Source: a virus. Taken from it: a stretch of 64,000 bases of DNA. The stretch is from IMG/VR virus record IMGVR_UViG_3300036045_000002, positions 16,086-80,085 of that record; one strand, given 5' to 3'. The translations under genes and the position numbers were made by a program. The notes beneath the pieces were generated by a model that worked only from the letters and a program-made list of their open reading frames with translations, had not been told where the DNA came from and searched no databases. This document shows positions 1-64,000 of this stretch, one piece after another; positions within the stretch are counted from its first letter, which is position 1, and the number at the start of each line of letters is the position of its first letter.

Positions 1-338
1 GCGTCGTCCACCTCCGGGTACTCGTCCTCGTCCTCCCCACGGGCGGCCGCCCCCTGTTTGGACGTGCTGGACTTGCCGGCCTTCGGGACGTCCGGGAGGC
101 GGGTCTTGACGGCCTTCTTGACCTTCAGGTGTTCGGCGTCGTCCATGACCCGGCCGGACTGGTCGAGCGAGTCGTCGTGGTCGCGGCCCTTCTTGGTCCG
201 ACCTTCCAGGCGCTCGAATTTGCCGGGGAAGGCGACGTCCAACTCGTTATCGGAGTCGAACTCGTCCCCGGCGCGGTAGGTCTCGCCGTCCCCCTCCTGG
301 TGGGGGGCCGCGTTCGGGAGTAAACGGAAGCGAGGCAT
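1..338 (-). CDS. Hypothetical protein downstream of the capsid gene (runs off the window)
   Basis: ATG at 338 with GAAGGAGA RBS; reads MPRFRLLPNAAPHQEGDGETY...; open to the window edge, so absent from the ORF track. Confidence 0.65.
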   Translation of the reverse strand, partial: MPRFRLLPNAAPHQEGDGETYRAGDEFDSDNELDVAFPGKFERLEGRTKKGRDHDDSLDQSGRVMDDAEHLKVKKAVKTRLPDVPKAGKSSTSKQGAAARGEDEDEYPEVDD

Positions 339-390
339 ATGATCTCCTTCGTGAGGAATCCGGAAGCGGGCGACCTGGTCTGGTTGAACG

Positions 391-1455
391 TTACGGGGCC
401 ACGCCGTCCACGATCCCGGTGTTCCCGTCGCTGTTCGACCGGAGGCGGGGGACCATGATGCCCATGACCTTGAAGTTCTTCTGCATCCCGCCGTGGGAGT
501 CCCACTGGAGGGTCCGGAGCCGCATGCCGGTGACGGCTTGGATCACGTCCGAGGTCATCTGGACGAGGAGGATCCGGTAGCCCGACAGGTAGTCGGCCTT
601 CCGCCAGATCCGAACGTCGTCGTTCCGCCGGAGCCGGTCCATCGTCGTCACGCCGGGGTAGGCGGCCGAGTAGTCGGCGTACAGGTATTTCGTCCAGGCC
701 GGGCTGTACCAGACCATGTACGGCCCGTTGAAGTACACGTCCTGGGCGGCCTGGATCATGTCCAGGACCTCGTTGTTCAGCGTCTCCGGCGTCCAGCCCA
801 CCGCCGTCGGGTTGGTCAGGGTCTTCGTCAGCCTGGCCGGGAAGTTCGTCAGCCCGTACACCGTCCCGCCGCCGTAGGTGTACGAACTGGTCGTGCCGAG
901 GGTCAGCTTTTCGATCTGCTCCACGCACTTCCTGGTCGTTTGCTCGACCATCGTCGTGTCGAGCGGCATCCCCTGACCCTGGCTGACCGCGATCTCCCGC
1001 AAGGAGAAGTGGAAGTCACCATGGACGATTGGTAGCGGCAGGTTGCCGATGTCGAACTGCGGCCGGTCGCGTTCGGCCTGCCGGAGGCCGTCCATGCTGA
1101 GCGTGGCGTTGCCGGCGTCGGTCATCGTCTGGTGCTGGAGGACGGTGACACTCATCCCGTTCGGGATGTTGTACGTCAGCCCGGCCCCCACGATGTCCCC
1201 CCACACCCGGAGCATCGGCCGGGCGGCCCGGAGGACGGCCTCGTCCATCTGCATCCACTGGTCCTTCCGGAGGGTCGCCGGGGCGTTGGTGTACTGCACC
1301 TCCTCCTTCCCCATCGCCCGGTTGAAGACCTTGACGCAGTTCCGCCCCCGACCGTCCACGAACGGCCGGAGGACTCCGGTGTCCATGCCGGACGCCAACA
1401 GCCGGTCGGCCACGTCGCCCGACCCCTGCTGCTTGTAGATGAATTCGACTGCCAT
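391..1455 (-). CDS. Major capsid protein (HK97 fold, encapsulin/linocin-like type)
   Basis: 354 aa; follows the prohead and decoration genes; segments 'LPLPIVHGDFHFSLRE', 'VYGLTNFP' and 'FKVMGIMVPRLRS' resemble this capsid family. Confidence 0.85.
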   Translation of the reverse strand: MAVEFIYKQQGSGDVADRLLASGMDTGVLRPFVDGRGRNCVKVFNRAMGKEEVQYTNAPATLRKDQWMQMDEAVLRAARPMLRVWGDIVGAGLTYNIPNGMSVTVLQHQTMTDAGNATLSMDGLRQAERDRPQFDIGNLPLPIVHGDFHFSLREIAVSQGQGMPLDTTMVEQTTRKCVEQIEKLTLGTTSSYTYGGGTVYGLTNFPARLTKTLTNPTAVGWTPETLNNEVLDMIQAAQDVYFNGPYMVWYSPAWTKYLYADYSAAYPGVTTMDRLRRNDDVRIWRKADYLSGYRILLVQMTSDVIQAVTGMRLRTLQWDSHGGMQKNFKVMGIMVPRLRSNSDGNTGIVDGVAP

Positions 1456-1519
1456 TTTGCCCTCTCAGGTGCGTTTGGTGAGTTTCTTGTTGGCGGGACG
1501 GGACGGCGATCAAGATTGG

Positions 1520-1945
1520 TCACTTGATCCTGATCTTGACCCACCCGGTCGAACCGGACGTGGTCACGGCCTCCTCGGCGAACCCGAAGATGTCGTCGGA
1601 CGTCGCCGTGACCACCTTCTTCAAGTACCCGTCGCCGTTGGAGACCAGTTGGTCGTTGATGACGATGGTCTGGGAGGCGGCCAGGCGCATGTACAGGACC
1701 TCGCCCGGCGTGGCCTGGTGATACCGGACCAGGTCGCCGGAGGCGTAGGCGTCTACCGTGGTCTTGCCGATCAGGGCGTCCTCGATGGCCACCCCCCGGT
1801 TCCAGTTCCCGACCGCGGTGCCGTGCGGGATCAGCAACCCGCTGGTGTTCTTCGCCAGCGCCATCCCGGGCAGGATCGACGCGGCGGCCCGTCCCTCCTC
1901 GTAGAAGGAACCCATGTCGCCCTTGAGCAGAATCGTGTTCGGCAT
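1520..1945 (-). CDS. Capsid decoration/cement protein
   Basis: 141 aa Gly/Ala-rich beta protein between the prohead and capsid genes; 'ILPG', 'LVSNGDG.L', 'GFAEEA' pattern. Confidence 0.7.
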   Translation of the reverse strand: MPNTILLKGDMGSFYEEGRAAASILPGMALAKNTSGLLIPHGTAVGNWNRGVAIEDALIGKTTVDAYASGDLVRYHQATPGEVLYMRLAASQTIVINDQLVSNGDGYLKKVVTATSDDIFGFAEEAVTTSGSTGWVKIRIK

Positions 1946-1997
1946 CAGCCGTCTCCTGGAAGGTTAGTAATTTCTGGTAGCGGCGCTCGGTCCGGCG

Positions 1998-3476
1998 TCA
2001 CTTCAGCGGGTTGTCGAACGTCATCTCCGGCACGTCCGGGAAGTCCTCGGGGGGCTCGGCGTAGGCGTTGGTCGTGAACCCGCCGGGGGCTCCGGCGAAG
2101 ACGTTGGCCGCGAACCCGTTCAGGAACCGGGGGTCCTCGGCCGGCGTCACCACCTGGCCGCGGGCCAGTTCCGCCATGGCCGCCAGGGTCACCAGGTCGA
2201 ACCCGGCAAGCGCCGCGTCGGTGAACTTGTTCTGCGGGCTCGCCTTGATCTGGTTGACGTACTGCGTCCGCTGGGCGTTCAGGGCCATCTGGCCCTGGTT
2301 GACGACGGCCACGACCTCAGGCGGGGCCTGGGTCTTGGTCAGCCACTCGGTCAGGTTGGCCGGCGGGGCGACGACCGGGACAGGAGCGGGCTGAGGCACG
2401 ACCGTGGCCGTGTTAGCCAGCACCGTCTTCTGGACGACCTTCATGGCCTGGAGCGTGGCGTCCGGCAGGGCCTCGAACGCAGCCCGCTGACTCTCCTCGA
2501 TCTGTCCGTTGGCGATGAGGGCGTCGATGTGGACCTTTTTGTCGAACATCTTCTGGACCTCGTTGGTAATGACCGGAGAAACCTTTTCGGTCGTGCTGTT
2601 CGACACGGCCTTGTACTCGACGGTACGCACGACCTGGACCGCCGACCCGACGAGCTTCACCTCGTCGGCCGCGGAGTAGTCAATCCGGTAGTGGTCGCCT
2701 TTCTCGTCCACGAAGATCGCGTAGTCCTGGTAAACCTCCGAGACGTACCCGTTCCAGTACTTGCCCTTGGTCCCGTACCTCGACGACACCAGGTCGGACA
2801 GTGTCCGGATTACCTGGCCGAACGACAACTCGTTGGCGACCAGTTCGACCCCGACGGCCTTCAACGCCGTCCGGACGGAGCGGTCAAGGAGGAGTTGGGT
2901 GGACTCCGGTTCCTTGACCGCGTTCGCGTACAGCCCGGCCCCCATCGCGACGGAACACGCCCCGACCTTGTCCGGGAGCATGGCCAGGTGATCGGGCCGG
3001 AAGTTCCGGACGGTGCCGACGTATTTCTTGCCGTTGAACTCGCCGGGGGTCGGATCAAGGTCGGCGTCGAGCCCGGTGGACAGTTCCATCGGCTGGCCGT
3101 TCAGGACGGCGGAGTACACCCGCTCGTCCAGTTCCCGCGTCCGGTCCTCGTCGAACCAGAGTTCCGGCTTGAGCTTCCTGTCCTGGTGTTCCGTGTTGAA
3201 CACGGTGCCAATCTTCCTGGTGTCGAAAAAGGTCGGCCGCTTGGCCGACACGAAGACCCCTCCCTCCTCCGGATGGTACAGGACGATCGGCTGGCCGTTC
3301 CAGGCGTGCGGGTTCCGGCCGAGCTCCTCGTCCGGGTACATGACCGGGCCGCCTGACCCCTCGATGACGCCTTCGATCAGCATCACGGCCGGGGCCACCA
3401 GGTGAGGCCGCCCTTCCAACGTTTCCCGCCTCGGCCTCTGTCCGGCCGTGTTGAACACGACCCGTTGTAGGACCAT
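1998..3476 (-). CDS. DUF2213-type prohead protease/scaffold protein
   Basis: Likely start MVLQRVV at 3476 (GAGGG RBS); motifs 'WNGQPIVLYHP', 'ELSTG', 'PDHLAMLPDKVGACS'; Ala/Pro-rich scaffold-like C-terminus. Confidence 0.75.
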   Translation of the reverse strand: MVLQRVVFNTAGQRPRRETLEGRPHLVAPAVMLIEGVIEGSGGPVMYPDEELGRNPHAWNGQPIVLYHPEEGGVFVSAKRPTFFDTRKIGTVFNTEHQDRKLKPELWFDEDRTRELDERVYSAVLNGQPMELSTGLDADLDPTPGEFNGKKYVGTVRNFRPDHLAMLPDKVGACSVAMGAGLYANAVKEPESTQLLLDRSVRTALKAVGVELVANELSFGQVIRTLSDLVSSRYGTKGKYWNGYVSEVYQDYAIFVDEKGDHYRIDYSAADEVKLVGSAVQVVRTVEYKAVSNSTTEKVSPVITNEVQKMFDKKVHIDALIANGQIEESQRAAFEALPDATLQAMKVVQKTVLANTATVVPQPAPVPVVAPPANLTEWLTKTQAPPEVVAVVNQGQMALNAQRTQYVNQIKASPQNKFTDAALAGFDLVTLAAMAELARGQVVTPAEDPRFLNGFAANVFAGAPGGFTTNAYAEPPEDFPDVPEMTFDNPLK

Positions 3477-3574
3477 TGTTCCCTCGCGTGAGCGGTCGTG
3501 GGGGCCGGCTTTGCCTGCCGCGCCGGAGAAGCAGGCCCGGAACCGGCACCGGACCGGCCCCCACACCCGGTTTG

Positions 3575-4075
3575 TCAATCAGCCTCCTCGCCCTCCGAGA
3601 CCGACTCGACCCGGTCGTGGACTTCGTCCATGCACGACGCCAGGCAGGCCGCGAGGGCCTTCTGGAGGGCGGCCGGCATGGCGTCGTCCCCGCCTTGCTT
3701 GGCGAGTTCCCGCGCCGGCTTGGCGGCGAACGCCCGGACCTCGTCCCGGAGGGACTCGAAGGCCGCGGCCGCCTTCGCGTCCTCCGGGCCGGCCTGGAAG
3801 GTGCCGTTACCCAGATTCCGGAGCCACTCGGCCCCCTCCCGGACGCCTTCTTCCAGCTTGTGCAGGAAGTCGGCCGCCTTGTCGAGGGCGTCCGGGGCCT
3901 TGTCGGTGATGATCGCCCACGCGGCCTGGAACTTCGGGAGTAGTGAGGCAAGACCCAACATGCTTTGTCCTCGGCTGGGAAGGCTCTGTAAAAACGACCC
4001 GCCTGGGAAGAGTCGGTTTTCCCGAACCGACTCTTTTACCAGGTCGCCCACGCTGAACCAGGCGGGTCGCGTCAC
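3575..4075 (-). CDS. Hypothetical helical protein
   Basis: Phage-like codon usage; true start may be the internal MLGLASLL. Confidence 0.55.
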   Translation of the reverse strand: MTRPAWFSVGDLVKESVRENRLFPGGSFLQSLPSRGQSMLGLASLLPKFQAAWAIITDKAPDALDKAADFLHKLEEGVREGAEWLRNLGNGTFQAGPEDAKAAAAFESLRDEVRAFAAKPARELAKQGGDDAMPAALQKALAACLASCMDEVHDRVESVSEGEEAD

Positions 4076-4076
4076 G

Positions 4077-4646
4077 TCAATCCTCGGTGCGCTTCTTCCG
4101 ACCCTTGGCCAGTTGAGGCCGGGCGTCCTCCTGGGCCGGTTCTTCGGGCGCGGGTGCTTCCTCGACCGGCGGCCCCTCGGTCGAGACTTCGGTCTCGACC
4201 GGCTCCTCGTCCTCCACCAGGGAAACCTGGGCCATGACCGGACCGGCGAACATGGCCAGGATGGAGATGATCGCCAGGACGACCTGAAGGATCTGGTCCT
4301 TGTTGTCCCGCAGCCATTGCAGGAAGGACCCGTCCCCGAGCCCGGCCATCTTGAGCCTTTTCTTCTTGGCCAAGGCGTCGATCTCGGTCTCGGTCACCGT
4401 GTCCGCCAGGTCGCGGGCCGCCTCCCACGAGTAGCCGTGGGACTGGACCAGGCCCTCGGCCACCCGGTTGCGGATGAAGTTGTACTTGATCCGGTCGCGG
4501 ACCGGCCCGGTCGCCAGTTGCGAGGCCCGCGACTCGACCTCCGTGTCGCCCGCGTCTTCGGACTGCTTGGTGATCGGCCTCAGACCGACCTTCCCGCCAC
4601 CGTCGGAGGCCAGACCACCTCCCCGGAACCTCGAATCGTTGCTCAT
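4077..4646 (-). CDS. Membrane protein with one TM helix and an acidic tail
   Basis: Hydrophobic stretch 'ILQVVLAIISILAMFAGPVMA'; GAGG RBS. Confidence 0.6.
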   Translation of the reverse strand: MSNDSRFRGGGLASDGGGKVGLRPITKQSEDAGDTEVESRASQLATGPVRDRIKYNFIRNRVAEGLVQSHGYSWEAARDLADTVTETEIDALAKKKRLKMAGLGDGSFLQWLRDNKDQILQVVLAIISILAMFAGPVMAQVSLVEDEEPVETEVSTEGPPVEEAPAPEEPAQEDARPQLAKGRKKRTED

Positions 4647-4686
4647 CCGGCACCTCTGAGGTTAGTGGGCGAACTTCATGGCCTTA

Positions 4687-5172
4687 CTACCGACCGTTCA
4701 GCCACCTCCGGACCGGGCCTGACCTGGCCTGGTATCCGGCGGTCTGGCAGTTACCGCCGACACACCCGCCGCCGGCGTTAATGCCTCCAGACAGTCCCGC
4801 AGGAGGAGCACCGGTGAGAGTGCGTACCGTCCCCGTTGAACCCGAGGATACGGTACTGACTCCGGCCGCAGGCAGGACAGTCGTGCCCGGGATGGTGCGG
4901 CACCCCGCCGAGTCGCACACCGTATACCCCGGGCTGGACGCGAAAGGGTTGGCCGGCACCACCGTGGCCGGTTGGGGGGTTGGCCAGACCAGCCGGTCCG
5001 GGGCGTAGGTCAGGGAGTTGACCTTCTTCTCCAAGGCGTCCACCTTGGTCTCCAGGTCGGACAGACGCTTCTCGAAATTCCAGTCCACCTTCACGTCCTG
5101 GGCGACGCAAATCGCAGGCGTCGCGAGAAAGACGAACAGGAGCGGTGTGACCGCCGTTAGAACGCGAAGCAC
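4687..5172 (-). CDS. Secreted protein with a coiled coil and Cys-Gly-rich C-terminus
   Basis: GTG at 5172 after GGAGG; signal-peptide-like N-terminus; 'CDSAGC', 'GCVGGNC', 'GPVRRWL'. Confidence 0.6.
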   Translation of the reverse strand: MLRVLTAVTPLLFVFLATPAICVAQDVKVDWNFEKRLSDLETKVDALEKKVNSLTYAPDRLVWPTPQPATVVPANPFASSPGYTVCDSAGCRTIPGTTVLPAAGVSTVSSGSTGTVRTLTGAPPAGLSGGINAGGGCVGGNCQTAGYQARSGPVRRWLNGR

Positions 5173-5198
5173 AGGAGTCCTCCGGGCGAAAGGTGTCG

Positions 5199-6197
5199 TC
5201 AGAAGTTCCAGGTCACGTTGATCTTGTCCTCCTCGATCTCGAAAGGCGGGAAGCCGAACACGGCGGCGTACTCCCCACTCCGGATGGTCTGGTCTTGGAC
5301 GTTCCAGTCCACACCGAACACGTTGCCCGGGTAACCGGGCAGGCGAGGGCCGGAGGGGGTCGTCCGGCCCCAGGACTGGTAGTAGGCGAACACCTTCCGG
5401 CCGGAAGGCAGGACCTCGACACCGCACCGGACATGGTAGTGGTGCCACGTCCCGCGAGGCGAGCAGCACCCTTCCGCGTCCCGGGACATGGTAAACCCGC
5501 GGGAGTCGGAGCCGACGATGATTCCTCCGGAAGCGATGGCGTCGGCGGCCTCGGCGGCGGAGGTCACCGGGGTCCACTCGGTGACGATGTTGTCCTTGGC
5601 CAGGTCGTCGATTTTCCTGGCCAGGTCGGTCATCTGCCCGGCCCCCAGCTTGCAGGCCAGATCGTCCGAACCCTCGCCGTAGTACCTGGTGTCGCCGACC
5701 TCCTCCCGGTGGACCAGGCCCATCTTGGCCATCGCCTCGGGGATCGACCCGGAGGCCACGCCGTCGTTGTTGTCGTTCGTCCACGACCCGTTCAGCATGT
5801 TGTACAACTTCCGGGCGTGGTAGTAGAGGCCGGCGTGGCTGACCCGCTTGAACTCGACCCGCTTCCCGGCAGCGATCAGGATGCACTGGACGAGGTCGCA
5901 GGTGGCCGAGCCGGACCGGCCACCACAGGTCCCGCGAGGCTGGTACTGGATCAGGTCCTCGGCCTTGGCCCCCAACACCTTCTCGACCGCCTTCCAGTGG
6001 TTGACGCTCGTCTTGCCGTCCCACTTCCCCTGCATCTTGGGAAACCGCTGGTGGAACGTCGGCTTGGCCTGGATCATCTGGTCCACGTCGGCCGTCTTCG
6101 GGACGATGCCGAAGTTCCAGGCGACGGCGGCCGGGTCGTTCGGGTCGGCCCCGAAGTTGACCACCTTCCTGCCGCCGACCGCGGTGAAGTCGTCCAT
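5199..6197 (-). CDS. Papain-like (C1-type) cysteine peptidase
   Basis: 'Q..RGTC' catalytic Cys motif, His in 'WHHYH', and 'YQSWG' (NSWG-like). Confidence 0.6.
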   Translation of the reverse strand: MDDFTAVGGRKVVNFGADPNDPAAVAWNFGIVPKTADVDQMIQAKPTFHQRFPKMQGKWDGKTSVNHWKAVEKVLGAKAEDLIQYQPRGTCGGRSGSATCDLVQCILIAAGKRVEFKRVSHAGLYYHARKLYNMLNGSWTNDNNDGVASGSIPEAMAKMGLVHREEVGDTRYYGEGSDDLACKLGAGQMTDLARKIDDLAKDNIVTEWTPVTSAAEAADAIASGGIIVGSDSRGFTMSRDAEGCCSPRGTWHHYHVRCGVEVLPSGRKVFAYYQSWGRTTPSGPRLPGYPGNVFGVDWNVQDQTIRSGEYAAVFGFPPFEIEEDKINVTWNF

Positions 6198-6219
6198 CTC
6201 GAACCTCCGTTTGGCGCTT

Positions 6220-7017
6220 TTACTTCAACTTGGACAAGGCTTCCATCACCGTCTTGAAGGTCGCCTTGACCTTCACCTTCTCGGCCGCCGTCAGGGCGAG
6301 GGTCGGGCTGATCTGGCCGGTCGGGAAGGTCTTGGACAGTTCGGCCCCGATGGTCGCCTGCACCTTCGGATACTTACCACCGGTCCCCAAGTCCTGGGCG
6401 TGCCTGGTCATGGACGTGAACAGGCCGACCCACGTGTCCGTCCCGTCCACCGACGCCAGGGACTTTTCGTAGAATTTGGTCAGGCCGGCGACCAGGTTGG
6501 CCTTGTCCGTCTCCTTGTCGTAGGCGACCTGCAGGTCCTTCTGGAACTGGGTCAGGACGTCCGGCGGCGGGACCGGAGGGTCAGGCGGGGACGGATTGCC
6601 TCCCATGACCTCCAGCCTTTTGCGCTGGACGGAGAAGTCCTTCTTGCTGACGACCAGGATCTCGACCGACCCTTTCTCGACCGGCATGACGACGAAGACG
6701 TTCTTCTCCTTGAAGTCGCGGAACTCGAACCGGCCGCTCCCGTCCACGAACTTGCCGGCGATGCTGAGAGGCCCGGCCTTGTGGACGATCTTGACCTTCC
6801 CTTCCGGACTGTCCAACACGACCAGGTCTTCGTCCGAGGCGACGTAGTACAACTGGTCGGCCGGGAGGGTGTTGACCGGCAACACCGGGACCGGCATCGG
6901 CTGCGGGACGGCCACCTCCGGCCATCTGACAGCCGACTTGTCGGTCGCGGCAGGTTGGATCCCGGCCGAGACGCCCCCGACGAGGAGCAGGAACAACGCT
7001 GGGAGGGCGTGACGCAT
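6220..7017 (-). CDS. Secreted protein with a Pro-rich linker
   Basis: Start MRHALPALFLLLVGG (signal peptide) after GAAGGAGA; PSPPDPPVPPP linker. Confidence 0.65.
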   Translation of the reverse strand: MRHALPALFLLLVGGVSAGIQPAATDKSAVRWPEVAVPQPMPVPVLPVNTLPADQLYYVASDEDLVVLDSPEGKVKIVHKAGPLSIAGKFVDGSGRFEFRDFKEKNVFVVMPVEKGSVEILVVSKKDFSVQRKRLEVMGGNPSPPDPPVPPPDVLTQFQKDLQVAYDKETDKANLVAGLTKFYEKSLASVDGTDTWVGLFTSMTRHAQDLGTGGKYPKVQATIGAELSKTFPTGQISPTLALTAAEKVKVKATFKTVMEALSKLK

Positions 7018-7049
7018 CCGATCTCCTTCTTGGTTAGGGTTAGGAGTCC

Positions 7050-8603
7050 TCACTTCGCCTTACCCAGACCATTCCTTCGGCCCAGGGCACCGGTCCTCGA
7101 ACCAGGCTTGGTGTCGGCCCGCATCTTGGCGATGGCGACCGGCTGGTCCGCCTTCTCCTTCAACGCGGCGACGATGGCGTCCTCGCCGCCCGACCCCTCC
7201 ACGATGGCTTCCGCCTCCGCGATGGAGAAGTTCAGGACGTGAACCAGGAAGGTCTTCGGCCGCATGACCGCGTAGGACCCGCTGGTGACGTACTGGAGCA
7301 ACGCCTGGGCCTTCTGGAGCGAGACCTTCGCCTTGTCCGTGTCGGTCAGGTTGTTCAGGTCCGGCCAGTAGCAGATGAACCTCGGGACGTCCGGGATCAC
7401 CCCGAACCACTGGAGTCGCTTGACGAACGGCCGGATGACCCGCGGGAACACGAACCTGTCCTGCCGGCCCTTCAGCCGCCTGTTCCAGGTGATCTGGTCC
7501 ATCTGGCTGGCCAGGTACCCGGCCTCCGTGCCCATGAATACCCGCAACGGCACCTTAATGGCCGCGCAGATGAGTTGGAGCAAGGACAGGACGTGGGCCG
7601 TCGGGTCGGCGACCTGGGGGGCCAGGCTCTTGGCCGTCATTCCGACCAGCCGCATGTACCTCTGAAGGCCGAGGGAGTACGCCTCGATCTCCGCCTTGAG
7701 CGAGTCGGTGTTCAACTCCCCCGTGGCCGCGATCTCCGGGAACGCCTCGAAGCTGATGCCCGGGAACGCCCCCTTGTAGAACATTTCCGGGGCCGAGTAG
7801 CTGACCTTCCGGATGCCCAGGATGTCGTTCAACACCGGCCGCAACCGGGGGGTGCCGAACACGTCGCTGGACTTGCAGTTGTCGGCCAGGTGCAGGACCC
7901 GCGTCCAGTGGACCTTCAACTCGTCGGCCTCGGACTTACTGTCCAGGACGAAGTCAGTCCCGTCGTCCGGCCCGGCCACCCGGAACGTGTACTCGGACGG
8001 CTGCCCGTACCTCCGGCTCCTCTGGTTGGTGTTGACCCTCGTGACGGTGAACTGGTCCTCCGAGAACGGCCGCATGTACAGGAACTCTCGCGGCTTCTCC
8101 GGCTGCTTGCCGTCCCAGATGCCCTCCTCGCTCAACCCCTCGATTGACTGGTTGAGCGGCTTGCCGTCGTCGTGGACCATCAGCATGGCCCCGCACCGGC
8201 CGATCCCGGCGGCCTCGTCGAACCGGTGCAGGTAGTGGAACGGGTCGTGGTTGAACACGAACTCGTCCCACACCCGCTCGAACCTGGTCCGCTTCGGCTC
8301 CTCCGTTTCGTAAACTTCTGGTTGGATCGACCACGACTCCTCCGGGTAGACCTGGACGACCCGCGTGGCCACCCCGATCCGTTCGTACATGTGCCGGTAC
8401 AACTCGATGGTCGGCTCGGTCTCGGGGTACCCGCACTCCTTCTCGATGTTCCGCTTCGCCTGGTCGAGTTGGCCGCCGAGCAGCGCCGACGACCTGGACA
8501 GGAGCAGGTTGCAGATGTAATCCGCCCGCCCCTCCTGGTTGGCGATCAACTCCAGCCGGCCGCGGGCCTGGTTGGCGGTCATCCTGGGGGCCCGGCCACT
8601 CAT
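7050..8603 (-). CDS. Portal protein (DUF1073-like)
   Basis: ~517 aa; 'LYRHMYERIGVATRVV', 'VHWTRVLH', 'FGTPRL', 'ICAAIKVPLRVFMG'; upstream of the head genes. Confidence 0.8.
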   Translation of the reverse strand: MSGRAPRMTANQARGRLELIANQEGRADYICNLLLSRSSALLGGQLDQAKRNIEKECGYPETEPTIELYRHMYERIGVATRVVQVYPEESWSIQPEVYETEEPKRTRFERVWDEFVFNHDPFHYLHRFDEAAGIGRCGAMLMVHDDGKPLNQSIEGLSEEGIWDGKQPEKPREFLYMRPFSEDQFTVTRVNTNQRSRRYGQPSEYTFRVAGPDDGTDFVLDSKSEADELKVHWTRVLHLADNCKSSDVFGTPRLRPVLNDILGIRKVSYSAPEMFYKGAFPGISFEAFPEIAATGELNTDSLKAEIEAYSLGLQRYMRLVGMTAKSLAPQVADPTAHVLSLLQLICAAIKVPLRVFMGTEAGYLASQMDQITWNRRLKGRQDRFVFPRVIRPFVKRLQWFGVIPDVPRFICYWPDLNNLTDTDKAKVSLQKAQALLQYVTSGSYAVMRPKTFLVHVLNFSIAEAEAIVEGSGGEDAIVAALKEKADQPVAIAKMRADTKPGSRTGALGRRNGLGKAK

Positions 8604-8911
8604 CGCCTCACCGCCTTCAGTTCGATAGTCTGGTCGTCGTCCCAGCCGTTGCAGGAGAAGACGACCCTCAGGAAGTAAAAGGCGTTCTCGACCAGTGTTG
8701 CCGTTACGGTCCGGTCGATGGTCTGCTTGTAGTTCCCGGCCGACCCGGTGATGTAGGGGACGGTCCCGGAGGTGACCACCGTCCCCCCGTCCTGTGCCGT
8801 CAGCGTGAAGTTGCACGTCCCGTTGTTCAACGGTGCGCCTTCCTCGTCCTTGGCCTTCAAGTACCGGATTCTATGGTCACAGTTGATGTAAATCAACCCT
8901 TTCGCGGGCAT
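8600..8911 (-). CDS. Small Ig-like virion protein
   Basis: 103 aa beta-rich; translationally coupled to the portal gene. Confidence 0.55.
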   Translation of the reverse strand: MPAKGLIYINCDHRIRYLKAKDEEGAPLNNGTCNFTLTAQDGGTVVTSGTVPYITGSAGNYKQTIDRTVTATLVENAFYFLRVVFSCNGWDDDQTIELKAVRR

Positions 8912-8920
8912 GCCAACACC

Positions 8921-11900
8921 TCACACCAGCGAGGAGGTTCCCGGGACGATGGAGAGCGACGCCTGGACGGCCGGGACGAAGGAGAACGACACCGAGACCG
9001 GCCCGCCGCTGTACCCGAACCCGCCTGACGCGGCCACGTTGACCGACAACACCGTCACGACCCCGACTCCGGGGACCGCCATGGCACCTCCAGTCGTCCA
9101 GGTCGGAGCGGAGGCCGAGACGCCGACGCCTGCCGACCCGGGGACCGCCACGTAGGTGACGTTCGCGGCCGGGTTTACCCCCGCCGCGACGACGAGGCAC
9201 GTTCCCGGCGTGACGGTAACACCCCCCTGGACGGTGGCCGGGTTCGCCCCCGAAACGGTCACGACGGCGACGGAGGGGGTGCCTACCGCCGCACCGACAC
9301 CTGCCGTCGGGTTGACCCCCGAAACCGTTACCAGACCGGTTCCTGGCGTGGAAAATACCGGCCCCTGGACGGTAGCAGGATTAACCCCCAGCACGGACAC
9401 GCTACCGAGGCCTGGGACGGCCGTAACCGGCCCCTGCAAGGTAACCGGATTAACCCCGGTGACCGTGACCAGTCCGACGGACGGTGCGCCGACGACCCCG
9501 CCTTGAATCGTGGCCGGGTTCACCCCGGAGACTGTGACCAAGGCTACGCCCGACGCGGTCGTGAAAGTCCCCGCCGTCGCCGGGTTGACGCCCGAAACCG
9601 CCACCACCGCCGTCCCAGGCGTCGAATACCCGGTCACGGAGGCCAACGGGTCGATCCCGGACACCACCACGGTGGCCAACCCGGGGGTGGAGACAACACC
9701 CCCTTGGATCGTGACCGGGTTGACGCCGGCAACCTGGACCAGGCCGGTGCCTGGAGTCACCGTGATACCGCCTTGCAGCGTCGCGGGGTTGACTCCGGTC
9801 ACGCTGACTAAGCCGACCGACGGGACGGAAGTAATCCCTCCTTGGATGGTAACCGGATCGACTCCGGTTATGGCGACCGACCCTATCCCCGCGACCGCCA
9901 CCGTCCCAGACCCGGACGACGGGTTCACCCCGGTGACCGTGACCAGTCCGACGGACGGTGCGCCGACGACCCCGCCTTGAATCGTGGCCGGGTTCACCCC
10001 GGAGACCGAGACGGTCGCGACCGTCGGCGTCCCGGTCTGGCTCGGAGGCGGGACGTCGTTTGTGGCCGAGAACCCGCTGAAGTCCAGGACCGGGACCAGG
10101 ACGTCGATCGGAGCGCCGGACAGCTCCGTCACGTGGAGCGTCGCGTCCCCGCCGGAGTAGTCGAGCGTCAGGACGTCGCCGAACGCAACCGGTCCACCGC
10201 TGACCGAAAACTCCCAGATGTTCGTCCCGCTGCCGGACGAGTAGCTGATGCTGACCCCGGCCCCGGACGAGTTCAGCGAAAACCCGGACCCGGACCCCTC
10301 GACCCCGGACGTAGACCCGCCGGGCAGGTTCCACTGGACGGTCAGCGTGTCGCCGGCCGCGTTCACCGTCGCACTCGCCACGTCGGCCCTGGTCAGATTG
10401 CTGGGATTGTCCATCCCAACGTTCTGCGAGCCCATCGTGGTGCCCCAGACGTTCCTGACGGAACCTGGGGTGTACTGCAAATTGACCGTCTCGCCCGACA
10501 GGACCCACTTGGACGAGTCGTACCAGTCGAACGCGACCGACAGCAGGCCTGACCTGACCACAGAGTCGGGCGAGAAACTCCCGTGGTCGGTGACAATCGT
10601 CCAGGCGGACGTCGTGGACAGCCCGGTCGTCGCAATCTCGGTCGTCGGCGTCATCAGGATGCCGGTCGCCGACACGTCCACCACGCCGCTCGAAACGTCG
10701 ATCCCGGGGGCACCCTGGGTGCTATTGTTGGTGACGGTAAAGTTGGAGATCGCGGCCACGTCGTACCCGGACGCGACCGACTCGACGGTCCCGGGGGTGT
10801 AACTGGCCCGGTAAACGTCCGCCGAGTAGACCTTCGGCGTCCCGGTGGACGGCCGGGACAGGTTGTACACCAGCGTACTCGTCCCGCTGCCGGACGAGTA
10901 CGACAAGGACGCCGCACTCGCCCCGATCTGGCTGGACAGTTGGCCGAACCCGCTCGTCCCGGTCACCGCCTCGTCGAAGGTGAACGAGACCTGCGTCCCG
11001 GCCGAGTTGATCGTGACCGAGGTCAGTGTCGGGGATTTGACCCGGGCCGGGTCAACGCCGGACACTGTGACCGACCCGACCCCGGCCGTCGCGGTGACAC
11101 CTCCCTGGACTGTAACCGGATTAACCCCGGTGACCGTGACCAGACCGACGGACGGGGTAGCGGTGACCCCGCCTTGAATCGTGGCCGGGTTGACGCCCGT
11201 AACGCCGACGGAGGCAACGGAAGGAGTCGCGGTCTGAGGACTGCCTCCGGTCGTGGCCCCGAACAACCACGTCTTTCTCGACCACCTCCTAATGAGGTCC
11301 GGGTGCCCGCGGAAGAAGCTGTCATTCAGGAACGAGATTTCGTCAAACTGCAAAGCCCGGTCGAAGACCCTGATGCCGCCGACGGTGATCGACCAGTATT
11401 GGTTCTGGCCGGGGTAGTCGTTGTAGGCGACCCGGCCGATAACCCCCGACGTGTCCCACACCTGAGGTGCGGCGATCAGCCCGTCAACGAACCTCCCGCC
11501 TAGACAGAGACTGGTGGCACTTCCGTTCCACGAGACCGAGACGGTCGTCCACTTCCCCGTGGTCAGGCCGTAGGGAACCGGGCTCCCGCTCGCGCCTCCG
11601 ACCCGGGTGTCGGTCGAATTATTGTACCAGCCCACATACCAGTACGCGACGGTACTGGTACTGACCGAGATGTCGAACAGTTGCAGCGGCGAACTGTTCC
11701 GGAATCCAAAAATCTGACCACCGTTGACCGCGCTCGTCGCGTCCTCGTCCGGCCGGAACTCGACGACCACCGTCCCGGCCGCCGTCGGCATCGAAAAACC
11801 GGACAGGTCGGCCCGCTGACTACTCCCGCGGTCGTAGACCGCCGCCGCCAGCCCGCCGGGCGTGGCGGTCAGCGTCGGCCCGTTCGCCCGGGAAAGCTGC

Positions 11901-12037
11901 TTCCCTTTCCGGCCGACCAGGTCGAAGATGGTGACTCCGGTGCCCTGTCCTTGCACCGGGCACCAAGCGGCCACCAGTCCACGGTTCAACGGATGGTCGG
12001 TCAGCGGATTCGCGAGGTCGATCTGCTGACCGATCAC
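8921..12037 (-). CDS. Large fibre/adhesin-like protein: LamG-like N-domain, ~22-aa repeats, two Ig/SwmB-like domains
   Basis: 1038 aa; LamG-like end 'GGIRVFDRAL'; many 'PxVGLVTVSGVNPATxQGGV' repeats; 'PTLTSVTINSAGTQVSFTFDEAV'. Confidence 0.7.
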   Translation of the reverse strand: MIGQQIDLANPLTDHPLNRGLVAAWCPVQGQGTGVTIFDLVGRKGKQLSRANGPTLTATPGGLAAAVYDRGSSQRADLSGFSMPTAAGTVVVEFRPDEDATSAVNGGQIFGFRNSSPLQLFDISVSTSTVAYWYVGWYNNSTDTRVGGASGSPVPYGLTTGKWTTVSVSWNGSATSLCLGGRFVDGLIAAPQVWDTSGVIGRVAYNDYPGQNQYWSITVGGIRVFDRALQFDEISFLNDSFFRGHPDLIRRWSRKTWLFGATTGGSPQTATPSVASVGVTGVNPATIQGGVTATPSVGLVTVTGVNPVTVQGGVTATAGVGSVTVSGVDPARVKSPTLTSVTINSAGTQVSFTFDEAVTGTSGFGQLSSQIGASAASLSYSSGSGTSTLVYNLSRPSTGTPKVYSADVYRASYTPGTVESVASGYDVAAISNFTVTNNSTQGAPGIDVSSGVVDVSATGILMTPTTEIATTGLSTTSAWTIVTDHGSFSPDSVVRSGLLSVAFDWYDSSKWVLSGETVNLQYTPGSVRNVWGTTMGSQNVGMDNPSNLTRADVASATVNAAGDTLTVQWNLPGGSTSGVEGSGSGFSLNSSGAGVSISYSSGSGTNIWEFSVSGGPVAFGDVLTLDYSGGDATLHVTELSGAPIDVLVPVLDFSGFSATNDVPPPSQTGTPTVATVSVSGVNPATIQGGVVGAPSVGLVTVTGVNPSSGSGTVAVAGIGSVAITGVDPVTIQGGITSVPSVGLVSVTGVNPATLQGGITVTPGTGLVQVAGVNPVTIQGGVVSTPGLATVVVSGIDPLASVTGYSTPGTAVVAVSGVNPATAGTFTTASGVALVTVSGVNPATIQGGVVGAPSVGLVTVTGVNPVTLQGPVTAVPGLGSVSVLGVNPATVQGPVFSTPGTGLVTVSGVNPTAGVGAAVGTPSVAVVTVSGANPATVQGGVTVTPGTCLVVAAGVNPAANVTYVAVPGSAGVGVSASAPTWTTGGAMAVPGVGVVTVLSVNVAASGGFGYSGGPVSVSFSFVPAVQASLSIVPGTSSLV
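9453..10006. repeat. Identical 80-bp direct repeat within the fibre gene (9453-9532 and 9927-10006)
   Basis: Both copies read accccggtgaccgtgaccagtccgacgg...caccccggagac; a diverged copy lies near 11123-11190. Confidence 0.9.
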
Positions 12038-12049
12038 GGCGACTCCTTC

Positions 12050-12550
12050 TCACGCACTGGTCGCGTAGACCGGTTGGTCGGCGTAGGTGTGGTTGCCGCC
12101 GGTCGCGTTCAGGTTGACGCCGGTGTTGTGGGCGACGAAGATCGCGACCTTTTTCGGGACGACCCCGCCGAACACCTGGGCCAGGCTGAAGAAGAACGGG
12201 TAGACGCGGTTGCTGGTCGTGGCGTCCACCCGCATCACGGCGGCCAACTTGGCGAACCCGTCCCGGACGCCTTCACTCGTGACCGTCTCGGCCGAGGCCG
12301 TCCCGTCGAACACGTCCGGCCAGGTCGAGCCGTCGTAACTAGCGACGGCATAAATCCGGATTTCCGTAGCAGCCGTCGGGGACGTGCCGACCGTCACGTT
12401 ACCCTGGATCTCCCGATCCAGGCTCTTGTCCGTCGTGTTGTCCACGATGAACCACTCGTACCCGGCCGTCCAGGTGGACGAAGACCCGAGGGACGTGATT
12501 CCCCCAGAGCCGGTTACCGCCGTCCCGTATTCCGTCTTGATACTGGCCAC
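12050..12550 (-). CDS. Hypothetical virion protein (beta-rich)
   Basis: 166 aa; GAGG RBS; in the structural operon. Confidence 0.65.
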   Translation of the reverse strand: MASIKTEYGTAVTGSGGITSLGSSSTWTAGYEWFIVDNTTDKSLDREIQGNVTVGTSPTAATEIRIYAVASYDGSTWPDVFDGTASAETVTSEGVRDGFAKLAAVMRVDATTSNRVYPFFFSLAQVFGGVVPKKVAIFVAHNTGVNLNATGGNHTYADQPVYATSA

Positions 12551-12568
12551 TGGCCACCTCGGTCAAGG

Positions 12569-13129
12569 TCAGGCGGCCTTGGCGGCCCGGAAGTCCTCGA
12601 CGGTCACCGTCCACCCGAGTTCGTCCAGCCTTGACGCCGGCCTGGTGCAGAACGCGGCGAAGGCGTCGGCGTCGGCCCTGGTAAACACCCCGCCGGCGAC
12701 GAGGGCGTTCACCATCCCGGCCGTCGCCGGGTCCGACGGGTCTACGGCCCGATCGGACGCACCCTGGATGAGTAGGACGACGCCCCAGCACACCGACGCC
12801 ACCTGCGGGTCGGCATGACCCTGCCCGTCGATGAGCGCCTTCAGCAGCCCGCGGGCCATCAGGAAGTTGGTGAACACCGGCAGGCCCACCGCCACCGTCC
12901 TGGTCCGTCTGGCCGGGTCGCGGAGTACGCCCAGGCACCCGGCGGCCCCGTCCGAGGTCAGCGTCCCGAACCTGGACTTGATCCGGTCCCAGCGGGCGTG
13001 ACCGGCCTCGTCGTCCTCGGCCGGCTCGTCCTCGGACTGGAACACGTCCGACCAGAACGGCAGCAGGGCGGCCGACAGCGGCCCGGACTCGACCTCGGCC
13101 TTGAGTTCGGCCGGCGTTGGGGTCTTCAC
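12569..13129 (-). CDS. Hypothetical protein
   Basis: 186 aa; GAGG RBS; operon spacing. Confidence 0.6.
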   Translation of the reverse strand: MKTPTPAELKAEVESGPLSAALLPFWSDVFQSEDEPAEDDEAGHARWDRIKSRFGTLTSDGAAGCLGVLRDPARRTRTVAVGLPVFTNFLMARGLLKALIDGQGHADPQVASVCWGVVLLIQGASDRAVDPSDPATAGMVNALVAGGVFTRADADAFAAFCTRPASRLDELGWTVTVEDFRAAKAA

Positions 13130-13137
13130 CAGTCACC

Positions 13138-13725
13138 TCACGGCAGGTTGCGGGCGGCGTCCACGTCGGCCGCGGTCACGGCCCCCTCGAACCCGAGGTT
13201 GTCCGGGTTGAGTGCCGACCCGCGGGCCTGGGCGATGGTGTTCCCGGTGTCCACCGTCGGCAGGATCCCGCCTGTGGCGACCACGACCACGGCGAACAAC
13301 TTCTCGGCCCGTGTCGCCTTCCGCCGCGACACGTTCAGGATGTGGACCCGTTGCTTCCCGCTGGCCGTCCCGACGCCGCCGTTAAAAATGTTGAAGATCC
13401 CGTCCCGCAGGTTCAGTTTGCCGACCGGGGCCGTGTCGCCCATGAACATCTGCGTCCAGGAATTCTGCTCCGGGACCGTCTGGGCCTTGAAGGTGGCCCA
13501 GTCCCAGACCGACTGGGTGACGCCGTCCGTGCCGAGCCCGGTCTGATGGTACACCTCCGACCTGGTCACCGACGACCGCCAGACCCAGTAGTCCGGGACG
13601 GCGGTCAGGTTGAACGCCGCGGCGATGAACAGGTTCGAGTCGGCCGTCTGCGGGAGGGCGTTCAGGACCGCGTCCGCGACGACGGCCGCCTTAAGCTGGG
13701 TCAGTTGCGTTCCGGTCAACGGCAT
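13138..13725 (-). CDS. Hypothetical protein
   Basis: Start MPLTGTQ at 13725 after AGGAGG. Confidence 0.65.
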   Translation of the reverse strand: MPLTGTQLTQLKAAVVADAVLNALPQTADSNLFIAAAFNLTAVPDYWVWRSSVTRSEVYHQTGLGTDGVTQSVWDWATFKAQTVPEQNSWTQMFMGDTAPVGKLNLRDGIFNIFNGGVGTASGKQRVHILNVSRRKATRAEKLFAVVVVATGGILPTVDTGNTIAQARGSALNPDNLGFEGAVTAADVDAARNLP

Positions 13726-14122
13726 CGGAGTCCTCCTGAGGCGGGTGCGGGTCAACGGCCTTGGTCATCTGGGCCTTGGCCAGGAAGTTCCTGGCGTCGA
13801 TCCTCACGCCGGCGTTGCTCTTGCACCAGTCCCACAGGTGGCCGAACGTGAAGTGACACCTGTTACTGGTCTCGTCACACAGGACGATCAGGTTGTCCGG
13901 GTCCAGCTCCAACCCGGGGGCCAGATGGTACGGCTCGACGTGGTGGACTTCCAGGCCCTTGACCGACCCGCAGGCCGAGCACAGCGGGTGTCTCTTGATC
14001 GCCTCGGCCCGGACCTTCGCCCACTTCGGGCTCCTGGGCCGGCCGCCGAAAACCCGGAAGACGTACCCGTCCTGGATCACGGTCGTGAACAGTTGCGAGG
14101 CGTCCGGGCTCACGACGGTCAC
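13691..14122 (-). CDS. HNH endonuclease
   Basis: CSACG...LEVHHVEP...NLIVLC...CHFTFGH. Confidence 0.85.
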   Translation of the reverse strand: MTVVSPDASQLFTTVIQDGYVFRVFGGRPRSPKWAKVRAEAIKRHPLCSACGSVKGLEVHHVEPYHLAPGLELDPDNLIVLCDETSNRCHFTFGHLWDWCKSNAGVRIDARNFLAKAQMTKAVDPHPPQEDSDAVDRNATDPA

Positions 14123-14577
14123 TCCTTCCTGGCCTTCACCCCCACGACGACCGGCTTGACCTCGGCCTTCTGGTCCGGCCCGGCCTTGGCGGCCTGCCTC
14201 GCCGCCCGGACGGCCTGGACCTTGGCCAGGAGTCCCGCGTCCTCGACCCCCATCGCCTGCAGGTCCTTCTCCTTCATCCCGGCCAGCCGATGGACGAGGG
14301 CCTCCTGCCGGAGGAGGTTTTCCCGGTGCCCCTGGAGGACCTGCGCCCGGGCCTTCGCCTCCAGGCGTTCCCGGTCGAGGGCCTCCAGTTCGGCCTCGAC
14401 CTCCTCCAGCGTCATCCTGGCGACGTCCTGGCCTTCCTTCTTCACCTGCTCGGCCGTCATCCGCCGGCAGTTCCGGACGATGTCGTCCTGGGCCGTCTTT
14501 CGGGGCCGGCGGGAGGCGACCTCGGTCTTCGCCCCTTCCTTCTTCCCGGACTCGTGGGCGGGTGTTTTCTCGGGCAT
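14119..14577 (-). CDS. Coiled-coil hypothetical protein
   Basis: 152 aa, charged and helical; coupled to the HNH gene. Confidence 0.6.
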   Translation of the reverse strand: MPEKTPAHESGKKEGAKTEVASRRPRKTAQDDIVRNCRRMTAEQVKKEGQDVARMTLEEVEAELEALDRERLEAKARAQVLQGHRENLLRQEALVHRLAGMKEKDLQAMGVEDAGLLAKVQAVRAARQAAKAGPDQKAEVKPVVVGVKARKE

Positions 14578-14624
14578 GACGTTTTACCCCGGTTGGACGC
14601 GATTGTAGAGCGAAATTCCGCCGG

Positions 14625-15080
14625 TCAGACGGCGAACTGCAGGTTGCCCCCGTTGGCCCCGGCGTTGGCCATGTCCACGCTGAAGTCGCCGCCGTTGGTC
14701 GTGACGTCCGTGAAGTCCAGGTAGACGATGGGGATCGACCCGGCGTCGTTCGTGATCTCCCGGATGAGGACGATCGCGCCGATGGTCGCGTTCGTGGCCC
14801 CGCCGAGGGCCGTCCAGGTGGCCGGGTCGGTGAAGGTGACGATGACCTTGTTGTTCGTGTTGTCCACGGCCAGGGCCACCGACGCCGACTTCCGGCCCGA
14901 CCCGTTGAACCCGCCGGTGTAGTTGGTGGCGGTGATCTCGGTCAGGTCGTCCACTCCGTCGTGGTCGGGGTTGTAGGTGTAGGAGGAGGCCGCCAGGAAC
15001 CACTTCAGGGCCGTCGTGTCCAGGTCGATGGTTCCGTCCAGGACTTTCATGATCCCGTACTGGTACGCCCCGCTGGCCAT
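14625..15080 (-). CDS. Putative virion structural protein
   Basis: 151 aa; 'IDLDTTALK', 'YTGG', 'FTDPATWT', 'NGGDF' pattern resembles phage structural proteins. Confidence 0.65.
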   Translation of the reverse strand: MASGAYQYGIMKVLDGTIDLDTTALKWFLAASSYTYNPDHDGVDDLTEITATNYTGGFNGSGRKSASVALAVDNTNNKVIVTFTDPATWTALGGATNATIGAIVLIREITNDAGSIPIVYLDFTDVTTNGGDFSVDMANAGANGGNLQFAV

Positions 15081-15108
15081 GTGTCAGGCCCTCCAGTCTA
15101 CACGTTGG

Positions 15109-15648
15109 TTATTTGGTCGGCTTACCTTCGTCCGCCGCCTGGGCCACCGGGACCGGGTCGGACGGCCGGTTGACCACGACGACCGGGACCGGTTGGCTGT
15201 CCCCGAGCGTCCGGATGGTCCCCTCGCCGGGCGTGGTCTGCGACCCGGCGGCCGGCATGGCGGTCAGGACCTGCTGGACGGCCTCGGCCACCTTGGGGAC
15301 GGCGTGCTGGAGTTCGACCAGGACGGCCTCGGTCTTCTCCTGGGCCCGCTCGGCCCGGGCCTTCTGGGCGTCGGTCACGGCCCCCTCGGCCTGGACGACG
15401 CGGAGGAGGACTTCCAACTTGTCGTTCTGGGCCTGGGCCGTCCGGTTGAGGGCCTTCGTCTCGGCCGCGGCCTTGAGGAGGGCCGCGGTGGCCGCGTCCT
15501 GCCTCCTGGTCGCCCGGTAGACGATCCAGCAGACCAGGGCCATGAGGGTCAGCTTCAGGCAGGAGACGACCATCAGGCCGTACAGGACCCGGTGCGTCCA
15601 TCCCTGGTTGGCGAGGATCCGCGGGACGAGGGTGTAGGGGTCGTCCAT
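15109..15648 (-). CDS. Membrane protein with a coiled coil (possible lysis/envelope role)
   Basis: N-terminal TM segment followed by a coiled coil. Confidence 0.55.
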   Translation of the reverse strand: MDDPYTLVPRILANQGWTHRVLYGLMVVSCLKLTLMALVCWIVYRATRRQDAATAALLKAAAETKALNRTAQAQNDKLEVLLRVVQAEGAVTDAQKARAERAQEKTEAVLVELQHAVPKVAEAVQQVLTAMPAAGSQTTPGEGTIRTLGDSQPVPVVVVNRPSDPVPVAQAADEGKPTK

Positions 15649-16223
15649 CAGTCGGCCTCCCGCGCAGGCGAGGGGGGTTGGGGGTCCGGAGGCAGGGCCA
15701 GATGGTGGTCGGTGTCCAGGCCCAGGTCGTCGGCGAACGGGACGACGACGACCTTCTTCTGGGACAGGACCGACTCCAGGTACTTTATGTGGTTGATGGC
15801 CCGCTGGAGCCTGGCGGCCAGGGCGGTCGTCCGGGCCTCCTGGAGCCGGCCCCGGTAGGTCGCGTCGGCCGCCTGGTCACGGACGGCGTGGACCTCCTTC
15901 CGGTCCTCCTCCCGGATCTTGGCCCACTCGGCCCGCTCCCGCTCCCGCTCCTTCTCGACCCGGTCCAGGCTCTCCTTGATGGCGGCGTAGGCCGAGGCCT
16001 CCTTCCTCTCCTCCGCGGCCAGCTTGGCCGCCTCCCGCCTCTCCTCGGCCTTCAGCCGGACGTCCCGGTCCTCGACCGTCTCGGCCCGCTTCTTCTCGCG
16101 GTAGGCCCACCACTTGTTGTACAGCCAGGTGGCGGCCACCCCGACCCCGGTGAACAGGGTCGCGATGGCCCCGCCGACCCCGACGGTTTCGAGCGTGTCG
16201 GCCGCGAAGATTGGAAGGAACAC
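15648..16223 (-). CDS. Membrane protein with a coiled coil (holin-like architecture)
   Basis: TM segment 'VGVGGAIATLFTGVGVAATWLY' followed by a charged coiled coil. Confidence 0.55.
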   Translation of the reverse strand: MFLPIFAADTLETVGVGGAIATLFTGVGVAATWLYNKWWAYREKKRAETVEDRDVRLKAEERREAAKLAAEERKEASAYAAIKESLDRVEKERERERAEWAKIREEDRKEVHAVRDQAADATYRGRLQEARTTALAARLQRAINHIKYLESVLSQKKVVVVPFADDLGLDTDHHLALPPDPQPPSPAREAD

Positions 16224-16284
16224 ACGCCGGCCTCCGTCTGTCGTCCTGGTGTCGTCCGCCGGGAAAACGGGAAAAAGGCGAGTG

Positions 16285-16310
16285 CGGGAGGAGTCCCGGG
16301 ACTCCTCCCG
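16285..16310 (-). terminator. Rho-independent terminator after the EF-hand gene
   Basis: Perfect palindrome cgggaggagtcc-cg-ggactcctcccg, followed on the minus strand by T-runs. Confidence 0.7.
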
Positions 16311-16314
16311 GGCG

Positions 16315-16623
16315 TTACTTCCCGGCCTTGGAGAACTCGGCCTCCAGTTCCTCGACCGAGACCGCCCCGTCCTTGTCCTGGTCGAGGGCGTCCACCACGG
16401 CCTTGGCGTACACGCCCCTCGTGACGAACGTCCCGACCCCCGCGTCCTTGAGGAGGGACTTGACGCCGTCCTCGGTCAACTTGTCCTCCTGGCCGGCGTA
16501 GGCCGCGAAGGCCGCCTTCCAGTCCCCCGAGTACCGGGTGTCCACCAGGGCCTTGACCCGGTCGATCATCTCCTGGTACCTGGAGGCCTGGACGCGGTCG
16601 TCTTCCGGAATGTCGGTAGGCAC
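16315..16623 (-). CDS. EF-hand protein
   Basis: Canonical loop DQDKDGAVSVEE plus a degenerate first hand. Confidence 0.7.
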   Translation of the reverse strand: MPTDIPEDDRVQASRYQEMIDRVKALVDTRYSGDWKAAFAAYAGQEDKLTEDGVKSLLKDAGVGTFVTRGVYAKAVVDALDQDKDGAVSVEELEAEFSKAGK

Positions 16624-16675
16624 AGGACGGTCCTCCGGTGGTCGGGATTCTCGGACTCGGTTAGGACTGGACGGA

Positions 16676-16921
16676 CTACCTGCGACGGCCCGGCGGGTCG
16701 ACCCACGGCGTCTCCGTCCACGGCCCCTTGAACGCCAGGTGGTACCATTGGTAGGCCACGGCCGGCGGCCAGAACACGGACGTGACCCCGAAGAAGGCCA
16801 GGCCGGCCGGGACCGGGATCAGGTCGGACGACGCGGCCGTCCAGTAGAGGGTGTAGGCGGCCGCGACGCCCAGGTAGGCGTACAGGGCCGTCCACCAGTC
16901 CAGGGGGATTTCGATGGTCAT
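16676..16921 (-). CDS. Small two-TM membrane protein
   Basis: MTIEIPLDWWTALYAYLGVAAAY...; two hydrophobic segments. Confidence 0.55.
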   Translation of the reverse strand: MTIEIPLDWWTALYAYLGVAAAYTLYWTAASSDLIPVPAGLAFFGVTSVFWPPAVAYQWYHLAFKGPWTETPWVDPPGRRR

Positions 16922-16940
16922 GGTGGTAGGCCGCGGCAGG

Positions 16941-17141
16941 TCATTCCGGCGGGGGGACGAGGACGACCCGGGTCGTCGCGAAGTCGTAGTACCTTCGGTC
17001 GAGGGCCTGGTCGGTGTACGCCTCGGCCTCCTCCTCCGTCCTGAACAGGAGGGGCCGGTTGTTGTAGCTGACGACAGGCGACCACCGGTCGGGGCCCCCG
17101 TACCCCCTGGACCGGTGCCAGACGACGTACCTCGTGTCCAC
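16941..17141 (-). CDS. Small hypothetical protein
   Basis: GTG after GGAGGAGG; VDTRYVVWH...FRTEEEAEAY. Confidence 0.55.
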   Translation of the reverse strand: MDTRYVVWHRSRGYGGPDRWSPVVSYNNRPLLFRTEEEAEAYTDQALDRRYYDFATTRVVLVPPPE

Positions 17142-17320
17142 GTGGCCCTCCTCCGTGGGAAGGGCGACCTGGACGAAACAAGCCCGTGGCCACCTGTCCG
17201 CCCCCTCGCGGCCCCGGGCCTTTCCGGCCACCCCGGAGGCCGGACCCCGTCCCCGTCCGAACGGAATCCGCCCGCCGGCCCGGGAGGTCGCCTTTCGGCG
17301 GGGCCTGGCCTCACCATTGG

Positions 17321-17737
17321 TCAGGTGAACGCGAGGGCCCCGGACGCCTTCAACGACCCGTCCGGGAGCATGACGACCAGGTAGACCGTCTTGGCCCCGG
17401 CCGCGTGGGTGACGGCGATGTCGATGTCCCCGTCGGCCTCGGACACGGACTCCCCCCGCTTCCCGGTGACCGTCTGGGACGTCCAGCCGTCCGTCCCGCC
17501 GGCGACACCGCCGTCCGGGGCCGTCGCCACCAGCGAGTCCCCGTTGGCGTCGTCGGACAGGAACCACCGGACGTGGCCCCGCACGGCCAGGTCCTTGCCG
17601 CCGCCGTCCTTCAACTGGACGGCCACGGTGATGACGTTCGAGACCTCGGCCCCGATGGTGAAACCGGCGTCGCCCACGGCGGCCGAGGCGTACGGACTCT
17701 TGTTGACGGGGATCTTCGGTCGCACGAACGCTGGCAT
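17321..17737 (-). CDS. Ig-like hypothetical virion protein, first gene of the leftward operon
   Basis: 138 aa beta-rich; GGGAG RBS. Confidence 0.65.
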   Translation of the reverse strand: MPAFVRPKIPVNKSPYASAAVGDAGFTIGAEVSNVITVAVQLKDGGGKDLAVRGHVRWFLSDDANGDSLVATAPDGGVAGGTDGWTSQTVTGKRGESVSEADGDIDIAVTHAAGAKTVYLVVMLPDGSLKASGALAFT

Positions 17738-17781
17738 GGCAGGCTCCCGGGTTCGGGCAGGCGTGACGCCTCGAATCTAGC

Positions 17782-17809
17782 ACCAGGTTGACCTTGAGGT
17801 CAACCTGGT
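17782..17809. repeat. Perfect inverted repeat
   Basis: accaggttgacct-tg-aggtcaacctggt. Confidence 0.8.
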
Positions 17810-17839
17810 AGGCCGGTCTGGCGGGGCCGGCGAAGGCCG

Positions 17840-18730
17840 GTCCTTGCCGGCGGACGAGGCGGGATTTCCGCCGGTAGGAAAATTTCCACAAATTTCCTGT
17901 TTTCGGGTGGTTTTGACCGGTTTTTCGGGCCAATCTCCGGAAAATTTTGGCGTGTCGGCTTGTAGGCTGCGAGAATTCGGCAAGGCCGGCAAAATTTTGG
18001 TAGCCTGGCTGGAACTTGCGATCACTTCGACGGCCACACGCACGTCGTTTCATTGGTTGACACGCACACTTTATATTGCGCACGTACACGCACGCGATCA
18101 AACGACAGCGCTGCCAAGCACTCGCTAGACAATGCGTGCGTGTACAGACGTAATCAAACAACACTAAGCGCGTACGTCTGCGTGCGCAACGTAAGCAGTA
18201 ATGACCGGTCGAGTCGGCGCTCGCACGACCGGCACACGTCAGTGCGAGCGTGCTACACTGCGTACACATACATGCGCTGTCTCTAGACGTTACGAACATG
18301 TGCATGCGCTGTCTAGACACAACACGCTCTGACATCAGTGCTGAGAAACTGCGTGCGCATGCGTGCGCAACGAACTACGCAATGACATCGCTTCGCGTAA
18401 TTGCGTGCGCACAAATGCGCAGTGAACTGCGCAGTGTCGCACTACGTTATACGCACTCGCTGCGCCCCCTCGCAGCGCCCCCACACACTACGTTTGCTCA
18501 CAGACGCGATTAGCTCGCATCTGCTGCGTTTCTGTGCGTGCGCTGTGTCTAGACTCGTCTGCGCCCCGCGCCCCGCAGACGCGAGCTAATGCGAAATTCG
18601 CGACTTCGCGGAATTTCGTGGCCGCGCGGCCGCGATTGGCGCGGCCCTTGCATTACATATGTGCGTCGGGGGCAGACAGCACAAGCGGGCACTTCGCTCG
18701 CACGCGAGGGCCCCCGACGCAGGTCAGGAG
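17840..18730. other. Non-coding control/terminal region with anomalous composition
   Basis: AAAATTTT-type tracts at 17860-18000, then a GG/CC-depleted alternating purine-pyrimidine block; lies between divergent genes. Confidence 0.7.
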
Positions 18731-18736
18731 TTCGTC

Positions 18737-19168
18737 ATGGGTAGCGCGAAGAAGGCGGCGGTCGCGAGCAAGAAGACCCCCAAGGTGGTGGCCGCGCCGG
18801 TTCAGGCCGAGCCGCAGAAGGTCGAGGTCGCGGAGGTCAAGGTCACGACGACGAAGGCCCAGGTCGGGGCGGACGCGCTGCGGGGGCGGGTCAGCTGCCG
18901 CACGCACGCGATGCACGAGGTGCTGGTCGAGGCGTTCAAGAAGGGGTCGCTGGTGAGCACGAAGGACATCGTCGCGGGGGCCCGGGCGCTCCTGGGCGAG
19001 GGGCACGCGAGCTTCGCGAAGCTGGACAAGACGGCCCCCTCGCACCTGAACACGATGAAGGGCCGGGGGTACGTGGAGCGGGTCACGCTCGCGGGGGGCG
19101 ACGGGGTCAGCAGCACAGGGTGGCGGCTGACGGCCGCGGGCGCGAAGCTGGTCGGGCTCGGCGGCTAA
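18737..19168 (+). CDS. Lys/Ala-rich protein with a C-terminal winged helix
   Basis: ATG after AGGAG; 'TAPSHLNTMKGRGYVERV...WRLT'. Confidence 0.7.
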   Translation: MGSAKKAAVASKKTPKVVAAPVQAEPQKVEVAEVKVTTTKAQVGADALRGRVSCRTHAMHEVLVEAFKKGSLVSTKDIVAGARALLGEGHASFAKLDKTAPSHLNTMKGRGYVERVTLAGGDGVSSTGWRLTAAGAKLVGLGG

Positions 19169-19243
19169 GACGCACGAGGAGCGCCCCCCACGGGGGGCGC
19201 TCGCTCTCACCCTCAACCTCACACTCTCTCAGGAGACAAGGTC

Positions 19244-19396
19244 ATGGTCTGGGTGCTCTACGCGACGCGGTGCTTCACGCACGAGGCGGGCCGGTTCGCC
19301 ACGCTAGTCGAGGCCTGGCGGCACATGGAACGGCTGGAGCGGACGAACAACAAGGACGGGTACTTCAAGTTCCACATCGCGCCGGCGGCGGCCTGA
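19244..19396 (+). CDS. 50-aa hypothetical protein
   Basis: AGGAGA RBS; MVWVLYATRCFTHEAGRFATLVEAWRHMERL...; below the ORF-track cutoff. Confidence 0.55.
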   Translation: MVWVLYATRCFTHEAGRFATLVEAWRHMERLERTNNKDGYFKFHIAPAAA

Positions 19397-19539
19397 GCCG
19401 CTCGCGCCGGGCTAGGTCGTCCCTCGGACGTACGGAAGCGCGTCCGAGGGCTTTTTCACCTACGGCCGAGCGGTCGAAAGGACGTGCGACCGCGAACCGG
19501 CCACGCCAGGCGAACGGCCGCACGAAACCTACGCCTCGC

Positions 19540-19712
19540 ACGACCTAAGGTGCGCTCGACCCAAGGTCACCAGTCGAGGTCAGGTGCTCGACCAAAGGTC
19601 GGCGTTGACCAGTCGACCTGAGGTGGAAACCTGCGGAGCGCCCGACCCAAGGTCCTGGTACCGGTAATTCGCGGTCGGGACCGGTTTCTGCCGGGTGCTC
19701 GACCAAAGGTCT
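19540..19712. repeat. Cluster of six GACCnnAGGT iteron-like motifs
   Basis: gacctaaggt, gacccaaggt, gaccaaaggt, gacctgaggt, gacccaaggt, gaccaaaggt, several preceded by GCTC. Confidence 0.75.
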
Positions 19713-20148
19713 GGTTTCGCCGGTTTTTAGCGGAAGTGAGTGGTGCGTACCGCAGTGACGGAAATGACCGGTTTTTACCGGCGTGGTCAGGTTGGTCTGG
19801 TCAGGTGACTAAAAATGCGCCTGCCCCGAGAGGGGGCGCTCCGGACGAAAGTCACGGTCAGGCTACACCTGTCATACCCACACGACCAGCGTACCTGGTC
19901 TGCACACGGCCTAAGGCGTACACGCACGCCTCCTCAGGCGTGGAGCCACGCACGAGACTAGGTGGGAGATCCGGTACAGGGTGTTGACGCCGTTTCGACC
20001 TCCCACGACCTCACTTTTCCTCGATCCTTCTAGGCGGATTTGATTTCCAATTGACCGAATTGCGGTTTCGACTTCCTGCCATGCTTTTCCAGGCGTCCGA
20101 ATCACGGTTGCGCTTCCAATTTACCAACTGACCACAACCACGACCGGG

Positions 20149-21888
20149 TTAGACGAGAGGCGTCAGACACCCGATGCCTCCTATCTGGACTTTCCGTTTG
20201 CCACACACCGAGAAGGCGAGGGCGGCGGAGTCCACCTGGTCCTTGTACCTCCCGAACGGGAAATACTTGTGCTCCTCGACCCAGTTCTCCGCCCAGTCCT
20301 TCCAGGAGTTGGAAATCACGTCCCACTGGTGCTCCGGGAGGTAGACGTTGCCGGCGTTCACCTGGACGCTCCAGGGGTCCGCCCGCTCCTCCTTGCCGCC
20401 CGTCGTCTTGTCCACCTTGATGATGGTCACCCGGTAGCCTCTCAGCGTCCTGGTCGCCGTGTTCTCCGCGCTCTCCTTGCCGCCACTCCCAGGTTCTTGT
20501 TCCACGACCACGCGGACCTTGTACCCGTCCAGTTCGGCCGTCCTCCGGATGAGTTGCTCCCGCTCGAAGCTGTCGTGCCGGAACCTGGTCACGTCCAACA
20601 CCCAGAACCGGCCGTCCGTATCGAGTCCTAGAAGAGTCCCGACCGTGAAAGCGCCCCCGGCCGCCGTGCCGGCCTTGTCCCACGACCTCACAAGATTCTG
20701 CCACTTGTCCGGAGGGCTGCCGTGTTTCAGGCGGTTGACCTTGAACCGTTCGCCTTCCGCCGGGACCGGGTCCTGGAGGAACTGCGAGGCGTAGTATTGC
20801 CCCCCCTTCTGCTTCTCCTCCTTGAGGACTTCCGAGTCCAGGCGGTCGGCGTCCAGGAGGCCGGACTTGTACATCGCCCGGACTTCCGACGGCCGGACGT
20901 TCGGGCCGTCCTCCGCAGGAAGGCAGACGTGACGGACTTTACGCCTCTTGAGGAAGAGGGTCGTCGGGTCGTCCTGGTGGAGGCGTTGCATGACCAGGAT
21001 CATCACCGACACCTTCTTGTCCACCTTCCGGTTGGAGAGCTGCCGGTCGATCCAGTAGTTCACCGTCTTCAGGTCGGCGTCCGACCGTGACTTCAGCGGG
21101 TCGAGGGGGTCGTCTATCGCGATGACGTGGGCGTGCATCCCGGTGACCGTGCCGTTCACCCCGACCGCGTACCGGTACCCGCCGTGGGTGTTCTTGAAGT
21201 ACGTCTTGGTGTTCTGGTCTTCCCGGAGTTTGATCTCCGGGAAGAGCTCCTGGAACCTCTCGGACTGGACGATGTCCCGGGACTTGAGCGACAGGTCGAG
21301 GGCCAGGGTCTCCGAGTAGGAAGCGCCGATGTACCGGCAACTCGGCATGTTCACCCAGCACCAGACCGGGAGCATGACCGAGATGATCGTGGACTTGGTC
21401 GTCCCGGGGGGGATGTTGACGACCAGGTCGTAGAGCTTACCTTTCCCCTCGAAAATCCTCTCGGCCACCAGCTGGAGTTGCTCGCACAGGTACCGGATGT
21501 GCCAGTTCCACACCGGTTTCTCCGCGATGACCACGTCCCAGAAGATCCGGACGAAGTCGTAGAACGAGTCCCGGGCCAGCGACCGTTCCAACTCCTGGCG
21601 GGTGAAGGAAGGCCCCCGGTGTTGGTTCGGTTCCGGTTTCTTCCCGAATAATCTAGACCGGATCTGGCCGGCCTTCCTGGCGCGGACGCGCTTGCGGACG
21701 AGGTGGAGGAGGCGACGCACCTGGCGGATGTCGTGCTTCCGGCGTGTTTCCAACGCCTCAGGCAGTGCCTGTCCGATTCCTTTCAGGCGAGGCGGGATTT
21801 CTGTCAGGCGAGACTCGGAGTCGGACAGGAGCGATTTGTGACGCTTCCTGAGACTGGTGTACGGCAGGACCGACTTCATGGTGGTCAC
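20149..21888 (-). CDS. terL: Terminase large subunit
   Basis: Walker A-like 'IPPGTTKST', Walker B 'VIAIDDP', 'MQRLHQDD', nuclease motifs 'RSWDKA' and 'FPFGRYKDQVDS'. Confidence 0.92.
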   Translation of the reverse strand: MTTMKSVLPYTSLRKRHKSLLSDSESRLTEIPPRLKGIGQALPEALETRRKHDIRQVRRLLHLVRKRVRARKAGQIRSRLFGKKPEPNQHRGPSFTRQELERSLARDSFYDFVRIFWDVVIAEKPVWNWHIRYLCEQLQLVAERIFEGKGKLYDLVVNIPPGTTKSTIISVMLPVWCWVNMPSCRYIGASYSETLALDLSLKSRDIVQSERFQELFPEIKLREDQNTKTYFKNTHGGYRYAVGVNGTVTGMHAHVIAIDDPLDPLKSRSDADLKTVNYWIDRQLSNRKVDKKVSVMILVMQRLHQDDPTTLFLKRRKVRHVCLPAEDGPNVRPSEVRAMYKSGLLDADRLDSEVLKEEKQKGGQYYASQFLQDPVPAEGERFKVNRLKHGSPPDKWQNLVRSWDKAGTAAGGAFTVGTLLGLDTDGRFWVLDVTRFRHDSFEREQLIRRTAELDGYKVRVVVEQEPGSGGKESAENTATRTLRGYRVTIIKVDKTTGGKEERADPWSVQVNAGNVYLPEHQWDVISNSWKDWAENWVEEHKYFPFGRYKDQVDSAALAFSVCGKRKVQIGGIGCLTPLV

Positions 21889-21889
21889 G

Positions 21890-22654
21890 TCACTCCTCCT
21901 TCGCGGGCAGTACCCGGTCGCCGTCCCGGTCCCGGATCTTCTGGAGGAGCTTGCGCCGCTCCTCCACCGGGAGGTCGAGGTCGTCCAACGTAACGACCGC
22001 GTGCCCGACTTGCCCCCGGACGTTCACGTCCACAGACTTCCGCACTTCCTTCTTCGTCCCGTACCCGCGGTCGGCGTTGTACGTCTGGTTGACGAACTTG
22101 ACGAGGGCCGGGTCGCCGGCCTTGACCAGGGAGATGAGTTGGGCCTCGAAGAAGTTCTTCTTGTGCCAGTCCATCTCCCGGACGAGTTCCCCGAACCCCG
22201 GGTCGTCCGTGACCCACCGGTCGAAGGTGATCTTCCGGATGTTGACGGCCCGGCAGGCCTCGGTCGCGTTCCAGTTGTAATGCACGAGGGCGTGGAGGAA
22301 GAGGTGTTGGCGGCCCCGCTTCCCGCAGTCCTTGAGCATCCGTTCCACGTAGGTAATCGGGTTGTTGGTCGGGTCCAGGATGGCCTCCCACACTGGCTTC
22401 AGGTGCTCCGGGAGTTGGTCGTAGACGTACTCCATGTACGTCTGCGCCCCGGCGTCGGCCCTGCGGGCCTCGTCTAAGGCGTACTTGACGGAGTCCCGCT
22501 CCCGCTTCCACTTCCTGAAGGTCGTTTCCGGCACCCCGAGAGCCTTAGCGACGTCCCGGTCGGACATCCCGGTCTTGGCCAGGCGGTAGACGATGAGGGG
22601 GGTCTTGTCCGTGAAGATCCGGTCAGGATGGTCTTTCTTGGTCTTGGCTTTCAC
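21890..22654 (-). CDS. terS: Terminase small subunit (HTH)
   Basis: HTH 'SDRDVAKALGVPETTFRKW'; directly upstream of terL. Confidence 0.75.
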   Translation of the reverse strand: MKAKTKKDHPDRIFTDKTPLIVYRLAKTGMSDRDVAKALGVPETTFRKWKRERDSVKYALDEARRADAGAQTYMEYVYDQLPEHLKPVWEAILDPTNNPITYVERMLKDCGKRGRQHLFLHALVHYNWNATEACRAVNIRKITFDRWVTDDPGFGELVREMDWHKKNFFEAQLISLVKAGDPALVKFVNQTYNADRGYGTKKEVRKSVDVNVRGQVGHAVVTLDDLDLPVEERRKLLQKIRDRDGDRVLPAKEE

Positions 22655-22788
22655 CGGTTTTCTCCGGAGGGTGTGGTGGGACGCCGGAAGTGAGTCTAAC
22701 CCGCGAGGCCGAAAGTGTCAACGTGGGGTCAGTAAGCCTGCCGGTCATTTCCCGTCAATTCCCAGCGAATTTAGCCTGAAGATTCCCG

Positions 22789-22846
22789 TTGTAGTGGTTC
22801 GCGTAATTGCGTATGCTCACGCACGCTGGGCGCACGGCGCGCCCAG
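22789..22846 (+). promoter_or_regulatory. Sigma70-like promoter plus ACGGC-loop hairpin
   Basis: TTGTAG-17-TATGCT, then ctgggcgc-acggc-gcgcccag. Confidence 0.65.
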
Positions 22847-22899
22847 ACAAGGGCGCGAGACGCGCCAATCTAACCACAGAGTCCGTCGTGATTACGACC

Positions 22900-23157
22900 A
22901 TGTCCGAACACGAAATCTACCAGAACATCCTGGGGCCCGTGTACGAGCGCACCAAGAGCATGGCGGTCGCGCCCGACGAGGTGGACGAGATGGAGTGGTT
23001 CTGCAAGTGCGCCGACACGCCGGTCCAGCACGAGATGCACACGAGAGAGGCCGGGGGTCTCGTGGACGAGGTGATGTACGTCCTGGAGCACGGCTACCAG
23101 GCGTTGCTCGACATGGAGATGGAAGCCGCCTACGACCGATACTACAACTACAACTGA
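22900..23157 (+). CDS. Acidic hypothetical protein
   Basis: MSEHEIYQN...; first gene after the promoter (alternative GTG at 22888). Confidence 0.6.
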   Translation: MSEHEIYQNILGPVYERTKSMAVAPDEVDEMEWFCKCADTPVQHEMHTREAGGLVDEVMYVLEHGYQALLDMEMEAAYDRYYNYN

Positions 23158-23167
23158 GGAGAAGGTC

Positions 23168-23365
23168 ATGGAAGACTGCCAGCGATGCGAAGCCCTCAAG
23201 AGCGCAGGCAAGGTCCTGAGGTGCCGGAAGTGCCTGTTCGACCCGTTCTTCGAGGACGCGCCCCGAGCGCCCCGCGACGACATCGCAAACCCCGCGCCAG
23301 ATCGCGTAGCGTCGCGTCTGGCGCGTTTCCGCGACGCAGACGAGACGAGTCACACGTTCGCGTAG
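23168..23365 (+). CDS. Small Cys-containing protein
   Basis: GAGGAG RBS; CxxC...CxxC. Confidence 0.5.
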   Translation: MEDCQRCEALKSAGKVLRCRKCLFDPFFEDAPRAPRDDIANPAPDRVASRLARFRDADETSHTFA

Positions 23366-23394
23366 GTCGTCGATTCTACGCGATTCTAGAGCGT
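23284..23394. repeat. Dispersed palindromic TCTAGA element, copy A
   Basis: cgcaaaccccgcgccagatcgc...cgcgtctggcgcg...cgcgattctagagcg. Confidence 0.75.
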
Positions 23395-23400
23395 TCAGGA

Positions 23401-24417
23401 ATGAAACCGGTCGTCCTCTACTACCGTGGCCAGAAACTCACCATCAAAAGGAGTGACCTCGTGTCCAGGCGCAAGCAGACCACCCACCAGCAGGCCGTCG
23501 TCAAGACCATCAAGGCCATGTCCGGCGGGACGACCTTCGACAAGGTGCCGAAGGAGATGAAGCGCAACAACCTGCCAGGCCTCAGGTCCGAGGACAGCTT
23601 CTTCGGCGTGGTCAGGTCGTACTTCAAGTACCGCGACTACTCCGACCATACCGACCCGATGCCAGCACCGGAGGACACAAACGTCAGGTACACAGAGCCC
23701 GCACTCGACCAACCGGACGCGAAACCGATCACCCTGGCCCACCGCGAGTACCTGGACGAGAAGGACGACACCATCGTCCGGTGCACTGCGAACAAAATCG
23801 TGTCCAACTATGACGAACTGCCTCAGGACGTCCGCACACGGCTCAGGAACACCAAGGACGCGACGGCGATCAGACCTGAATTCCTAGACGGTGTGGTCGG
23901 GCCGTTATTCTACCGAACAATGGAACTCACCGCCGAGCACCTCTGGTCCGTCCGCCTCAACCCCAGCATCCCGCTGGGTATCGTCCTCGACTGGCTGGAG
24001 ACCAAGGAACTGCACTACGACCTGGAAGGGCACTTCGGGGCGACGGCAATGAGGGGCAAGAACGAGCAGGTAGTAAGGATTCACCTACTCCTGACCGTCC
24101 AGGTCCCGCCAGGAGGCGGCGGGAACGCACACCGGTTCCCGCCGAGGCTCACGGTGCAGGACGAGCAGGAACTCCTCGGCCTGATGAGGCACGTCTACCA
24201 CGAGATTTACAACGACGCGACCGAAATCAGCGAGGACGAAGAGTCCATTAAGTTCATGGTCCCGGACTACCTGGAAACGTACCACACCATCTACAACCAT
24301 CACCGGTATGCCAAACCCCAGGACAGGAAGGAGGCGTTCGACCGGAACCGCGAATTGACCGCGCTGTTCTTCAAACTTCCGCGTGACGTCCAAGACCGAC
24401 TCCTCAGGAGCATCTGA
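23401..24417 (+). CDS. Hypothetical protein
   Basis: Likely start MKPVVLYY immediately after the repeat element. Confidence 0.7.
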   Translation: MKPVVLYYRGQKLTIKRSDLVSRRKQTTHQQAVVKTIKAMSGGTTFDKVPKEMKRNNLPGLRSEDSFFGVVRSYFKYRDYSDHTDPMPAPEDTNVRYTEPALDQPDAKPITLAHREYLDEKDDTIVRCTANKIVSNYDELPQDVRTRLRNTKDATAIRPEFLDGVVGPLFYRTMELTAEHLWSVRLNPSIPLGIVLDWLETKELHYDLEGHFGATAMRGKNEQVVRIHLLLTVQVPPGGGGNAHRFPPRLTVQDEQELLGLMRHVYHEIYNDATEISEDEESIKFMVPDYLETYHTIYNHHRYAKPQDRKEAFDRNRELTALFFKLPRDVQDRLLRSI

Positions 24418-24614
24418 TGACCTGCGTCAACTGCAACCAGACCATTCTGAACCTGAAGACGCTGTACTGGCAACCAGGGATTTGCGGCCACTGGTTCATG
24501 GTCTGTCCGCACTGCCCGTTGACCGTACCGTGCCCGGTCTGCGCCGGAAAGCCTCTGGTGCAACTCGACCAGCCGACCGACGCCGACACCCCCACCATCG
24601 TCCAGGAGACCTGA
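24417..24614 (+). CDS. Small Cys-rich zinc-finger protein
   Basis: CVNC, CGH, CPHC, CPVC. Confidence 0.6.
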   Translation: MTCVNCNQTILNLKTLYWQPGICGHWFMVCPHCPLTVPCPVCAGKPLVQLDQPTDADTPTIVQET

Positions 24615-24616
24615 CC

Positions 24617-24886
24617 GTGTACAACGCGAAAAGACCGGCCGACATCGTCCACTGCCAGCTGTGCGGGAAGGTCGTGGAGACCGGAAACTGGACGGCAGTC
24701 CGATTCCACGAGTGCAAGCACCGGTTCTACTGCTGCTGGCAGTGCGCCGAGTCGCCGGACGGCGTGTGCCCGAAGTGCGTGCCGAAGGGCGAGCTGGACT
24801 CGGACGCGGACACGGTCGCCGAACCGACCCCGTTAGCGAAAGATTCCGCCGGGAACGCCTTGGGAAGCTCCGAGTCTGCCGAGTAG
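24617..24886 (+). CDS. Small Cys-rich zinc-finger protein
   Basis: GTG after AGGAGA; CQLC, CKH, CWQC, CPKC. Confidence 0.6.
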   Translation: MYNAKRPADIVHCQLCGKVVETGNWTAVRFHECKHRFYCCWQCAESPDGVCPKCVPKGELDSDADTVAEPTPLAKDSAGNALGSSESAE

Positions 24887-24939
24887 CGTCAACGTCGGGC
24901 GCTGTGCGCCCCGAGAGTCACACCGACCAGGAGTCCGTG

Positions 24940-25167
24940 ATGCCGAGAACGTCCGCCAGCCGCTACTGCCGCGTCTGCCGTAAGCCGATCCCCAAGGAGC
25001 GGATCGCGGCCCTCCCGCAAACCACGACGTGCGTGTTCTGCTCCGACGAGGAGCCGACGCAAGGGCTGATAGAGTTCGGCCACAAGACCGCGCCGAGCCT
25101 GGTGATCCTCCCGAACGACCCGGAACAGCGACGCCGCGCCCGGAGGAGTTTCCGGCGGGCCCGCTGA
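24940..25167 (+). CDS. TraR/DksA C4 zinc-finger protein
   Basis: CRVCRKPIPKERIAALPQTTTCVFC matches the DksA/TraR finger pattern. Confidence 0.8.
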   Translation: MPRTSASRYCRVCRKPIPKERIAALPQTTTCVFCSDEEPTQGLIEFGHKTAPSLVILPNDPEQRRRARRSFRRAR

Positions 25168-25186
25168 TTCGCAGCCGAGACCAACC

Positions 25187-25450
25187 GTGCCGAAGACCAG
25201 GAACAACGACGTTGAAGTCCTCGCCACCTGGCTGTGCGGGGCGAGCCTCCAGAAGCCGGACGGGTTCGACACCCTCCGGCAGATCGTCCGCCAGGCCGCG
25301 GTTGACGCGGCCGAGATGTACGCGGACGAAGGCGAACTGAAAGGGGACGAGGACGAGCCGGCCGACCCGCTCGGGGTGCGGGACATCGTCGCGAGGTTCG
25401 CGACGGCCCTGGACGAGGACAAACGGCTCCGGGACGAGGAGGAGGAGTGA
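25187..25450 (+). CDS. Acidic hypothetical protein
   Basis: 87 aa; operon spacing. Confidence 0.55.
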   Translation: MPKTRNNDVEVLATWLCGASLQKPDGFDTLRQIVRQAAVDAAEMYADEGELKGDEDEPADPLGVRDIVARFATALDEDKRLRDEEEE

Positions 25451-26881
25451 GTGGGCTACTTCTCACCGCAAGACGTGGCGAACGTCGCGCTCGACCATCT
25501 CAAGGAGAACAAGTACACCGACGACCAAAGGTACGGGCTGAACACCGGGCAACTCCACCGGGCCGTCGTCAACAAGGACCGGGACAAGTACCAGAACCTC
25601 GACCACGCCGAGTTCCGGGCCATAATGAACCGGCTGCACTCGGCGGGGGTCGTCAAGCGGAGTGGGACCGGGAAGTTCGTCTGGCAGATTAGGAAGGAGG
25701 CCCTCGACTGGAACCGGACGTGGCCGTTCAAGAAGCTACCGACCGCGCCGGGGAACGAGCCTCCGGCCTACACCAACCCGAAGACCCACACCCACGACCA
25801 TCACGGACACCCGAACTTCCAGGAGAATTTCGAGGACGAGAAGCCTCAGTCCCAGCCGCCTCCCGACCTGAGTCACGTCCACGACCTGCTCGGCAAGCTG
25901 GCCCTCAAGCTCGCGGAGCACGAGGCCGTCCTCCAGGGGATCGCGCCCGTCCTGGCGACGATCATGGCCGAGGTTCAGGGGTTGAAGGACAGGAAGGACT
26001 CCCACGTCAAGGTACTCAAGGTCGAACTGCCCAACGGGAAGACGGTCAAGCTCAAGGACGTCGTCCTCCCGCGGGTGTTCGACCGGGTGTTCTCGCTCGC
26101 TAGGTGCCGGCGGAACATCATGCTGTTCGGCCCGGCCGGGTGCGGGAAGACGTACCTGGCGAAACTGGTCGCGGACTCGCTCGGCCTGGACTTCGGGTCG
26201 GTGAGTTGCACGGCCGGGATGTCCGAGTCACACCTGCTCGGCCGCACCGTGCCAGACCTGACGAAGGGGGAGAACGTGTTCCAGGGGGCCGCGTTCCTGG
26301 ACTGCTACGAAAAAGGAGGGGTCTACCTGTTCGACGAACTGGACGCGGCCGACCCGAACCTGCTCCTGTGCGTCAACACGGCCCTGGCGAACGGGTACTG
26401 TAACGTCCCGAACCGGCGGAAGAAGCCGCGGGCCGACCGGCACGAGGACTTCGTGTGCGTCGGCACGGCGAACACCGTCGGGCGGGGGGCGACCCGCATG
26501 TACCAGGGCCGGAACCAGCTGGACGAGGCGACGCTCGACAGGTTCCGGATCGGCATGGTCGAGTGCGACTACGACCCGAGCGTAGAACTGGCCGTGTGTC
26601 CGGACATCGGCGGCGAGGAGGGCCGCGCCTGGAACCCGCCCCTCAGGCAGAACGGCCACGACAACACCGTAGGCAAGCTCGTGTCACTCGGGTACAACCT
26701 CCGGCAGACGTGCCAGTTCGTCCGGCACAAAATCGAGCAGACCGGGATGCGGCGGATCATGAGCACCCGGTTCCTGGAGGACGCCTACGTCATGATGTCG
26801 GCCGGAGGGTGGGACCTGAAGACGGTGTTGGAGGCGTATTTCGAGGGCTGGACACCTGAAGAGAAGGCGAAGGTGACGTGA
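25451..26881 (+). CDS. MoxR/CobS-like AAA+ ATPase
   Basis: Walker A GPAGCGKT, Walker B YLFDELD, 'TANT', 'RNQLDEATLDRF'. Confidence 0.85.
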   Translation: MGYFSPQDVANVALDHLKENKYTDDQRYGLNTGQLHRAVVNKDRDKYQNLDHAEFRAIMNRLHSAGVVKRSGTGKFVWQIRKEALDWNRTWPFKKLPTAPGNEPPAYTNPKTHTHDHHGHPNFQENFEDEKPQSQPPPDLSHVHDLLGKLALKLAEHEAVLQGIAPVLATIMAEVQGLKDRKDSHVKVLKVELPNGKTVKLKDVVLPRVFDRVFSLARCRRNIMLFGPAGCGKTYLAKLVADSLGLDFGSVSCTAGMSESHLLGRTVPDLTKGENVFQGAAFLDCYEKGGVYLFDELDAADPNLLLCVNTALANGYCNVPNRRKKPRADRHEDFVCVGTANTVGRGATRMYQGRNQLDEATLDRFRIGMVECDYDPSVELAVCPDIGGEEGRAWNPPLRQNGHDNTVGKLVSLGYNLRQTCQFVRHKIEQTGMRRIMSTRFLEDAYVMMSAGGWDLKTVLEAYFEGWTPEEKAKVT

Positions 26882-27159
26882 TGCAAGGGCCGATCACCAT
26901 GCACGAGATCAACCTGGACCCGCTTCCGACGCGGGAGGAAGTTCGCGCCTTCGTCAGGTCGCTGACCGACCAGGACCGGGACGACCTGAAGATGCGGGTC
27001 GAGTTCATGACGTACCAGGAGGTCGAGGACTGGCGGGCGAAGGCGGCGCGCGAGAAGGACAGGCCGGCCTACCTGAAGTCGCTGTACGTTTGCACGGCGA
27101 AGATGATGAAGGACGGCGTCGTGGTCGCGGTCATCGGCCTGGTCGAGGGCGACAGGTGA
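26878..27159 (+). CDS. Hypothetical protein
   Basis: 93 aa; coupled to neighbouring genes. Confidence 0.55.
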   Translation: MMQGPITMHEINLDPLPTREEVRAFVRSLTDQDRDDLKMRVEFMTYQEVEDWRAKAAREKDRPAYLKSLYVCTAKMMKDGVVVAVIGLVEGDR

Positions 27160-28055
27160 GGCACTTCATCGACCAGGAACTGAGGGGCCACGGGCTGATA
27201 TTCGACGGCCCCCTCGACCTCGTTACCAACGCGAAGGCGGCCTACCACCGGAAGCCGCTCGTGAAGAACCTGTCGGTCAACTGGCCCGGCCGGCGGGGCG
27301 ACGGGTGGGCGGACATGGAACGGTTCCTGCACAGTCCGTGGCCGGAAGGCGTCAAGATGGTCGAGTACGTGGTCGAAAGGATCAAGAAGACCGACCTGCC
27401 GATGCCGAAGGACGTCCGGAGGAAGCCTCGCTGGAGCGAGGACGACGGCGACGTGGACGTTGACCGGGTGCTCCGGGGCGAGGCGGACTACATGCGGGAC
27501 GTCCGGAGGCAGCGGGTGTCAGGCAGCTTCCAGGTCAGCCTGATATCGAACCTGGACTGCGGGCGAGGTCACCGGTGTAACCCGAGCGGCGTGTTCTTCC
27601 GGAGTGCCTGCTGCATCGCCCTCGCCGACGTCCTGGAGTCGATCGGCTACTCGGTCGAAATCTGGACGTGGACGCGAGGCACGCACGTCTTCCCGAAACC
27701 CAACCATCACCAGTTCGTCGCGTGCCGGCCGAAGCGGATGGGCGACCCGGTGGACTACGACGCCTTGTGCGACACCATGAGTTCCTGGTTCACGTCCAAG
27801 GCGACGTTCGGGGCGTTCGCGGCGAACCCGGTCGCCGCGCCCCTCGACTTGGGGTACCTGTGCGAGGCCGACTCCGGCACACTCCTGCTGTCCGAGTGCG
27901 GCATGGGCGGGTGGGAGAAACACCTAGACCTGGAGCAAGGCACGCTCCCGGTGTGTATTCCGCTCATCACCGGCTGGAGCCGGGAGGACGGCCTGGAGTC
28001 GGCGACGGAGAAGGCCCGCCTGGTACTCGACCACATCGTCCGGTCGCAGTCCTAG
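27156..28055 (+). CDS. CobT/vWA-like partner of the AAA ATPase
   Basis: GTG start overlapping the upstream stop; 'DGDVDVDRVLRGE', 'IALADVLESIGYSVEIW'; adjacent to the MoxR ATPase. Confidence 0.55.
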   Translation: MRHFIDQELRGHGLIFDGPLDLVTNAKAAYHRKPLVKNLSVNWPGRRGDGWADMERFLHSPWPEGVKMVEYVVERIKKTDLPMPKDVRRKPRWSEDDGDVDVDRVLRGEADYMRDVRRQRVSGSFQVSLISNLDCGRGHRCNPSGVFFRSACCIALADVLESIGYSVEIWTWTRGTHVFPKPNHHQFVACRPKRMGDPVDYDALCDTMSSWFTSKATFGAFAANPVAAPLDLGYLCEADSGTLLLSECGMGGWEKHLDLEQGTLPVCIPLITGWSREDGLESATEKARLVLDHIVRSQS

Positions 28056-28073
28056 GAAAAGATCGGTCGTCGC

Positions 28074-28134
28074 TTGCTCAGGTCTAACTGCGTCTCTATA
28101 CTGACGTTGTGGGGCGCACGGCGCGCCCCACAAC
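28074..28134 (+). promoter_or_regulatory. Sigma70-like promoter plus ACGGC-loop hairpin upstream of the nusG-like gene
   Basis: TTGCTC-17-TATACT, then gttgtggggcgc-acggc-gcgccccacaac. Confidence 0.75.
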
Positions 28135-28160
28135 TCCGTCACCCGAACCGAGAGTCCGTC

Positions 28161-29357
28161 ATGCCCGCGACCGAGACGACCCCCGTCGAGCGCTGCGAGT
28201 CTTGCCTGCAGCCGAACGCGACCTACCTGATGAAGTCGTTCCTGTCCGAGCGCCTCTGCCCGTTCTGCTTCAACCGCAAGAAGAACGGCGGCCCGCAGCC
28301 GCAGGTCGTCTACGTCCCGAGCAGCGAGGCGAACAAGGCCAGGTGCGAGGGGTGCCTGCTCGTCAAGCTCGTCCAGAACATGACGCTAGTGGACGGCCAG
28401 CACGTCTGCGCCGGCTGCGCCAAGGGGCTGTCGAAGAAGTGGTTCGCGGTCGCCGTCTCCGGCAGCGACAACAAGGTCAAGGCGAACATCCGCAAGCGGT
28501 TCCAGGCCCCCCACCTGGTCGGCAAGCTCGGCCGGGTCGTCATCCCGAAGCACAAGCAGGCCCGGACGACGAAGGACAGGTGGGAGGTGTACGCGGACGA
28601 GAGGCTGCTCGGCGTCGTGTCCGCGGCCGACCACGACCAGGCGATGTACGAGGCCCGGCTGAAATTCGAGCGGCCGAGGAAGAAGTCCGTGTACAAGCCC
28701 GAGGACGCGCAGGCCGGGGCCATGAGCGAGGTCAGGAAGGAGAAGCACGGCCGGCGGGTGTACTACGCGGCCTACGACGCCGACGGCAAGATGCTCGGCC
28801 GCGTCACGGGCCACAAGAACCAGGAGGTCGCGACCGTCGCCCTCACCGCGATGTACGGGCCGAAGGAGAAGGTCAACAAGAACCCGCGGGAGTCCGTGAC
28901 CGAGTACCACGTCGTCACCGACGTGAAGCTGGCCGTACACGGGGGGAGGACCGTCGTCCAGAATCAGCGGGCCATGCCCGGGTACCTGCTGGTCGAGTGC
29001 GAGGCCGACGACTGCGTGTTCAAGGAGATCAAGGACGTGTCGGGCGTGTACTCGCTGCTCCCGTTCTGGGAGGACATGAAGTACGACGACCTGGAAGAAG
29101 GCGAAGTCGTCCAGGGGGCCACGTCCCTGTCGAAGGCCGAGGTGGACGGGTGGGTCAAGCGGCCGGAGGACAAGCCCGTGGCGCTGGCCTACGCCGTGGG
29201 CGACGAGGTCACGCTCGGGGACGGGCCGATGAAGGGGACGAAGGTCAAGGTCGTCGCGATCACCGGGCACGTCATGGCCCCCGAGGTCAAGGTCTCGGCC
29301 ACGATCCTGGGCCGGGAGGTCGAGATCAAGGTCAAGCACACCGAGGTCCGCAAGTGA
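28161..29357 (+). CDS. nusG: NusG-family transcription elongation factor with N-terminal zinc fingers and a large NGN insertion
   Basis: NGN motifs 'KWFAVAV', 'VVIP', 'MPGYLLVE', 'IKDVSGV'; KOW 'VGDEVTLGDGPMKG...VKVSATILGREVEI'. Confidence 0.8.
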   Translation: MPATETTPVERCESCLQPNATYLMKSFLSERLCPFCFNRKKNGGPQPQVVYVPSSEANKARCEGCLLVKLVQNMTLVDGQHVCAGCAKGLSKKWFAVAVSGSDNKVKANIRKRFQAPHLVGKLGRVVIPKHKQARTTKDRWEVYADERLLGVVSAADHDQAMYEARLKFERPRKKSVYKPEDAQAGAMSEVRKEKHGRRVYYAAYDADGKMLGRVTGHKNQEVATVALTAMYGPKEKVNKNPRESVTEYHVVTDVKLAVHGGRTVVQNQRAMPGYLLVECEADDCVFKEIKDVSGVYSLLPFWEDMKYDDLEEGEVVQGATSLSKAEVDGWVKRPEDKPVALAYAVGDEVTLGDGPMKGTKVKVVAITGHVMAPEVKVSATILGREVEIKVKHTEVRK

Positions 29358-29384
29358 CGCGGGGCGCTTCGTCGCGCCGTCTGT

Positions 29385-29502
29385 GACCCAGCGCCAGATC
29401 GCACAGAATCGCGTCTGGCGCGAGGTCGTGTCGAAAGTGAAGTGCGTCACACTTTCGATACGGTCGTTGAACTGACGCGACTCTAGAGCGAAAGGGACTG
29501 CC
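29385..29502. repeat. Dispersed palindromic TCTAGA element, copy B
   Basis: gcgccagatcgcacagaatcgcgtctggcgcg...tcgaaagtg/cactttcga...cgcgactctagagcgaaagggactgcc-GTG. Confidence 0.8.
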
Positions 29503-30240
29503 GTGATTACCCTGTTCCAGTGCGACGCGCCGACCAGCGTCGCAGACCTCGCCGGCGTCGAAATCCCGGTCCCCCCGCACGCCGACCCGAACGAGTGGAC
29601 TGCCGGACTGCCTCACGCCGACGCGGGCAGGCACATGAACAAGGCGTTCAAGGCCCGCGGCTGGCGGGTCCTGGCCAGGAACTACGCCGTCAGCCCGAAC
29701 CAGGCCAACCTGGCCGCGTCCTTCACCGTCGTAGGTCCCGACCTCAGGTGTGCGCCCGGGTACCACGTCTCCGTCGGGTTCATGACCAACAACGAGCAAC
29801 GCCGGGCCCTGACCTTCTTCTACGGACTGACCGAGGCGACGCCGGACGGCCACGGCCTCGTACTAGGTCGGGTGAAGGCGGACGACAAGGCGTACTTCCA
29901 GGTCGCCGATTTCGGTCAGATGACCGACCAGACCTTGAACGACCTCCAACAACTGGTGGACGGTGGCTGGCAAAGACTGAAGGCCGCCCGAACCGTCGTC
30001 CTGACCGAGCCCGAGAGGTGCGACCTGACGATGCGGCCCTGCCGGCTACACCCGTACCACGGAAGGTTCCCGTGGGGCAAACTCGGGTACGTGGACAAGG
30101 TCTGGACCGAGATGCGGGAAGGCGGGGCCAAGGCGACGGCGTGGACGCTGTACCGGGCGTTCGCGGCCGTCGTCGCCACGAACCCGCCGTACTCCCAGAT
30201 GCTCCAGCTGGACGGCATCCGGACGGCGTTGACGGTTTGA
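29503..30240 (+). CDS. Hypothetical protein (possibly DUF932-like)
   Basis: 245 aa; C-terminal 'TAWTLYRAF' is reminiscent of that family. Confidence 0.55.
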   Translation: MITLFQCDAPTSVADLAGVEIPVPPHADPNEWTAGLPHADAGRHMNKAFKARGWRVLARNYAVSPNQANLAASFTVVGPDLRCAPGYHVSVGFMTNNEQRRALTFFYGLTEATPDGHGLVLGRVKADDKAYFQVADFGQMTDQTLNDLQQLVDGGWQRLKAARTVVLTEPERCDLTMRPCRLHPYHGRFPWGKLGYVDKVWTEMREGGAKATAWTLYRAFAAVVATNPPYSQMLQLDGIRTALTV

Positions 30241-30250
30241 GGAAATCAGG

Positions 30251-30278
30251 TTGACGCGCGGGGGGCGTCCAGTATGAT
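30251..30278 (+). promoter_or_regulatory. Sigma70-like promoter
   Basis: TTGACG-16-TATGAT. Confidence 0.5.
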
Positions 30279-30897
30279 GCGACACTCCCCACTAACCCAA
30301 CGGACCCCAGGAGCCCGCGTCGTGACCAGGCGACAGCACACCCCCGCCGACCAGACGTTCGAGGAGACGAGGAACTTCGTCCACAAACTCCTGAACTCGT
30401 TCGCCCGGGCGTACCCGTACCTCGACCGGGACGACCTCACGTCGGCCGCCTACTACGGGTGGACGCAGGCGTACCAGACCTTCCGGCACGAACTCGGGTA
30501 CGCCTTCCTGACGTGGGTCGGGGAGAAGGTGGACAAGAGGCTCAAGGACGTGCTCCGGCGGACCCTCCACGAGAGACGGAAGAACGCCCGGACCGTGAGG
30601 ATCGAGACCGGGGAGGACTGGACGGGCGGTCACGACGGGAACACGGTCAACGTACCTGACCGGGAGCCGACGCCGCAGTTCCCCCGGGTCGAGTGGTTCG
30701 ACTCCCTGTCCCCCGACGCCCAGGTCGTCGCGACACTGGCCCTGGACAGCCCGATCGACGTCCGGCTCATCCTGTCCCAGTTCGGGGTCGAGGACGGCGG
30801 GGCCTGGCGGCAGGCCATCCGGGAGCACCTGGGCGAGGCCGGGTGGGGTGCCCGCCGGCTGAAAAGAACGTTCCTGGAAATAAGAGGTGCGTTGTGA
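30274..30897 (+). CDS. Sigma-factor-like protein (region 2)
   Basis: 'DRDDLTSAAYYGWTQAYQTF..ELGYAFLTWV...LKDVLRR' resembles sigma70 region 2; exact start uncertain. Confidence 0.6.
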   Translation: MMRHSPLTQRTPGARVVTRRQHTPADQTFEETRNFVHKLLNSFARAYPYLDRDDLTSAAYYGWTQAYQTFRHELGYAFLTWVGEKVDKRLKDVLRRTLHERRKNARTVRIETGEDWTGGHDGNTVNVPDREPTPQFPRVEWFDSLSPDAQVVATLALDSPIDVRLILSQFGVEDGGAWRQAIREHLGEAGWGARRLKRTFLEIRGAL

Positions 30898-31139
30898 AGG
30901 ACGGCAAGCCGAAGACCAGGCGCGACGCGGCCATCGACCACGTCGTCGCCAGGAGGTACCGGGGCCAGGTGTTGTCCGCCGCCGAGTGGGCGGAGGTCAG
31001 GCGGGTGCTGGGGGAGGTGTACGACCTGTACTTCGACCCGGTGCAGGTCGAACTCGTCATGAACGACCCCGGGCCGGACGCCCGCGAGACGAAGGAAGTC
31101 CTGGTGGAGATCCATAACTGGCTGGCAAGGTACAAGTAA
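30894..31139 (+). CDS. Hypothetical protein
   Basis: GTG overlapping the upstream stop; GAGG RBS. Confidence 0.55.
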   Translation: MKDGKPKTRRDAAIDHVVARRYRGQVLSAAEWAEVRRVLGEVYDLYFDPVQVELVMNDPGPDARETKEVLVEIHNWLARYK

Positions 31140-31186
31140 CCGTCATCCCGGGACCCTCCCGGAAACGGAGATAAGGAGAACGACCA

Positions 31187-31891
31187 ATGTCCAAGTTCAC
31201 GCCCAGGCTGGAGGCGCTCGACGGCAGGCAGGTCCCCGGGTCGCTGATCGTCAACGCCCTGACGGCCGGCCTGGAGAACCTGTTCGTGTACGTCGGCGAC
31301 GGGCCGAAGCTGATGCTCCCGGGAGGCGTCGATCCGGCCATGCTGAACCAGCAACCGGCCGGGGCCGCCCCCGCGCCGGTGACCCCGCTGCCGCTGGCGA
31401 CCTGGAACGTCAACGTGACGCCGGCCGCCCTCAACAGCGACGGCATCGGGACCTCGGACATCGCCTCGACGGCCGGGGTCGCCGACTCCGGGCTCTGGAA
31501 CGTCCAGGTGACGTTCACCATCTACCAGTGTACGGCCAACCAGCCGGGGGCCATCACCTACAGCCCGACGACCGGCCTCCCGACGAACGGGACGTTCGAG
31601 TACACGGTCAACATCAACGGCGTGGCCGGTCCCACCGGTATCGACGTGAACTCCCTCGCGACCGACTTCGCCGCGGGCCTGACCACGGCCGGGTTCCCGT
31701 CGGGGGCCAGCGGGGCGATCGTCCACGTCAACGGCCCGTCGGCCGTGCCGGTGGTGATCGACGGCGTGACGCACACGGCCCACGGGATCGTGAAGTCCGT
31801 GTCCATCGTGTGCGTCAAGGCCACGGACTTCAACGGCAACAACCTGCCGGGCCTGGGTAACTACGCCCCGACCGTCCAGCAATCGCCGTGA
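31187..31891 (+). CDS. Protein with a planctomycete-type extracellular N-terminal motif
   Basis: MSKFTPRLEALDGRQVPG; Thr/Gly/Asn-rich beta body; AAGGAG RBS. Confidence 0.7.
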   Translation: MSKFTPRLEALDGRQVPGSLIVNALTAGLENLFVYVGDGPKLMLPGGVDPAMLNQQPAGAAPAPVTPLPLATWNVNVTPAALNSDGIGTSDIASTAGVADSGLWNVQVTFTIYQCTANQPGAITYSPTTGLPTNGTFEYTVNINGVAGPTGIDVNSLATDFAAGLTTAGFPSGASGAIVHVNGPSAVPVVIDGVTHTAHGIVKSVSIVCVKATDFNGNNLPGLGNYAPTVQQSP

Positions 31892-31955
31892 CCTCGCGTT
31901 AAGACTAGGGAACGGCCGGACACCAACGGCCGTTCCAGCCTTTCAAGGTACCGAC

Positions 31956-32096
31956 ATGATCGCGTTCATCCGGCAGTTCTGGCGATTCTGGACGTGCTGT
32001 TACTGGTCGGAGCACTCGACCATCTACCACTGGAAGACCGGCGAGCACTGCTGGCGGTGTAAGCGGTGTAACACCATCTGGATGAAACTACCTTAA
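31956..32096 (+). CDS. 46-aa Cys/Trp-rich protein
   Basis: MIAFIRQFWRFWTCC...CWRCKRC. Confidence 0.45.
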   Translation: MIAFIRQFWRFWTCCYWSEHSTIYHWKTGEHCWRCKRCNTIWMKLP

Positions 32097-32106
32097 GGAG
32101 GCCATC

Positions 32107-32874
32107 GTGGGAGTCTTGTCAGATTGGCAGATCGCTCGGGACGTGAAGATCACGGACGCCCAGCCGAACCAGAAGCGGCACGGAAAGATCAGCTACGGAT
32201 ACACGTCGTACGGCTACGACGCACGGGTCGGGTATAAGTTCAAGGTGTTCTCGCCGATCATGTGCCGGGAGGTCGATCCGAAGCAGTTCGACCAGAACGC
32301 CCTCGTGGACGTGGACCTCACACCTTACGACCACGACCTGACTTACCAACCGGCCGAGAACATGCGGCAGGCCGGAGGCACCTGGTACTGCCGTCGGTGC
32401 TTCGACGCCTTCAAGGAGCGGGAGGCGGCCGGCCCCCGGTGCAAGGTCCAGCCGCCGGACCACATCCTCATCCCGCCGCACTCGTTCGTCCTGGGGGAGA
32501 CGGTCGAGGAGTTCACAATCCCGCGGGACTGCCTGTGCATCGTGGTCGGAAAATCCACCTACGCCAGGTGCGGACTCGTGGTCAACGTCACGCCCGGCGA
32601 GCCGGAGTGGACCGGAAAGTGGACGGTGGAGATCAGCAACACCACGCCACTCCCGGCCCGGGTGTACTGCGGCGAAGGGATAATGCAGTGCGTCTTCCTC
32701 CGGACGGACGGATACGGCGAATTGGTCGTGAGAAAGGCCCTGGAGTCGATGACGGACGGTGAGGCCGACTCCTTCATCAAGATGGCGACCTGCAACGTGT
32801 CCTACGCCGACAAGAGAGGCCGATACCAAGGCCAAGAAGGAGTCACCACCCCGACGGTCGATAAAAAGGAGTGA
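32107..32874 (+). CDS. dcd: dCTP deaminase with an insertion
   Basis: 'ISYGYTSYGYD', 'GKSTYARCG', 'EPEW.G..TVEISN', 'YQGQ.GVT'. Confidence 0.92.
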   Translation: MGVLSDWQIARDVKITDAQPNQKRHGKISYGYTSYGYDARVGYKFKVFSPIMCREVDPKQFDQNALVDVDLTPYDHDLTYQPAENMRQAGGTWYCRRCFDAFKEREAAGPRCKVQPPDHILIPPHSFVLGETVEEFTIPRDCLCIVVGKSTYARCGLVVNVTPGEPEWTGKWTVEISNTTPLPARVYCGEGIMQCVFLRTDGYGELVVRKALESMTDGEADSFIKMATCNVSYADKRGRYQGQEGVTTPTVDKKE

Positions 32875-32881
32875 CCGGCCG

Positions 32882-34306
32882 ATGCCCCCCAGAAAGAAAG
32901 CCTACCCGTACCAGAAGCGCGGGATCTGGAAGATCCATGCGTTCAAAGGCCGGGCCCTCCTGGCCGACGACATGGGACTCGGGAAGACCTTCCAGGCCCT
33001 CCAGTACGCGAAGGTCTTCCTCGACTCCGGCCCCGTCGTCGTCGTCTGCCCGGCCAGCGTCAAGTGGAACTGGCAGCGGGAGGCCGAGCAGGTCGGGTTC
33101 CTGACGCACGTCCTCGAACGCCGCCGGCCGCCGACGATGACCGGCAACCTGCTCCGACACCAGTCCAACACCGTCTACGTGGTTAACTATGACATCCTGG
33201 GTGACGGGGCCGAAGGTTCCCGTCACCCGACCTGGAATCACTTCCTGAAGGCCCTCAGGCCGAAACTCGTCCTCCTGGACGAGTGCCACTACCTCAAGTC
33301 CAGGGGGGCCAAGCGGACGAGGTGGGTCCGGCAACTCGTCCAGGACGTCGGGCAGGTCGTCGGCATGTCCGGCACGCCGATGACGAGCCGGCCTGCCGAA
33401 CTCTGGTCGGTGCTGAACATCCTGAGGCCGGACGAGTTCCCGGAGTTCGGCAAGTTCGCCAGGAGGTACTGCGCCCAGGAGTGGACGCCGTGGGGGATGA
33501 AGTACGGCGGGGCGAAGCGGCTGCCCGAACTCCACCGGCGGCTCAAAGGCGAACTGATGGTCAGACGCCGGAAGGCCGACGTCCTGGACGAGTTGCCGGC
33601 GAAGACCCGGGTCGTCGTCCCGGTAGACCTGCCGGACATGAGGCAGTATTTGGAGGCCGAGCGAGACCTGGTCCGGTGGCTCAGGAAGACGCACCCGGAC
33701 AAGCGGAAGGGATTCCGGAACTCGCAACGGATGGTCAGGTTCGGATACCTGAAACGGCTGATCGGGGAACTCAAACTCCCGGCCGTGAAGCAGTGGGTCG
33801 AGGACTTCCTAGGCGGGTCGGACGGCAAGCTCATCGCGTTTGCCGTCCACAAGAAGGTCGTGGGGCCGCTGGTCGAGACGTTCAAGAGGTGCGCCGTCAA
33901 GGTGGACGGGTCCGTCACCGGGCGGGCCAGGCAGGCCACGTTCGACCGGTTCACGGCGAACGACGCCGTCCGGCTGCTCGTCGGCAATGTCCAGGCGGCC
34001 GGGGTCGGCTGGAACGGCCAGGTGGCCAACTCGGTCGTGTTCGCCGAGTTCGGCCTGACGCCGGGGGAGCACACCCAGGCCGAGGACCGGGCCCACCGGA
34101 TGGGCCAGAAGAAGCCGGTGACCATCTACTACCTGGTGGCCAGAGGCACCATCGAGGAAGACCTGGTCAGAAAGGTCCAGCGGAAGCAGCAAGTCCTGGA
34201 CGAGGCCCTGGACGGCGACAAGGCCGTGGACGGATTCGACATCCTGGACGACCTGGAGGCGAAACTACTCAAGCGAGGAGGGAGACGTGGCCGTAAGAAA
34301 CCCTGA
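32882..34306 (+). CDS. SNF2-family helicase (HARP/SMARCAL1-like)
   Basis: 'LLADDMGLGKT', 'DECH', 'SGTP', 'QAEDRAHRMGQ'. Confidence 0.9.
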   Translation: MPPRKKAYPYQKRGIWKIHAFKGRALLADDMGLGKTFQALQYAKVFLDSGPVVVVCPASVKWNWQREAEQVGFLTHVLERRRPPTMTGNLLRHQSNTVYVVNYDILGDGAEGSRHPTWNHFLKALRPKLVLLDECHYLKSRGAKRTRWVRQLVQDVGQVVGMSGTPMTSRPAELWSVLNILRPDEFPEFGKFARRYCAQEWTPWGMKYGGAKRLPELHRRLKGELMVRRRKADVLDELPAKTRVVVPVDLPDMRQYLEAERDLVRWLRKTHPDKRKGFRNSQRMVRFGYLKRLIGELKLPAVKQWVEDFLGGSDGKLIAFAVHKKVVGPLVETFKRCAVKVDGSVTGRARQATFDRFTANDAVRLLVGNVQAAGVGWNGQVANSVVFAEFGLTPGEHTQAEDRAHRMGQKKPVTIYYLVARGTIEEDLVRKVQRKQQVLDEALDGDKAVDGFDILDDLEAKLLKRGGRRGRKKP

Positions 34307-34502
34307 CCAGCAACACACCCGCACGTTCGTCGGCGGGACGGGCACCCTGTACGTCAGGGGGCTCTCGAAACTCATCCGGGACAAGTTCCACGCGGCCTGC
34401 CTGATGCGGGGCCGGACGATGAAAGGCGTCCTGGAGGAGTTCATGCGGGACTACGCCCGCCAGGCCGAGACCGTCCAACGGCACAAGAGGAAGAAGAAAT
34501 GA
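34287..34502 (+). CDS. Small ribbon-helix-helix-like DNA-binding protein
   Basis: 'TLYVRGLSKLIRDKFHAAC..RGRTMKGVLEEFMRDY'. Confidence 0.55.
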   Translation: MAVRNPDQQHTRTFVGGTGTLYVRGLSKLIRDKFHAACLMRGRTMKGVLEEFMRDYARQAETVQRHKRKKK

Positions 34503-35377
34503 CGTTCGACCAGCTGATGCGCGACCTCGGCGTGGAGGTCAGGCGGCACGGCGAGCACCACCACACCACGTCCGGGTGGGTCAACATCGACTGCCCGTTC
34601 TGCTCGCCGAAGGAGAGGCGGTTCCGACTGGGGTACAACCCGCGGGGCGGGTACTGCTCGTGCTGGACGTGCGGGCCGAAGAACGTCCACGCCGTCGTCA
34701 TGGAACTGACCGGCAAGCCTTACGGCCAAGTCCGGCTCGTGGTCGGCGACCTGGAGAGGACGGTCGTCAAGGACGACATCAGGCCGGAAGGCAAGCTCGT
34801 CGAGCCGAAAGGCGTCGGCCGGCTGCTCACCCCCCACCGGGAGTACCTGAGGCACCGGGGGTTCGACCCGGAGTCGGTGGAAAGGCTGTGGGACGTCCGG
34901 GGGACCGGGATGTTCTGCGACCTGCCGTGGCGGCTGTACATTCCGGTCAAGTACCAGGACGAGACGGTCTCGTGGACGACGCGGGCCTGCTCGGACAGCG
35001 CCAAGACGCGGTACCTGTCGGCCGCGCCAGACCAGGAGAAGGTGCCGTTGAAGTCCATGCTGTACGGCGAGGACTACGTGGTCAACGCGGTCGTCGTGGT
35101 CGAGGGTCCTCTGGACGTGTGGCGGATCGGCCCGGGGGCGGTCGCGACGTGCGGGACGGCGTTCTCCAAGGCCCAGGTTCTCCGGCTGTCGAGATTCCCC
35201 GTCCGGGCCGTCTGTTTCGACTCCGACCGGGCCGCCCAGGCGCGGGCGAAGAAGCTGGCCGATCAACTGGACGTGTTCGACGGTAAGACGTGCGTCGTCC
35301 GCCTCCAGACCGGCAAGGACGCGGCCGAAGCGTCCTCGAAAGAAATCGCCAAACTTCGCCGTCGTTTTCTCGATTGA
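34499..35377 (+). CDS. DNA primase (zinc finger + TOPRIM)
   Basis: CPFC...CWTC; 'VVVEGPLD'; 'CFDSD'. Confidence 0.88.
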   Translation: MTFDQLMRDLGVEVRRHGEHHHTTSGWVNIDCPFCSPKERRFRLGYNPRGGYCSCWTCGPKNVHAVVMELTGKPYGQVRLVVGDLERTVVKDDIRPEGKLVEPKGVGRLLTPHREYLRHRGFDPESVERLWDVRGTGMFCDLPWRLYIPVKYQDETVSWTTRACSDSAKTRYLSAAPDQEKVPLKSMLYGEDYVVNAVVVVEGPLDVWRIGPGAVATCGTAFSKAQVLRLSRFPVRAVCFDSDRAAQARAKKLADQLDVFDGKTCVVRLQTGKDAAEASSKEIAKLRRRFLD

Positions 35378-35432
35378 ACAGGACGACATCGCGCCTGTAT
35401 GCTGACGCGATGTCGTCGCACGGCGCGACGAC
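35374..35432 (+). promoter_or_regulatory. Sigma70-like promoter plus ACGGC-loop hairpin
   Basis: TTGAAC-18-TATGCT, then gtcgtcgc-acggc-gcgacgac. Confidence 0.65.
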
Positions 35433-35455
35433 GCACACACACGAGAGATCGCGAC

Positions 35456-35950
35456 GTGAGCAGCACAGACACAGTACGCGCAAGCACAACGGACCCCAAT
35501 CGTGACGCACTCGGCGCAGGACTCCGGACGAGACAGCATTTCGTCCACTGCGCCGTCAAATCACTCGGTCACGCAGCGCTCCAGGAGATTGCGAAGCGGG
35601 CGCAGGAGATCGCGACGCAAGCCGGCTACGAATTCAACGACAAGACGTTCTCGCCTCAATCGACCAGGACAGCACTGGTCGAGATGCGAGGTAAGGAGTT
35701 CGTCCGGCAGTCTGACGACGGGACCTGGACGTTGACTGATCTGGCGCAGGAAGTGATCGACTCGCCGGAGAAAGACGGACGACAATCGCTATCCAGTTAC
35801 AGGAAGCCGGAGATCGGGTCGAAGCGGCTCATGACCATCGACGACAAGGGACGCGTCCTCATCTCCGGCTTCAACGGCGCATTGGTCGAGGTCGAGTACG
35901 TCTCGGAGAACGAAGTCCGGATCCGGAAGGTCAGAATCGTCCCGATCTGA
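35456..35950 (+). CDS. Winged-helix protein with a C-terminal AbrB/MraZ-like motif
   Basis: 'FVRQSDDGTWTLT'; 'TIDDKGRVLI'; likely GTG start at 35456. Confidence 0.6.
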   Translation: MSSTDTVRASTTDPNRDALGAGLRTRQHFVHCAVKSLGHAALQEIAKRAQEIATQAGYEFNDKTFSPQSTRTALVEMRGKEFVRQSDDGTWTLTDLAQEVIDSPEKDGRQSLSSYRKPEIGSKRLMTIDDKGRVLISGFNGALVEVEYVSENEVRIRKVRIVPI

Positions 35951-35974
35951 CACTCACTACCAAAGGAGTCCGTC

Positions 35975-36499
35975 GTGGCCAAAAGAGTCGTCACCACCCG
36001 GTCGAACTACCAGAAGTGGGTCCTGAAACAGTTCGACCTGCACTTCGGCCGGACGCCGGAGCAGAACGACTTCTGGCGAACGGTATACGACAAGTACGTC
36101 CCTCCGCACGACGTCCTCCGGCTGTCCAGGACGTCGGCCGCCTGCGACAAGAACACGAAAGGCGTTCTAGTCCTGCACTGGCACGCATTCTCGGTGATGT
36201 TCGACCCGAAACTGGAACTCGAATTACAGGTCTCCGGCGAGTATTTCCGGGAGGACGTTCGTGCCGTCGCGATAGTGGACAGAGGAGTCACGGTCGGTTA
36301 CTACCGCGAGCCGGTCCTTGTCGCGAGCCGGGCCTACCATCCAGACTACCGACTGAAACACGTCAAGTTCGGCGTCATGCTGGACTGGTTTCAGGACCTG
36401 GATTGCGAAGTCCGGTTCGAGGAATACAAGGACGACAACTTCCACTTCGAGGCGACCGGCAACCATCACTTCTACGTCGAAGTACCTCGGAAAGACTGA
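35975..36499 (+). CDS. Hypothetical protein
   Basis: AAGGAGTCCGTC leader; 174 aa. Confidence 0.65.
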   Translation: MAKRVVTTRSNYQKWVLKQFDLHFGRTPEQNDFWRTVYDKYVPPHDVLRLSRTSAACDKNTKGVLVLHWHAFSVMFDPKLELELQVSGEYFREDVRAVAIVDRGVTVGYYREPVLVASRAYHPDYRLKHVKFGVMLDWFQDLDCEVRFEEYKDDNFHFEATGNHHFYVEVPRKD

Positions 36500-36554
36500 C
36501 TCGCATTCGCGGCGCTCGACGCGCCCCACACCTGTCTTCCTTTCGCACAGAATT

Positions 36555-36638
36555 GCGCCAGATCGACGACCGCCGTCAGAGACGAGACTTTTCTCAGACT
36601 GAGTACGGTCGTCGATTGTACGCGATTCTAGAGCGAAA
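36555..36638. repeat. Dispersed palindromic TCTAGA element, copy C
   Basis: gcgccagatcg...cggtcgtcgattgtacgcgattctagagcgaaa. Confidence 0.7.
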
Positions 36639-36798
36639 CGGACCTGCGTCCGACAAAACTTCCGGCGATAATCACGTCCGGCGCGCGTGGGATAGGCGGG
36701 GGTCATGTCCCGCCGACAAGCGACTTTCACCAGGGTCGCTTCCCACGCACCTTTTTCCTTCCTGCCTCTGGTGACCACCGCGCCGGTGGAGTTTTACC

Positions 36799-38076
36799 AT
36801 GCCTGACGCTCGCTCGTCCGATCAATCCGTTCCGTCCTCCACCTCGATCCTCGACGCCTTCAACTGGCGTGGAGTCTGGACGCCTGGAGAGGTCATCGCC
36901 CTCCTCATCGACGGCGTCCTCAATCCTACCGAGGTCATGCTCCTCAGCCTGATCGAGTCGGCCGTCAAAGTCCGGGGGGAAGGGTGCTGGATCAGCAACA
37001 ACACGTTCGCGAAGGCACTCGGCCTCGCCAACAAGGCGAACGTGAACCGGATGATCCGGAAACTGAAGAAGCTCGACCTCGTCTACGAAGTCGGCTACGT
37101 CATGAAGAACAACTTGCGGCTGCGGGTCCTCCGAACCCGCCTGCCGGAGTGTCGAGAAATCGGTAAGGGGGACAGCTTTAAAGCTCACCCCCGGACAGCT
37201 TTAAAGCTGGCCGACTCTTCACTACGTTCAGAGATTAAAAAATACGTGGCTCCCTCCGGAGAGCCACGGATCGGGGAGAAACCTGCCTTGTCTGGTCAAT
37301 TCATACCTGAACTGGAAAACACCGGTAAAGGTAAGGGGCCATCGGAAAAGTGGGACAACTGGTGTGCCATGAGGTTGCGCGACTGCGCCGCGAACGCGAC
37401 CAAGATTTCGAGGAAATACGTCCTTTCGGCCGAAGGGAAGCACTTCCGGATGTTGCGCAAGGACCTCGGTGACGACCGAAACCGGATCGAGCGCGTCCTC
37501 GACTTCTATTGCGTCCAGATAGGACGGCCTTTCGTCCCCGACGTCCAGAACGCGAAAACGTTCCGGAGGAAGTGGACCCAACTCGAAGCCGCGTACCAAA
37601 GGTACCTCAAGAACAACCCCGACGTCCAGATTACCGACGAAGCGCACTCCGTTGTCAAGCACTACCTGTTCGGCCTGAACTGGCCGAAGGGAAGCGCGAC
37701 CAAACTTCTGCCGGCCGTCCAGGTGATGCTGGACAGGTATCGTGACTTCCGGGCCAAGCTCCGGGCCTACAAGGAGACCCGCCCCGAGTGGATCAAGGTC
37801 GGCAAGAACACCGTCCAAAACGCCCCCAAGCACCACGCCCTCGCCCACTTCCTGAGCAAGGCGCTGTCGTCTGTTGACTTCTTCGTCGGTCGCTGGTTCG
37901 CCGACCTGTACCAGCGGGTCGTTAACTGGCCGAAGTGGCACGGCAACCTGATGTCGGACGTGTGGAACGGCGACCCCAAGGACCAGAAGTTCGGCAAGGC
38001 TGTTTTGTCCCACTGCCAGACTTGGGGCGACCGGGTGTCCGAGGCGTGGGGCGTCCTGTCCCAGGAGTTGTCATGA
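36799..38076 (+). CDS. Replication initiator-like protein (N-terminal HTH)
   Basis: 'GCWISNNTFAKALGL..ANVNRMIRKLKKLDLV' HTH; upstream of the helicase. Confidence 0.7.
   Translation: MPDARSSDQSVPSSTSILDAFNWRGVWTPGEVIALLIDGVLNPTEVMLLSLIESAVKVRGEGCWISNNTFAKALGLANKANVNRMIRKLKKLDLVYEVGYVMKNNLRLRVLRTRLPECREIGKGDSFKAHPRTALKLADSSLRSEIKKYVAPSGEPRIGEKPALSGQFIPELENTGKGKGPSEKWDNWCAMRLRDCAANATKISRKYVLSAEGKHFRMLRKDLGDDRNRIERVLDFYCVQIGRPFVPDVQNAKTFRRKWTQLEAAYQRYLKNNPDVQITDEAHSVVKHYLFGLNWPKGSATKLLPAVQVMLDRYRDFRAKLRAYKETRPEWIKVGKNTVQNAPKHHALAHFLSKALSSVDFFVGRWFADLYQRVVNWPKWHGNLMSDVWNGDPKDQKFGKAVLSHCQTWGDRVSEAWGVLSQELS
37170..37208. repeat. Two 16-bp direct repeats, each with a palindromic core (candidate origin iterons)
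   Basis: GGACAGCTTTAAAGCT at 37170 and 37193; AT-rich 'attaaaaaata' just downstream. Confidence 0.65.
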
Positions 38077-39482
38077 TCGTCCAGACCCGCGACAGCGTGA
38101 CCGAGCGAACGGTACTGACCGGCATGATCGTTAACACCGAGGTGCTCGGCAGGTTGAGCCCCAAGTGGACCAAGGACGGGCTGTTCTCGTCCGACTGGTC
38201 GAACGTCGTCGCCGGCTGGTGCGTCCGGTACTACGGGAAGTACGGCAAGGCCCCGGAGAAGGCGGTCGAGACCCTGTTCGCCAGTTGGGCCGACGGCCGG
38301 AACGACCGGGAAACGGTGAAACTGGTCGAACGGTACCTGTCGTCCTTGTCCGGCCAGTACCAGAGGACCAAGAAGAAGATCAACCCGGCCTACGTCCTCG
38401 ACCTGGCCGGCGACCATTTCAACGCCGTCCGGTTGAAAAGGCTCGCGGACGCACTCGCCGGGGACATCGACGCCGGGAAAGTCCAGGACGGCTGGAAGCG
38501 GATCGACAAGCTCGGCCGGGTCGAAGTCGGCGTCGGGGCGAGGATCGACGTCCTCCAGAACAAGGCCGCCATGAGGGCCGCGTTCGAGGACGCGAAGTCC
38601 GACGTCCTGGTGAAATACCCCGGGGCCCTCGGCCGGTTCTTCGGCGGGGCGCTTGAGCGGGAAGGATTCGTGGCCTTCATGGGGCCGGAGAAGCGCGGGA
38701 AGACCTGGTGGCTCCTCGACCTGGCCTGGCGGGCCATGCTCCAGAGGAAGCGGGTGGCGTTCTTCGAGGTCGGCGACCTGTCGGAACGGCAGATCCTCAG
38801 GCGATTCGGCGTCCGGGCGGCCGGGAGGCCGATGAAGCCTACGCCCGCCGGGCGGGTGGTCAACTATCCGACCAAACTAGTCCGGAAGGACGACGCCGCG
38901 TTCGACGTGGTCCACGACCCGCGGACGTACAAGGACTGGCTGACCTGGCCAGTCCTCGACAAGGCCATGAAGAAGGTCATGCTCGACCGGGTCAAGTCGA
39001 AGGAGTCCTATTTGGGTCTTTCCGTCCATGCCAACTCCAGTATTTCCGTAGGAGGCATCCGGACGACACTGCGGGAGTGGGAGACGACCGGATGGCGTCC
39101 CGAGGTCGTGGTCATCGACTACGCGGACATCCTCGCCCCACCCGCGGGGTTTCAGGGGGAGTCGCGGGACGCGGTCAATGAAACGTGGAAGGCCCTCCGG
39201 CGGATGTCCCAGGAACTCCACTGCCTGGTGGTCACGGCCACACAGGCGAACGCCATGAGCTACACGGCCGATTCCTTGTCCATGCAGAACTTCAGCGAAG
39301 ACAAGCGGAAGTTCTCCCACGTCACCGGAATGGTCGGCATCAACCAGAGCAACCCGGAGAAGGAGAAGGGGGTACAGCGGTTGAACTGGCTCGTCCTGCG
39401 GGAGGACGAATTCCTGGTTCAAGATCACGTCCTGGTCGCCGGGTGCCTCGCGGTCGCCAACCCGGCGGTGTGCAGTGCCTGA
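38073..39482 (+). CDS. DnaB-like replicative helicase
   Basis: Walker A 'GPEKRGKT', 'VVVIDYAD', 'VVTATQAN'. Confidence 0.85.
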   Translation: MIVQTRDSVTERTVLTGMIVNTEVLGRLSPKWTKDGLFSSDWSNVVAGWCVRYYGKYGKAPEKAVETLFASWADGRNDRETVKLVERYLSSLSGQYQRTKKKINPAYVLDLAGDHFNAVRLKRLADALAGDIDAGKVQDGWKRIDKLGRVEVGVGARIDVLQNKAAMRAAFEDAKSDVLVKYPGALGRFFGGALEREGFVAFMGPEKRGKTWWLLDLAWRAMLQRKRVAFFEVGDLSERQILRRFGVRAAGRPMKPTPAGRVVNYPTKLVRKDDAAFDVVHDPRTYKDWLTWPVLDKAMKKVMLDRVKSKESYLGLSVHANSSISVGGIRTTLREWETTGWRPEVVVIDYADILAPPAGFQGESRDAVNETWKALRRMSQELHCLVVTATQANAMSYTADSLSMQNFSEDKRKFSHVTGMVGINQSNPEKEKGVQRLNWLVLREDEFLVQDHVLVAGCLAVANPAVCSA

Positions 39483-39521
39483 GTTCACCTGCCAATGCCT
39501 GTGAATTCCTGCCAACCTAGA

Positions 39522-39589
39522 TTGAACAGGACGTCGCGGATCGCGTAGTCTGACGCTGCGATCTCTCGCACGTCGCGAGACGACGCAGC
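39522..39589 (+). promoter_or_regulatory. Sigma70-like promoter plus ACGTC-loop hairpin
   Basis: TTGAAC-18-TAGTCT, then tctcgc-acgtc-gcgaga inside an outer gctgcg/cgcagc stem. Confidence 0.6.
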
Positions 39590-39610
39590 AGACGACGAAA
39601 GGGGTCCGAG

Positions 39611-39949
39611 ATGTCCCGCAAGAAGACCCGCAAGCAGATCCTGACCGAGAGCATCCAGGTCGAACTCGACCACACGTTCTCGACCGGGATCAAGACCCGG
39701 CTGAGCAAGGGGATGACGGCCGACAACCTGAGCGAACTGCTGAACGCGATCCGGGCGATGAAGGAGAAGGTCCAGGAGGAGGTCATGGACCAGCTGGCCG
39801 AGAAGGAGCCCGTCAAGGTGTCGCAGGACCTCGAGGACGAGGACGCCGAGGAGGCCCGCCGGATGGCCGAGGCCGAGGAGCGGCACGACGCCGACTACTG
39901 GAAGGGTGACGAGCGCCCCGACCCGCGGCTCGCCCGCGTCGCCGACTGA
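39611..39949 (+). CDS. Hypothetical protein
   Basis: 112 aa; first gene after the promoter. Confidence 0.65.
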   Translation: MSRKKTRKQILTESIQVELDHTFSTGIKTRLSKGMTADNLSELLNAIRAMKEKVQEEVMDQLAEKEPVKVSQDLEDEDAEEARRMAEAEERHDADYWKGDERPDPRLARVAD

Positions 39950-39999
39950 CCGTGTTCACCCGGGGCCTTCGGGCCCCTCTTTCCCCACAGGAGTCCGAC

Positions 40000-40179
40000 A
40001 TGCACTACCTCGTGAAGCACCCGAAGGACGACAGCTACCTGTACTGCCATCAGACCCCCGGCCGGCACGTCCTGTGGGTCACGGACAAGAGGCTGACCAG
40101 GAAGTTCGACACGGCGGCCGCCGCCAAACGGTTCGCCGTCCTGAACGAGGTCAAACACCGCATTGTCAAGGTCGTCTGA
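40000..40179 (+). CDS. Small hypothetical protein
   Basis: AGGAGTCCGAC-ATG; MHYLVKHPK. Confidence 0.6.
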   Translation: MHYLVKHPKDDSYLYCHQTPGRHVLWVTDKRLTRKFDTAAAAKRFAVLNEVKHRIVKVV

Positions 40180-40207
40180 ACCATACCTACTTACCAAGGA
40201 GTCCGTC

Positions 40208-40435
40208 GTGCCTGACAGCAAACCCAAAACGAAGCCGCCCAACGTCCCCCGGGAACTGTACGACCTCGCGAAGCGGATCATCGCCCAGACGATCATCCGC
40301 AACGCCAAGCATTCCGCCCAGGCCAAGGAACTCAAGGACACCACCGCGAACGTCCGGCTGGTGGCCAAGACCCTCAACGACTTCGTTGAGGTACTCCGGG
40401 CCGAGATCGACCGCCAACTCGGGTGGGAGGAGTGA
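40208..40435 (+). CDS. Small hypothetical protein
   Basis: AAGGAGTCCGTC-GTG. Confidence 0.6.
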   Translation: MPDSKPKTKPPNVPRELYDLAKRIIAQTIIRNAKHSAQAKELKDTTANVRLVAKTLNDFVEVLRAEIDRQLGWEE

Positions 40436-41637
40436 CCGTGCTGACCTGGAAGAAGCGCAAGGACGGGTCGCTAATCGCGAGGGCCGGCAAGGAGGTCTAT
40501 ACCGTCCACCGGCTCCCGCCGAAAGGCGTCCGGGTCTACCCGATCTTCCGGCTCGGGAAGGACAACAAGCGGCTGTACGACGCGAAAGGCGACTCCGGCA
40601 AGGAGGTCTGCAAGCGGGTCGCCGGCAGGCTGCACTCCGGGGTCAAGTCGGCCTACGACACCGTCCGGACGAAGCTGTCGAAGGACCTGGTGGACGCCTT
40701 CGAGTACCACGTCGAGGTCTTTTACACCAAGTACGTCCCGCGGACTGGGAAAGACTACTGCCCGGACAAGGGGATGTTCCTGGCGGCCGCGAAGGCCGGG
40801 AAGAGTCCTTGGTTGTTGGTCAACACGACCGACGGCCTGTACGACAACTACAGGCCGGACTTCCTCGACGCCTTGTCACTGGAACTATTCCCGGTCTGGT
40901 ACCGCGAAGAGGTCGAGTTGGCGAAGGCGAAGGCGGCCGCGAAGGCGAAGCAAGACGAGGAGGATAAGAAGGCGAACGCCGGTTACTTCGCCCAGACGGC
41001 TTCCGCCGCTAAAAGTCCTGTCAAAGTGGGAAAATACTCGGGCCCCGAACCCGAGTCGCGGGAGAGCAAAAGGCGGCCCCTTTCCGTGCCCACGGTCTAC
41101 GCACCAGTCCCGTTCAAGCCCGAGGACGCGAAGTTCGCCACGCTCTACAAGTGGGCCGAGCGGGTCCGGGACTGGTGGGAGGTCAGGGGCCGGTTCGCGA
41201 CGTATGAGTACCTGTCCTACGCGGCCCGGTATTGTTGCTTCCAGTCTTTCGACCGAGGGACGCTCGCCGCGGACAGGATGGCCCTCATCTACCGCCAGGA
41301 GGCCGGAAGGCGTCAGGCGGCAAACCAGGCCAGGATGGCCGTCGCCGGGCGGAAGGAGGCCCCAGGCGAGACGCCGGCGAAGAAGGCCCCGGGTAAGCTA
41401 GCACCCGAACGGAAGAAGGTCGAAAAGGACGGGTGGGGGTTCAAGAAGACGACCCGGGCCGCCGCCGTCAACGCCGTCTTGACCAAGGAGCCGAAAACGT
41501 TAAAACGGATCGAGCGGGAGTCCAAGGCGACGTCCGTGTCGAGCCACCTGGCCCGGCTCGTCCGGGACAAGAAACTCAAGCGGGTCGGGAAAGACCAGTA
41601 CCGACTCCGCAAGGGCGTGAAGCCTGCCAATTCCTGA
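40432..41637 (+). CDS. Hypothetical protein with a C-terminal winged helix
   Basis: C-terminal ~65 aa closely similar to that of ORF 41750. Confidence 0.65.
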   Translation: MTVLTWKKRKDGSLIARAGKEVYTVHRLPPKGVRVYPIFRLGKDNKRLYDAKGDSGKEVCKRVAGRLHSGVKSAYDTVRTKLSKDLVDAFEYHVEVFYTKYVPRTGKDYCPDKGMFLAAAKAGKSPWLLVNTTDGLYDNYRPDFLDALSLELFPVWYREEVELAKAKAAAKAKQDEEDKKANAGYFAQTASAAKSPVKVGKYSGPEPESRESKRRPLSVPTVYAPVPFKPEDAKFATLYKWAERVRDWWEVRGRFATYEYLSYAARYCCFQSFDRGTLAADRMALIYRQEAGRRQAANQARMAVAGRKEAPGETPAKKAPGKLAPERKKVEKDGWGFKKTTRAAAVNAVLTKEPKTLKRIERESKATSVSSHLARLVRDKKLKRVGKDQYRLRKGVKPANS

Positions 41638-41749
41638 AAATACGCGCGGCCAACCAAAGTTCGGCCGCGAGTCTGAGAGCGAGAAGTCGAGTTGCGGGGC
41701 CCGACGTTCGGGCCTGCGATCCCAAGCGCCGTAGGTCGAGGAGACCGTC

Positions 41750-42667
41750 ATGCAGGTCAAGAAGTCCGACGCCCTCCAGGTGTTCCAGGCCCTCAAGTTC
41801 CAGAACTGCGCGGCCTGGAACGCCGAGAAGATGACCGAGAAGCTGAACGCCCTCGGCGAGGTCGTGGACGACGCGATGGTCAAGAAGCTCAAGGACCCGG
41901 TCGTGGTGAAGACCCTCAAGAACGTCCTCAAGGCCCTGGCCAAGGACGAGGAGGTCACCATCACGGATGACGCAAAGGCCAAGCCGGCCCCCGCCGCCAA
42001 GGCCACGCCGCCGAAGAAGGGCAGGACGCCGGAGCCGGAGGACGCGGACGAGGAGGAAGAAACGGACGACGAAGAGGACGAGGAAGAGCCCGAAGAAGAA
42101 GACGACCAGGACGACGAACCCGAGGACGAATCAGACGACGAAGACGAGGACGAGGAGGAAGAGCCCTCCGAGGACGAGGAGGGCGACGACGACTCGGACG
42201 AGGAGGACTCGGACGAGGAGGACGACACCGACGAGTCGGACGACGACGAGGACAAGGAGTCGGACGACGAAGCCGAAGACGAGGAGGACGAGGAGATGGA
42301 AGCGCCGGCGAAGAAGAAGAAGACCGCGGCGGCCCCCGCCAAGAAGCAGGCCGCCAAGGCCCCCGAGAAGGGCAAGGTGGCGGCCGCGAAGAAGGGCATC
42401 CCGAAGGCCGGGCCCGGCGGGTCGCTGGAGAAGGACAAGTGGGGCTTCCGGACGCCGAGCCGGACGGCCCGCATCAACGCCGCCCTGTCGGACAAGCCGC
42501 AGTCGGTCAAGGAGTTGGAGCAGAAGGCCAAGGCCACCAGCATCCACTCGCACCTGGGCAAGCTGAAGCTGATGGGCCTCGTGGTCAAGGACGCCGAGGG
42601 TCGGTTCATGCTGTCCAAGAAGGGGGGCGGCAAGGGGCCGGCCCCGAAGGCCGCCGCGAAGAAGTGA
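41750..42667 (+). CDS. Protein with a long Asp/Glu tract, Lys/Ala linkers and a C-terminal winged helix
   Basis: ~85-residue D/E run; 'SIHSHLGKLKLMGLVVKDAEGRFML'. Confidence 0.75.
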   Translation: MQVKKSDALQVFQALKFQNCAAWNAEKMTEKLNALGEVVDDAMVKKLKDPVVVKTLKNVLKALAKDEEVTITDDAKAKPAPAAKATPPKKGRTPEPEDADEEEETDDEEDEEEPEEEDDQDDEPEDESDDEDEDEEEEPSEDEEGDDDSDEEDSDEEDDTDESDDDEDKESDDEAEDEEDEEMEAPAKKKKTAAAPAKKQAAKAPEKGKVAAAKKGIPKAGPGGSLEKDKWGFRTPSRTARINAALSDKPQSVKELEQKAKATSIHSHLGKLKLMGLVVKDAEGRFMLSKKGGGKGPAPKAAAKK

Positions 42668-42722
42668 CCGAGGCCGACCAGGAGGGGGCTTGACGGTCCC
42701 CTCCTTTCCCAAGGAGTCTTCC

Positions 42723-43178
42723 ATGCACGCGATCACGGTCACAATCCCGTTCTGCGCCGGCCATCGGGTCCTCGGGCACCAAGGCAAGTGCCAGTACCTG
42801 CACGGCCACAACTACCGGGCGGTCGTAACCTTCGAGTCGGACGGACTCGACCATATGGGGTTCGTGGCCGACTTCGGCGTGGTCAAGGACCGACTCAAGA
42901 CGTGGATCGACTCGGCCTGGGACCACAACTTCATCGCCCACCCCCACGACCCGCTCGTCCAATTGTGGGGGCAAGTAGATGTGGTCGGGGGCCTCTTTGG
43001 CAACCCGGGCCACGCCAGGAAGCCTTACGTCATGAGGTGCCACGGAAACCCGACCGCCGAGAACATGGCGAAGGAATTGGCGACCTTTGCGGCCGAGGTC
43101 GCCAAGGAGAACGAGTGCGACCTGGCTGAGGTCGTGATTTACGAAACCGACACGTCGATGGGTCGGTATGTGCCGTAG
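42723..43178 (+). CDS. queD: 6-carboxy-5,6,7,8-tetrahydropterin synthase
   Basis: 'FCAGHR', 'CQYLHGHNY', 'DFG', 'DH', 'NPTAEN', 'YET'. Confidence 0.92.
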   Translation: MHAITVTIPFCAGHRVLGHQGKCQYLHGHNYRAVVTFESDGLDHMGFVADFGVVKDRLKTWIDSAWDHNFIAHPHDPLVQLWGQVDVVGGLFGNPGHARKPYVMRCHGNPTAENMAKELATFAAEVAKENECDLAEVVIYETDTSMGRYVP

Positions 43179-43227
43179 CCGATTGGCCCGCCCGCAAACC
43201 TCAACCGAGACCTAACGGAGACCTCCG

Positions 43228-43476
43228 GTGCCGCACGTCGCTAACCCCCCGGCCTACCTGGCCCGCTCGTCCGTCAGCAAGTACGTCCACGAAGGCCGGG
43301 TCGCCAGGTTCGTCGGCGACGGCGCTCCTCTCCCGCCCAGGCCGGCGACCTGCTTCTCACTGGAGCAGGCCCTGACCAACATGAACTGGTCGCTCTCGTC
43401 CATCGACGAAGGCGTCCGGCGAGGCGTCCTGGAGTTCTTCCGCAAGGCCGGCAAGGCCTTCATCCGCATCCTGTGA
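43228..43476 (+). CDS. Hypothetical protein
   Basis: 82 aa; GGAG RBS. Confidence 0.5.
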   Translation: MPHVANPPAYLARSSVSKYVHEGRVARFVGDGAPLPPRPATCFSLEQALTNMNWSLSSIDEGVRRGVLEFFRKAGKAFIRIL

Positions 43477-44225
43477 GGCCGACAGTGAGTGACTCACCGA
43501 TTAAATCGAAACTGGTCGAGCCGGGCCGTCAGAACCTCCAGACGGTCGAGAAGCAAGACCTCGACCCGGGCCGCCCATACGAGGTCTTCAAAGTCTGGAA
43601 GACGATCCAGGGCGAAGGCCCGTTCGCCGGCCGGCCGGCCGTGTTCGTCAGGCTGGCCGGGTGTAACCTCCAGTGCCCGGCGTGTGACACGGACTACACG
43701 TCCCGCCGGGACTTGATGTCCACCCACACGCTGTTCGCGGAGGTCGTCAAACTGGCCACCCGCGGCCTGGTCGTCTTCACCGGGGGCGAGCCTTTCCGCC
43801 AGCGACTCGGGCCGATCGTCCGGGAGTTGATTCACACGGGGGACTACTCCGTGCAGATCGAGACCAACGGCACCCTGTGGGACGAGGACATGCCGTGGTT
43901 CGGCGACCTGACCGTCGTGTGCTCGCCGAAGACGCCGAAGATCCACCCGCTCACGGAGGAGCGGGTCAACTACTACAAGTACGTGGTCGAAGACGGTCAC
44001 ATCGACCCGGTGGACGGCCTGCCGACCCGCGTCCTGGGGGCCCCGTGCGCGGCCCACAAGCCGAGGCCGCACTTCCCCCGGCACAAGGTGTACATCCAGC
44101 CGATGGACAACGGGCCGTGGCTGGGAGGCATGACCGGGAACAACGTCCACGCCGCGGCCGAGGTGTGCATGCGGCACGGGTACACGCTGAGCCTCCAAAT
44201 CCACAAGATACTCGGACTCGAATAG
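43473..44225 (+). CDS. queE: 7-carboxy-7-deazaguanine synthase (radical SAM)
   Basis: 'TIQGEG', 'FVRLAGCNLQCPACDT', 'TGGEP', 'IETNG', 'SPK', 'LSLQIHK'. Confidence 0.93.
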   Translation: MRPTVSDSPIKSKLVEPGRQNLQTVEKQDLDPGRPYEVFKVWKTIQGEGPFAGRPAVFVRLAGCNLQCPACDTDYTSRRDLMSTHTLFAEVVKLATRGLVVFTGGEPFRQRLGPIVRELIHTGDYSVQIETNGTLWDEDMPWFGDLTVVCSPKTPKIHPLTEERVNYYKYVVEDGHIDPVDGLPTRVLGAPCAAHKPRPHFPRHKVYIQPMDNGPWLGGMTGNNVHAAAEVCMRHGYTLSLQIHKILGLE

Positions 44226-44259
44226 CCTGCGCCCGCGACAGGCGAGACTGAAAACGCTG

Positions 44260-44300
44260 GCGACCCGGGCCTCCGGCGGTCGAGGCCCGGGTCGCTTTTT
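44260..44300 (+). terminator. Rho-independent terminator between queE and folE
   Basis: 14-bp stem gcgacccgggcctc/gaggcccgggtcgc followed by TTTTT. Confidence 0.75.
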
Positions 44301-44328
44301 CCTAGACCGACAGCCGGAGTTTTCCGCC

Positions 44329-44907
44329 ATGCTGGTGACACGCCCGCCTCGACCGACCCACCACGAGGCCGTCCAGGCCGTCAAGACGCTCCTCCGGTAC
44401 GTCGGCGAGGACCCCGACCGGGAAGGACTGCTGGACACACCGGAGCGGGTGCTCCGGGCGTACTCCGAACTCCTGGCCGGGTACGACCGGCAGGCCGGGT
44501 TCCAACTCAAGACGTTCGCCGACGGCGTGTGCGACGAAATGGTCGTGGTCAAAGGGATCGAGTTCACCAGCTTCTGCGAACACCATTGGCTGCCGTTCTC
44601 CGGCGTCGCCCACGTCGGGTACCTGCCGGACACACGGATCGTGGGCCTGTCGAAGATCCCGCGACTCGTGGACGTGTTCGCCAAGCGGCTCCAGGTGCAG
44701 GAGAGGATGACCCAGCAGGTTGTGGACGCCTTGCAGGAGTACCTGGCCCCCAAGGGGTGCGGGTGCGTGGTCGTCGCGTCCCACTCGTGCATGTCGTGCC
44801 GGGGCGTCAGGAAGCAGAACGCCACCATGACCACGTCCGCCTTGCGGGGGGCGTTTAAAGCGGACGCTTCGACCCGGGCCGAATTCCTGTCCATCGTGAG
44901 AGGGTGA
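44329..44907 (+). CDS. folE: GTP cyclohydrolase I
   Basis: 'REGLLDTPER', 'CEHH', 'GLSKIPR', 'LQVQER', 'HSCMSCRG'. Confidence 0.95.
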   Translation: MLVTRPPRPTHHEAVQAVKTLLRYVGEDPDREGLLDTPERVLRAYSELLAGYDRQAGFQLKTFADGVCDEMVVVKGIEFTSFCEHHWLPFSGVAHVGYLPDTRIVGLSKIPRLVDVFAKRLQVQERMTQQVVDALQEYLAPKGCGCVVVASHSCMSCRGVRKQNATMTTSALRGAFKADASTRAEFLSIVRG

Positions 44908-44910
44908 GTC

Positions 44911-45252
44911 GTGCCTAACCGAAAGGCCGTCAAGAACCGGTACGCCGGAAGAAAATCAACGGCCGGCCCGACCAGGCCGAACACCTGGAGGTACGGTCGG
45001 GTGGAGCCTACGGCCAAGGCCGGCCTGTACCTGCTGAAACTCCGGAGCAGGGTAGACGTTTGCCAGGTCGTCTACCTGCCTCGGGAGGACAACCCGGACG
45101 CGACGTACCTGGCCGTGGTCTGCCGGGGCCTGACGCGGGAGTTCAAACACTGGTCGGACCTGCACGACCTGGTGCGGGACGAGGTCGTGATGTACTACGG
45201 CCCCGTCCAACCGTACAACGACAACACCAACCCGAACCTCCCAGGAGGGTGA
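44911..45252 (+). CDS. Hypothetical protein
   Basis: 113 aa; inside the modification cluster. Confidence 0.55.
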   Translation: MPNRKAVKNRYAGRKSTAGPTRPNTWRYGRVEPTAKAGLYLLKLRSRVDVCQVVYLPREDNPDATYLAVVCRGLTREFKHWSDLHDLVRDEVVMYYGPVQPYNDNTNPNLPGG

Positions 45253-45253
45253 C

Positions 45254-45643
45254 GTGCTCAGCTTCAACACCGCGGTGTGGGTCAAGGCGCGGTTCACCGC
45301 GTTGCACCGGTGGAAGGACGCCCCCGACGAGGCCGCCTTCCTGCGGGACTACCACCGGCACGAGTTCCACGTGGAACTCGGCGTCAAAGTCAACCACGAC
45401 GACCGGGACGTGGAATTCTTGAAACTCAAGAACGACCTGCAGTGCCTGCTCCTGGCCGTCTACCACAACGAGACCTTCGACCACTCCTGCGAGCAGGTCG
45501 CCTCGCAGATCCTGACCAGGTACCACGACGCCGGGTGGGACGTGGCCTACTGCAAGGTGAGCGAGGACGGCGAGAACGGGGCGACCGTCTACGCCGTCAA
45601 GCCCCTCCAAGTCGTCGTCCCCTTCCGGCCGGAGGAGAACTGA
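45254..45643 (+). CDS. Second T-fold QueD-like protein
   Basis: 'F.ALHRW', 'HRHEFH', 'SCEQVA', 'VSEDGENGA' parallel the QueD layout but lack the CxxxHGH motif. Confidence 0.65.
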   Translation: MLSFNTAVWVKARFTALHRWKDAPDEAAFLRDYHRHEFHVELGVKVNHDDRDVEFLKLKNDLQCLLLAVYHNETFDHSCEQVASQILTRYHDAGWDVAYCKVSEDGENGATVYAVKPLQVVVPFRPEEN

Positions 45644-46911
45644 TGCTCTACTACCTGCCACTCGAACCGTACAAGGAACGGTACACGATGCAACTCTCGG
45701 CGGCCGAGACCGGCTGGTTCGAGAGGAACTGGTTGGCGGCCAACGTCAACTACAAACGGATCCAGCCTCCGTTCTCGACGCCTACGACCCCGCCAAGGTC
45801 GATCAAGACCGGGCGGGTGCTGGACGCGGTGGGGAGGTCGCGGTGGGCGATGGGGCAGATCGACCAACTCCTGTCGCTGGCCGACCGGGACTACATCTCC
45901 AGCACCGACGTGATCTACCTGGACGACTTCTGGCACCCCGGCGTCCAGGCCCTCCCGTACCTGTTCCAGCAGAAGGGCATCAAGCCCCGGATGTACGCCT
46001 TCTGCTGGGCGCAGTCCGTTGACCAGTACGACTTCACCTACGCGATGCGGGACTGGATTCGGCACTTCGAGCGCGGCACGGCCGCGCTCCTGGACGGGGT
46101 GTTCGTCGCGTCCACGGAACTCAAGACCCTGCTCGCCCGGGAGTGGGTTGCGCACGAAGGCAAGGTCGAGGTCGTCGGCCTGCCGTTCGACTCGGGTGAG
46201 GTCAAATCGAGAATGCCTGAGGACTACCAGGTGTACACGGACCGGGACCGGCTGTCCAAGCTGATCGACGTGTCCGGTTACCCGACCGAAATGCCCCGAA
46301 AGAACCAGGTCGTGTTCTCGTCCAGGTGGGACCGGGAGAAGGACCCGCAGTTCTTCTGCCGGGTGGCGGAAATCGTCCTCCGGGAGACCCAGGACGTCAA
46401 GTTCGTCGTCTGCTCCTCGGCCGACGTGATCCGGTCTAACTACCCCGGCCTGGTGAACAGCCTGGACGACATGGCGATCCGGCACCCGCACAACTTCCAG
46501 GTCGCGACCGGGCTGACGAAGGAGGCCTACTACCGGATTCTGACCGAGTCCAAGGTCCAGTTCAACTGCGCCGACCAGGACTGGGTGTCGTTCACCCTCC
46601 TGGAGGCCGTCACGGCCGGCTGCTACCCGCTGTACCCGTACTTCCGGAGTTTTCCCGAGACGTTCGACCGGGACATGCGGTTCATGTACCCGAAGGACAA
46701 CGAGCAGGAGGCCGCGAAGAAGCTCCTGGCCGTCCTCCGGACGCCGGACGACCTCTGGGCCGCCGACCAGATCGCCGAAAGGCAGCAGATCGTCCGGCGG
46801 CACGACATGACCTGGATGCGAATTCTTGACAGGATGCAAGTCCACTTCGACTGTGACCCGGAGACCCGCAAGAAGGTGCGAAAGGAAGCGTACGCGCCGG
46901 GCGCTGTCTAG
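45643..46911 (+). CDS. GT-B (family 4-like) glycosyltransferase
   Basis: Start MLYYLPLEPY; 'VVFSSRWDREKDP', 'SFTLLEAVTAGCYPLYP...SFPE'. Confidence 0.75.
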   Translation: MLYYLPLEPYKERYTMQLSAAETGWFERNWLAANVNYKRIQPPFSTPTTPPRSIKTGRVLDAVGRSRWAMGQIDQLLSLADRDYISSTDVIYLDDFWHPGVQALPYLFQQKGIKPRMYAFCWAQSVDQYDFTYAMRDWIRHFERGTAALLDGVFVASTELKTLLAREWVAHEGKVEVVGLPFDSGEVKSRMPEDYQVYTDRDRLSKLIDVSGYPTEMPRKNQVVFSSRWDREKDPQFFCRVAEIVLRETQDVKFVVCSSADVIRSNYPGLVNSLDDMAIRHPHNFQVATGLTKEAYYRILTESKVQFNCADQDWVSFTLLEAVTAGCYPLYPYFRSFPETFDRDMRFMYPKDNEQEAAKKLLAVLRTPDDLWAADQIAERQQIVRRHDMTWMRILDRMQVHFDCDPETRKKVRKEAYAPGAV

Positions 46912-46919
46912 CGAAAACT

Positions 46920-47041
46920 CGCAGACCCCGCGCCATTCGCTCTAGAATCGCGTCTGGCGCGTTTTCAACTCGAAAGTGACTCTCTTCTCAGTTTCGTCGG
47001 GACCTCGCGCCAGACGCGATTCTAGAGCGAAAGGGACTGCC
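46920..47041. repeat. Dispersed palindromic TCTAGA element, copy D (perfect ~26-bp arms)
   Basis: ttcgctctagaatcgcgtctggcgcg ... cgcgccagacgcgattctagagcgaa, then agggactgcc-GTG. Confidence 0.85.
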
Positions 47042-47779
47042 GTGACCGACAAGTACGACAACCGCAACCACCCTTTGTTTGAAGGACAGAACAACCAGAA
47101 CTCGCTCAACCTGGGACTCACGACGTTCTGCACCATGCGGTGCCCGAACTGCTCCATTTCCGTCCCGAAGCACAAGGCCGAGAAGACGGCTAAGGACGCG
47201 AGCGTGTCGGACATCATCCGGGACTCCCGCTGGATGCGGGGCCTGCGTCGCGTCCATCTGACCGGAGGAGAGCCTCTTCTCCACCCCGACTTCAGGTACG
47301 TCGCCGAGCACGCCCGCGACTGGTTCCACTGCTCTTACCTGACCGTCGAGACGAACGGCCACCTGTACCACAAGTACAAGGACGTGTTCCGGACGTTTGA
47401 CCTGGTGTTCGTGACCCATTACGAACAAGACACGATCTACCCGGGCAACCCGGGCAACGGTCACATCGTGGACCTAGTCCAACAAGACCTAGGAGACCGG
47501 ATGATCCGGGAGCCTCCGGTCAGGCACGAACACGGCCACGGAATCCGGGAACAACTCGTCCAGCTGAACGCGTCCAAAGGACAACTCCCGGAGGACGTGG
47601 CCTGCTCCAAGTACCGGAACCCGGGCCTCCCGGCCGGCTGGTACGACGGCAAGGTCTACGCCTGCTGCGTGTCGTTCGGCATCAGCTCGGAGCTGGGAAT
47701 TCCGGTGACCGAGGACTGGCGACAGCGAATTCAGAATCTGGCGAAAGGCTGCATCAAGTGCTGCTACCACGGGACGTGA
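47042..47779 (+). CDS. Radical SAM enzyme with a C-terminal Cys cluster
   Basis: CTMRCPNC, 'LTGGEPLLHP', 'ETNG', 'GKVYACC', 'CIKC'. Confidence 0.85.
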   Translation: MTDKYDNRNHPLFEGQNNQNSLNLGLTTFCTMRCPNCSISVPKHKAEKTAKDASVSDIIRDSRWMRGLRRVHLTGGEPLLHPDFRYVAEHARDWFHCSYLTVETNGHLYHKYKDVFRTFDLVFVTHYEQDTIYPGNPGNGHIVDLVQQDLGDRMIREPPVRHEHGHGIREQLVQLNASKGQLPEDVACSKYRNPGLPAGWYDGKVYACCVSFGISSELGIPVTEDWRQRIQNLAKGCIKCCYHGT

Positions 47780-47780
47780 C

Positions 47781-48845
47781 ATGGGTACCTCTGGACAAGG
47801 GCTGAAACGGCTGAAGCGGAACAAGTCGGTCGTGTCCCTCCAAGGCATGGACAGGCAGTGCCGGAGCCTCTGGCTGGACTCCGGAGCCCACAGCCTCTAT
47901 CACCAACACTGCTTCAAAACCGCTACCGTACCAATCAAGAGAAAGGTGGTCGTAGACGGAAAGGAAAAGATTGTCTCGTTCTTCCGGCGGGTCCCGATCA
48001 AGGGTCAGAAAAGGTTCGACTGGTTCGGTAAACCTGACAACCTGTCCAAGGCCTTTATCGCCTACCTGAAGGCCTACGCCGACTTCGTCCGGAAAAACGA
48101 GTCCGGTATCGACTACTACGCAAACGTGGACGTAATTTACAGCCCGGCCTTGTCCTGGGCCGCTCTCAAACACCTGGAGAAGGATGAGGGACTGCGCCCC
48201 GTTCCGATCATTCACCACGGCACCGACTTGGACTGGGTCGAACGCCATCTGAACGCCGGCTACAAATACATCGGGCTAGGTGGCCTGGGCCAGGAATCGA
48301 ACGTCGAGACTTACCACAGAGACACGGACAAGGTCTACAACCTTCTGTGCGATAACAAGGACCGGTTACCGTGTGTGAGGACACACGGGTTTGCGATGAC
48401 CAGCTACAAACTGCTGATCCGGTACCCGTGGTGGTCGGTCGATTCGACCAGCGCCTACCGGGTCGCCGGATTCGGCAGTATATTCCTCCCACACCGCCGG
48501 GCCGGGAAGTGGGACTTCTCTATCGCCCCGTACATCGTCGCCTTCAGCAGCCGGAGTTCGGCCAAAAAAGGGAAAAGGAAGCACATCGCCTACTTTCAGA
48601 ACTCCGACATGAAACTGCACCGGCAGATATTACTAGACTGGCTCGCCGAGATCGACATGCCGCTAGGCGAGATGGGCGAAGATGACGAGGTAATTACCTA
48701 CGGCGTCGCGTCCGAATACAACGCCCGTGCCGTCGCCAACCTGAAGTTCTTCCAGAAACTGTGTGACTGGCTGCCGAAATGGCCGTGGCCGTTCAAGATC
48801 GACACGGACGTGGGCAAGTTCGTTCCGGACCGGAGACTGAAGTGA
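47781..48845 (+). CDS. TGT-fold base-exchange enzyme (DpdA-like DNA transglycosylase)
   Basis: 'LDSGAHS', 'ANVDVI', 'PIIHHG', 'IGLGG', 'HGFAM', 'SVDSTS'; clustered with folE, queD and queE. Confidence 0.7.
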   Translation: MGTSGQGLKRLKRNKSVVSLQGMDRQCRSLWLDSGAHSLYHQHCFKTATVPIKRKVVVDGKEKIVSFFRRVPIKGQKRFDWFGKPDNLSKAFIAYLKAYADFVRKNESGIDYYANVDVIYSPALSWAALKHLEKDEGLRPVPIIHHGTDLDWVERHLNAGYKYIGLGGLGQESNVETYHRDTDKVYNLLCDNKDRLPCVRTHGFAMTSYKLLIRYPWWSVDSTSAYRVAGFGSIFLPHRRAGKWDFSIAPYIVAFSSRSSAKKGKRKHIAYFQNSDMKLHRQILLDWLAEIDMPLGEMGEDDEVITYGVASEYNARAVANLKFFQKLCDWLPKWPWPFKIDTDVGKFVPDRRLK

Positions 48846-49072
48846 GAATCTACTTCTCAGGCGGGAGTCCCATTCCGGAGGCCAACCTCCGTGACCCGCC
48901 TCCGGACATCATGCTGTCGATGTTCGTGGACGCGAGCAACGGCGAGCCGAGGTCGAGGCTCCGGAAGATCCTGGACATCCGGACGAAGGCCAAGGCCCTG
49001 AAGCTGAAGAAAGGAAAGCCCGATGCGACCAGAAAAGCCAAGCCGCCCGTCGAGCGTAAGACGCCTCGCTGA
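48842..49072 (+). CDS. Small protein MRIYFSGG... coupled to the TGT-like gene
   Basis: GTG overlaps the upstream TGA; 76 aa. Confidence 0.5.
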   Translation: MRIYFSGGSPIPEANLRDPPPDIMLSMFVDASNGEPRSRLRKILDIRTKAKALKLKKGKPDATRKAKPPVERKTPR

Positions 49073-50105
49073 CGGGAGCGTCGAAGTTGACCGGCTGGAG
49101 TTCCAGACCCGCCTGGAGGAGGTCAAGCACGGCCTGGCCGTCAAGGAGATGCTTGACCAGTCCTCCTGCTTCGTGTTCAAGAACGGCGAGGTCGTAACCT
49201 TCAACGAGGAGGTGGCCTGCGCCACCAGGTCGATGCTCCCGGACGAGGCCAAGGGAGCCGTCCAGGCGAAGAAGTTCCTGGAGATCGTCCGGAGTCTGCC
49301 GGACGCCCGGGTGACCGTCCGGGTCGAGGAGAGCACCTTCCGGATCGAGGGGAAGAACAAACGGTTCACCTGCCCGATGCAGCGGAAGATCCTGATCCCG
49401 ACGGACGTGGTGGAACGGCCCGGCACCTGGCGGGGGCTGGACAAGGAGTTCAACCAGGCGGTGGACTTGGTCAAGGAGTGCGCCACGACCGACCACTCGG
49501 CCTTCACCTTGACGTGCGTCCACATCCATCCCAGGTGGATCGAGGCCTTCGACAACACCCAGCTGGCCCGGTACGATTTCAAGGGCGGCACGGGGGTGAC
49601 GAAGGCCTTCCTGGTGAAGCGGGACGCGATCAAGTCGGTGCTGTACATCGACCCGGTCGAGATGTGCGAGACCGGGAACTGGCTGCACTTCCGGTCGGCC
49701 TCTAAGGCCGTCATGTCGATCCACCGGTACGTGGCGGAGGCGGCCGACTACCAGAATCTCGACCAGTTCCTCAAGATCCGGGGGCAGGAGATCCAACTCC
49801 CGGACGGCCTCAAGGAGGCGGCCGAGCGGGCCAACATCATCTCGTCCACGAACGCCGAGGGTAACCTGGTCACGGTCGAGTTGACCGGCAAGGTCCTGAG
49901 GATCGTCGGAGACAGCGACGCCGGCCGGTACGAGGAGGTCAAGCGGGTCACGGACTACAAGGGGCCGGCCATGAGGTTCCGGATCGCCCCCGGCCTCCTG
50001 GTCGGGATTACCAACAAGAAGCAACGGTGTGAGATCAGCGAGTCCAACCGGCTCCGGATGAAGACCAAGAACTTCACCTACGTCGCGTGCCTGAGGAAGG
50101 TGTGA
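49023..50105 (+). CDS. Sliding clamp, DNA Pol III beta-like
   Basis: ~350 aa with repeating alpha/beta domains; DnaX-like loader nearby. Confidence 0.65.
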   Translation: MRPEKPSRPSSVRRLADGSVEVDRLEFQTRLEEVKHGLAVKEMLDQSSCFVFKNGEVVTFNEEVACATRSMLPDEAKGAVQAKKFLEIVRSLPDARVTVRVEESTFRIEGKNKRFTCPMQRKILIPTDVVERPGTWRGLDKEFNQAVDLVKECATTDHSAFTLTCVHIHPRWIEAFDNTQLARYDFKGGTGVTKAFLVKRDAIKSVLYIDPVEMCETGNWLHFRSASKAVMSIHRYVAEAADYQNLDQFLKIRGQEIQLPDGLKEAAERANIISSTNAEGNLVTVELTGKVLRIVGDSDAGRYEEVKRVTDYKGPAMRFRIAPGLLVGITNKKQRCEISESNRLRMKTKNFTYVACLRKV

Positions 50106-50106
50106 C

Positions 50107-50352
50107 ATGAAATGGACTGTTATATTCAGTCACGACCGGGACGACTACGGGTTTGAGACCTTCGACGACGAAGCCGAGGCCTGGAAGTTTTACCTGGAGG
50201 CGATGCGGAGGTACAAAGGCAGTCCTAACGCCCCGCAGTTCGGCAGCTACGTCGTGGTAATCAAAGGCGAAGTGGTGGTCGAACACGATGGACACATTCT
50301 TCCCGACGGGCACGGTCAGGCAAGTCCGAAAACCCCTCCCGCTTCTCCCTAA
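50107..50352 (+). CDS. Hypothetical protein
   Basis: 81 aa. Confidence 0.5.
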   Translation: MKWTVIFSHDRDDYGFETFDDEAEAWKFYLEAMRRYKGSPNAPQFGSYVVVIKGEVVVEHDGHILPDGHGQASPKTPPASP

Positions 50353-51490
50353 GTGCGGGGCCTGCGGGCTCGACAAGTCCGGGTGCCTGAACCCGAAGAT
50401 GCCGGTCGCCGGGAAAGGCCGCCGCAAGATCCTGGTCGTCGGCGAGGCCCCGGGCGAGACGGAGGACCGGACGAACCGGCCGTTCGTCGGCAAGGCCGGC
50501 AGGTACCTGCGGAGGGCGCTGGACCAGGTCGGCGTTGACCTGGACGAGGACTGCTGGACGACTAACGCACTGATCTGTAGGCCGCCGGACAACAAGATCA
50601 AGGACGAGAACGCCGTCGAATACTGCCGGCCCAACCTGCTCCGGGAGATCGACAGGTTGAAGCCACAAACGGTCGTCCTACTCGGGGCGACTCCTGTCAA
50701 GAGTCTGATCGGGTTCCTGTGGAAGGAGTCCGTCGGCACGATCTCCAGGTGGGTGGGTTGGAACGTGCCGTGCCAAAGGTTCAACTGCTGGGTGTGCCCG
50801 GCCAACCATCCGTCGTACCTGATCCGGCTGGACAACCCGCTCGCCGACAGGCTGTTCCTCGGCACCCTCAGGAAGGCGTTCGCGCACGACAGGCGGCCGT
50901 GGGACACGGTCCCGGACTACCGGGACAAGGTCGAGGTCGAGTTCGACACGGACAAGGCCGCCGGGGCCGTGCTAGGCATGGTCGGGAAGCGTCCGGTGGC
51001 GTTCGATTTCGAGACCAACATGCTCAAGCCGGACTCGGACGCGGCCCGGATCGTGTGCTGCTCGGTCAGCGACGGCAGGAGGACGGTCGCGTACCCCTGG
51101 TACGGGGCCGCCGTGCGGGCCACGAAGGCCCTGGTCGAATCCGGTACGCCGCTGATCGCGTCGAACATGAAGTTCGAGGACCGGTGGACGCGAAAGGTGC
51201 TAAAGGCGAAGGTCAGGAACTGGAACTGGGATACGATGCTCGCCGCCCACGTCATCGACAACCGGCCCGACATCACCAGCATCAAATTCCAGGCGTTCGC
51301 GCTACTCGGCCAGGAGAGCTACGACGACCACGTGAAGCCGTACCTGGAGTCCAGGCAGCCTGGGGGGTACTCCAAGAACCGGGTCACCCAGGTGGACATG
51401 AGGGACCTCATGCTCTACTGCGGCCTGGACTCTCTCCTGGAATGGAAGGTCGCCCACATCCAGAAACGGAGGCTGGGGTTCGATGCCTGA
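50288..51490 (+). CDS. Family-4 UDG-like domain fused to a Pol A 3'-5' exonuclease
   Basis: CGACGL..C, 'GEAPG', 'PFVG.AG', 'CRPP', 'HPSY'; exonuclease motifs 'FDFET', 'NMKFE', 'DTML', 'YCGLD'. Confidence 0.85.
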   Translation: MDTFFPTGTVRQVRKPLPLLPKCGACGLDKSGCLNPKMPVAGKGRRKILVVGEAPGETEDRTNRPFVGKAGRYLRRALDQVGVDLDEDCWTTNALICRPPDNKIKDENAVEYCRPNLLREIDRLKPQTVVLLGATPVKSLIGFLWKESVGTISRWVGWNVPCQRFNCWVCPANHPSYLIRLDNPLADRLFLGTLRKAFAHDRRPWDTVPDYRDKVEVEFDTDKAAGAVLGMVGKRPVAFDFETNMLKPDSDAARIVCCSVSDGRRTVAYPWYGAAVRATKALVESGTPLIASNMKFEDRWTRKVLKAKVRNWNWDTMLAAHVIDNRPDITSIKFQAFALLGQESYDDHVKPYLESRQPGGYSKNRVTQVDMRDLMLYCGLDSLLEWKVAHIQKRRLGFDA

Positions 51491-51581
51491 CCTGAACACC
51501 GTGGAAGGCGTGTCGCTAGTCTGCTTCGCCTTCCTGCTGATGTGCCTGGTCGTCTACGCCTGGTCCAGGAGGAGGGAATGA
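51483..51581 (+). CDS. 32-aa single-TM peptide
   Basis: MPDLNTVEGVSLVCFAFLLMCLVVYAWSRRRE; overlaps both neighbouring genes. Confidence 0.45.
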   Translation: MPDLNTVEGVSLVCFAFLLMCLVVYAWSRRRE

Positions 51582-51832
51582 TAGTCGTCAAGATCGAACT
51601 GCTGCCGAAAGGCCGGACTAAGGGCAAGCGACTCCTCGGCGTCATCTGCGTCGCGAACGACGGCACCGGAACATCGAAAGTCGGGAGTTACGTCTACGCC
51701 CTGTCCCACGCCGGCAGGTACATCGCCACCAGGAAGAGGACCTACAAGAAAGGCAAGGTCGTCAACTTCCCGCGACACCTGAGCCCGTACCGACTGATCG
51801 CCCGCATCCTCAAAGACGCCAAGGAGACGTGA
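51578..51832 (+). CDS. Hypothetical protein
   Basis: MIVVKIELLP after GGAGGG. Confidence 0.6.
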   Translation: MIVVKIELLPKGRTKGKRLLGVICVANDGTGTSKVGSYVYALSHAGRYIATRKRTYKKGKVVNFPRHLSPYRLIARILKDAKET

Positions 51833-54021
51833 TGACCGAGACCGACGTGCCGATGAAGGGTGAGGTTTCCGACGTGGCCATGAAGGTCCTGTCGGCTAGG
51901 TACTTCGCCCAGGAGAAAAAGGAGACGAAACCCGAGGACCTGTTCCGGCGGGTATCGGGCGGGAAGGACGAATACTTCCACCTGATGAACGACCTGGTCT
52001 TCCTGCCGAACAGCCCGACCCTGTTCAACATGGGCCTGGAGAACGGCTGTACTTTGTCCGCATGTTTCGTGTTCGACGTGGACGACACCCTCCTGGACGG
52101 CCCCCGGTCGATCATGGCCACCCAGGCCAAGGCCGCGGCCGTGGCCAAGGCCGGCGGGGGCGTCGGGTACTACTTCGGGAATCTGCGGCCGAAGGGGGCA
52201 CCGATCCGGAGCGTCCACCGGGAGGCGTGCGGGCCGGTGGCCGCCCTCCGGCACTACCATTCCATCCGGAACCTCATCAAGCAGGGTGCCCGGCGGGACC
52301 TGGCCCAGATGGGCGTCCTGAACGCCGACCACCCGGACATCCGGGAATGGATCCACTGCAAGGACGAAGACCCCAAGGCCCTGGAGTCGTTCAACATCTC
52401 GGTCTCGTGGCGGGACGCAATGTTGAAGAAGGTAGACCCGCCCTTCCAGGGCAGCCCGAAATCCGCCACGGCCGAGACCGACTTGTGGCACGAGCAGTGC
52501 CAGTCCGCCTGGAAGACCGGCGACCCGGGGATGCTGTTCTGGGACGCGATCAACCGGGCCAACGCGACCCCACACCTGGGGAACATCAACGCGACCAATC
52601 CGTGCGGCGAAACGCCCAACCTGTGCGACGAGCCGTGCAACCTGGGGTCGCTCGCCGTCTGCAGGTTCTTGAAGAAGGCGGGGAATCGTTGGGACGTCAT
52701 GTGGGACTTGCTCCGCGACTACGCCCGCCTGGCTACCCGATTCTTGGACGACATCCTCGACTGGAACCAATTTCCCCACGCGGATATCGACCAGGCGGCC
52801 AAGGCGACCCGCAAACTCGGGCTCGGTGTCATGGGGTGGGCCGACATGCTCGCGATTCTGGGTGTCCCCTACGCCTCGTCGGCCGCAATCGACCTCGCCC
52901 ACGAGGTCATGGGGACGATCAATCAGGCGGCAATGGACGAGTCGATGGAGTTGGCCGGCCTGAAGGGACCTTACCCGGCGTGGGAATCCGGTGATCCCCG
53001 CCTCGGGTGGAAGAAAGCCAGAAACTCGACCCGGACTAGCATCGCCCCGACCGGCACCATCAGCCTGATCGCCAACGTGTTCTCGTCCATCGAGCCGTAC
53101 TTCGCGTTCGACGCCGAGCGGACGACGAACGAAGGGATGAAGCTCAAGGACGGCGTCCCGGAGTGGGTCAAGAAGCACATCCCGAACGGCCACACGCCGG
53201 AACTCGCCAACCAGATCCCGTACCAGTGGCACGTCCGGCACCAGGCGGCCTTCCAGAGGCACACCGACCTGGGGGTGTCCAAGACCATCAACATGCCGAA
53301 TAACGCAACCGTGGCCGACATCTCGAAGGCATACCATATGATGTGGAAGGAAGGGTGCAAAGGCGGGACGATTTACCGGGACGGGTGCCGGACGGAGCAG
53401 GTCCTGGTGTCGAAGGACAAGAAGTCCGTCTACACCACGTCGGAAACGCGGGACACGGCCCCCGCCCGACGCAAACTCCCCGCCGAGCGTAAGTCGCTCA
53501 CCAAGAAGTTCAGGATCGGCGGAACGAAAGGCTACGCGACGGTCGGGCTGTACGAGGACGGGACGCCGGGGGAGGTGTTCATCACCGTGGACAACATGGG
53601 GAGCACCCTCGACGGGTTCCTCGACTCCTGGGCCAAGACCTTCTCCAACGCCATCCAGTACGGAACGCCTCTCGCGGCGCTCGTCCGGCTGCACCGGAAT
53701 TCCAGGTTCGACCCGGCCGGGTTCACCGGCGACCCGGACGTCCCGAGTTGCACGTCCATCCCGGACTTCATCGTCCGGTGGATGGAAATCCGGTTCCTCA
53801 ACCAGAAGACGGTCACGGTCGAGACGTTCGTGGTCAAGGACGGGAAGACGGAGGCGACGTTCGCCTCGACCGACCAGGTCGTCAAAAACCTGGTCGTGAT
53901 TCGGACTACCGAAGAGCCCAAGTCCGGGGCGCTGTGCCCGGACTGCGGGACGGAGATGATCTACCAGGCGTCGTGTCTCACCTGCGTCAAGCCGGGATGC
54001 GGGTTCACCAAGTGCGGGTGA
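51829..54021 (+). CDS. nrdJ: Class II (B12-dependent) ribonucleotide reductase with C-terminal TSCPD/zinc ribbon
   Basis: 'FLPNSPTL', 'SACFV', 'TNPCGE', 'IAPTGT', 'SKTIN'; no small subunit gene nearby. Confidence 0.9.
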   Translation: MMTETDVPMKGEVSDVAMKVLSARYFAQEKKETKPEDLFRRVSGGKDEYFHLMNDLVFLPNSPTLFNMGLENGCTLSACFVFDVDDTLLDGPRSIMATQAKAAAVAKAGGGVGYYFGNLRPKGAPIRSVHREACGPVAALRHYHSIRNLIKQGARRDLAQMGVLNADHPDIREWIHCKDEDPKALESFNISVSWRDAMLKKVDPPFQGSPKSATAETDLWHEQCQSAWKTGDPGMLFWDAINRANATPHLGNINATNPCGETPNLCDEPCNLGSLAVCRFLKKAGNRWDVMWDLLRDYARLATRFLDDILDWNQFPHADIDQAAKATRKLGLGVMGWADMLAILGVPYASSAAIDLAHEVMGTINQAAMDESMELAGLKGPYPAWESGDPRLGWKKARNSTRTSIAPTGTISLIANVFSSIEPYFAFDAERTTNEGMKLKDGVPEWVKKHIPNGHTPELANQIPYQWHVRHQAAFQRHTDLGVSKTINMPNNATVADISKAYHMMWKEGCKGGTIYRDGCRTEQVLVSKDKKSVYTTSETRDTAPARRKLPAERKSLTKKFRIGGTKGYATVGLYEDGTPGEVFITVDNMGSTLDGFLDSWAKTFSNAIQYGTPLAALVRLHRNSRFDPAGFTGDPDVPSCTSIPDFIVRWMEIRFLNQKTVTVETFVVKDGKTEATFASTDQVVKNLVVIRTTEEPKSGALCPDCGTEMIYQASCLTCVKPGCGFTKCG

Positions 54022-54025
54022 CAAC

Positions 54026-54319
54026 ATGCCGAAGGTCGGGAACAACCGGGACCGGGACGAAAAGCCGAAGTGCCCGTTCAAAGTCGGGGACGTCGTCCAG
54101 ATTAACAGCGGCGGGCCGCTGTCCACCGTCATAGGCGTGAACGCCTACGCCAGGACCATCGACATCTGCTGGTACACATACATCACCGACCACGGGTACT
54201 CGACCTGCGGGTCGGCGTCCGGCTTACCCGCCGACTGCTTCCAGATCGCCCGCGAGGTCATCACCCACAGGAGTTCGGAAGATGAGGACGATACTCAACC
54301 CGACTGTGTACCTGCTTAA
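54026..54319 (+). CDS. YodC/DUF2158-like protein
   Basis: 'FKVGDVVQINSGGP..TV'. Confidence 0.6.
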   Translation: MPKVGNNRDRDEKPKCPFKVGDVVQINSGGPLSTVIGVNAYARTIDICWYTYITDHGYSTCGSASGLPADCFQIAREVITHRSSEDEDDTQPDCVPA

Positions 54320-55235
54320 CGCCCAGGCCATCAACGACCATGAACTCGACCGGTTCCTCGGTGACCACGACGTCCACGGGTGGGAGACGGACACGGAGGT
54401 CGGGGCCGAGAAGACGGTCGAAGTCGGCGGCCGGCTGTGCTACATGAGTTTTGCGAAGCCTCGACCCGGTGGGAACGAGGGGTACATCAAACACCTCCTA
54501 GAGGTCGGTCACGGCTCCGTCCTGGAACACGCCGTCTTCACGGTCGTCATCACCGGGGTGTCCAGGTCGTTCACCCACGAACTCGTCCGGCACCGGGCCG
54601 GGTTCAGCTACTCCCAACTCAGCCAACGGTACGTGGACGAGTCGGTGTGCGAGGTCGTCGTCCCCCACCATCTCAAGGCCGAGATCCTGGCCGCCCAGGC
54701 GTTCGTCGCCATCAGGCAGGCCGGGGACACCTACGAGAAGGTCTTAACCGTAGACCTGATCGACTACTGGTTGACGGCCGACGCCGAGGACTGGAAGGTG
54801 AGCCTGACGGTCCAGGTCCGGATCGGCCTGATGTGGTTACGGAATATGCTCCGCAACAACGAGGACTACAGGATTCTAACCGAGTATCTGGTCGGCAGGC
54901 AGACCGCCGCCGTCCTCAAGGAGTACGGCCTCCAGGCCTCGACCGACCTTCACCAGGAGCAGAGGACCGCCATCCGTAAGGACGCCCGTGGGACGGCCCG
55001 GTCCGTACTCCCCAACGCCACCGAGACGAAGATTCAAGTGACGGCGAACGCCCGGGCCTGGCGGGGGTTTCTCGACCAGCGGGCGACGAAGGCGGCCGAG
55101 GTCGAGGCCCGCAAGGTCGCCCACGAGGTGTGGCACGCCCTGTACCGGGCCGCTCCCCACCTGTTCCAGGACTACGCCGTCCACCGGCTGCCGGACGGGA
55201 CCTTGGCCCTGGAGACGCCGTACAAGAAGGTGTGA
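54282..55235 (+). CDS. thyX: Flavin-dependent thymidylate synthase
   Basis: 'GHGSVLEH', 'SRSFTHELVRHR', 'SQLSQRY', 'ARSVLPN', 'NARAW'. Confidence 0.93.
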   Translation: MRTILNPTVYLLNAQAINDHELDRFLGDHDVHGWETDTEVGAEKTVEVGGRLCYMSFAKPRPGGNEGYIKHLLEVGHGSVLEHAVFTVVITGVSRSFTHELVRHRAGFSYSQLSQRYVDESVCEVVVPHHLKAEILAAQAFVAIRQAGDTYEKVLTVDLIDYWLTADAEDWKVSLTVQVRIGLMWLRNMLRNNEDYRILTEYLVGRQTAAVLKEYGLQASTDLHQEQRTAIRKDARGTARSVLPNATETKIQVTANARAWRGFLDQRATKAAEVEARKVAHEVWHALYRAAPHLFQDYAVHRLPDGTLALETPYKKV

Positions 55236-55236
55236 C

Positions 55237-55467
55237 ATGCTCCTGGAAGTGGTCAACGCGATGACGAAACGGATGGCGCAGGTCACGGACTTCCTGGAGG
55301 GCCTGCCTAACTCCGACCTGGTGAACTTCCGGGCCCTCCACGAGATGATGCCTCTCCGGAAGCTCCAGCTGATGCGGGCCGGCCAGCGAGGCAAGCCGGA
55401 CACCTTGAAGTTCATGAACCACGTCGTCGTCATGAAGTCCTTGTTCGTCCTGTCCGGGAAGGTGTGA
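55237..55467 (+). CDS. Hypothetical protein
   Basis: 76 aa; coupled to neighbouring genes. Confidence 0.5.
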   Translation: MLLEVVNAMTKRMAQVTDFLEGLPNSDLVNFRALHEMMPLRKLQLMRAGQRGKPDTLKFMNHVVVMKSLFVLSGKV

Positions 55468-56942
55468 TGCGCCCAACGACCAGGCAAGCCTACAAGTTCT
55501 TCCACGAAGGCACGAAAGTCCTGTCCAGGATCGAAGGCAACGGCGTCCAGATCGACGTTGGCTACCTGGACAGGACGATCAAGCGGGTCTCGGACGAGAT
55601 CGACCGGAAGACCGAGGCCCTCCGGGAGTCGAAGGTCTACGCCAAGTGGAAGAAGCGGTTCGGCCGGAAGGCCAACCTGGACAGCACCCCGCAACTCGCG
55701 GACGTCCTGTTCAAGGACATGGGGTTCGAGCCGACCGAGTTCACCGAGAAGACGAAGGACCTGGACGAGCACCAGCGCCGGCACAAGACCGACGAATACT
55801 CCCTCCGGAACATCGACCATCCCTTCATCAAGGACTTCTTCTCCGTCCGGAAGCTCAAGAAGGTCCTCGGCACCTACCTCAAAGGCGTCCGCCGGGAGGT
55901 CACGCCGACAGGCCTCCTGCACCCGTCGTACAACCTGGCCGGCGGCCAGACCGACGACCAGAAAGGCGGGGCCGCGTCCTACCGGGGGAGTTCGTCCAAC
56001 CCTAACTTCCAGAACATCCCCATCCGCAACAAGGTCATGGGCGGGCTCATCCGGCCGTGCTTCGTCGCCAGGAAAGGCCGGAGACTGGTCGAGCGGGACT
56101 TCTCCGGCATCGAGGTCCGGGTCAGCGCCTGCTACAACAAGGACCCGAACCTCATCCGGTACATCAACGACAAGTCCACGGACATGCACCGGGACGAGGC
56201 GTGCGAACTGTTCATCCTCAAGCCGGACCAAGTGGTCAAGGGGACGACGCGGGACGCCTCTAAGAACATGTGGGTCTTCCCACAATTCTACGGCAGCGTC
56301 TGGTTCCAGTGCGCCCCGCCGATCTGGGAGGCGATGGACCGGCGGGACTTCCGGGTCGGCGAGTCCGGGATCACGATCCGGGAGCACCTCAGGAGGCACG
56401 GCATTACCGAACTCGGGGAGTGCGACCCGGAGAAGGGCGAGCCGGGAAAGGGGACGTTCGCCCGCCACCTGATGCAGGCCGAGAAGAAGCTCTGGAACGA
56501 CCGGTTCCCGGTCTACACGAAGTGGAAGAAGGACTTCTACAACCGGTACCTGGAGCGCGGGTACTTCGACCTGTACACCGGGTTCAGGTGCGCCGGCCTG
56601 TTCCGCCGCAACCAGGTCATCAACTTCCCGGTCCAGGGGGCCGCGTTCCACTGCCTGCTCTGGACGCTCATCGAGATCCAGAAGGAGATCGACCGACGCC
56701 GGATGCGGACTCTCCTGGTCGGCGAAATCCACGACTCGTTCTTCGGCGACTGCCCGGAGGACGAGGTCCAGGAGTACCTGGACCTGACGGGCGAGATCGC
56801 GGAGGAGAGGCTGCCCAAGGCGTGGGACTGGATCAACGTGCCGATCGAGACCGAGGTGGACGTCGTCCCGGCCGGGAAGTCGTGGTACGACAAGGAGCAG
56901 TGGGTCAGGAACGCCAAGGGCGTGTGGGAGGCCAAGGCGTGA
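55464..56942 (+). CDS. polA: Family A DNA polymerase, polymerase domain only
   Basis: 'SSSNPNFQNIP', motif A 'DFSGIEVR', motif B 'K....FPQFYG', 'NFPVQG', motif C 'IHDS'. Confidence 0.92.
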   Translation: MMRPTTRQAYKFFHEGTKVLSRIEGNGVQIDVGYLDRTIKRVSDEIDRKTEALRESKVYAKWKKRFGRKANLDSTPQLADVLFKDMGFEPTEFTEKTKDLDEHQRRHKTDEYSLRNIDHPFIKDFFSVRKLKKVLGTYLKGVRREVTPTGLLHPSYNLAGGQTDDQKGGAASYRGSSSNPNFQNIPIRNKVMGGLIRPCFVARKGRRLVERDFSGIEVRVSACYNKDPNLIRYINDKSTDMHRDEACELFILKPDQVVKGTTRDASKNMWVFPQFYGSVWFQCAPPIWEAMDRRDFRVGESGITIREHLRRHGITELGECDPEKGEPGKGTFARHLMQAEKKLWNDRFPVYTKWKKDFYNRYLERGYFDLYTGFRCAGLFRRNQVINFPVQGAAFHCLLWTLIEIQKEIDRRRMRTLLVGEIHDSFFGDCPEDEVQEYLDLTGEIAEERLPKAWDWINVPIETEVDVVPAGKSWYDKEQWVRNAKGVWEAKA

Positions 56943-57679
56943 GGAAGTTCAAATTCGACAAAGGCGTGTTGGTCAACGCCGACTGCCTGGACGTCCTCCG
57001 TCACGTCCGCGAGAACTCGGTGGACCTCATATTCGCCGACCCGCCGTTCAACGTCGGCTACAAGTACGACCGGTACGACGACAGGCGGGACCCCGACGAA
57101 TACCTGTCCTGGTGCGAGAAGTGGATCGCGGCCTGCTGGCAGTGCCTGAGGCCGTCCGGGTCGATCTTCGTCGCCATCGGGGACGAGTTCGCCGGGCACT
57201 TCAAGGTAATCCTGGACACGTTCTTCGACCCGCGGAACTGGATCGTCTGGCACTACACGTTCGGGGTATACTGCGACACCAAGTTCGGGCGTGGCCACGC
57301 CCACGTCTTCTACCACACCAAGGGCAAGAAGGGGTTCACCTGGAATCCGGACGAGATCCGGGAGCCGTCGGCCAGGCAACTCAAGTACAACGACAAGCGG
57401 GCCAACCCCAAGGGCCGAGTCCCGTGCGACGTTTGGAACTTCCCGCGGGTGTGCGGGACGTTCAAGGAGCGGACAGGACACCCGTGCCAGATGCCGGAAT
57501 CGCTCCTCGAACGGATCGTCAAGGTCTCGTCCAACCCGAACGACGTGGTCCTAGACCCGTTCGCCGGCAGCGGGACGACCCTGGCCGTCGCGAACAAACT
57601 CGGCCGACGGTTTATCGGGTGCGAGATTTCCGACGCCTACGCCCGCTCCGCAGCGATCCGAATTCGACGGGGGCGATGA
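56939..57679 (+). CDS. N6-adenine/N4-cytosine DNA methyltransferase (beta class)
   Basis: 'DPPFN', 'HPCQMP', 'DPFAGSGTT'. Confidence 0.9.
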   Translation: MRKFKFDKGVLVNADCLDVLRHVRENSVDLIFADPPFNVGYKYDRYDDRRDPDEYLSWCEKWIAACWQCLRPSGSIFVAIGDEFAGHFKVILDTFFDPRNWIVWHYTFGVYCDTKFGRGHAHVFYHTKGKKGFTWNPDEIREPSARQLKYNDKRANPKGRVPCDVWNFPRVCGTFKERTGHPCQMPESLLERIVKVSSNPNDVVLDPFAGSGTTLAVANKLGRRFIGCEISDAYARSAAIRIRRGR

Positions 57680-57738
57680 TGCGTCTGCCGTCCGGGAGTC
57701 GCGTCTCGGGCGAAAGGCGACTCGTTTCCGGACTCGTC

Positions 57739-58143
57739 ATGCGAATCATCATCGTCGGGCCCCTGGAGTTTGATGACTGGCCGTGCGTCCGAGACAACCT
57801 GGACAGGCTGACCAAGAGGCTGAAGACTGTCGAACTGGTGACGGACGCCCGGCCCGGACTCGAATACCACGTCAACCCGTCCAGCTTTCCGGTCGCCGAG
57901 CAGTGGTTGACTTACCGGTGGCGCAGGTCGGCGGCTGCTGGCTTCCCCGAGAGGTTCTGCAAGACCAACAGGCACTTCGCGGACGAGGTCACCTGGGACG
58001 TCAAGGGGCAACGGCTGGAGATGGTGAGCAACGCCGACGCCCTGATCGCGTTCTGGGACTCAGGAAACGTGGACGAACACGTCGCGGAACTGGCCAAGCT
58101 GGCCGCATTCTACGACCTGAAGGTCAGGAAGGTGCTGGTGTGA
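57739..58143 (+). CDS. SLOG/YspA-like protein
   Basis: 'MRIIIVG...FDD', 'ADALIAFWD'. Confidence 0.6.
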   Translation: MRIIIVGPLEFDDWPCVRDNLDRLTKRLKTVELVTDARPGLEYHVNPSSFPVAEQWLTYRWRRSAAAGFPERFCKTNRHFADEVTWDVKGQRLEMVSNADALIAFWDSGNVDEHVAELAKLAAFYDLKVRKVLV

Positions 58144-58448
58144 TCTACGAATCTATGACCAGGTTGTACGTCGGCCCGTGGGTCGTCCGGGTCTGGCGGA
58201 CGGAGACCGAACTGCAGGTCTTTTACCGAAATGACGACCTGGTCAAGGCCGGCCGGCTGTTGAACCTCCAGTACACCATGTACAGCAACGGCTGGCCGGA
58301 TTACGACTGGAAACCCGGCAAACCGATCATAGACTGGTCGATGAAGTTCGTCGCCGAGGAGTTTGCCAAATTCGACCGGGTGAGCGCCCTAGAGGTGACT
58401 GAGAAAACGTCCGGGTGCGGGGTCGTCATCTACGTGGAGTGGCCGTGA
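58140..58448 (+). CDS. Hypothetical protein
   Basis: GTG overlaps the upstream stop. Confidence 0.5.
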   Translation: MIYESMTRLYVGPWVVRVWRTETELQVFYRNDDLVKAGRLLNLQYTMYSNGWPDYDWKPGKPIIDWSMKFVAEEFAKFDRVSALEVTEKTSGCGVVIYVEWP

Positions 58449-58450
58449 CC

Positions 58451-59389
58451 ATGGAACTTTATCGCAAGTATAGGCCGAAGAAGTTCGCCGACGTCCTGGG
58501 GCAGGACGAGTCCGTCAAGGCCCTCAAGGAGATGATAGCCGCCAAGGACGTCCCCCACGCCCTCCTGTTCACCGGCCCGAGCGGGACCGGGAAGACGACG
58601 CTGGCCCGCATCCTGGCCAGGACGTTGGGGGCCGACAACCCGTTCGACCTGAAGGAGTTCAACGCCGCCAACGAGAACGGGGTCGCCGTCGTCCGCCGGA
58701 TCGACACGATGACCAACAGCGCCCCGATGATGGGCCGGTGCCGGGCGTTCATCATGGACGAGGCCCACGAACTGACCAGGAACGCCCAGGAGGCCTTCCT
58801 GAAGACCCTGGAGGAGTGCCCGGCCCACGCATACGTCATGCTCTGCACGACCGACCCGAAGGGCCTGATCCCGACCGTCCAGACCAGGTGTACGCAGTTC
58901 CGGTTGGCCGCCATCGACAAGGGCGAGATGTGCAAGATCCTGGCCCGCGTGGTCGAGAAGGAGACGACCTCGGACAGGTACCCGGCGGAGGAGGTCCTGG
59001 AGGCCATCGCCGACGTGTCCGACGGGTCGGCCCGGCACGCCATCAACGTCTTGGGCAAGGTGCTGAAGCTGGAAACGGTCGAGGAGATGCTGGAGGCGGT
59101 CGAGAAGTCCTCGACCAGGACGCAGGCGTTCGACCTGGTCAAGCTCCTGATGGGGTGGGGCGGGCCGCAGAAGCCGAAGTGGCCGCAGGTGAAGAAGGTC
59201 CTGGAGGGTCTGGAGGGCGAGGAGGCCGAGGGAATCCGGCGGCTCGTCCTGAAGTGCCTGGTCAAGGAGGCCTTGAAAGGCGGGAAGTCCACGACCCGGG
59301 CGGCCCACGTCTACGACGCCTTCCGGGACATGTTCGTGTCCGGCTACGCCGACCTGGTGTTCGCCTGCGCCGCCGTCTGCCAGCAGTAG
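58451..59389 (+). CDS. Clamp loader, DnaX (gamma/tau)-like
   Basis: 'LYRKYRP..F.DVLGQ', GPSGTGKTT, 'MDEAH', 'LKTLEE', 'CTT', 'TRC'. Confidence 0.9.
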   Translation: MELYRKYRPKKFADVLGQDESVKALKEMIAAKDVPHALLFTGPSGTGKTTLARILARTLGADNPFDLKEFNAANENGVAVVRRIDTMTNSAPMMGRCRAFIMDEAHELTRNAQEAFLKTLEECPAHAYVMLCTTDPKGLIPTVQTRCTQFRLAAIDKGEMCKILARVVEKETTSDRYPAEEVLEAIADVSDGSARHAINVLGKVLKLETVEEMLEAVEKSSTRTQAFDLVKLLMGWGGPQKPKWPQVKKVLEGLEGEEAEGIRRLVLKCLVKEALKGGKSTTRAAHVYDAFRDMFVSGYADLVFACAAVCQQ

Positions 59390-59429
59390 CGGACCCCGAC
59401 AATGCGTGTGAGAAAGGAGGGCCGTCCAA

Positions 59430-59903
59430 GTGCCCGCGTTCGAGGAAATCGACCTGGCCAGGCTGGAGGAGCACTGGGTCGAACACCCGAAGCTCTACCA
59501 GCAGTACGCCGACATGCTCGCCCAGGCCAAGAAGAAGCAGGACGAGGCCAACCGGCTGTTTGAACTCGCGGAGGCGGACGCGAAGATGACCGTCCGCAAG
59601 AACCCGGCCAAGTACGGGGTGACGAAGCTGACGGACGGGGCCGTCAAGGAGGTGTACGTCAAGGTCCGGGCGTACCAGGACGCCTTGCTGGCCGTGAACA
59701 AGGCCAAGCACCGGGTGGACGTCCTGGTCGCCGCCATCAACTCACTGGAGCACCGGAAGCGGGCCCTGGAGAACCTGGTCACCCTGTTCGGCCAGAACTA
59801 CTTCTCCAGGCCCCAGGTGTCGAAAGCGGCCAACTCCAAGTTCCTGGAGGACGCCGACCACCGGAAGGACAAGGCGTCCGTGACCCGCAAGCGGAAGATT
59901 TGA
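59430..59903 (+). CDS. UvsY-like recombination mediator (putative)
   Basis: All-helical 157 aa upstream of SSB and RecA; 'K.TDGAV...' pattern. Confidence 0.5.
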   Translation: MPAFEEIDLARLEEHWVEHPKLYQQYADMLAQAKKKQDEANRLFELAEADAKMTVRKNPAKYGVTKLTDGAVKEVYVKVRAYQDALLAVNKAKHRVDVLVAAINSLEHRKRALENLVTLFGQNYFSRPQVSKAANSKFLEDADHRKDKASVTRKRKI

Positions 59904-59936
59904 CCCTCAACCACGACAGCGCCGAGGAGACGAGAC

Positions 59937-61367
59937 ATGGCCAAGACCAAGCGGCAGCGCGAGAAGACGAAGATCGCCTACACCAGGACGAAGGACTGGG
60001 TCGAGAACCAGGACAGCGGGTACGAGACGACCAGCTTCACCGCCCCCGAGGGCATGACCGTCTACCGCTGGAAGAAGGGCCGGAACGTCCTCGACTTCAT
60101 GCCGTTCCGCGTCGGGAGCAACAACCCGAACGCCGACGAGGGCAGCGTCCACTGGGAGCGGACGTACTTCACCCACAGCATCCCGACCCCCGACGGCGAC
60201 CGGAAGTACGCCTGCCTGGCGAAAAACTTCGGGAAGAAGTGCCCGGTGTGCGTCGAGGTCGCCAAGATGCGTCGCCGGCCGGGCGCGGACGACGAGTCGC
60301 TGAAGAAGATGGAGCCGAAGAAGCGGCGGCTGTTCTTCGTCATCGACCGGTTCGACAAGGAGAAGGGCATCCAGGTCCTGGAGACGGCCCACTTCAAGTC
60401 CTTCGGCGAGATGTTCCAGGACTACCTGGACGCGGCGGCCGACGACAGCCCGTTCCTCGACTTCTTCCACCTCGAGGACGGCATGACGGTGGACGTGAAC
60501 TGCAAGGAGGACAGCTACAACGGTCGGAAGTTCAACAAGCCGACCGTCATCCAGTTCGTCCCCCGGAAGACGCAGTACGAGGACGACATGCTGGACGAGA
60601 TCCCGTCGCTGGACGACGTCCCGCGGGAGCTGACCTACGAGGAGCTCCGGAACATCTTCCTCCAGGAGGAGCCCGAGGAGGAGAAGCCGAAGGTCAGGCC
60701 GAAGAAGAAGTCTCAGGACGCCGTGGACTCGTTCGGGGACGAGGAGGACGAAGATGAAGAGGACGATGACGGAGATTCGGAAGGCGACGGCGAGGAAGAT
60801 GATGAGGACGCCGAGGACGACGGCGACTCCGGCACCGAAGACGACGAAGAGGAGTCCGAAGACGAAGATGGTGAGTCCGACGAAATCGCCGTCGGCGACA
60901 CCGTGACCTTCGTCAAGAAGAAGAAGGAGCGGACCGGCGAGGTCGTCAAGCTCAACAAGAAGACCGGCGTGGCCCTGGTCAAGGTTGACTACCAGGACCG
61001 GCCGGACGCCATCGACATCGACGACCTGACCAAGGTCGAGGCGGACGAGATCATCATCCAGGACGACGAGGAAGAGCCCGAGCCGAAGAAGAAGGGCAAG
61101 AAGAAGGCGAAGCCGGTCGAGGAGGACGACGAGGACGAGGTCCTGGACGAGGAGGACACGGAAGACGAGGACGAAGAACCGGCCCCCAAGAAGGCCAAGA
61201 AGAAGATGGACAAGCCCAAGGTCGAGGACGACGAGGACGACGAGGACGACGAGGACGACGAGGACGACGAGGACGACCTGCCGTTCGACGACGAGGACGA
61301 CGAGGACGACGATGAGCCCGAGCCGCCGAAGAAGAAGCCGAAGCTCCGCAAGCGGACCGACGACTGA
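59937..61367 (+). CDS. gp32-like single-stranded DNA-binding protein with a very long acidic tail
   Basis: 'YFTH', 'C...FGKKCPVC'; acidic C-terminal half ending ...DDLPFDD... Confidence 0.7.
   Translation: MAKTKRQREKTKIAYTRTKDWVENQDSGYETTSFTAPEGMTVYRWKKGRNVLDFMPFRVGSNNPNADEGSVHWERTYFTHSIPTPDGDRKYACLAKNFGKKCPVCVEVAKMRRRPGADDESLKKMEPKKRRLFFVIDRFDKEKGIQVLETAHFKSFGEMFQDYLDAAADDSPFLDFFHLEDGMTVDVNCKEDSYNGRKFNKPTVIQFVPRKTQYEDDMLDEIPSLDDVPRELTYEELRNIFLQEEPEEEKPKVRPKKKSQDAVDSFGDEEDEDEEDDDGDSEGDGEEDDEDAEDDGDSGTEDDEEESEDEDGESDEIAVGDTVTFVKKKKERTGEVVKLNKKTGVALVKVDYQDRPDAIDIDDLTKVEADEIIIQDDEEEPEPKKKGKKKAKPVEEDDEDEVLDEEDTEDEDEEPAPKKAKKKMDKPKVEDDEDDEDDEDDEDDEDDLPFDDEDDEDDDEPEPPKKKPKLRKRTDD
61224..61277. repeat. 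(GAGGACGAC)x6 tandem repeat encoding EDD
   Basis: Directly visible. Confidence 0.9.
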
Positions 61368-61377
61368 CCCCCTCGCC

Positions 61378-61416
61378 TGACGCCAGGCCTCGGAAAGGGC
61401 CTGGCGTCACTCCTTT
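61378..61416 (+). terminator. Hairpin after the SSB gene
   Basis: tgacgccaggcc...ggcctggcgtca followed by ctccttt. Confidence 0.55.
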
Positions 61417-61424
61417 CGAGCGCC

Positions 61425-62531
61425 ATGAAAACGAACGACATCAAGGTTGCCATGGGCAAGAAGCCGGACAGGATCGTCGCCATCGCACCGCAGGACTGGT
61501 GCAACTCCGGGTTGACGAACTTGAACCTGGCGTGCTCCGGACACCCCGAACGGGGCCTGGCCAAAGGCATCTACTACAACTACGTCGGCGACAGTTCGGC
61601 CGGCAAGACCTGGCTGCTCATGACGAACATGGCCGAGATGGCCAAGGACCCCAAGTTCGACAGGTACGACCTGGTGTTCGACAACGCCGAGAACGGGGCG
61701 TTGATGGACGTCAGGAAGCAGTTCGGCAGGAAGCTCGCCGGGCGACTACGCCCGCTCGGAGGAACCCGTGAGAACCCCAAGCCGTCGCGCTGCCTGGAGG
61801 AGTTTTACGACCGACTGGACGATCTCCACGCCTCTGGCCGTCCGTACTTCGTGGGGCTCGACAGCATGGACGTACTGGTGCCTCGTGCCGACCTGAAGCA
61901 CCTGAGGAAGACGCGGGCCGCGTCCGAGTCCGGGAAGGAGGCCGGCGGGAGTTACGGCACGGACAAGGCCAAGATCAACTCGGCCCGGCTGCGGGTCGCG
62001 TCGGCCAGGTTGAAGGAGACCGGGTCCATCCTGGTCGTCATTTCCCAGACCCGCCACAACATCGGGTTCGGGGCGCAGTTCAACCCGAAGACGATGGCCG
62101 GCGGCGACGCCCTGAAGTTCTACGCCAGACTCCAACTCTGGCTGTCGGTCGTCGGGAGCGAGACCGAGAAGTTCGGGTCGGAGAAGGTGAAGGTCGGCCA
62201 GTTCGTCCGGGCGAAGATCACCAAGAACCACCTGAGCGGGTGGGAGGGGACGCTGACCTTCCCGCTGTTCAAGGGCGTGGGGATTGACGACGTTGGGGCG
62301 TGCGTGGACTACCTGGTCAGTCACGGTCACTGGTTGAAGGACGGCAAGTCCTTCAACCCACTGGTCGGCAAGATCACCGTCCCGGAGTGGGACGTGAAAA
62401 AGCGGCGGGAAGACCTGGTCAGGTACGTCGAAGCCATGGACAAGGAGGACGAACTCAGGTCGCTGGTGACGACGGTGTGGCAAGAAATCGAGACCAAGAC
62501 CACACTCAAGAGGAAGAGCCGCTATGAGTAA
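61425..62531 (+). CDS. recA: RecA/UvsX recombinase
   Basis: 'GDSSAGKT', 'DNAEN', 'LDS', 'ISQTR', 'GGDALKFYA', 'KN'. Confidence 0.88.
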   Translation: MKTNDIKVAMGKKPDRIVAIAPQDWCNSGLTNLNLACSGHPERGLAKGIYYNYVGDSSAGKTWLLMTNMAEMAKDPKFDRYDLVFDNAENGALMDVRKQFGRKLAGRLRPLGGTRENPKPSRCLEEFYDRLDDLHASGRPYFVGLDSMDVLVPRADLKHLRKTRAASESGKEAGGSYGTDKAKINSARLRVASARLKETGSILVVISQTRHNIGFGAQFNPKTMAGGDALKFYARLQLWLSVVGSETEKFGSEKVKVGQFVRAKITKNHLSGWEGTLTFPLFKGVGIDDVGACVDYLVSHGHWLKDGKSFNPLVGKITVPEWDVKKRREDLVRYVEAMDKEDELRSLVTTVWQEIETKTTLKRKSRYE

Positions 62532-63036
62532 ACCCAAATCGACGGACAAGAAGTACGATGTCTACCGAAAAGACTTCCACGTGAAACCGGGTAGCTCAGA
62601 CGGCGGGGAAAGGTGGGAGCCGAGACAGGTGGTGAGCGCCATTGCTCACCGGGTTCGTGGCCGGTCTGACGCTTGGATCGCGGAGGAGGTCGGTCGAGAA
62701 GTGGACTCGGTCCATCGCTTCCTCTGGGGAATCTTCGACAACCCCGGGTACGACGAGAACGGCAAAAGGTCGTCAGTTCTCAAGAATCTCCTCAAGGATA
62801 AACTCCCGCCGTCGCCTCTAGACCCGGACCGGATTCTTACCGAGGCCGAATCCAACCTGCTGATTAAGATGATCGACAGGAAGAAAAAGGGCCGGCAGTC
62901 TATGGTCCTGTGGAAGAGAGGTCACACTAAGAGGACACTGAGGCTTATCTTCAACCTCACCAACGAACGCCTGCGCGAACTGGAGATGCTGAAGGACGGA
63001 CGTTTTAGATCCATGTTCGACACCCTCCCGGATTGA
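62524..63036 (+). CDS. Hypothetical protein (possible HTH)
   Basis: 'SDAWIAEEVGREVDSVH'. Confidence 0.55.
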   Translation: MSKPKSTDKKYDVYRKDFHVKPGSSDGGERWEPRQVVSAIAHRVRGRSDAWIAEEVGREVDSVHRFLWGIFDNPGYDENGKRSSVLKNLLKDKLPPSPLDPDRILTEAESNLLIKMIDRKKKGRQSMVLWKRGHTKRTLRLIFNLTNERLRELEMLKDGRFRSMFDTLPD

Positions 63037-63148
63037 GTGACCCTGAAGAAGTCGGTACAAAAGTGCCCTTGAACACGTCAGAATTTCCAGATAAGCTCCT
63101 AAAGGCAGATTGGTAGCCCGAAGGTTCCTTCGCCCGGAGGGGCTTCCG

Positions 63149-64000
63149 ATGAGCAGGACCTGGCTGGCGCTGGACGTGAACTACCTGACCTGGCGGGCCT
63201 TCCACGTCTTCGGGGGCCTGTCCCACGGCGGGGTCGGCACAGGCGTCGTCTACGGCGTACTCAAGGACGTCGTGTCCCTGTGCGACACCCACGCCTCCAC
63301 CAACCTGGTGTTCTGCTTCGACCACGGCCGCGAACTGAAGCGGAAGGAGGTCTTCCCGGGGTACAAGGCCCGCCGGCACGGCAAGGTCATGACGGAGGAC
63401 GAGAAGCAGGTTTACCAGGACGTGCAACGGCAGATCAACCTGATGAAGACGGAGTACCTGCCGTACCTCGGGTTCGAGAACGTGTTCTACCAGGACGGGT
63501 ACGAGGCGGACGACATCATCGCGTCGGTGTGCGACAACACCCCGGCGAAGGACGAGGTGGTCGTCGTCTCGGGGGACAAGGATCTGCTCCAACTGCTGTC
63601 GGCCCGGGTGTTCGTCTGGCAGCCTACCCACCGGCAAGTGACGACCGTGAAGACGTTCCAGGACAAGTATTACGGCCTTCACCCGCAGCACTGGGCGCGG
63701 GTCAAGGCCATCGCCGGGTGTTCGACGGATGACGTTCCAGGCGTCAAGGGCGTCGGTGACGCGACGGCCGCCAAGTTCCTCATGGGCCTCAAGACCAACA
63801 AGGCGGACGAGATCGAGGCGTGGCTGGTGAGCAACCAGTATCGCAAAAACCTCGACCTCGTCCGACTCCCGTACACCGGAACGCCTGACTACCCGCCTGT
63901 CCAGGACATGGTGGACACCAAGTGCTGGCGGAAGCTGACCACCAGGCTCGGGATGAAGTCGCTGGCCGACCTGGCCCCGCGGCCGGTCGAAGGGTTCGGC
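63149..64000 (+). CDS. 5'-3' exonuclease/flap endonuclease (runs off the window)
   Basis: Translated by hand: MSRTWLALDVNYL..., 'FCFD', 'YK', 'EADDII', 'SGDKDLLQL', 'D.VPGVKGVG..TA'. Confidence 0.88.
   Translation, partial: MSRTWLALDVNYLTWRAFHVFGGLSHGGVGTGVVYGVLKDVVSLCDTHASTNLVFCFDHGRELKRKEVFPGYKARRHGKVMTEDEKQVYQDVQRQINLMKTEYLPYLGFENVFYQDGYEADDIIASVCDNTPAKDEVVVVSGDKDLLQLLSARVFVWQPTHRQVTTVKTFQDKYYGLHPQHWARVKAIAGCSTDDVPGVKGVGDATAAKFLMGLKTNKADEIEAWLVSNQYRKNLDLVRLPYTGTPDYPPVQDMVDTKCWRKLTTRLGMKSLADLAPRPVEGFG

Follow-up and report, generated by a model that had tools for sequence, protein, structure and literature searches.

GATC clusters at oriC and at the pac site of phage P1 are methylation-sensitive control regions, and the first-step-transfer DNA of phage T5 is reportedly free of EcoRI sites. 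Closer to the genome described here are the DpdA systems of phages CAjan and iggy, where published DpdAs recognise motifs of 2-3 nt: CAjan has GA and GGC (PMC7544227), and iggy has GA (PMC10484667). Phages with 7-deazaguanine DNA are restricted by GrwAB, a GmrSD-like system (PMC12137116). The phage under study (G000; an IMG/VR record of 80,085 bp, 99% complete and 64% GC, of which the window analysed here comprises the 64,000 nt from base 16086 to base 80085) carries a candidate DpdA system of its own, and its control region contains a block strongly depleted in GG and CC. We lean towards the reading that this DpdA-type system modifies GG but not GGCGC, and that the early/control region is kept unmodified.

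Setting and composition of the control region

The G000 contig has one gene split over its ends and a gene order syntenic with relatives, and it is thus a circular permutation of the genome. A blastn search of INPHARED with G000 returned no match, and its TerL is at most 42% identical to cultured phages. Gene layout places the block within a divergent control region of about 960 bp. To its left, minus-strand genes run from 17737 downward and include those for a 1038-aa protein, the portal (7050-8816), a protease and the major capsid protein. To its right follow a 143-aa gene, a 50-aa gene, 750 bp of repeat-rich non-coding DNA and then terL and terS on the minus strand, beyond which lie the rightward early, replication and 7-deazaguanine genes. 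The features of this region are as follows.

17321..17737, minus strand: 138-aa gene that opens the leftward arm and matches no family; GG/CC normal (O/E 0.99)
17774..17809, minus strand: sigma70-like promoter TTGACC-18-TAGATT (17803-17774) serving the leftward operon; a perfect 13+13-nt palindrome (17782-17809) overlaps it
17810..18055, no strand assigned: A/T-tract array bounded by GG/CC (GGAAAATTTCC, CCGGAAAATTTTGG), flanking the block; GG/CC O/E 1.16
18056..18580, no strand assigned: GG/CC-purged block, non-coding, 58% GC; 20 GG/CC where 88 would be expected; CGC follows 5 of its 10 G-runs
18232..18609, no strand assigned: longest stretch (379 nt) without any G-run or C-run outside a GGCGC/GCGCC context
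18737..19168, plus strand: gene that opens the rightward arm, its 143-aa product basic at the N-terminus; GG/CC normal
19244..19396, plus strand: small gene, 50 aa, downstream of the 143-aa gene (GC3 frame analysis and ORF list)
20149-21888, minus strand: terminase large subunit (phrog_38, E 8.5e-83)
21890-22654, minus strand: terminase small subunit (HTH_23 and terminase small subunit PHROGs)

The 143-aa protein probably has a winged-helix domain, which serves as a lead only; an IMG/VR search for it found no close relatives and a single homologue, P0002. A/T-tract arrays similar to the one flanking the block also lie beside the corresponding regions of three relatives (G001, G002 and L005).

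Analysis reveals that the depletion of GG and CC in the block is real and far beyond chance. In the sub-block 18056-18565 (57% GC), 15 GG/CC dinucleotides are seen where its own base composition predicts 83, and the GG/CC-free runs reported in the earlier note hold at the level of coordinates: 18232-18465 (234 nt), 18115-18205 (91 nt), 18482-18564 (83 nt) and 18056-18114 (59 nt), with the single CC of 18057-18203 at 18114. The longest such run in 100 Markov-1 simulations of the genome averages 51 nt and never exceeds 72 nt. Moreover, the block scores a logP of -14.7, while no 300-nt window in about 130 loci of other phages and 19 further whole genomes falls under -6.1. Specifically, GG/CC is the only dinucleotide missing, with a symmetrised O/E of 0.14-0.31 in three zones and no other dinucleotide consistently low across them; the depletion is strand-symmetric, which is what an agent acting on duplex DNA would give. 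The richness in GCGC is a by-product, since GC and CG rise in compensation for the missing GG/CC: 17 copies are seen where dinucleotide content predicts about 15.

Coding DNA of the genome shows a GG/CC O/E of 1.00, so that it is indeed dense in GG/CC, as had been noted earlier, and yet not enriched, contrary to the accompanying suggestion that genes gain the dinucleotide as protection. The same value, at a coding GC3 of 90%, rules out a genome-wide mutational decay of GG. Seven regulatory spacers that had been likened to the block (near 22800, 23300, 29400, 35400, 36550, 39530 and 46930) do resemble it in being depleted, with 47 GG/CC pooled against 125 expected, although this O/E of 0.37 carries selection bias because the coordinates were picked by eye; their GG/CC-free runs reach at most 70 nt each, and CGC follows one in three of their G-runs.

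Purged zones and the GGCGC exception in other phages

Comparable zones are found in other phages. A TerL-based survey of 37 IMG/VR loci and 42 metagenome loci yields them in only three kinds of contig, G001, L005 and, partially depleted, L003. L153 and L166, 99.9% identical to the 72-kb G001, bridge its contig ends and so join the depleted parts into a single zone of about 2.9 kb; SNPs among these three assemblies are too few for a test of ongoing selection. The L005 zone measures about 1 kb and is recovered in L131. A profile of the DpdA-like protein retrieved 496 IMG/VR relatives, from which 17 long genomes were taken. These and the earlier genomes were scanned for stretches in which G-runs and C-runs, if any, all lie in a GGCGC context; the longest such rule-obeying stretches are as follows.

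G000: 379 nt
G001/L153: 1943 nt
L005: 965 nt
G010: 453 and 222 nt
G023: 2521 nt
G028: 200 and 108 nt
19 other genomes: at most 130 nt

Zones of 0.5-2.9 kb thus occur in five lineages (G000, G001/L153, L005, G010 and G023). Wherever this can be assessed, they occur only in genomes with the DpdA clade of G000, to which all four strong-zone whole genomes belong. G023 is among these and its terminase has no similarity to that of G000, so the shared clade points to a phage-encoded agent. The zone-bearing genomes range from 43 to 64% GC, which suggests different hosts. On the other side, 13 of the 17 further genomes of the clade have no zone, the depletion in G002 is weak and limited to 200 nt even though, of the four terminase relatives G001-G004, this one has the DpdA most similar to that of G000, and none of 62 background loci with the 138-aa neighbour gene contains a zone. 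Comparing relatives with and without the modification gene cluster, as the earlier note had proposed, shows that cluster-less relatives are free of zones and avoid GG/CC palindromes; G003 carries the cluster and exhibits neither zone nor palindrome avoidance. A genome terminus within the block was considered and is unsupported, given the circular permutation of G000, the bridged break of G001 and the lack of terminal overlaps.

The G-runs that do persist in the zones obey a common rule. Counting runs of any length, 50-96% are followed by CGC within the zones of G000, G001, L005 and G010, against 1-2% genome-wide (p 1e-7 to 1e-46), while the G023 zone is an exception, its sole G-run having no CGC after it.

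G000 zone: 5 of 10 G-runs followed by CGC
G001/L153 zone: 29 of 41
L005 zone: 22 of 23
G010 zone: 38 of 51

GGCGC is thus tolerated rather than required or selected for, because G is found at a near-neutral 15-31% among the bases flanking GCGC in the zones. A positively selected GGCGC site was rejected for this reason and because no wider consensus around GGCGC was found. Masking of GGCGC by a GCGC methyltransferase was likewise rejected: G000-G004 encode no C5 methyltransferase, an N6/N4 methyltransferase occurs only in G000 and G004, and there is no ThyA-like enzyme.

In several relatives the zones run through genes and distort the encoded proteins. The G001 zone, purine-rich on one strand, holds two genes, of which 704-1291 encodes 195 aa with no Gly, one Pro and one Trp, and both have a GG-less GAGAG upstream where a canonical GGAGG-type ribosome-binding site would be expected. 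The 2.5-kb G023 zone contains one GG/CC against 229 expected and two genes whose 157- and 173-aa products lack any Gly, Pro or Trp. The L005 zone comprises a promoter, a gene, a terminator and a divergent promoter. Where Gly codons occur in the L005 and G010 zones they are written GGC-GCN or GGG-CGC, and as GGC-GCC in G010. BLASTP of the G023 or G010 zone proteins against the protein of G001 1470-2021 revealed no homology. In G010, the closest relative of G000 (TerL 62%, DpdA 50%), the zone is an operon headed by an orthologue of window gene 18737-19168 (38% identity, E 3e-18); the G000 gene has normal GG/CC and the G010 copy obeys the GGCGC rule. With the G000 zone non-coding and the G010 zone in the neighbouring operon, the constrained segment shifts between close relatives. 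Since zones cross genes and skew protein composition, every GG/CC appears to be selected against, not just protein-binding sites. The earlier proposal that GG is avoided in protein-binding DNA is too narrow, as whole small genes are purged in relatives. Sigma70-like promoters elsewhere in the window have GG/CC in their spacers.

Palindrome footprint and candidate modification genes

A second pattern extends over the whole genome. Six-bp palindromes were scored as depleted when more than 4-fold below expectation and were split by GG/CC content.

G000, cluster present: 13 of 30 depleted without GG/CC, 0 of 13 with GG/CC; GGCGCC 0 observed, 96 expected; Fisher p 0.003
G001, cluster present: 20 of 48 without, 0 of 13 with; GGCGCC 0 observed, 56 expected; Fisher p 0.003
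G002, cluster present: 22 of 48 without, 1 of 12 with; GGCGCC 0 observed, 22 expected; Fisher p 0.015
G005, cluster absent: 5 of 39 without, 7 of 10 with; GGCGCC 0 observed, 25 expected
G006, cluster absent: 19 of 35 without, 6 of 11 with; GGCGCC 56 observed, 54 expected

In the three cluster-bearing genomes 42-46% of palindromes without GG/CC are thus depleted more than 4-fold and those with GG/CC are spared, a depletion of GG/CC palindromes that differs between cluster-bearing and cluster-less genomes at p = 6e-7. In G000 and G001 at most one hexamer is more under-represented than GGCGCC, and palindromes with GA or TC are not exempt from avoidance. An exemption covering all but GGCGCC is what a GG-directed protective modification skipping GGCGC would be expected to produce, and it matches the rule within the zones. 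Against a GG exemption, G000 shows an approximately 2-fold depletion of GGWCC words, no 4-bp palindrome of G001 is depleted more than GGCC (0.65), and G015, G017 and G020, zone-less genomes of the same DpdA clade, combine strong palindrome avoidance with no GG exemption. The motif may differ between DpdA subclades, which is an assumption.

The genes that could supply such a modification lie in the rightward arm.

42690-43178, plus strand: QueD (Pfam PTPS, 1.3e-28)
43473-44225, plus strand: QueE-like radical SAM protein (Radical_SAM, 1.2e-7)
44329-44907, plus strand: FolE (GTP_cyclohydroI, 9.9e-71)
47781..48845, plus strand: DpdA-type guanine transglycosylase candidate, 354 aa (phrog_887, queuine tRNA-ribosyltransferase, E 1.2e-28)

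The product of 47781-48845 is a candidate TGT-family guanine transglycosylase (DpdA). It contains an LDSGA motif, and in an alignment of four homologues D33, within LDSGA, and D221, within SVDS, are invariant. The protein gives no Pfam TGT match at 1e-3 and no PDB sequence match, and in tblastn it is at most 34% identical to annotated phage queuine tRNA-ribosyltransferases. No queC was recognised in the cluster on the first reading of the sequence, so the modified base is probably not preQ0. FolE and the DpdA-like protein are present in G000-G003; FolE is absent from G004, G005, G006 and G009, and G004 also lacks a DpdA-like protein. As for a cytosine-directed enzyme, no C5 methyltransferase was found in G000-G004 and no ThyA-like protein.

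These patterns bear directly on the earlier suggestion of a DpdA-like enzyme that targets GG. In its favour are the palindrome exemption, the absence of GGCGCC and the occurrence of zones in DpdA-clade genomes; against it, most genomes of the clade are zone-less, and CAjan has no block free of its known DpdA motifs (the palindrome test has little power in CAjan). The suggestion is partly supported and would need three refinements, namely that GGCGC is exempt, that zones cover whole early cassettes and that genes are not enriched in GG/CC.

Competing explanations and relation to known systems

The reading that we favour starts from four observations: there is a compositional rule, it recurs in five lineages, palindromes with GG/CC are exempt from avoidance, and these features co-occur with the gene cluster. 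From them we infer DpdA as the agent, GG as its motif and the reason for which a zone must stay unmodified. FolE, QueD, QueE and the DpdA-type transglycosylase would replace G in GG by a 7-deazaguanine derivative, except where CGC follows the G-run, and this modification would shield GG/CC-containing restriction sites genome-wide. Selection would have cleared the block of the dinucleotide on which this guanine-modifying system of the phage itself acts. The control region separates the leftward packaging/structural arm from the rightward early/replication arm and, having no GG/CC except in GGCGC, would be unmodifiable on both strands; in relatives the same zone spans the whole first small operon. 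Two benefits can be envisaged: the DNA read first after injection (TGCGCA-type repeats and divergent promoters, and immediate-early genes in relatives) could be recognised through an unaltered major groove, and zone DNA would offer no target to defences that recognise 7-deazaguanine DNA. Against this reading, an enzyme blocked by just one of 64 possible 3' trinucleotides would be unusual, the cluster has no queC, and a DpdA performing complete replacement would have no motif; strong avoidance of G-containing palindromes without GG argues against such complete replacement. More broadly, some hypermodified phages may carry a programmed 'modification-free window', an immediate-early/control cassette purged of their own DpdA's target dinucleotide GG, with GG followed by CGC as a non-substrate and with a purge so thorough that the cassette proteins do without Gly, Pro or Trp, a tentative generalisation whose probability we place somewhat short of even.

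Among the alternatives, the one that survives best, while still unlikely, regards the purged block as the by-product of a dense binding-site array (origin, operator or packaging) in which TGCGCA and TGCGCTGT..CTAGAC repeats happen to lack GG/CC, with no link to modification. The block does contain three repeat families and many inverted repeats, including the following.

18077..18433, no strand assigned: seven TGCGCA palindromes (18077, 18183, 18354, 18364, 18406, 18416 and 18428), within alternating purine-pyrimidine runs of 12-20 nt
18258-18288, 18290-18320 and 18524-18554, plus strand: three copies of a 31-nt repeat ending in TGCGCTGT..CTAGAC (repeat family D2)
18456..18481, plus strand: tandem CTCGC(T/A)GCGCCCC units (repeat family D8), in which GCG precedes the C-runs
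18509..18590, no strand assigned: long inverted repeat with 16-nt arms, 94% complementary, enclosing GCGCCCCGCGCCCC (pair I6); it forms in both RNA folds

The TGCGCA set, a candidate operator or iteron motif, accounts for seven of the nine sites in the genome, and the G023 zone holds 18 of 35. CTAGAC has 6 of its 15 window matches, both strands counted, in the block. The block lies between divergent promoters, adjoins the probable winged-helix gene, and is 1.6 kb from the terminase genes, which are 1.6-3.2 kb from the zone across G000, G001, L005 and G010. As to an iteron origin, the imperfect repeat families of the block are 31-38 nt long and 71-76% identical, the flank contains A/T tracts yet is 57% GC, and the adjacent protein is only a winged-helix lead. 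What speaks against a mere array is that the repeats cover the block in part only and the spacers between them are GG/CC-free too, that the zones of G001, L005, G010 and G023 cross coding sequence and distort protein composition, and that no motif is common to all lineages, TGCGCA being absent from the G001, L005 and G010 zones. CTAGAC as a shared motif was rejected, since it is enriched in the block of G000 only and absent from L005. The GGCGC rule and the palindrome exemption are also left unexplained. A cluster of sigma70 promoters in the zones was discarded separately, there being no excess over shuffled sequence.

Slightly less probable is that the first-entering or most exposed DNA evades a GG/CC-reading host defence, for example CRISPR with NGG or CC as its PAM, or a nuclease with a short motif, independently of the phage's own modification. 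If one hit were enough to kill, such a defence would fit avoidance that is absolute and strand-symmetric. The zones also coincide with small transcription units that look early (in L005 a promoter, a gene and a terminator), and the T5 first-step-transfer DNA offers a precedent. However, phages that range from 43 to 64% GC, and whose hosts presumably differ, follow the same rule with the same GGCGC exception. Zones are missing from cluster-less relatives, and since assemblies continue across the zone without a break, there is nothing to locate it at a physical end. Moreover, palindromes avoided elsewhere in the genome are enriched in the block (TGCGCA seven times against two elsewhere, TCTAGA three against nine, GCATGC two against five, together with CGTACG and AGCGCT), and the block is therefore not a restriction-proof leader.

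A constraint at the RNA level, which would keep GG and CC out of immediate-early transcripts or of a non-coding RNA made from the block (to escape an endoribonuclease or spurious Shine-Dalgarno pairing, for instance), is more improbable again. It would suit the L005, G001 and G010 zones, which are co-extensive with transcription units, and the GAGAG ahead of the G001 zone genes, but GG and CC are both purged on both strands, even in stretches with no evident transcript, and the genome-wide palindrome pattern stays unexplained. A structured known RNA was also rejected: an Rfam scan of 17000-19500 gives chance-level matches only (E 0.3-0.65, far below gathering scores), and folding of the two strands of the block reaches z of only -2.0 and -1.95.

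Selection for Z-DNA or cruciform propensity, raised in the earlier note, is very improbable. The block does alternate purine and pyrimidine in excess (0.697, against 0.598 +/- 0.021 expected from GG/CC exclusion alone), contains 6 of the genome's 11 alternating runs of at least 12 nt, four of them 15-20 nt long, and is rich in inverted repeats. The excess is not a conserved trait, because alternation matches GG/CC exclusion alone in the zones of G001 (0.560 against 0.573, in a zone purine-rich on one strand) and L005 (0.569 against 0.583); the GGCGC rule and the coding zones are not accounted for either. An assembly artefact or chimeric insert, for which the single assembly of G000 would leave room, can practically be dismissed, as genes continue past the block in an order syntenic with that of G002 and G010, independent assemblies contain the G001-type zone at 99.9% identity, and the trait occurs in five lineages.

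If the favoured DpdA reading is correct, the target motif of an uncharacterised DNA-modifying enzyme would be readable from sequence alone through two footprints, the restriction sites that the genome need no longer avoid and the place where the motif is forbidden. Base hypermodification would have a local cost that reshapes both non-coding DNA and the amino-acid composition of early proteins. The predictions are that GG is modified, GGCGC unmodified and the zone unmodified. The broader reading of a modification-free window would in addition imply a new DpdA specificity, with the cost of 7-deazaguanine, whether blocked protein read-out or modification-dependent defence, managed by sequence design. 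The block would mark a candidate immediate-early cassette in an uncultivated phage family, with about 500 IMG/VR relatives of the DpdA clade, and zones would provide a searchable signature and point to natural stretches of DNA that remain readable although the rest of the genome is modified.

Compared with the CAjan and iggy systems, G000 shares a folE-queD-queE cluster with a TGT-family transglycosylase and, as the footprints suggest, a 2-nt target context and protection of motif-bearing restriction sites. It differs in its probable motif, GG in nearly any context except when CGC follows, which has not been reported before, in that GA palindromes are not exempt and no queC is recognised, and in possessing a motif-free zone where CAjan has none. 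Palindrome avoidance as known from phages is also seen here, G000, G001 and G002 purging many 6-bp palindromes to 0-25% of expectation, but here it is conditional on the site lacking GG/CC, and the block reverses the genome, with GCGC, TGCGCA and TCTAGA abundant and GG/CC purged. As in the first-step-transfer DNA of T5, a defined early-function segment lacks a sequence common in the rest of the genome; in G000, however, a dinucleotide rather than a 6-bp site is missing, nothing places the block at a genome end, and it is not a restriction-site-free leading segment, for it holds palindromes that the genome avoids and sites rare elsewhere in it. As at oriC and P1 pac, the modification state of a short motif in a control region would govern read-out by proteins, but there the motif is concentrated, whereas it is excluded from the G000 block and, in relatives, from genes as well.

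Tolerated GGCGC words in regulatory DNA

Outside the GG/CC-purged control region, clusters of the tolerated word GGCGC (GCGCC on the other strand) are found in hairpins of regulatory DNA and in the palindromic elements (GCGCCAGA...TCTGGCGC) dispersed through the window. Wherever regulatory sequence requires a run of G or C, this is therefore the word employed. The segment carrying the promoter listed below has a GG/CC observed-to-expected ratio of 0.60. In its third reading frame, 35370-35980 contains an ORF whose product, by eye, resembles a winged-helix protein.

Regulatory elements outside the control region (window positions)
22829-22862, 23296-23320, 28113-28123, 29385-29417 and 46927-47007: GGCGC/GCGCC clusters
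Within 35374-35950: promoter TTGAAC-18-TATGCT, with a GG/CC-poor leader of about 100 nt

A comparable zone in the phage G023 (IMGVR_UViG_3300003154_000004) is a 2.5-kb stretch with one GG/CC, spanning L309:8741-11004 and L305:1-270. A segment very rich in C-runs lies at its flank (L309:8500-8740), and its two encoded proteins, 157 and 173 aa long, are devoid of glycine, proline and tryptophan.

Avoidance of palindromes

GGCGCC is absent from the whole genomes of the studied phage (G000) and its relatives G001 and G002, against both-strand expectations of 96, 56 and 22, respectively. Many other 6-bp palindromes, among them GTCGAC, CTCGAG, ACGCGT, TTCGAA, TGCGCA and GCGCGC, occur in G000, and also in G001 and G002, at 0-10% of expectation, and the breadth of this avoidance is unusual. 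Separately, the GGWCC-containing hexamers CGGACC, GGACCA, CGGTCC and GGTCCA are about 2-fold under-represented across the G000 genome, despite containing both GG and CC.

Terminase module and genome organization

The terS and terL genes (window 20149-22654) are directed towards the control region, and those of G001 and of the locus L005 away from it; the module appears to have been inverted or relocated. Its distance to the zone nonetheless stays at 1.6-3.2 kb despite the differing orientation. The non-coding DNA next to terL repeats GACC(A/C)AAGGTC-like words together with units containing CCGGT/ACCGG, and CAGTCA(A/G)AACC repeats occupy the equivalent place in the relative G010 (L262:17180-17290). 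The G000 region may serve in packaging or recombination.

Other features of G000 (window positions)
6061-6159: tRNA-Arg, anticodon TCG, inside the minus-strand structural arm
19400-20148: non-coding, 750 bp, separating terL from the small genes of the rightward arm
57020-57652 (genome 73105-73737): N6/N4 DNA methyltransferase (PF01555, E 1e-60)

A single gene is divided between the two termini of the contig, with one part at window 63110-64000 and the other at genome 2-565, and both parts match adjacent G001 segments; the record is a circular permutation, against its IMG/VR label of 'linear'. The methyltransferase, present in G000 and absent from relatives G001-G003, is a second DNA modification function of this phage, specific to its lineage.

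Follow-up and report, generated by a model that had tools for sequence, protein, structure and literature searches.

Why should four gene blocks of one phage genome each begin with a promoter-like element that is followed, at a near-constant distance, by a small hairpin carrying nearly the same loop? The genome is an IMG/VR phage record of 80,085 bp (99% complete), of which a 64-kb stretch of 64,000 nucleotides, here called the window, was analyzed. The phage belongs to a lineage without a cultured relative, and its TerL has only 34–42% identity to the best match in a deposited phage genome. Four co-directional blocks in its early arm are each headed by one promoter and hairpin module; all four modules are intergenic and lie in leaders, 35–65 nt upstream of start codons, and the coding strand carries every copy, in the same orientation relative to transcription. 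The module is real and kept by selection, and its hairpins most likely tag new transcripts for a phage factor, the leading candidate for which would be a NusG-like protein encoded behind the second module. The elements are the following:

22789..22817, plus strand: site 1 promoter-like element (−35 at 22789–22794, 17-nt spacer, −10 at 22812–22817; TTG / TA..CT pattern)
22826..22846, plus strand: site 1 hairpin, perfect 8-bp stem, loop ACGGC at 22834–22838 (−17.1 kcal/mol, z −3.7)
22852..22866, plus strand: second small hairpin of the site 1 leader, 6-bp stem, 3-nt loop
28074..28102, plus strand: site 2 promoter-like element (−35 at 28074–28079, 17-nt spacer, −10 at 28097–28102)
28106..28134, plus strand: site 2 hairpin, perfect 12-bp stem, loop ACGGC at 28118–28122 (−25.8 kcal/mol, z −5.6)
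35374..35403, plus strand: site 3 promoter-like element (−35 at 35374–35379, 18-nt spacer, −10 at 35398–35403)
35412..35432, plus strand: site 3 hairpin, perfect 8-bp stem plus one U·G pair, loop ACGGC at 35420–35424
39522..39551, plus strand: site 4 promoter-like element (−35 at 39522–39527, 18-nt spacer, −10 at 39546–39551)
39555..39589, plus strand: site 4 hairpin, 6-bp core stem at 39564–39580, loop ACGTC at 39570–39574 (−22.5 kcal/mol, z −3.8), the stem extending to 14 pairs with two bulges
41698..41714, plus strand: candidate fifth, degenerate member, 6-bp stem, loop ACGTT, in the gap before a 305-aa gene
22693..22721, minus strand: better-consensus sigma70-like promoter (10/12) without hairpin, facing the small-terminase gene
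30251..30278, plus strand: better-consensus sigma70-like promoter (10/12) without hairpin, before a sigma-like gene
28161..29357, plus strand: gene for the 398-aa NusG paralog, first gene past site 2

The promoter hexamers and spacers that the initial annotation had proposed at 22789, 28074, 35374, and 39522 were each found where quoted. Singly the hexamers are weak, with 7–8 of 12 positions matching the E. coli consensus, which is why a consensus scan did not list the four promoters; their promoter status rests on the common TTG / TA..CT pattern, the spacing, and the position. The −35 box of site 3 overlaps the Toprim/primase stop codon, and the site 4 promoter lies 40 nt past the DnaB-like helicase gene. 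Since the two stronger promoters carry no hairpin, the hairpin marks a subset of promoters and is not a generic promoter property. The same annotation had put the loop start 16–19 nt after the −10 box, and at sites 1 to 4 the loop begins at the 17th, 16th, 17th, and 19th base past it, respectively. The stem begins 3–8 nt past the −10 box in all four sites (3 nt at site 2), so that the predicted +1, ~7 nt past the box, would precede the stem by 0–3 nt or lie barely within it. No recognizable promoter accompanies the candidate fifth member.

This register bears on the possibility that the hairpins are U-less terminators or 3′-end stabilizers of the upstream operon that overlap the next promoter by accident. 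Each hairpin does lie at the end of a gene block, and there is no other terminator between the blocks, but the hairpins stand downstream of the −10 box in a fixed register with a conserved apex, the real terminators of the genome carry U-tracts (e.g., 19420–19455), and there is no co-directional operon upstream of site 1; we consider this explanation very improbable. Three other roles were dropped. Hairpin promoters of the N4 type were set aside, as no RNA polymerase family match was found in the scanned proteins (the largest ORFs encode 1038, 913, and 730 aa, the last a ribonucleotide reductase); stems of 6–12 bp are too short for RNase III processing sites; and complementarity of the loop to start-codon regions extends over 5 nt only.

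The four hairpins share an 11-nt apex, consisting of CGC, the 5-nt loop (ACGGC or ACGTC), and GCG, that is invariant at 43 of 44 positions. This core occurs five times in the window against 0.33 expected, a count reached by none of 100 shuffles, and the whole 80,085-bp record contains no further copy; the fifth match (35143, minus strand, intragenic), which lacks a stem, is taken as chance. It had been claimed that the loop is closed by CGC/GCG and that the outer stems differ yet still pair, and this is what we found: the stems have 8, 12, 8, and 6 bp and their outer pairs covary. In a loop-anchored alignment of the four hairpins, 81% of cells are paired, and in 8 of 12 pairs both partners have changed; no shuffle out of 500 reached any of these measures, and every slid register scored lower. 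The inner pairs are fixed while the outer pairs are replaced compensatorily, whereas under selection for pairing alone the inner pairs, too, should have drifted. The fixed apex together with the covarying outer stems supports an element that would act as a folded single strand rather than as an ordinary pair of operator half-sites. The four canonical stems do not separate RNA from DNA, since they are pure Watson–Crick and have equal energies in sense and antisense. At the gathering score, Rfam gave no matches in the 64-kb window, and the flanks of the four hairpins contain no linear motif common to all. A 130-nt "element B" comes after three of the four modules.

A DNA operator, named in the initial annotation as the alternative, is weakened by the stem covariation and is carried here as an unlikely rival. 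It would place a phage protein, either the winged-helix/AbrB-like product of 35456–35950 or the HTH_36 protein of 36799–38076, on the 11-bp core (a CGC-N5-GCG dyad) over +1, where it would block or tune the four promoters. Several features suit such a binder: +1 to ~+25 is a classic repressor position, the core has short dyad symmetry, the −10 boxes are bracketed by inverted repeats (12 bp at site 3, 35382–35393 with 35406–35417), and the 35456–35950 product looks DNA-binding by eye. In the relative G006, paired GGCGCC palindromes occur at matching places (52 versus ~20 expected, clustered in the early region), and the loop seems inverted in G006 and in another relative, L173. A duplex binder, however, gives no reason why 3–9 unrelated flanking bp should stay complementary at each site; the loop is asymmetric and its four copies share one orientation relative to transcription; G·U pairs in relatives favor one strand; and, of the candidate binders, only HTH_36 is conserved in G006 or in a third relative, G001.

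The claim that one copy sits directly before a nusG-like gene proved correct for site 2, whose downstream gene encodes a true member of the NusG family by Pfam (NusG, 9e-7), by a match to phrog_6386 ("antiterminator"), and by fold (top Foldseek matches Thermotoga and Aquifex NusG, E 1e-10). The protein carries two Cys4 ribbons at its N-terminus, together with an NGN domain interrupted by ~110 inserted aa and a KOW domain. Its family is small, with 17 full-length representatives (E<1e-28). Searches of viral, metagenome, and genome contigs and of GenBank phages with the single paralog or with a 3-sequence alignment (A1) returned no match; wider alignments recovered G006 and L173. The family-encoding contigs found are those of this phage, G001, G006, and L173, and in all four a pentaloop hairpin shortly behind a promoter-like site leads the operon of the NusG paralog.

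At the level of sequence the relatives are more varied. G006 is syntenic with the early arm and has hairpins at matching places: the 7-bp stem of one, with loop ACGUC, has exactly the sequence of the site 2 inner stem, a second small hairpin similar to that of the site 1 leader follows the counterpart of the site 1 hairpin, and a promoter and a hairpin with loop ACGUC occupy the syntenic place of the candidate fifth member. G001 and G006 agree in the −35 hexamer (TTGTCG) and in the loop (AUAGG), although the stems, which start 7–10 nt past the −10 box, are unrelated. Owing to G·U pairs, the asymmetric hairpins of the relatives fold better on the sense strand than on the antisense strand (−18.7/−13.8, −17.2/−15.5, and −18.1/−14.8 kcal/mol). 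Loops vary by site in G006 and G001 (AUAGG, GCUGU, ACUGU, ACGUC, and GCGUU), so one strictly sequence-specific reader cannot explain the whole family. The loop GCUGU, at the G006 position orthologous to site 1, resembles the complement of the loop of this phage, which hints at a DNA-level or loop-indifferent function. A covariance model, R1, recovered nothing in this genome beyond the four copies on which it was trained (its next match, at 16.6 bits, is a true terminator) and nothing in 78 related loci gathered as DnaB relatives; in G006 it gave marginal matches. An exact-pattern scan of IMG/VR with the −10 tail plus core gave >119 matches, just two with stems of at least 7 bp; none had promoter context, and they were judged chance rather than copies of the module. 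When the DnaB-relative loci were screened by a crude automatic criterion for hairpins close behind promoters, no enrichment appeared (4 of 44 against 9.6% at random positions; 20 on the plus and 16 on the minus strand), but this test is insensitive, as its criteria missed even site 4 and the G001 and G006 sites.

As the best explanation we tentatively propose, at somewhat less than an even chance, that a promoter-fused 5′ RNA hairpin is read by a phage factor, most likely the NusG paralog. The module would combine a promoter of host type (sigma70 family) with a hairpin placed right at the 5′ start of the nascent RNA. Pairing would suffice for the stem, and the apex, with its three closing G-C pairs and loop ACG(G/U)C, would be read sequence-specifically by a trans-acting factor, which would single out the four early or middle operons as a common regulon. 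The likeliest reader would be the Zn-ribbon NusG paralog of the phage itself, which, like LoaP, would be caught by its hairpin in the nascent RNA and would then travel with RNA polymerase to give processivity through the long co-directional early arm; the 5′-terminal position probably would also shield the transcripts from 5′-end-dependent decay. In the dfn and mln operons of Bacillus velezensis, a small 5′ leader RNA hairpin bound by LoaP is required for antitermination (PMC12691694). The likeness extends to a specialized NusG paralog encoded next to its target; however, the LoaP hairpin has a UNCG tetraloop and is embedded in a long leader, with a NusA-dependent terminator after it, whereas here the loop has 5 nt, the hairpin stands at the predicted 5′ end in promoter register and in 4–5 copies, no terminator was found, and the protein has two Zn ribbons and an NGN insert.

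The modules also resemble the nutL and nutR boxB sites of lambda N, a pentaloop on a short G-C stem in early-operon leaders, with one copy immediately preceding the gene of the regulator itself. The boxB copies of lambda differ from each other at the fourth loop position, which is also the sole variable loop position here. Unlike the hairpins, nut sites are not tied to promoter register, and in this phage no boxA was identified and no downstream terminators were found; the sole small protein with a basic N-terminus (P0004, 39611–39949), considered as an N-like protein, was rejected for want of a homolog in G006 or G001. RfaH at ops and Bacteroides UpxY at opsX provide a further parallel, in that a short mini-hairpin of G-C pairs in the operon leaders loads a NusG paralog; at opsX, a pause hairpin in the nascent RNA is combined with one in the non-template DNA (PMC11685472). 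No ops or opsX sequence occurs in the four leaders (ops consensus as in PMC11685472), nor did a pause consensus emerge, and the ops-like part of the earlier proposal, non-template DNA in the bubble, could fit the 11-nt apex only, as stems of 21–35 nt exceed the transcription bubble. It counts against an RNA-loaded reader that the known NusG paralogs other than LoaP load on non-template DNA (PMC11685472).

The proposal of a loading signal is supported in part: the folded element, the NusG-family membership of the protein, and the architecture in relatives speak for it, whereas a single loop-specific reader for the whole family, terminators downstream, and a full ops fit are not supported. Canonical terminators downstream of the sites and U-tract terminators within the four operons were absent, which counts against antitermination; on the plus strand the four leaders contain no terminator-like site, the only structure seen being a weak U-poor hairpin at 31909–31936. 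The hairpin is missing from the late (structural) arm, the part of the genome in which antitermination might have been anticipated.

Loading of the nut, ops, or LoaP type does not require a position so strictly at the predicted 5′ end, which is a better fit to 5′-end protection. It is possible, if on the unlikely side, that the hairpin is purely a 5′-terminal stabilizer, 0–3 nt from +1, which would leave no single-stranded 5′ end to RppH, RNase E, or RNase J and would need no reader, the fixed apex then being a favored stable cap or a relic of module duplication. The stabilizing effect of 5′-terminal base pairing is established, RppH needing at least two unpaired 5′ nucleotides, and the ompA and papA leader stabilizers likewise have a hairpin a few nucleotides from the 5′ end, as predicted here (PMC3997798). 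The stem lies at or beside the predicted +1 in this phage and in G001 and G006, and loops vary freely among the relatives. But the ompA and papA stabilizers act by structure alone, and stability does not demand that the apex be held nearly invariant in four copies while the outer pairs are wholly turned over, nor that the AUAGG loop be kept in G001 and G006 despite unrelated stems; moreover, a hairpin is lacking at two strong promoters of this phage.

A conserved apex in fixed register with the promoter would also suit a hairpin that needs no phage protein and acts on RNA polymerase itself, through sigma release and promoter escape or through put-like processivity. The put RNA of HK022, two specific stem-loops of ~70 nt, modifies polymerase directly and renders it processive, and it resembles the modules as a promoter-proximal structured RNA of early phage operons. 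The site 1 leader and its G006 counterpart have two consecutive hairpins past the promoter, as put does, but sites 2–4 have a single one, no sequence or Rfam relation was found, the likeness is one of position only, and a sigma-dependent pause element (a −10-like hexamer) was not seen in the initially transcribed regions of the four sites. We regard such direct action as improbable.

A more specific form of the NusG reading, which we consider doubtful, extends it to a clade of uncultured phages of ~80 kb, in which a promoter-locked pentaloop would capture the Zn-ribbon NusG paralog and define a LoaP- or N-like processivity regulon of four to five operons that includes the regulator's own gene. 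Loop and protein would co-evolve, giving ACGKC here and AUAGG in G001 and G006, and element B could be the barrier that is overcome.

Specialized NusG paralogs are known to load by non-template DNA (RfaH, UpxY) or by one leader RNA hairpin (LoaP). If the reading proposed here is true, a phage NusG whose multi-operon regulon is addressed through a 5′ hairpin locked to the promoter would represent a novel means of targeting RNA polymerase, and the 11-nt apex and one protein would make a compact, portable pair of parts. Even as a mere stabilizer or operator, the hairpin defines an early regulon and the likely transcription units of this phage lineage.

Reading of the leader sequences found all four promoter and hairpin modules of this phage exactly as the initial annotation had described them, each with an 11-nt core (CGC, a 5-nt loop, GCG) behind its promoter boxes:

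-35 box at 22789, plus strand: site 1, loop ACGGC, 8-bp stem
-35 box at 28074, plus strand: site 2, loop ACGGC, 12-bp stem
-35 box at 35374, plus strand: site 3, loop ACGGC, 8-bp stem
-35 box at 39522, plus strand: site 4, loop ACGTC, 6-bp stem

A genome scan for perfect hairpins with 5-nt loops recovered the four sites with these stem lengths, and ACGGC was the only loop occurring three times. The core is 15-fold over-represented and was not found elsewhere in the 80,085-bp genome. When the sites were aligned on the loop, the loop and three closing pairs proved fixed in all four and pairs 4 to 8 varied on both sides, bearing out the claim that the outer stems differ and still pair; the covariation values of the real alignment were matched by no shuffle and no slid register. 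Folding z-scores were -3.7 for site 1, -5.6 for site 2, and -3.8 for site 4, where a longer hairpin of 14 pairs forms around two bulges. The hairpin at 41698-41714 (loop ACGTT) is a possible fifth member that lacks a promoter. An apex that stays fixed while its stems covary freely marks a hairpin that is read by something; boxB, the LoaP hairpin, and the operators of phage coat proteins are examples.

The boxes common to sites 1 to 4 are TTG, a 17-18-nt spacer, and TA..CT, then (G/C)ACG. Taken singly they are weak consensus matches, unlisted by a generic promoter scan; they are credible as promoters because they are jointly conserved in register with the hairpin. Two promoters that match the consensus at 10/12 positions, at 30251 (before the sigma-like gene) and at 22721 on the minus strand (facing the terminase genes), have no hairpin. 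The hairpins lie 35-65 nt from the start codon and leave the ribosome-binding sites uncovered. Site 3 and the primase stop codon overlap, site 4 is 40 nt past the helicase gene, and no terminator was found between the gene blocks, so read-through transcripts would also carry the element internally. A rival reading takes the hairpins themselves to be terminators of a U-less kind. At site 3, a perfect 12-bp inverted repeat (35382-35417) brackets the -10 box, and since its 3' arm has 6 nt in common with the hairpin 5' arm, the two would compete, be it in DNA or in read-through RNA. The bracketing repeat is 6 bp long at site 4; the inverted repeats of sites 1 and 2 measure 4-5 bp and may be due to chance.

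The window covers bases 16086-80085 of an IMG/VR record (80,085 bp) rated 99% complete. The GC content is ~65%. Close relatives among deposited phages are lacking: Megablast returned no hits, and the best matches of the large terminase (TerL) to deposited phages were 34-42% identical. Before ~22.65 kb the genes form a minus-strand arm, and a plus-strand arm runs from 22.9 kb to the record end, wrapping into the first 6 kb of the record:

20149-21888, minus-strand arm: TerL
21890-22654, minus-strand arm: HTH small-terminase-like gene
Plus-strand arm: DksA/TraR zinc-finger protein, AAA_5 ATPase, DUF7192 protein
Plus-strand arm: NusG paralogue and a protein with sigma-70 region 2
Plus-strand arm: dCTP deaminase, SNF2 helicase, Toprim primase, HTH_36 protein, DnaB-like helicase
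Plus-strand arm, after the DnaB-like helicase: queuosine-type, replication, and nucleotide-metabolism genes

Within the minus-strand arm, a canonical intrinsic terminator at 19420-19455 (10-bp stem and CTTTTT) closes a small island of plus-strand genes at 18.6-19.4 kb, which shows that U-tract terminators are used by this genome. The minus strand carries a strong terminator-like hairpin at 37245-37268, with a 10-bp stem and then a T-run, within the plus-strand ORF 36799-38076 at a local GC dip of 59%; together hairpin and dip suggest an inserted or antisense unit. The 650-bp noncoding stretch 18000-18660, dense in recurring words that resemble TGCGTGCGCA and GTCTAGAC, is a possible origin or operator cluster; one 14-nt word of it (18392-18413) reappears in the promoter 1 spacer (22798-22819). 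Several early genes share a translation-start context, (A/G)GAGTCCGTC with GTG or ATG immediately after it (22869-22890, 28150-28163, 35956-35977, 40189-40210).

A second conserved noncoding element of ~130 nt, element B, is present in four copies (23270-23420, 29367-29510, 36510-36665, and 46925-47060). Its 23-nt core, containing TCTAGAGCG, occurs 4 times versus 0 expected, and conserved long-range pairing joins an upstream AGAATCGCG segment with the core. Hairpin promoters 1 to 3 are followed, 0.5-1.3 kb downstream and just past the first gene or genes, by three of the copies, and in two copies the 3' end provides the ribosome-binding site of the next gene. Element B could serve the phage sigma-like factor as a middle promoter, act as a translational operator, or be the barrier overcome by the hairpin system.

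The NusG paralogue encoded first after site 2 (398 aa, 28161-29357, plus strand) has two Cys4 ribbons, a split NGN domain, and a KOW domain, the NGN domain being interrupted by a ~110-aa insert of two beta-beta-beta-alpha units. Its structure model (mean pLDDT 78) best matched Thermotoga and Aquifex NusG, each of which also has an NGN insert, with RfaH and Spt5 lower in the match list. The family is small, with 17 full-length representatives (E<1e-28) among 1.84 billion cluster representatives. Among the contigs examined, three others encode it: G001 (77 kb, GC 44%), G006 (80,131 bp with terminal repeats, GC 50%), and L173, a 1.9-kb fragment. Contig G014 has a shorter NusG-like gene without such a promoter-hairpin leader, and no family match came from 27 further contigs belonging to the same helicase or terminase clade. 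The early arm of G006 is syntenic with that of this phage at 30-57% protein identity, and the leaders compare as follows:

Leading the NusG-paralogue operon, this phage: site 2, loop ACGGC
Same place, G006: -35 TTGTCG, 17-nt spacer, -10 box, 8 nt, 5-bp stem, loop AUAGG
Same place, G001: -35 TTGTCG, 16-nt spacer, -10 box, 7 nt, unrelated 7-bp stem, loop AUAGG
Same place, L173: 6-bp stem with loop GCUGU behind a -10-like box
After the helicase gene: site 4 in this phage; in G006 a stem of 10 bp, two of them G.U, with loop ACUGU; in G001 a 6-bp stem, loop GCGUU
Before the 305-aa gene homologue, this phage: the fifth candidate, loop ACGTT
Same place, G006: promoter and a stem with 7 bp identical to the site 2 inner stem, loop ACGUC, U.G closing
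Divergent region, this phage: site 1
Same place, G006: promoter and GCUGU-loop hairpin, with a second small hairpin after it
Same place, G001: -35 TTGACT, 17-nt spacer, -10-like TAGAAA, 9 nt, 6-bp stem, loop ACAGU

One small ORF separates the hairpin from the NusG-paralogue gene in G001 and L173. In none of the three genomes compared (this phage, G006, and G001) does a strong hairpin closely follow the promoter of the sigma-like gene: this phage has none there, and the other two have only weak or distant stems. Judged from sequence, the promoter-hairpin architecture is conserved, as is the set of places bearing it. The loop sequence, by contrast, is uniform in this phage only. The palindrome GGCGCC has 52 copies in the 80 kb of G006 (L169-L170) versus ~20 expected; they cluster in the early region (~15.9-20.5 kb) and are often paired 1-7 nt apart, in hairpin stems as well, and part of this cluster may be coding (Gly-Ala codons). 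A ~45-nt repeated block with the 11-nt core, followed by variable sequence, was found within and between unrelated viral contigs of IMG/VR that a pattern scan had picked up (L049, L052, L065, L076, L083, and L108); this possible diversity-generating-retroelement-like repeat was judged unrelated to the modules described here.

Whether the hairpin acts as RNA or, in a rival reading, as a DNA operator is not informed by the stems of sites 1 to 4, because they hold only Watson-Crick pairs and have the same energy in sense and antisense orientation. G.U pairs, present in the fifth candidate and in two hairpins of G006, stabilize the sense strand by 1.7-4.9 kcal/mol, and this asymmetry favors sense RNA as the acting form. 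A counterpoint is that the loop GCUGU of G006 and L173 resembles the complement of this phage's loop; it carries little weight, as the chance of such a 4-of-5 match is estimated at ~0.2 and few hairpins were compared. Assuming a start ~7 nt past the -10 box, the stem would begin at +3 at sites 1 and 3; the DNA palindrome of sites 2 and 4 would have its first three base pairs before +1, and the RNA there would therefore begin already paired. In either case the hairpin would open the predicted RNA. Protection of the 5' end (PMC3997798) accounts better for this 5'-terminal register and may be an added or even ancestral role of the hairpin.

Only some promoters bear the hairpin, and in relatives it sits at the same syntenic ones, which speaks for regulation over a generic property. 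We tentatively read it, at somewhat under an even chance, as an RNA signal recognized by a phage factor acting on transcription; a polymerase-directed RNA is the rival in which polymerase itself would be the target. The leading candidate reader, though a doubtful one, would be the NusG paralogue, because its gene is present in every genome showing the architecture, because its own operon is always hairpin-led in the contigs examined, and because of the precedent of LoaP, a Bacillus velezensis NusG paralogue that binds a small leader RNA hairpin (PMC12691694).
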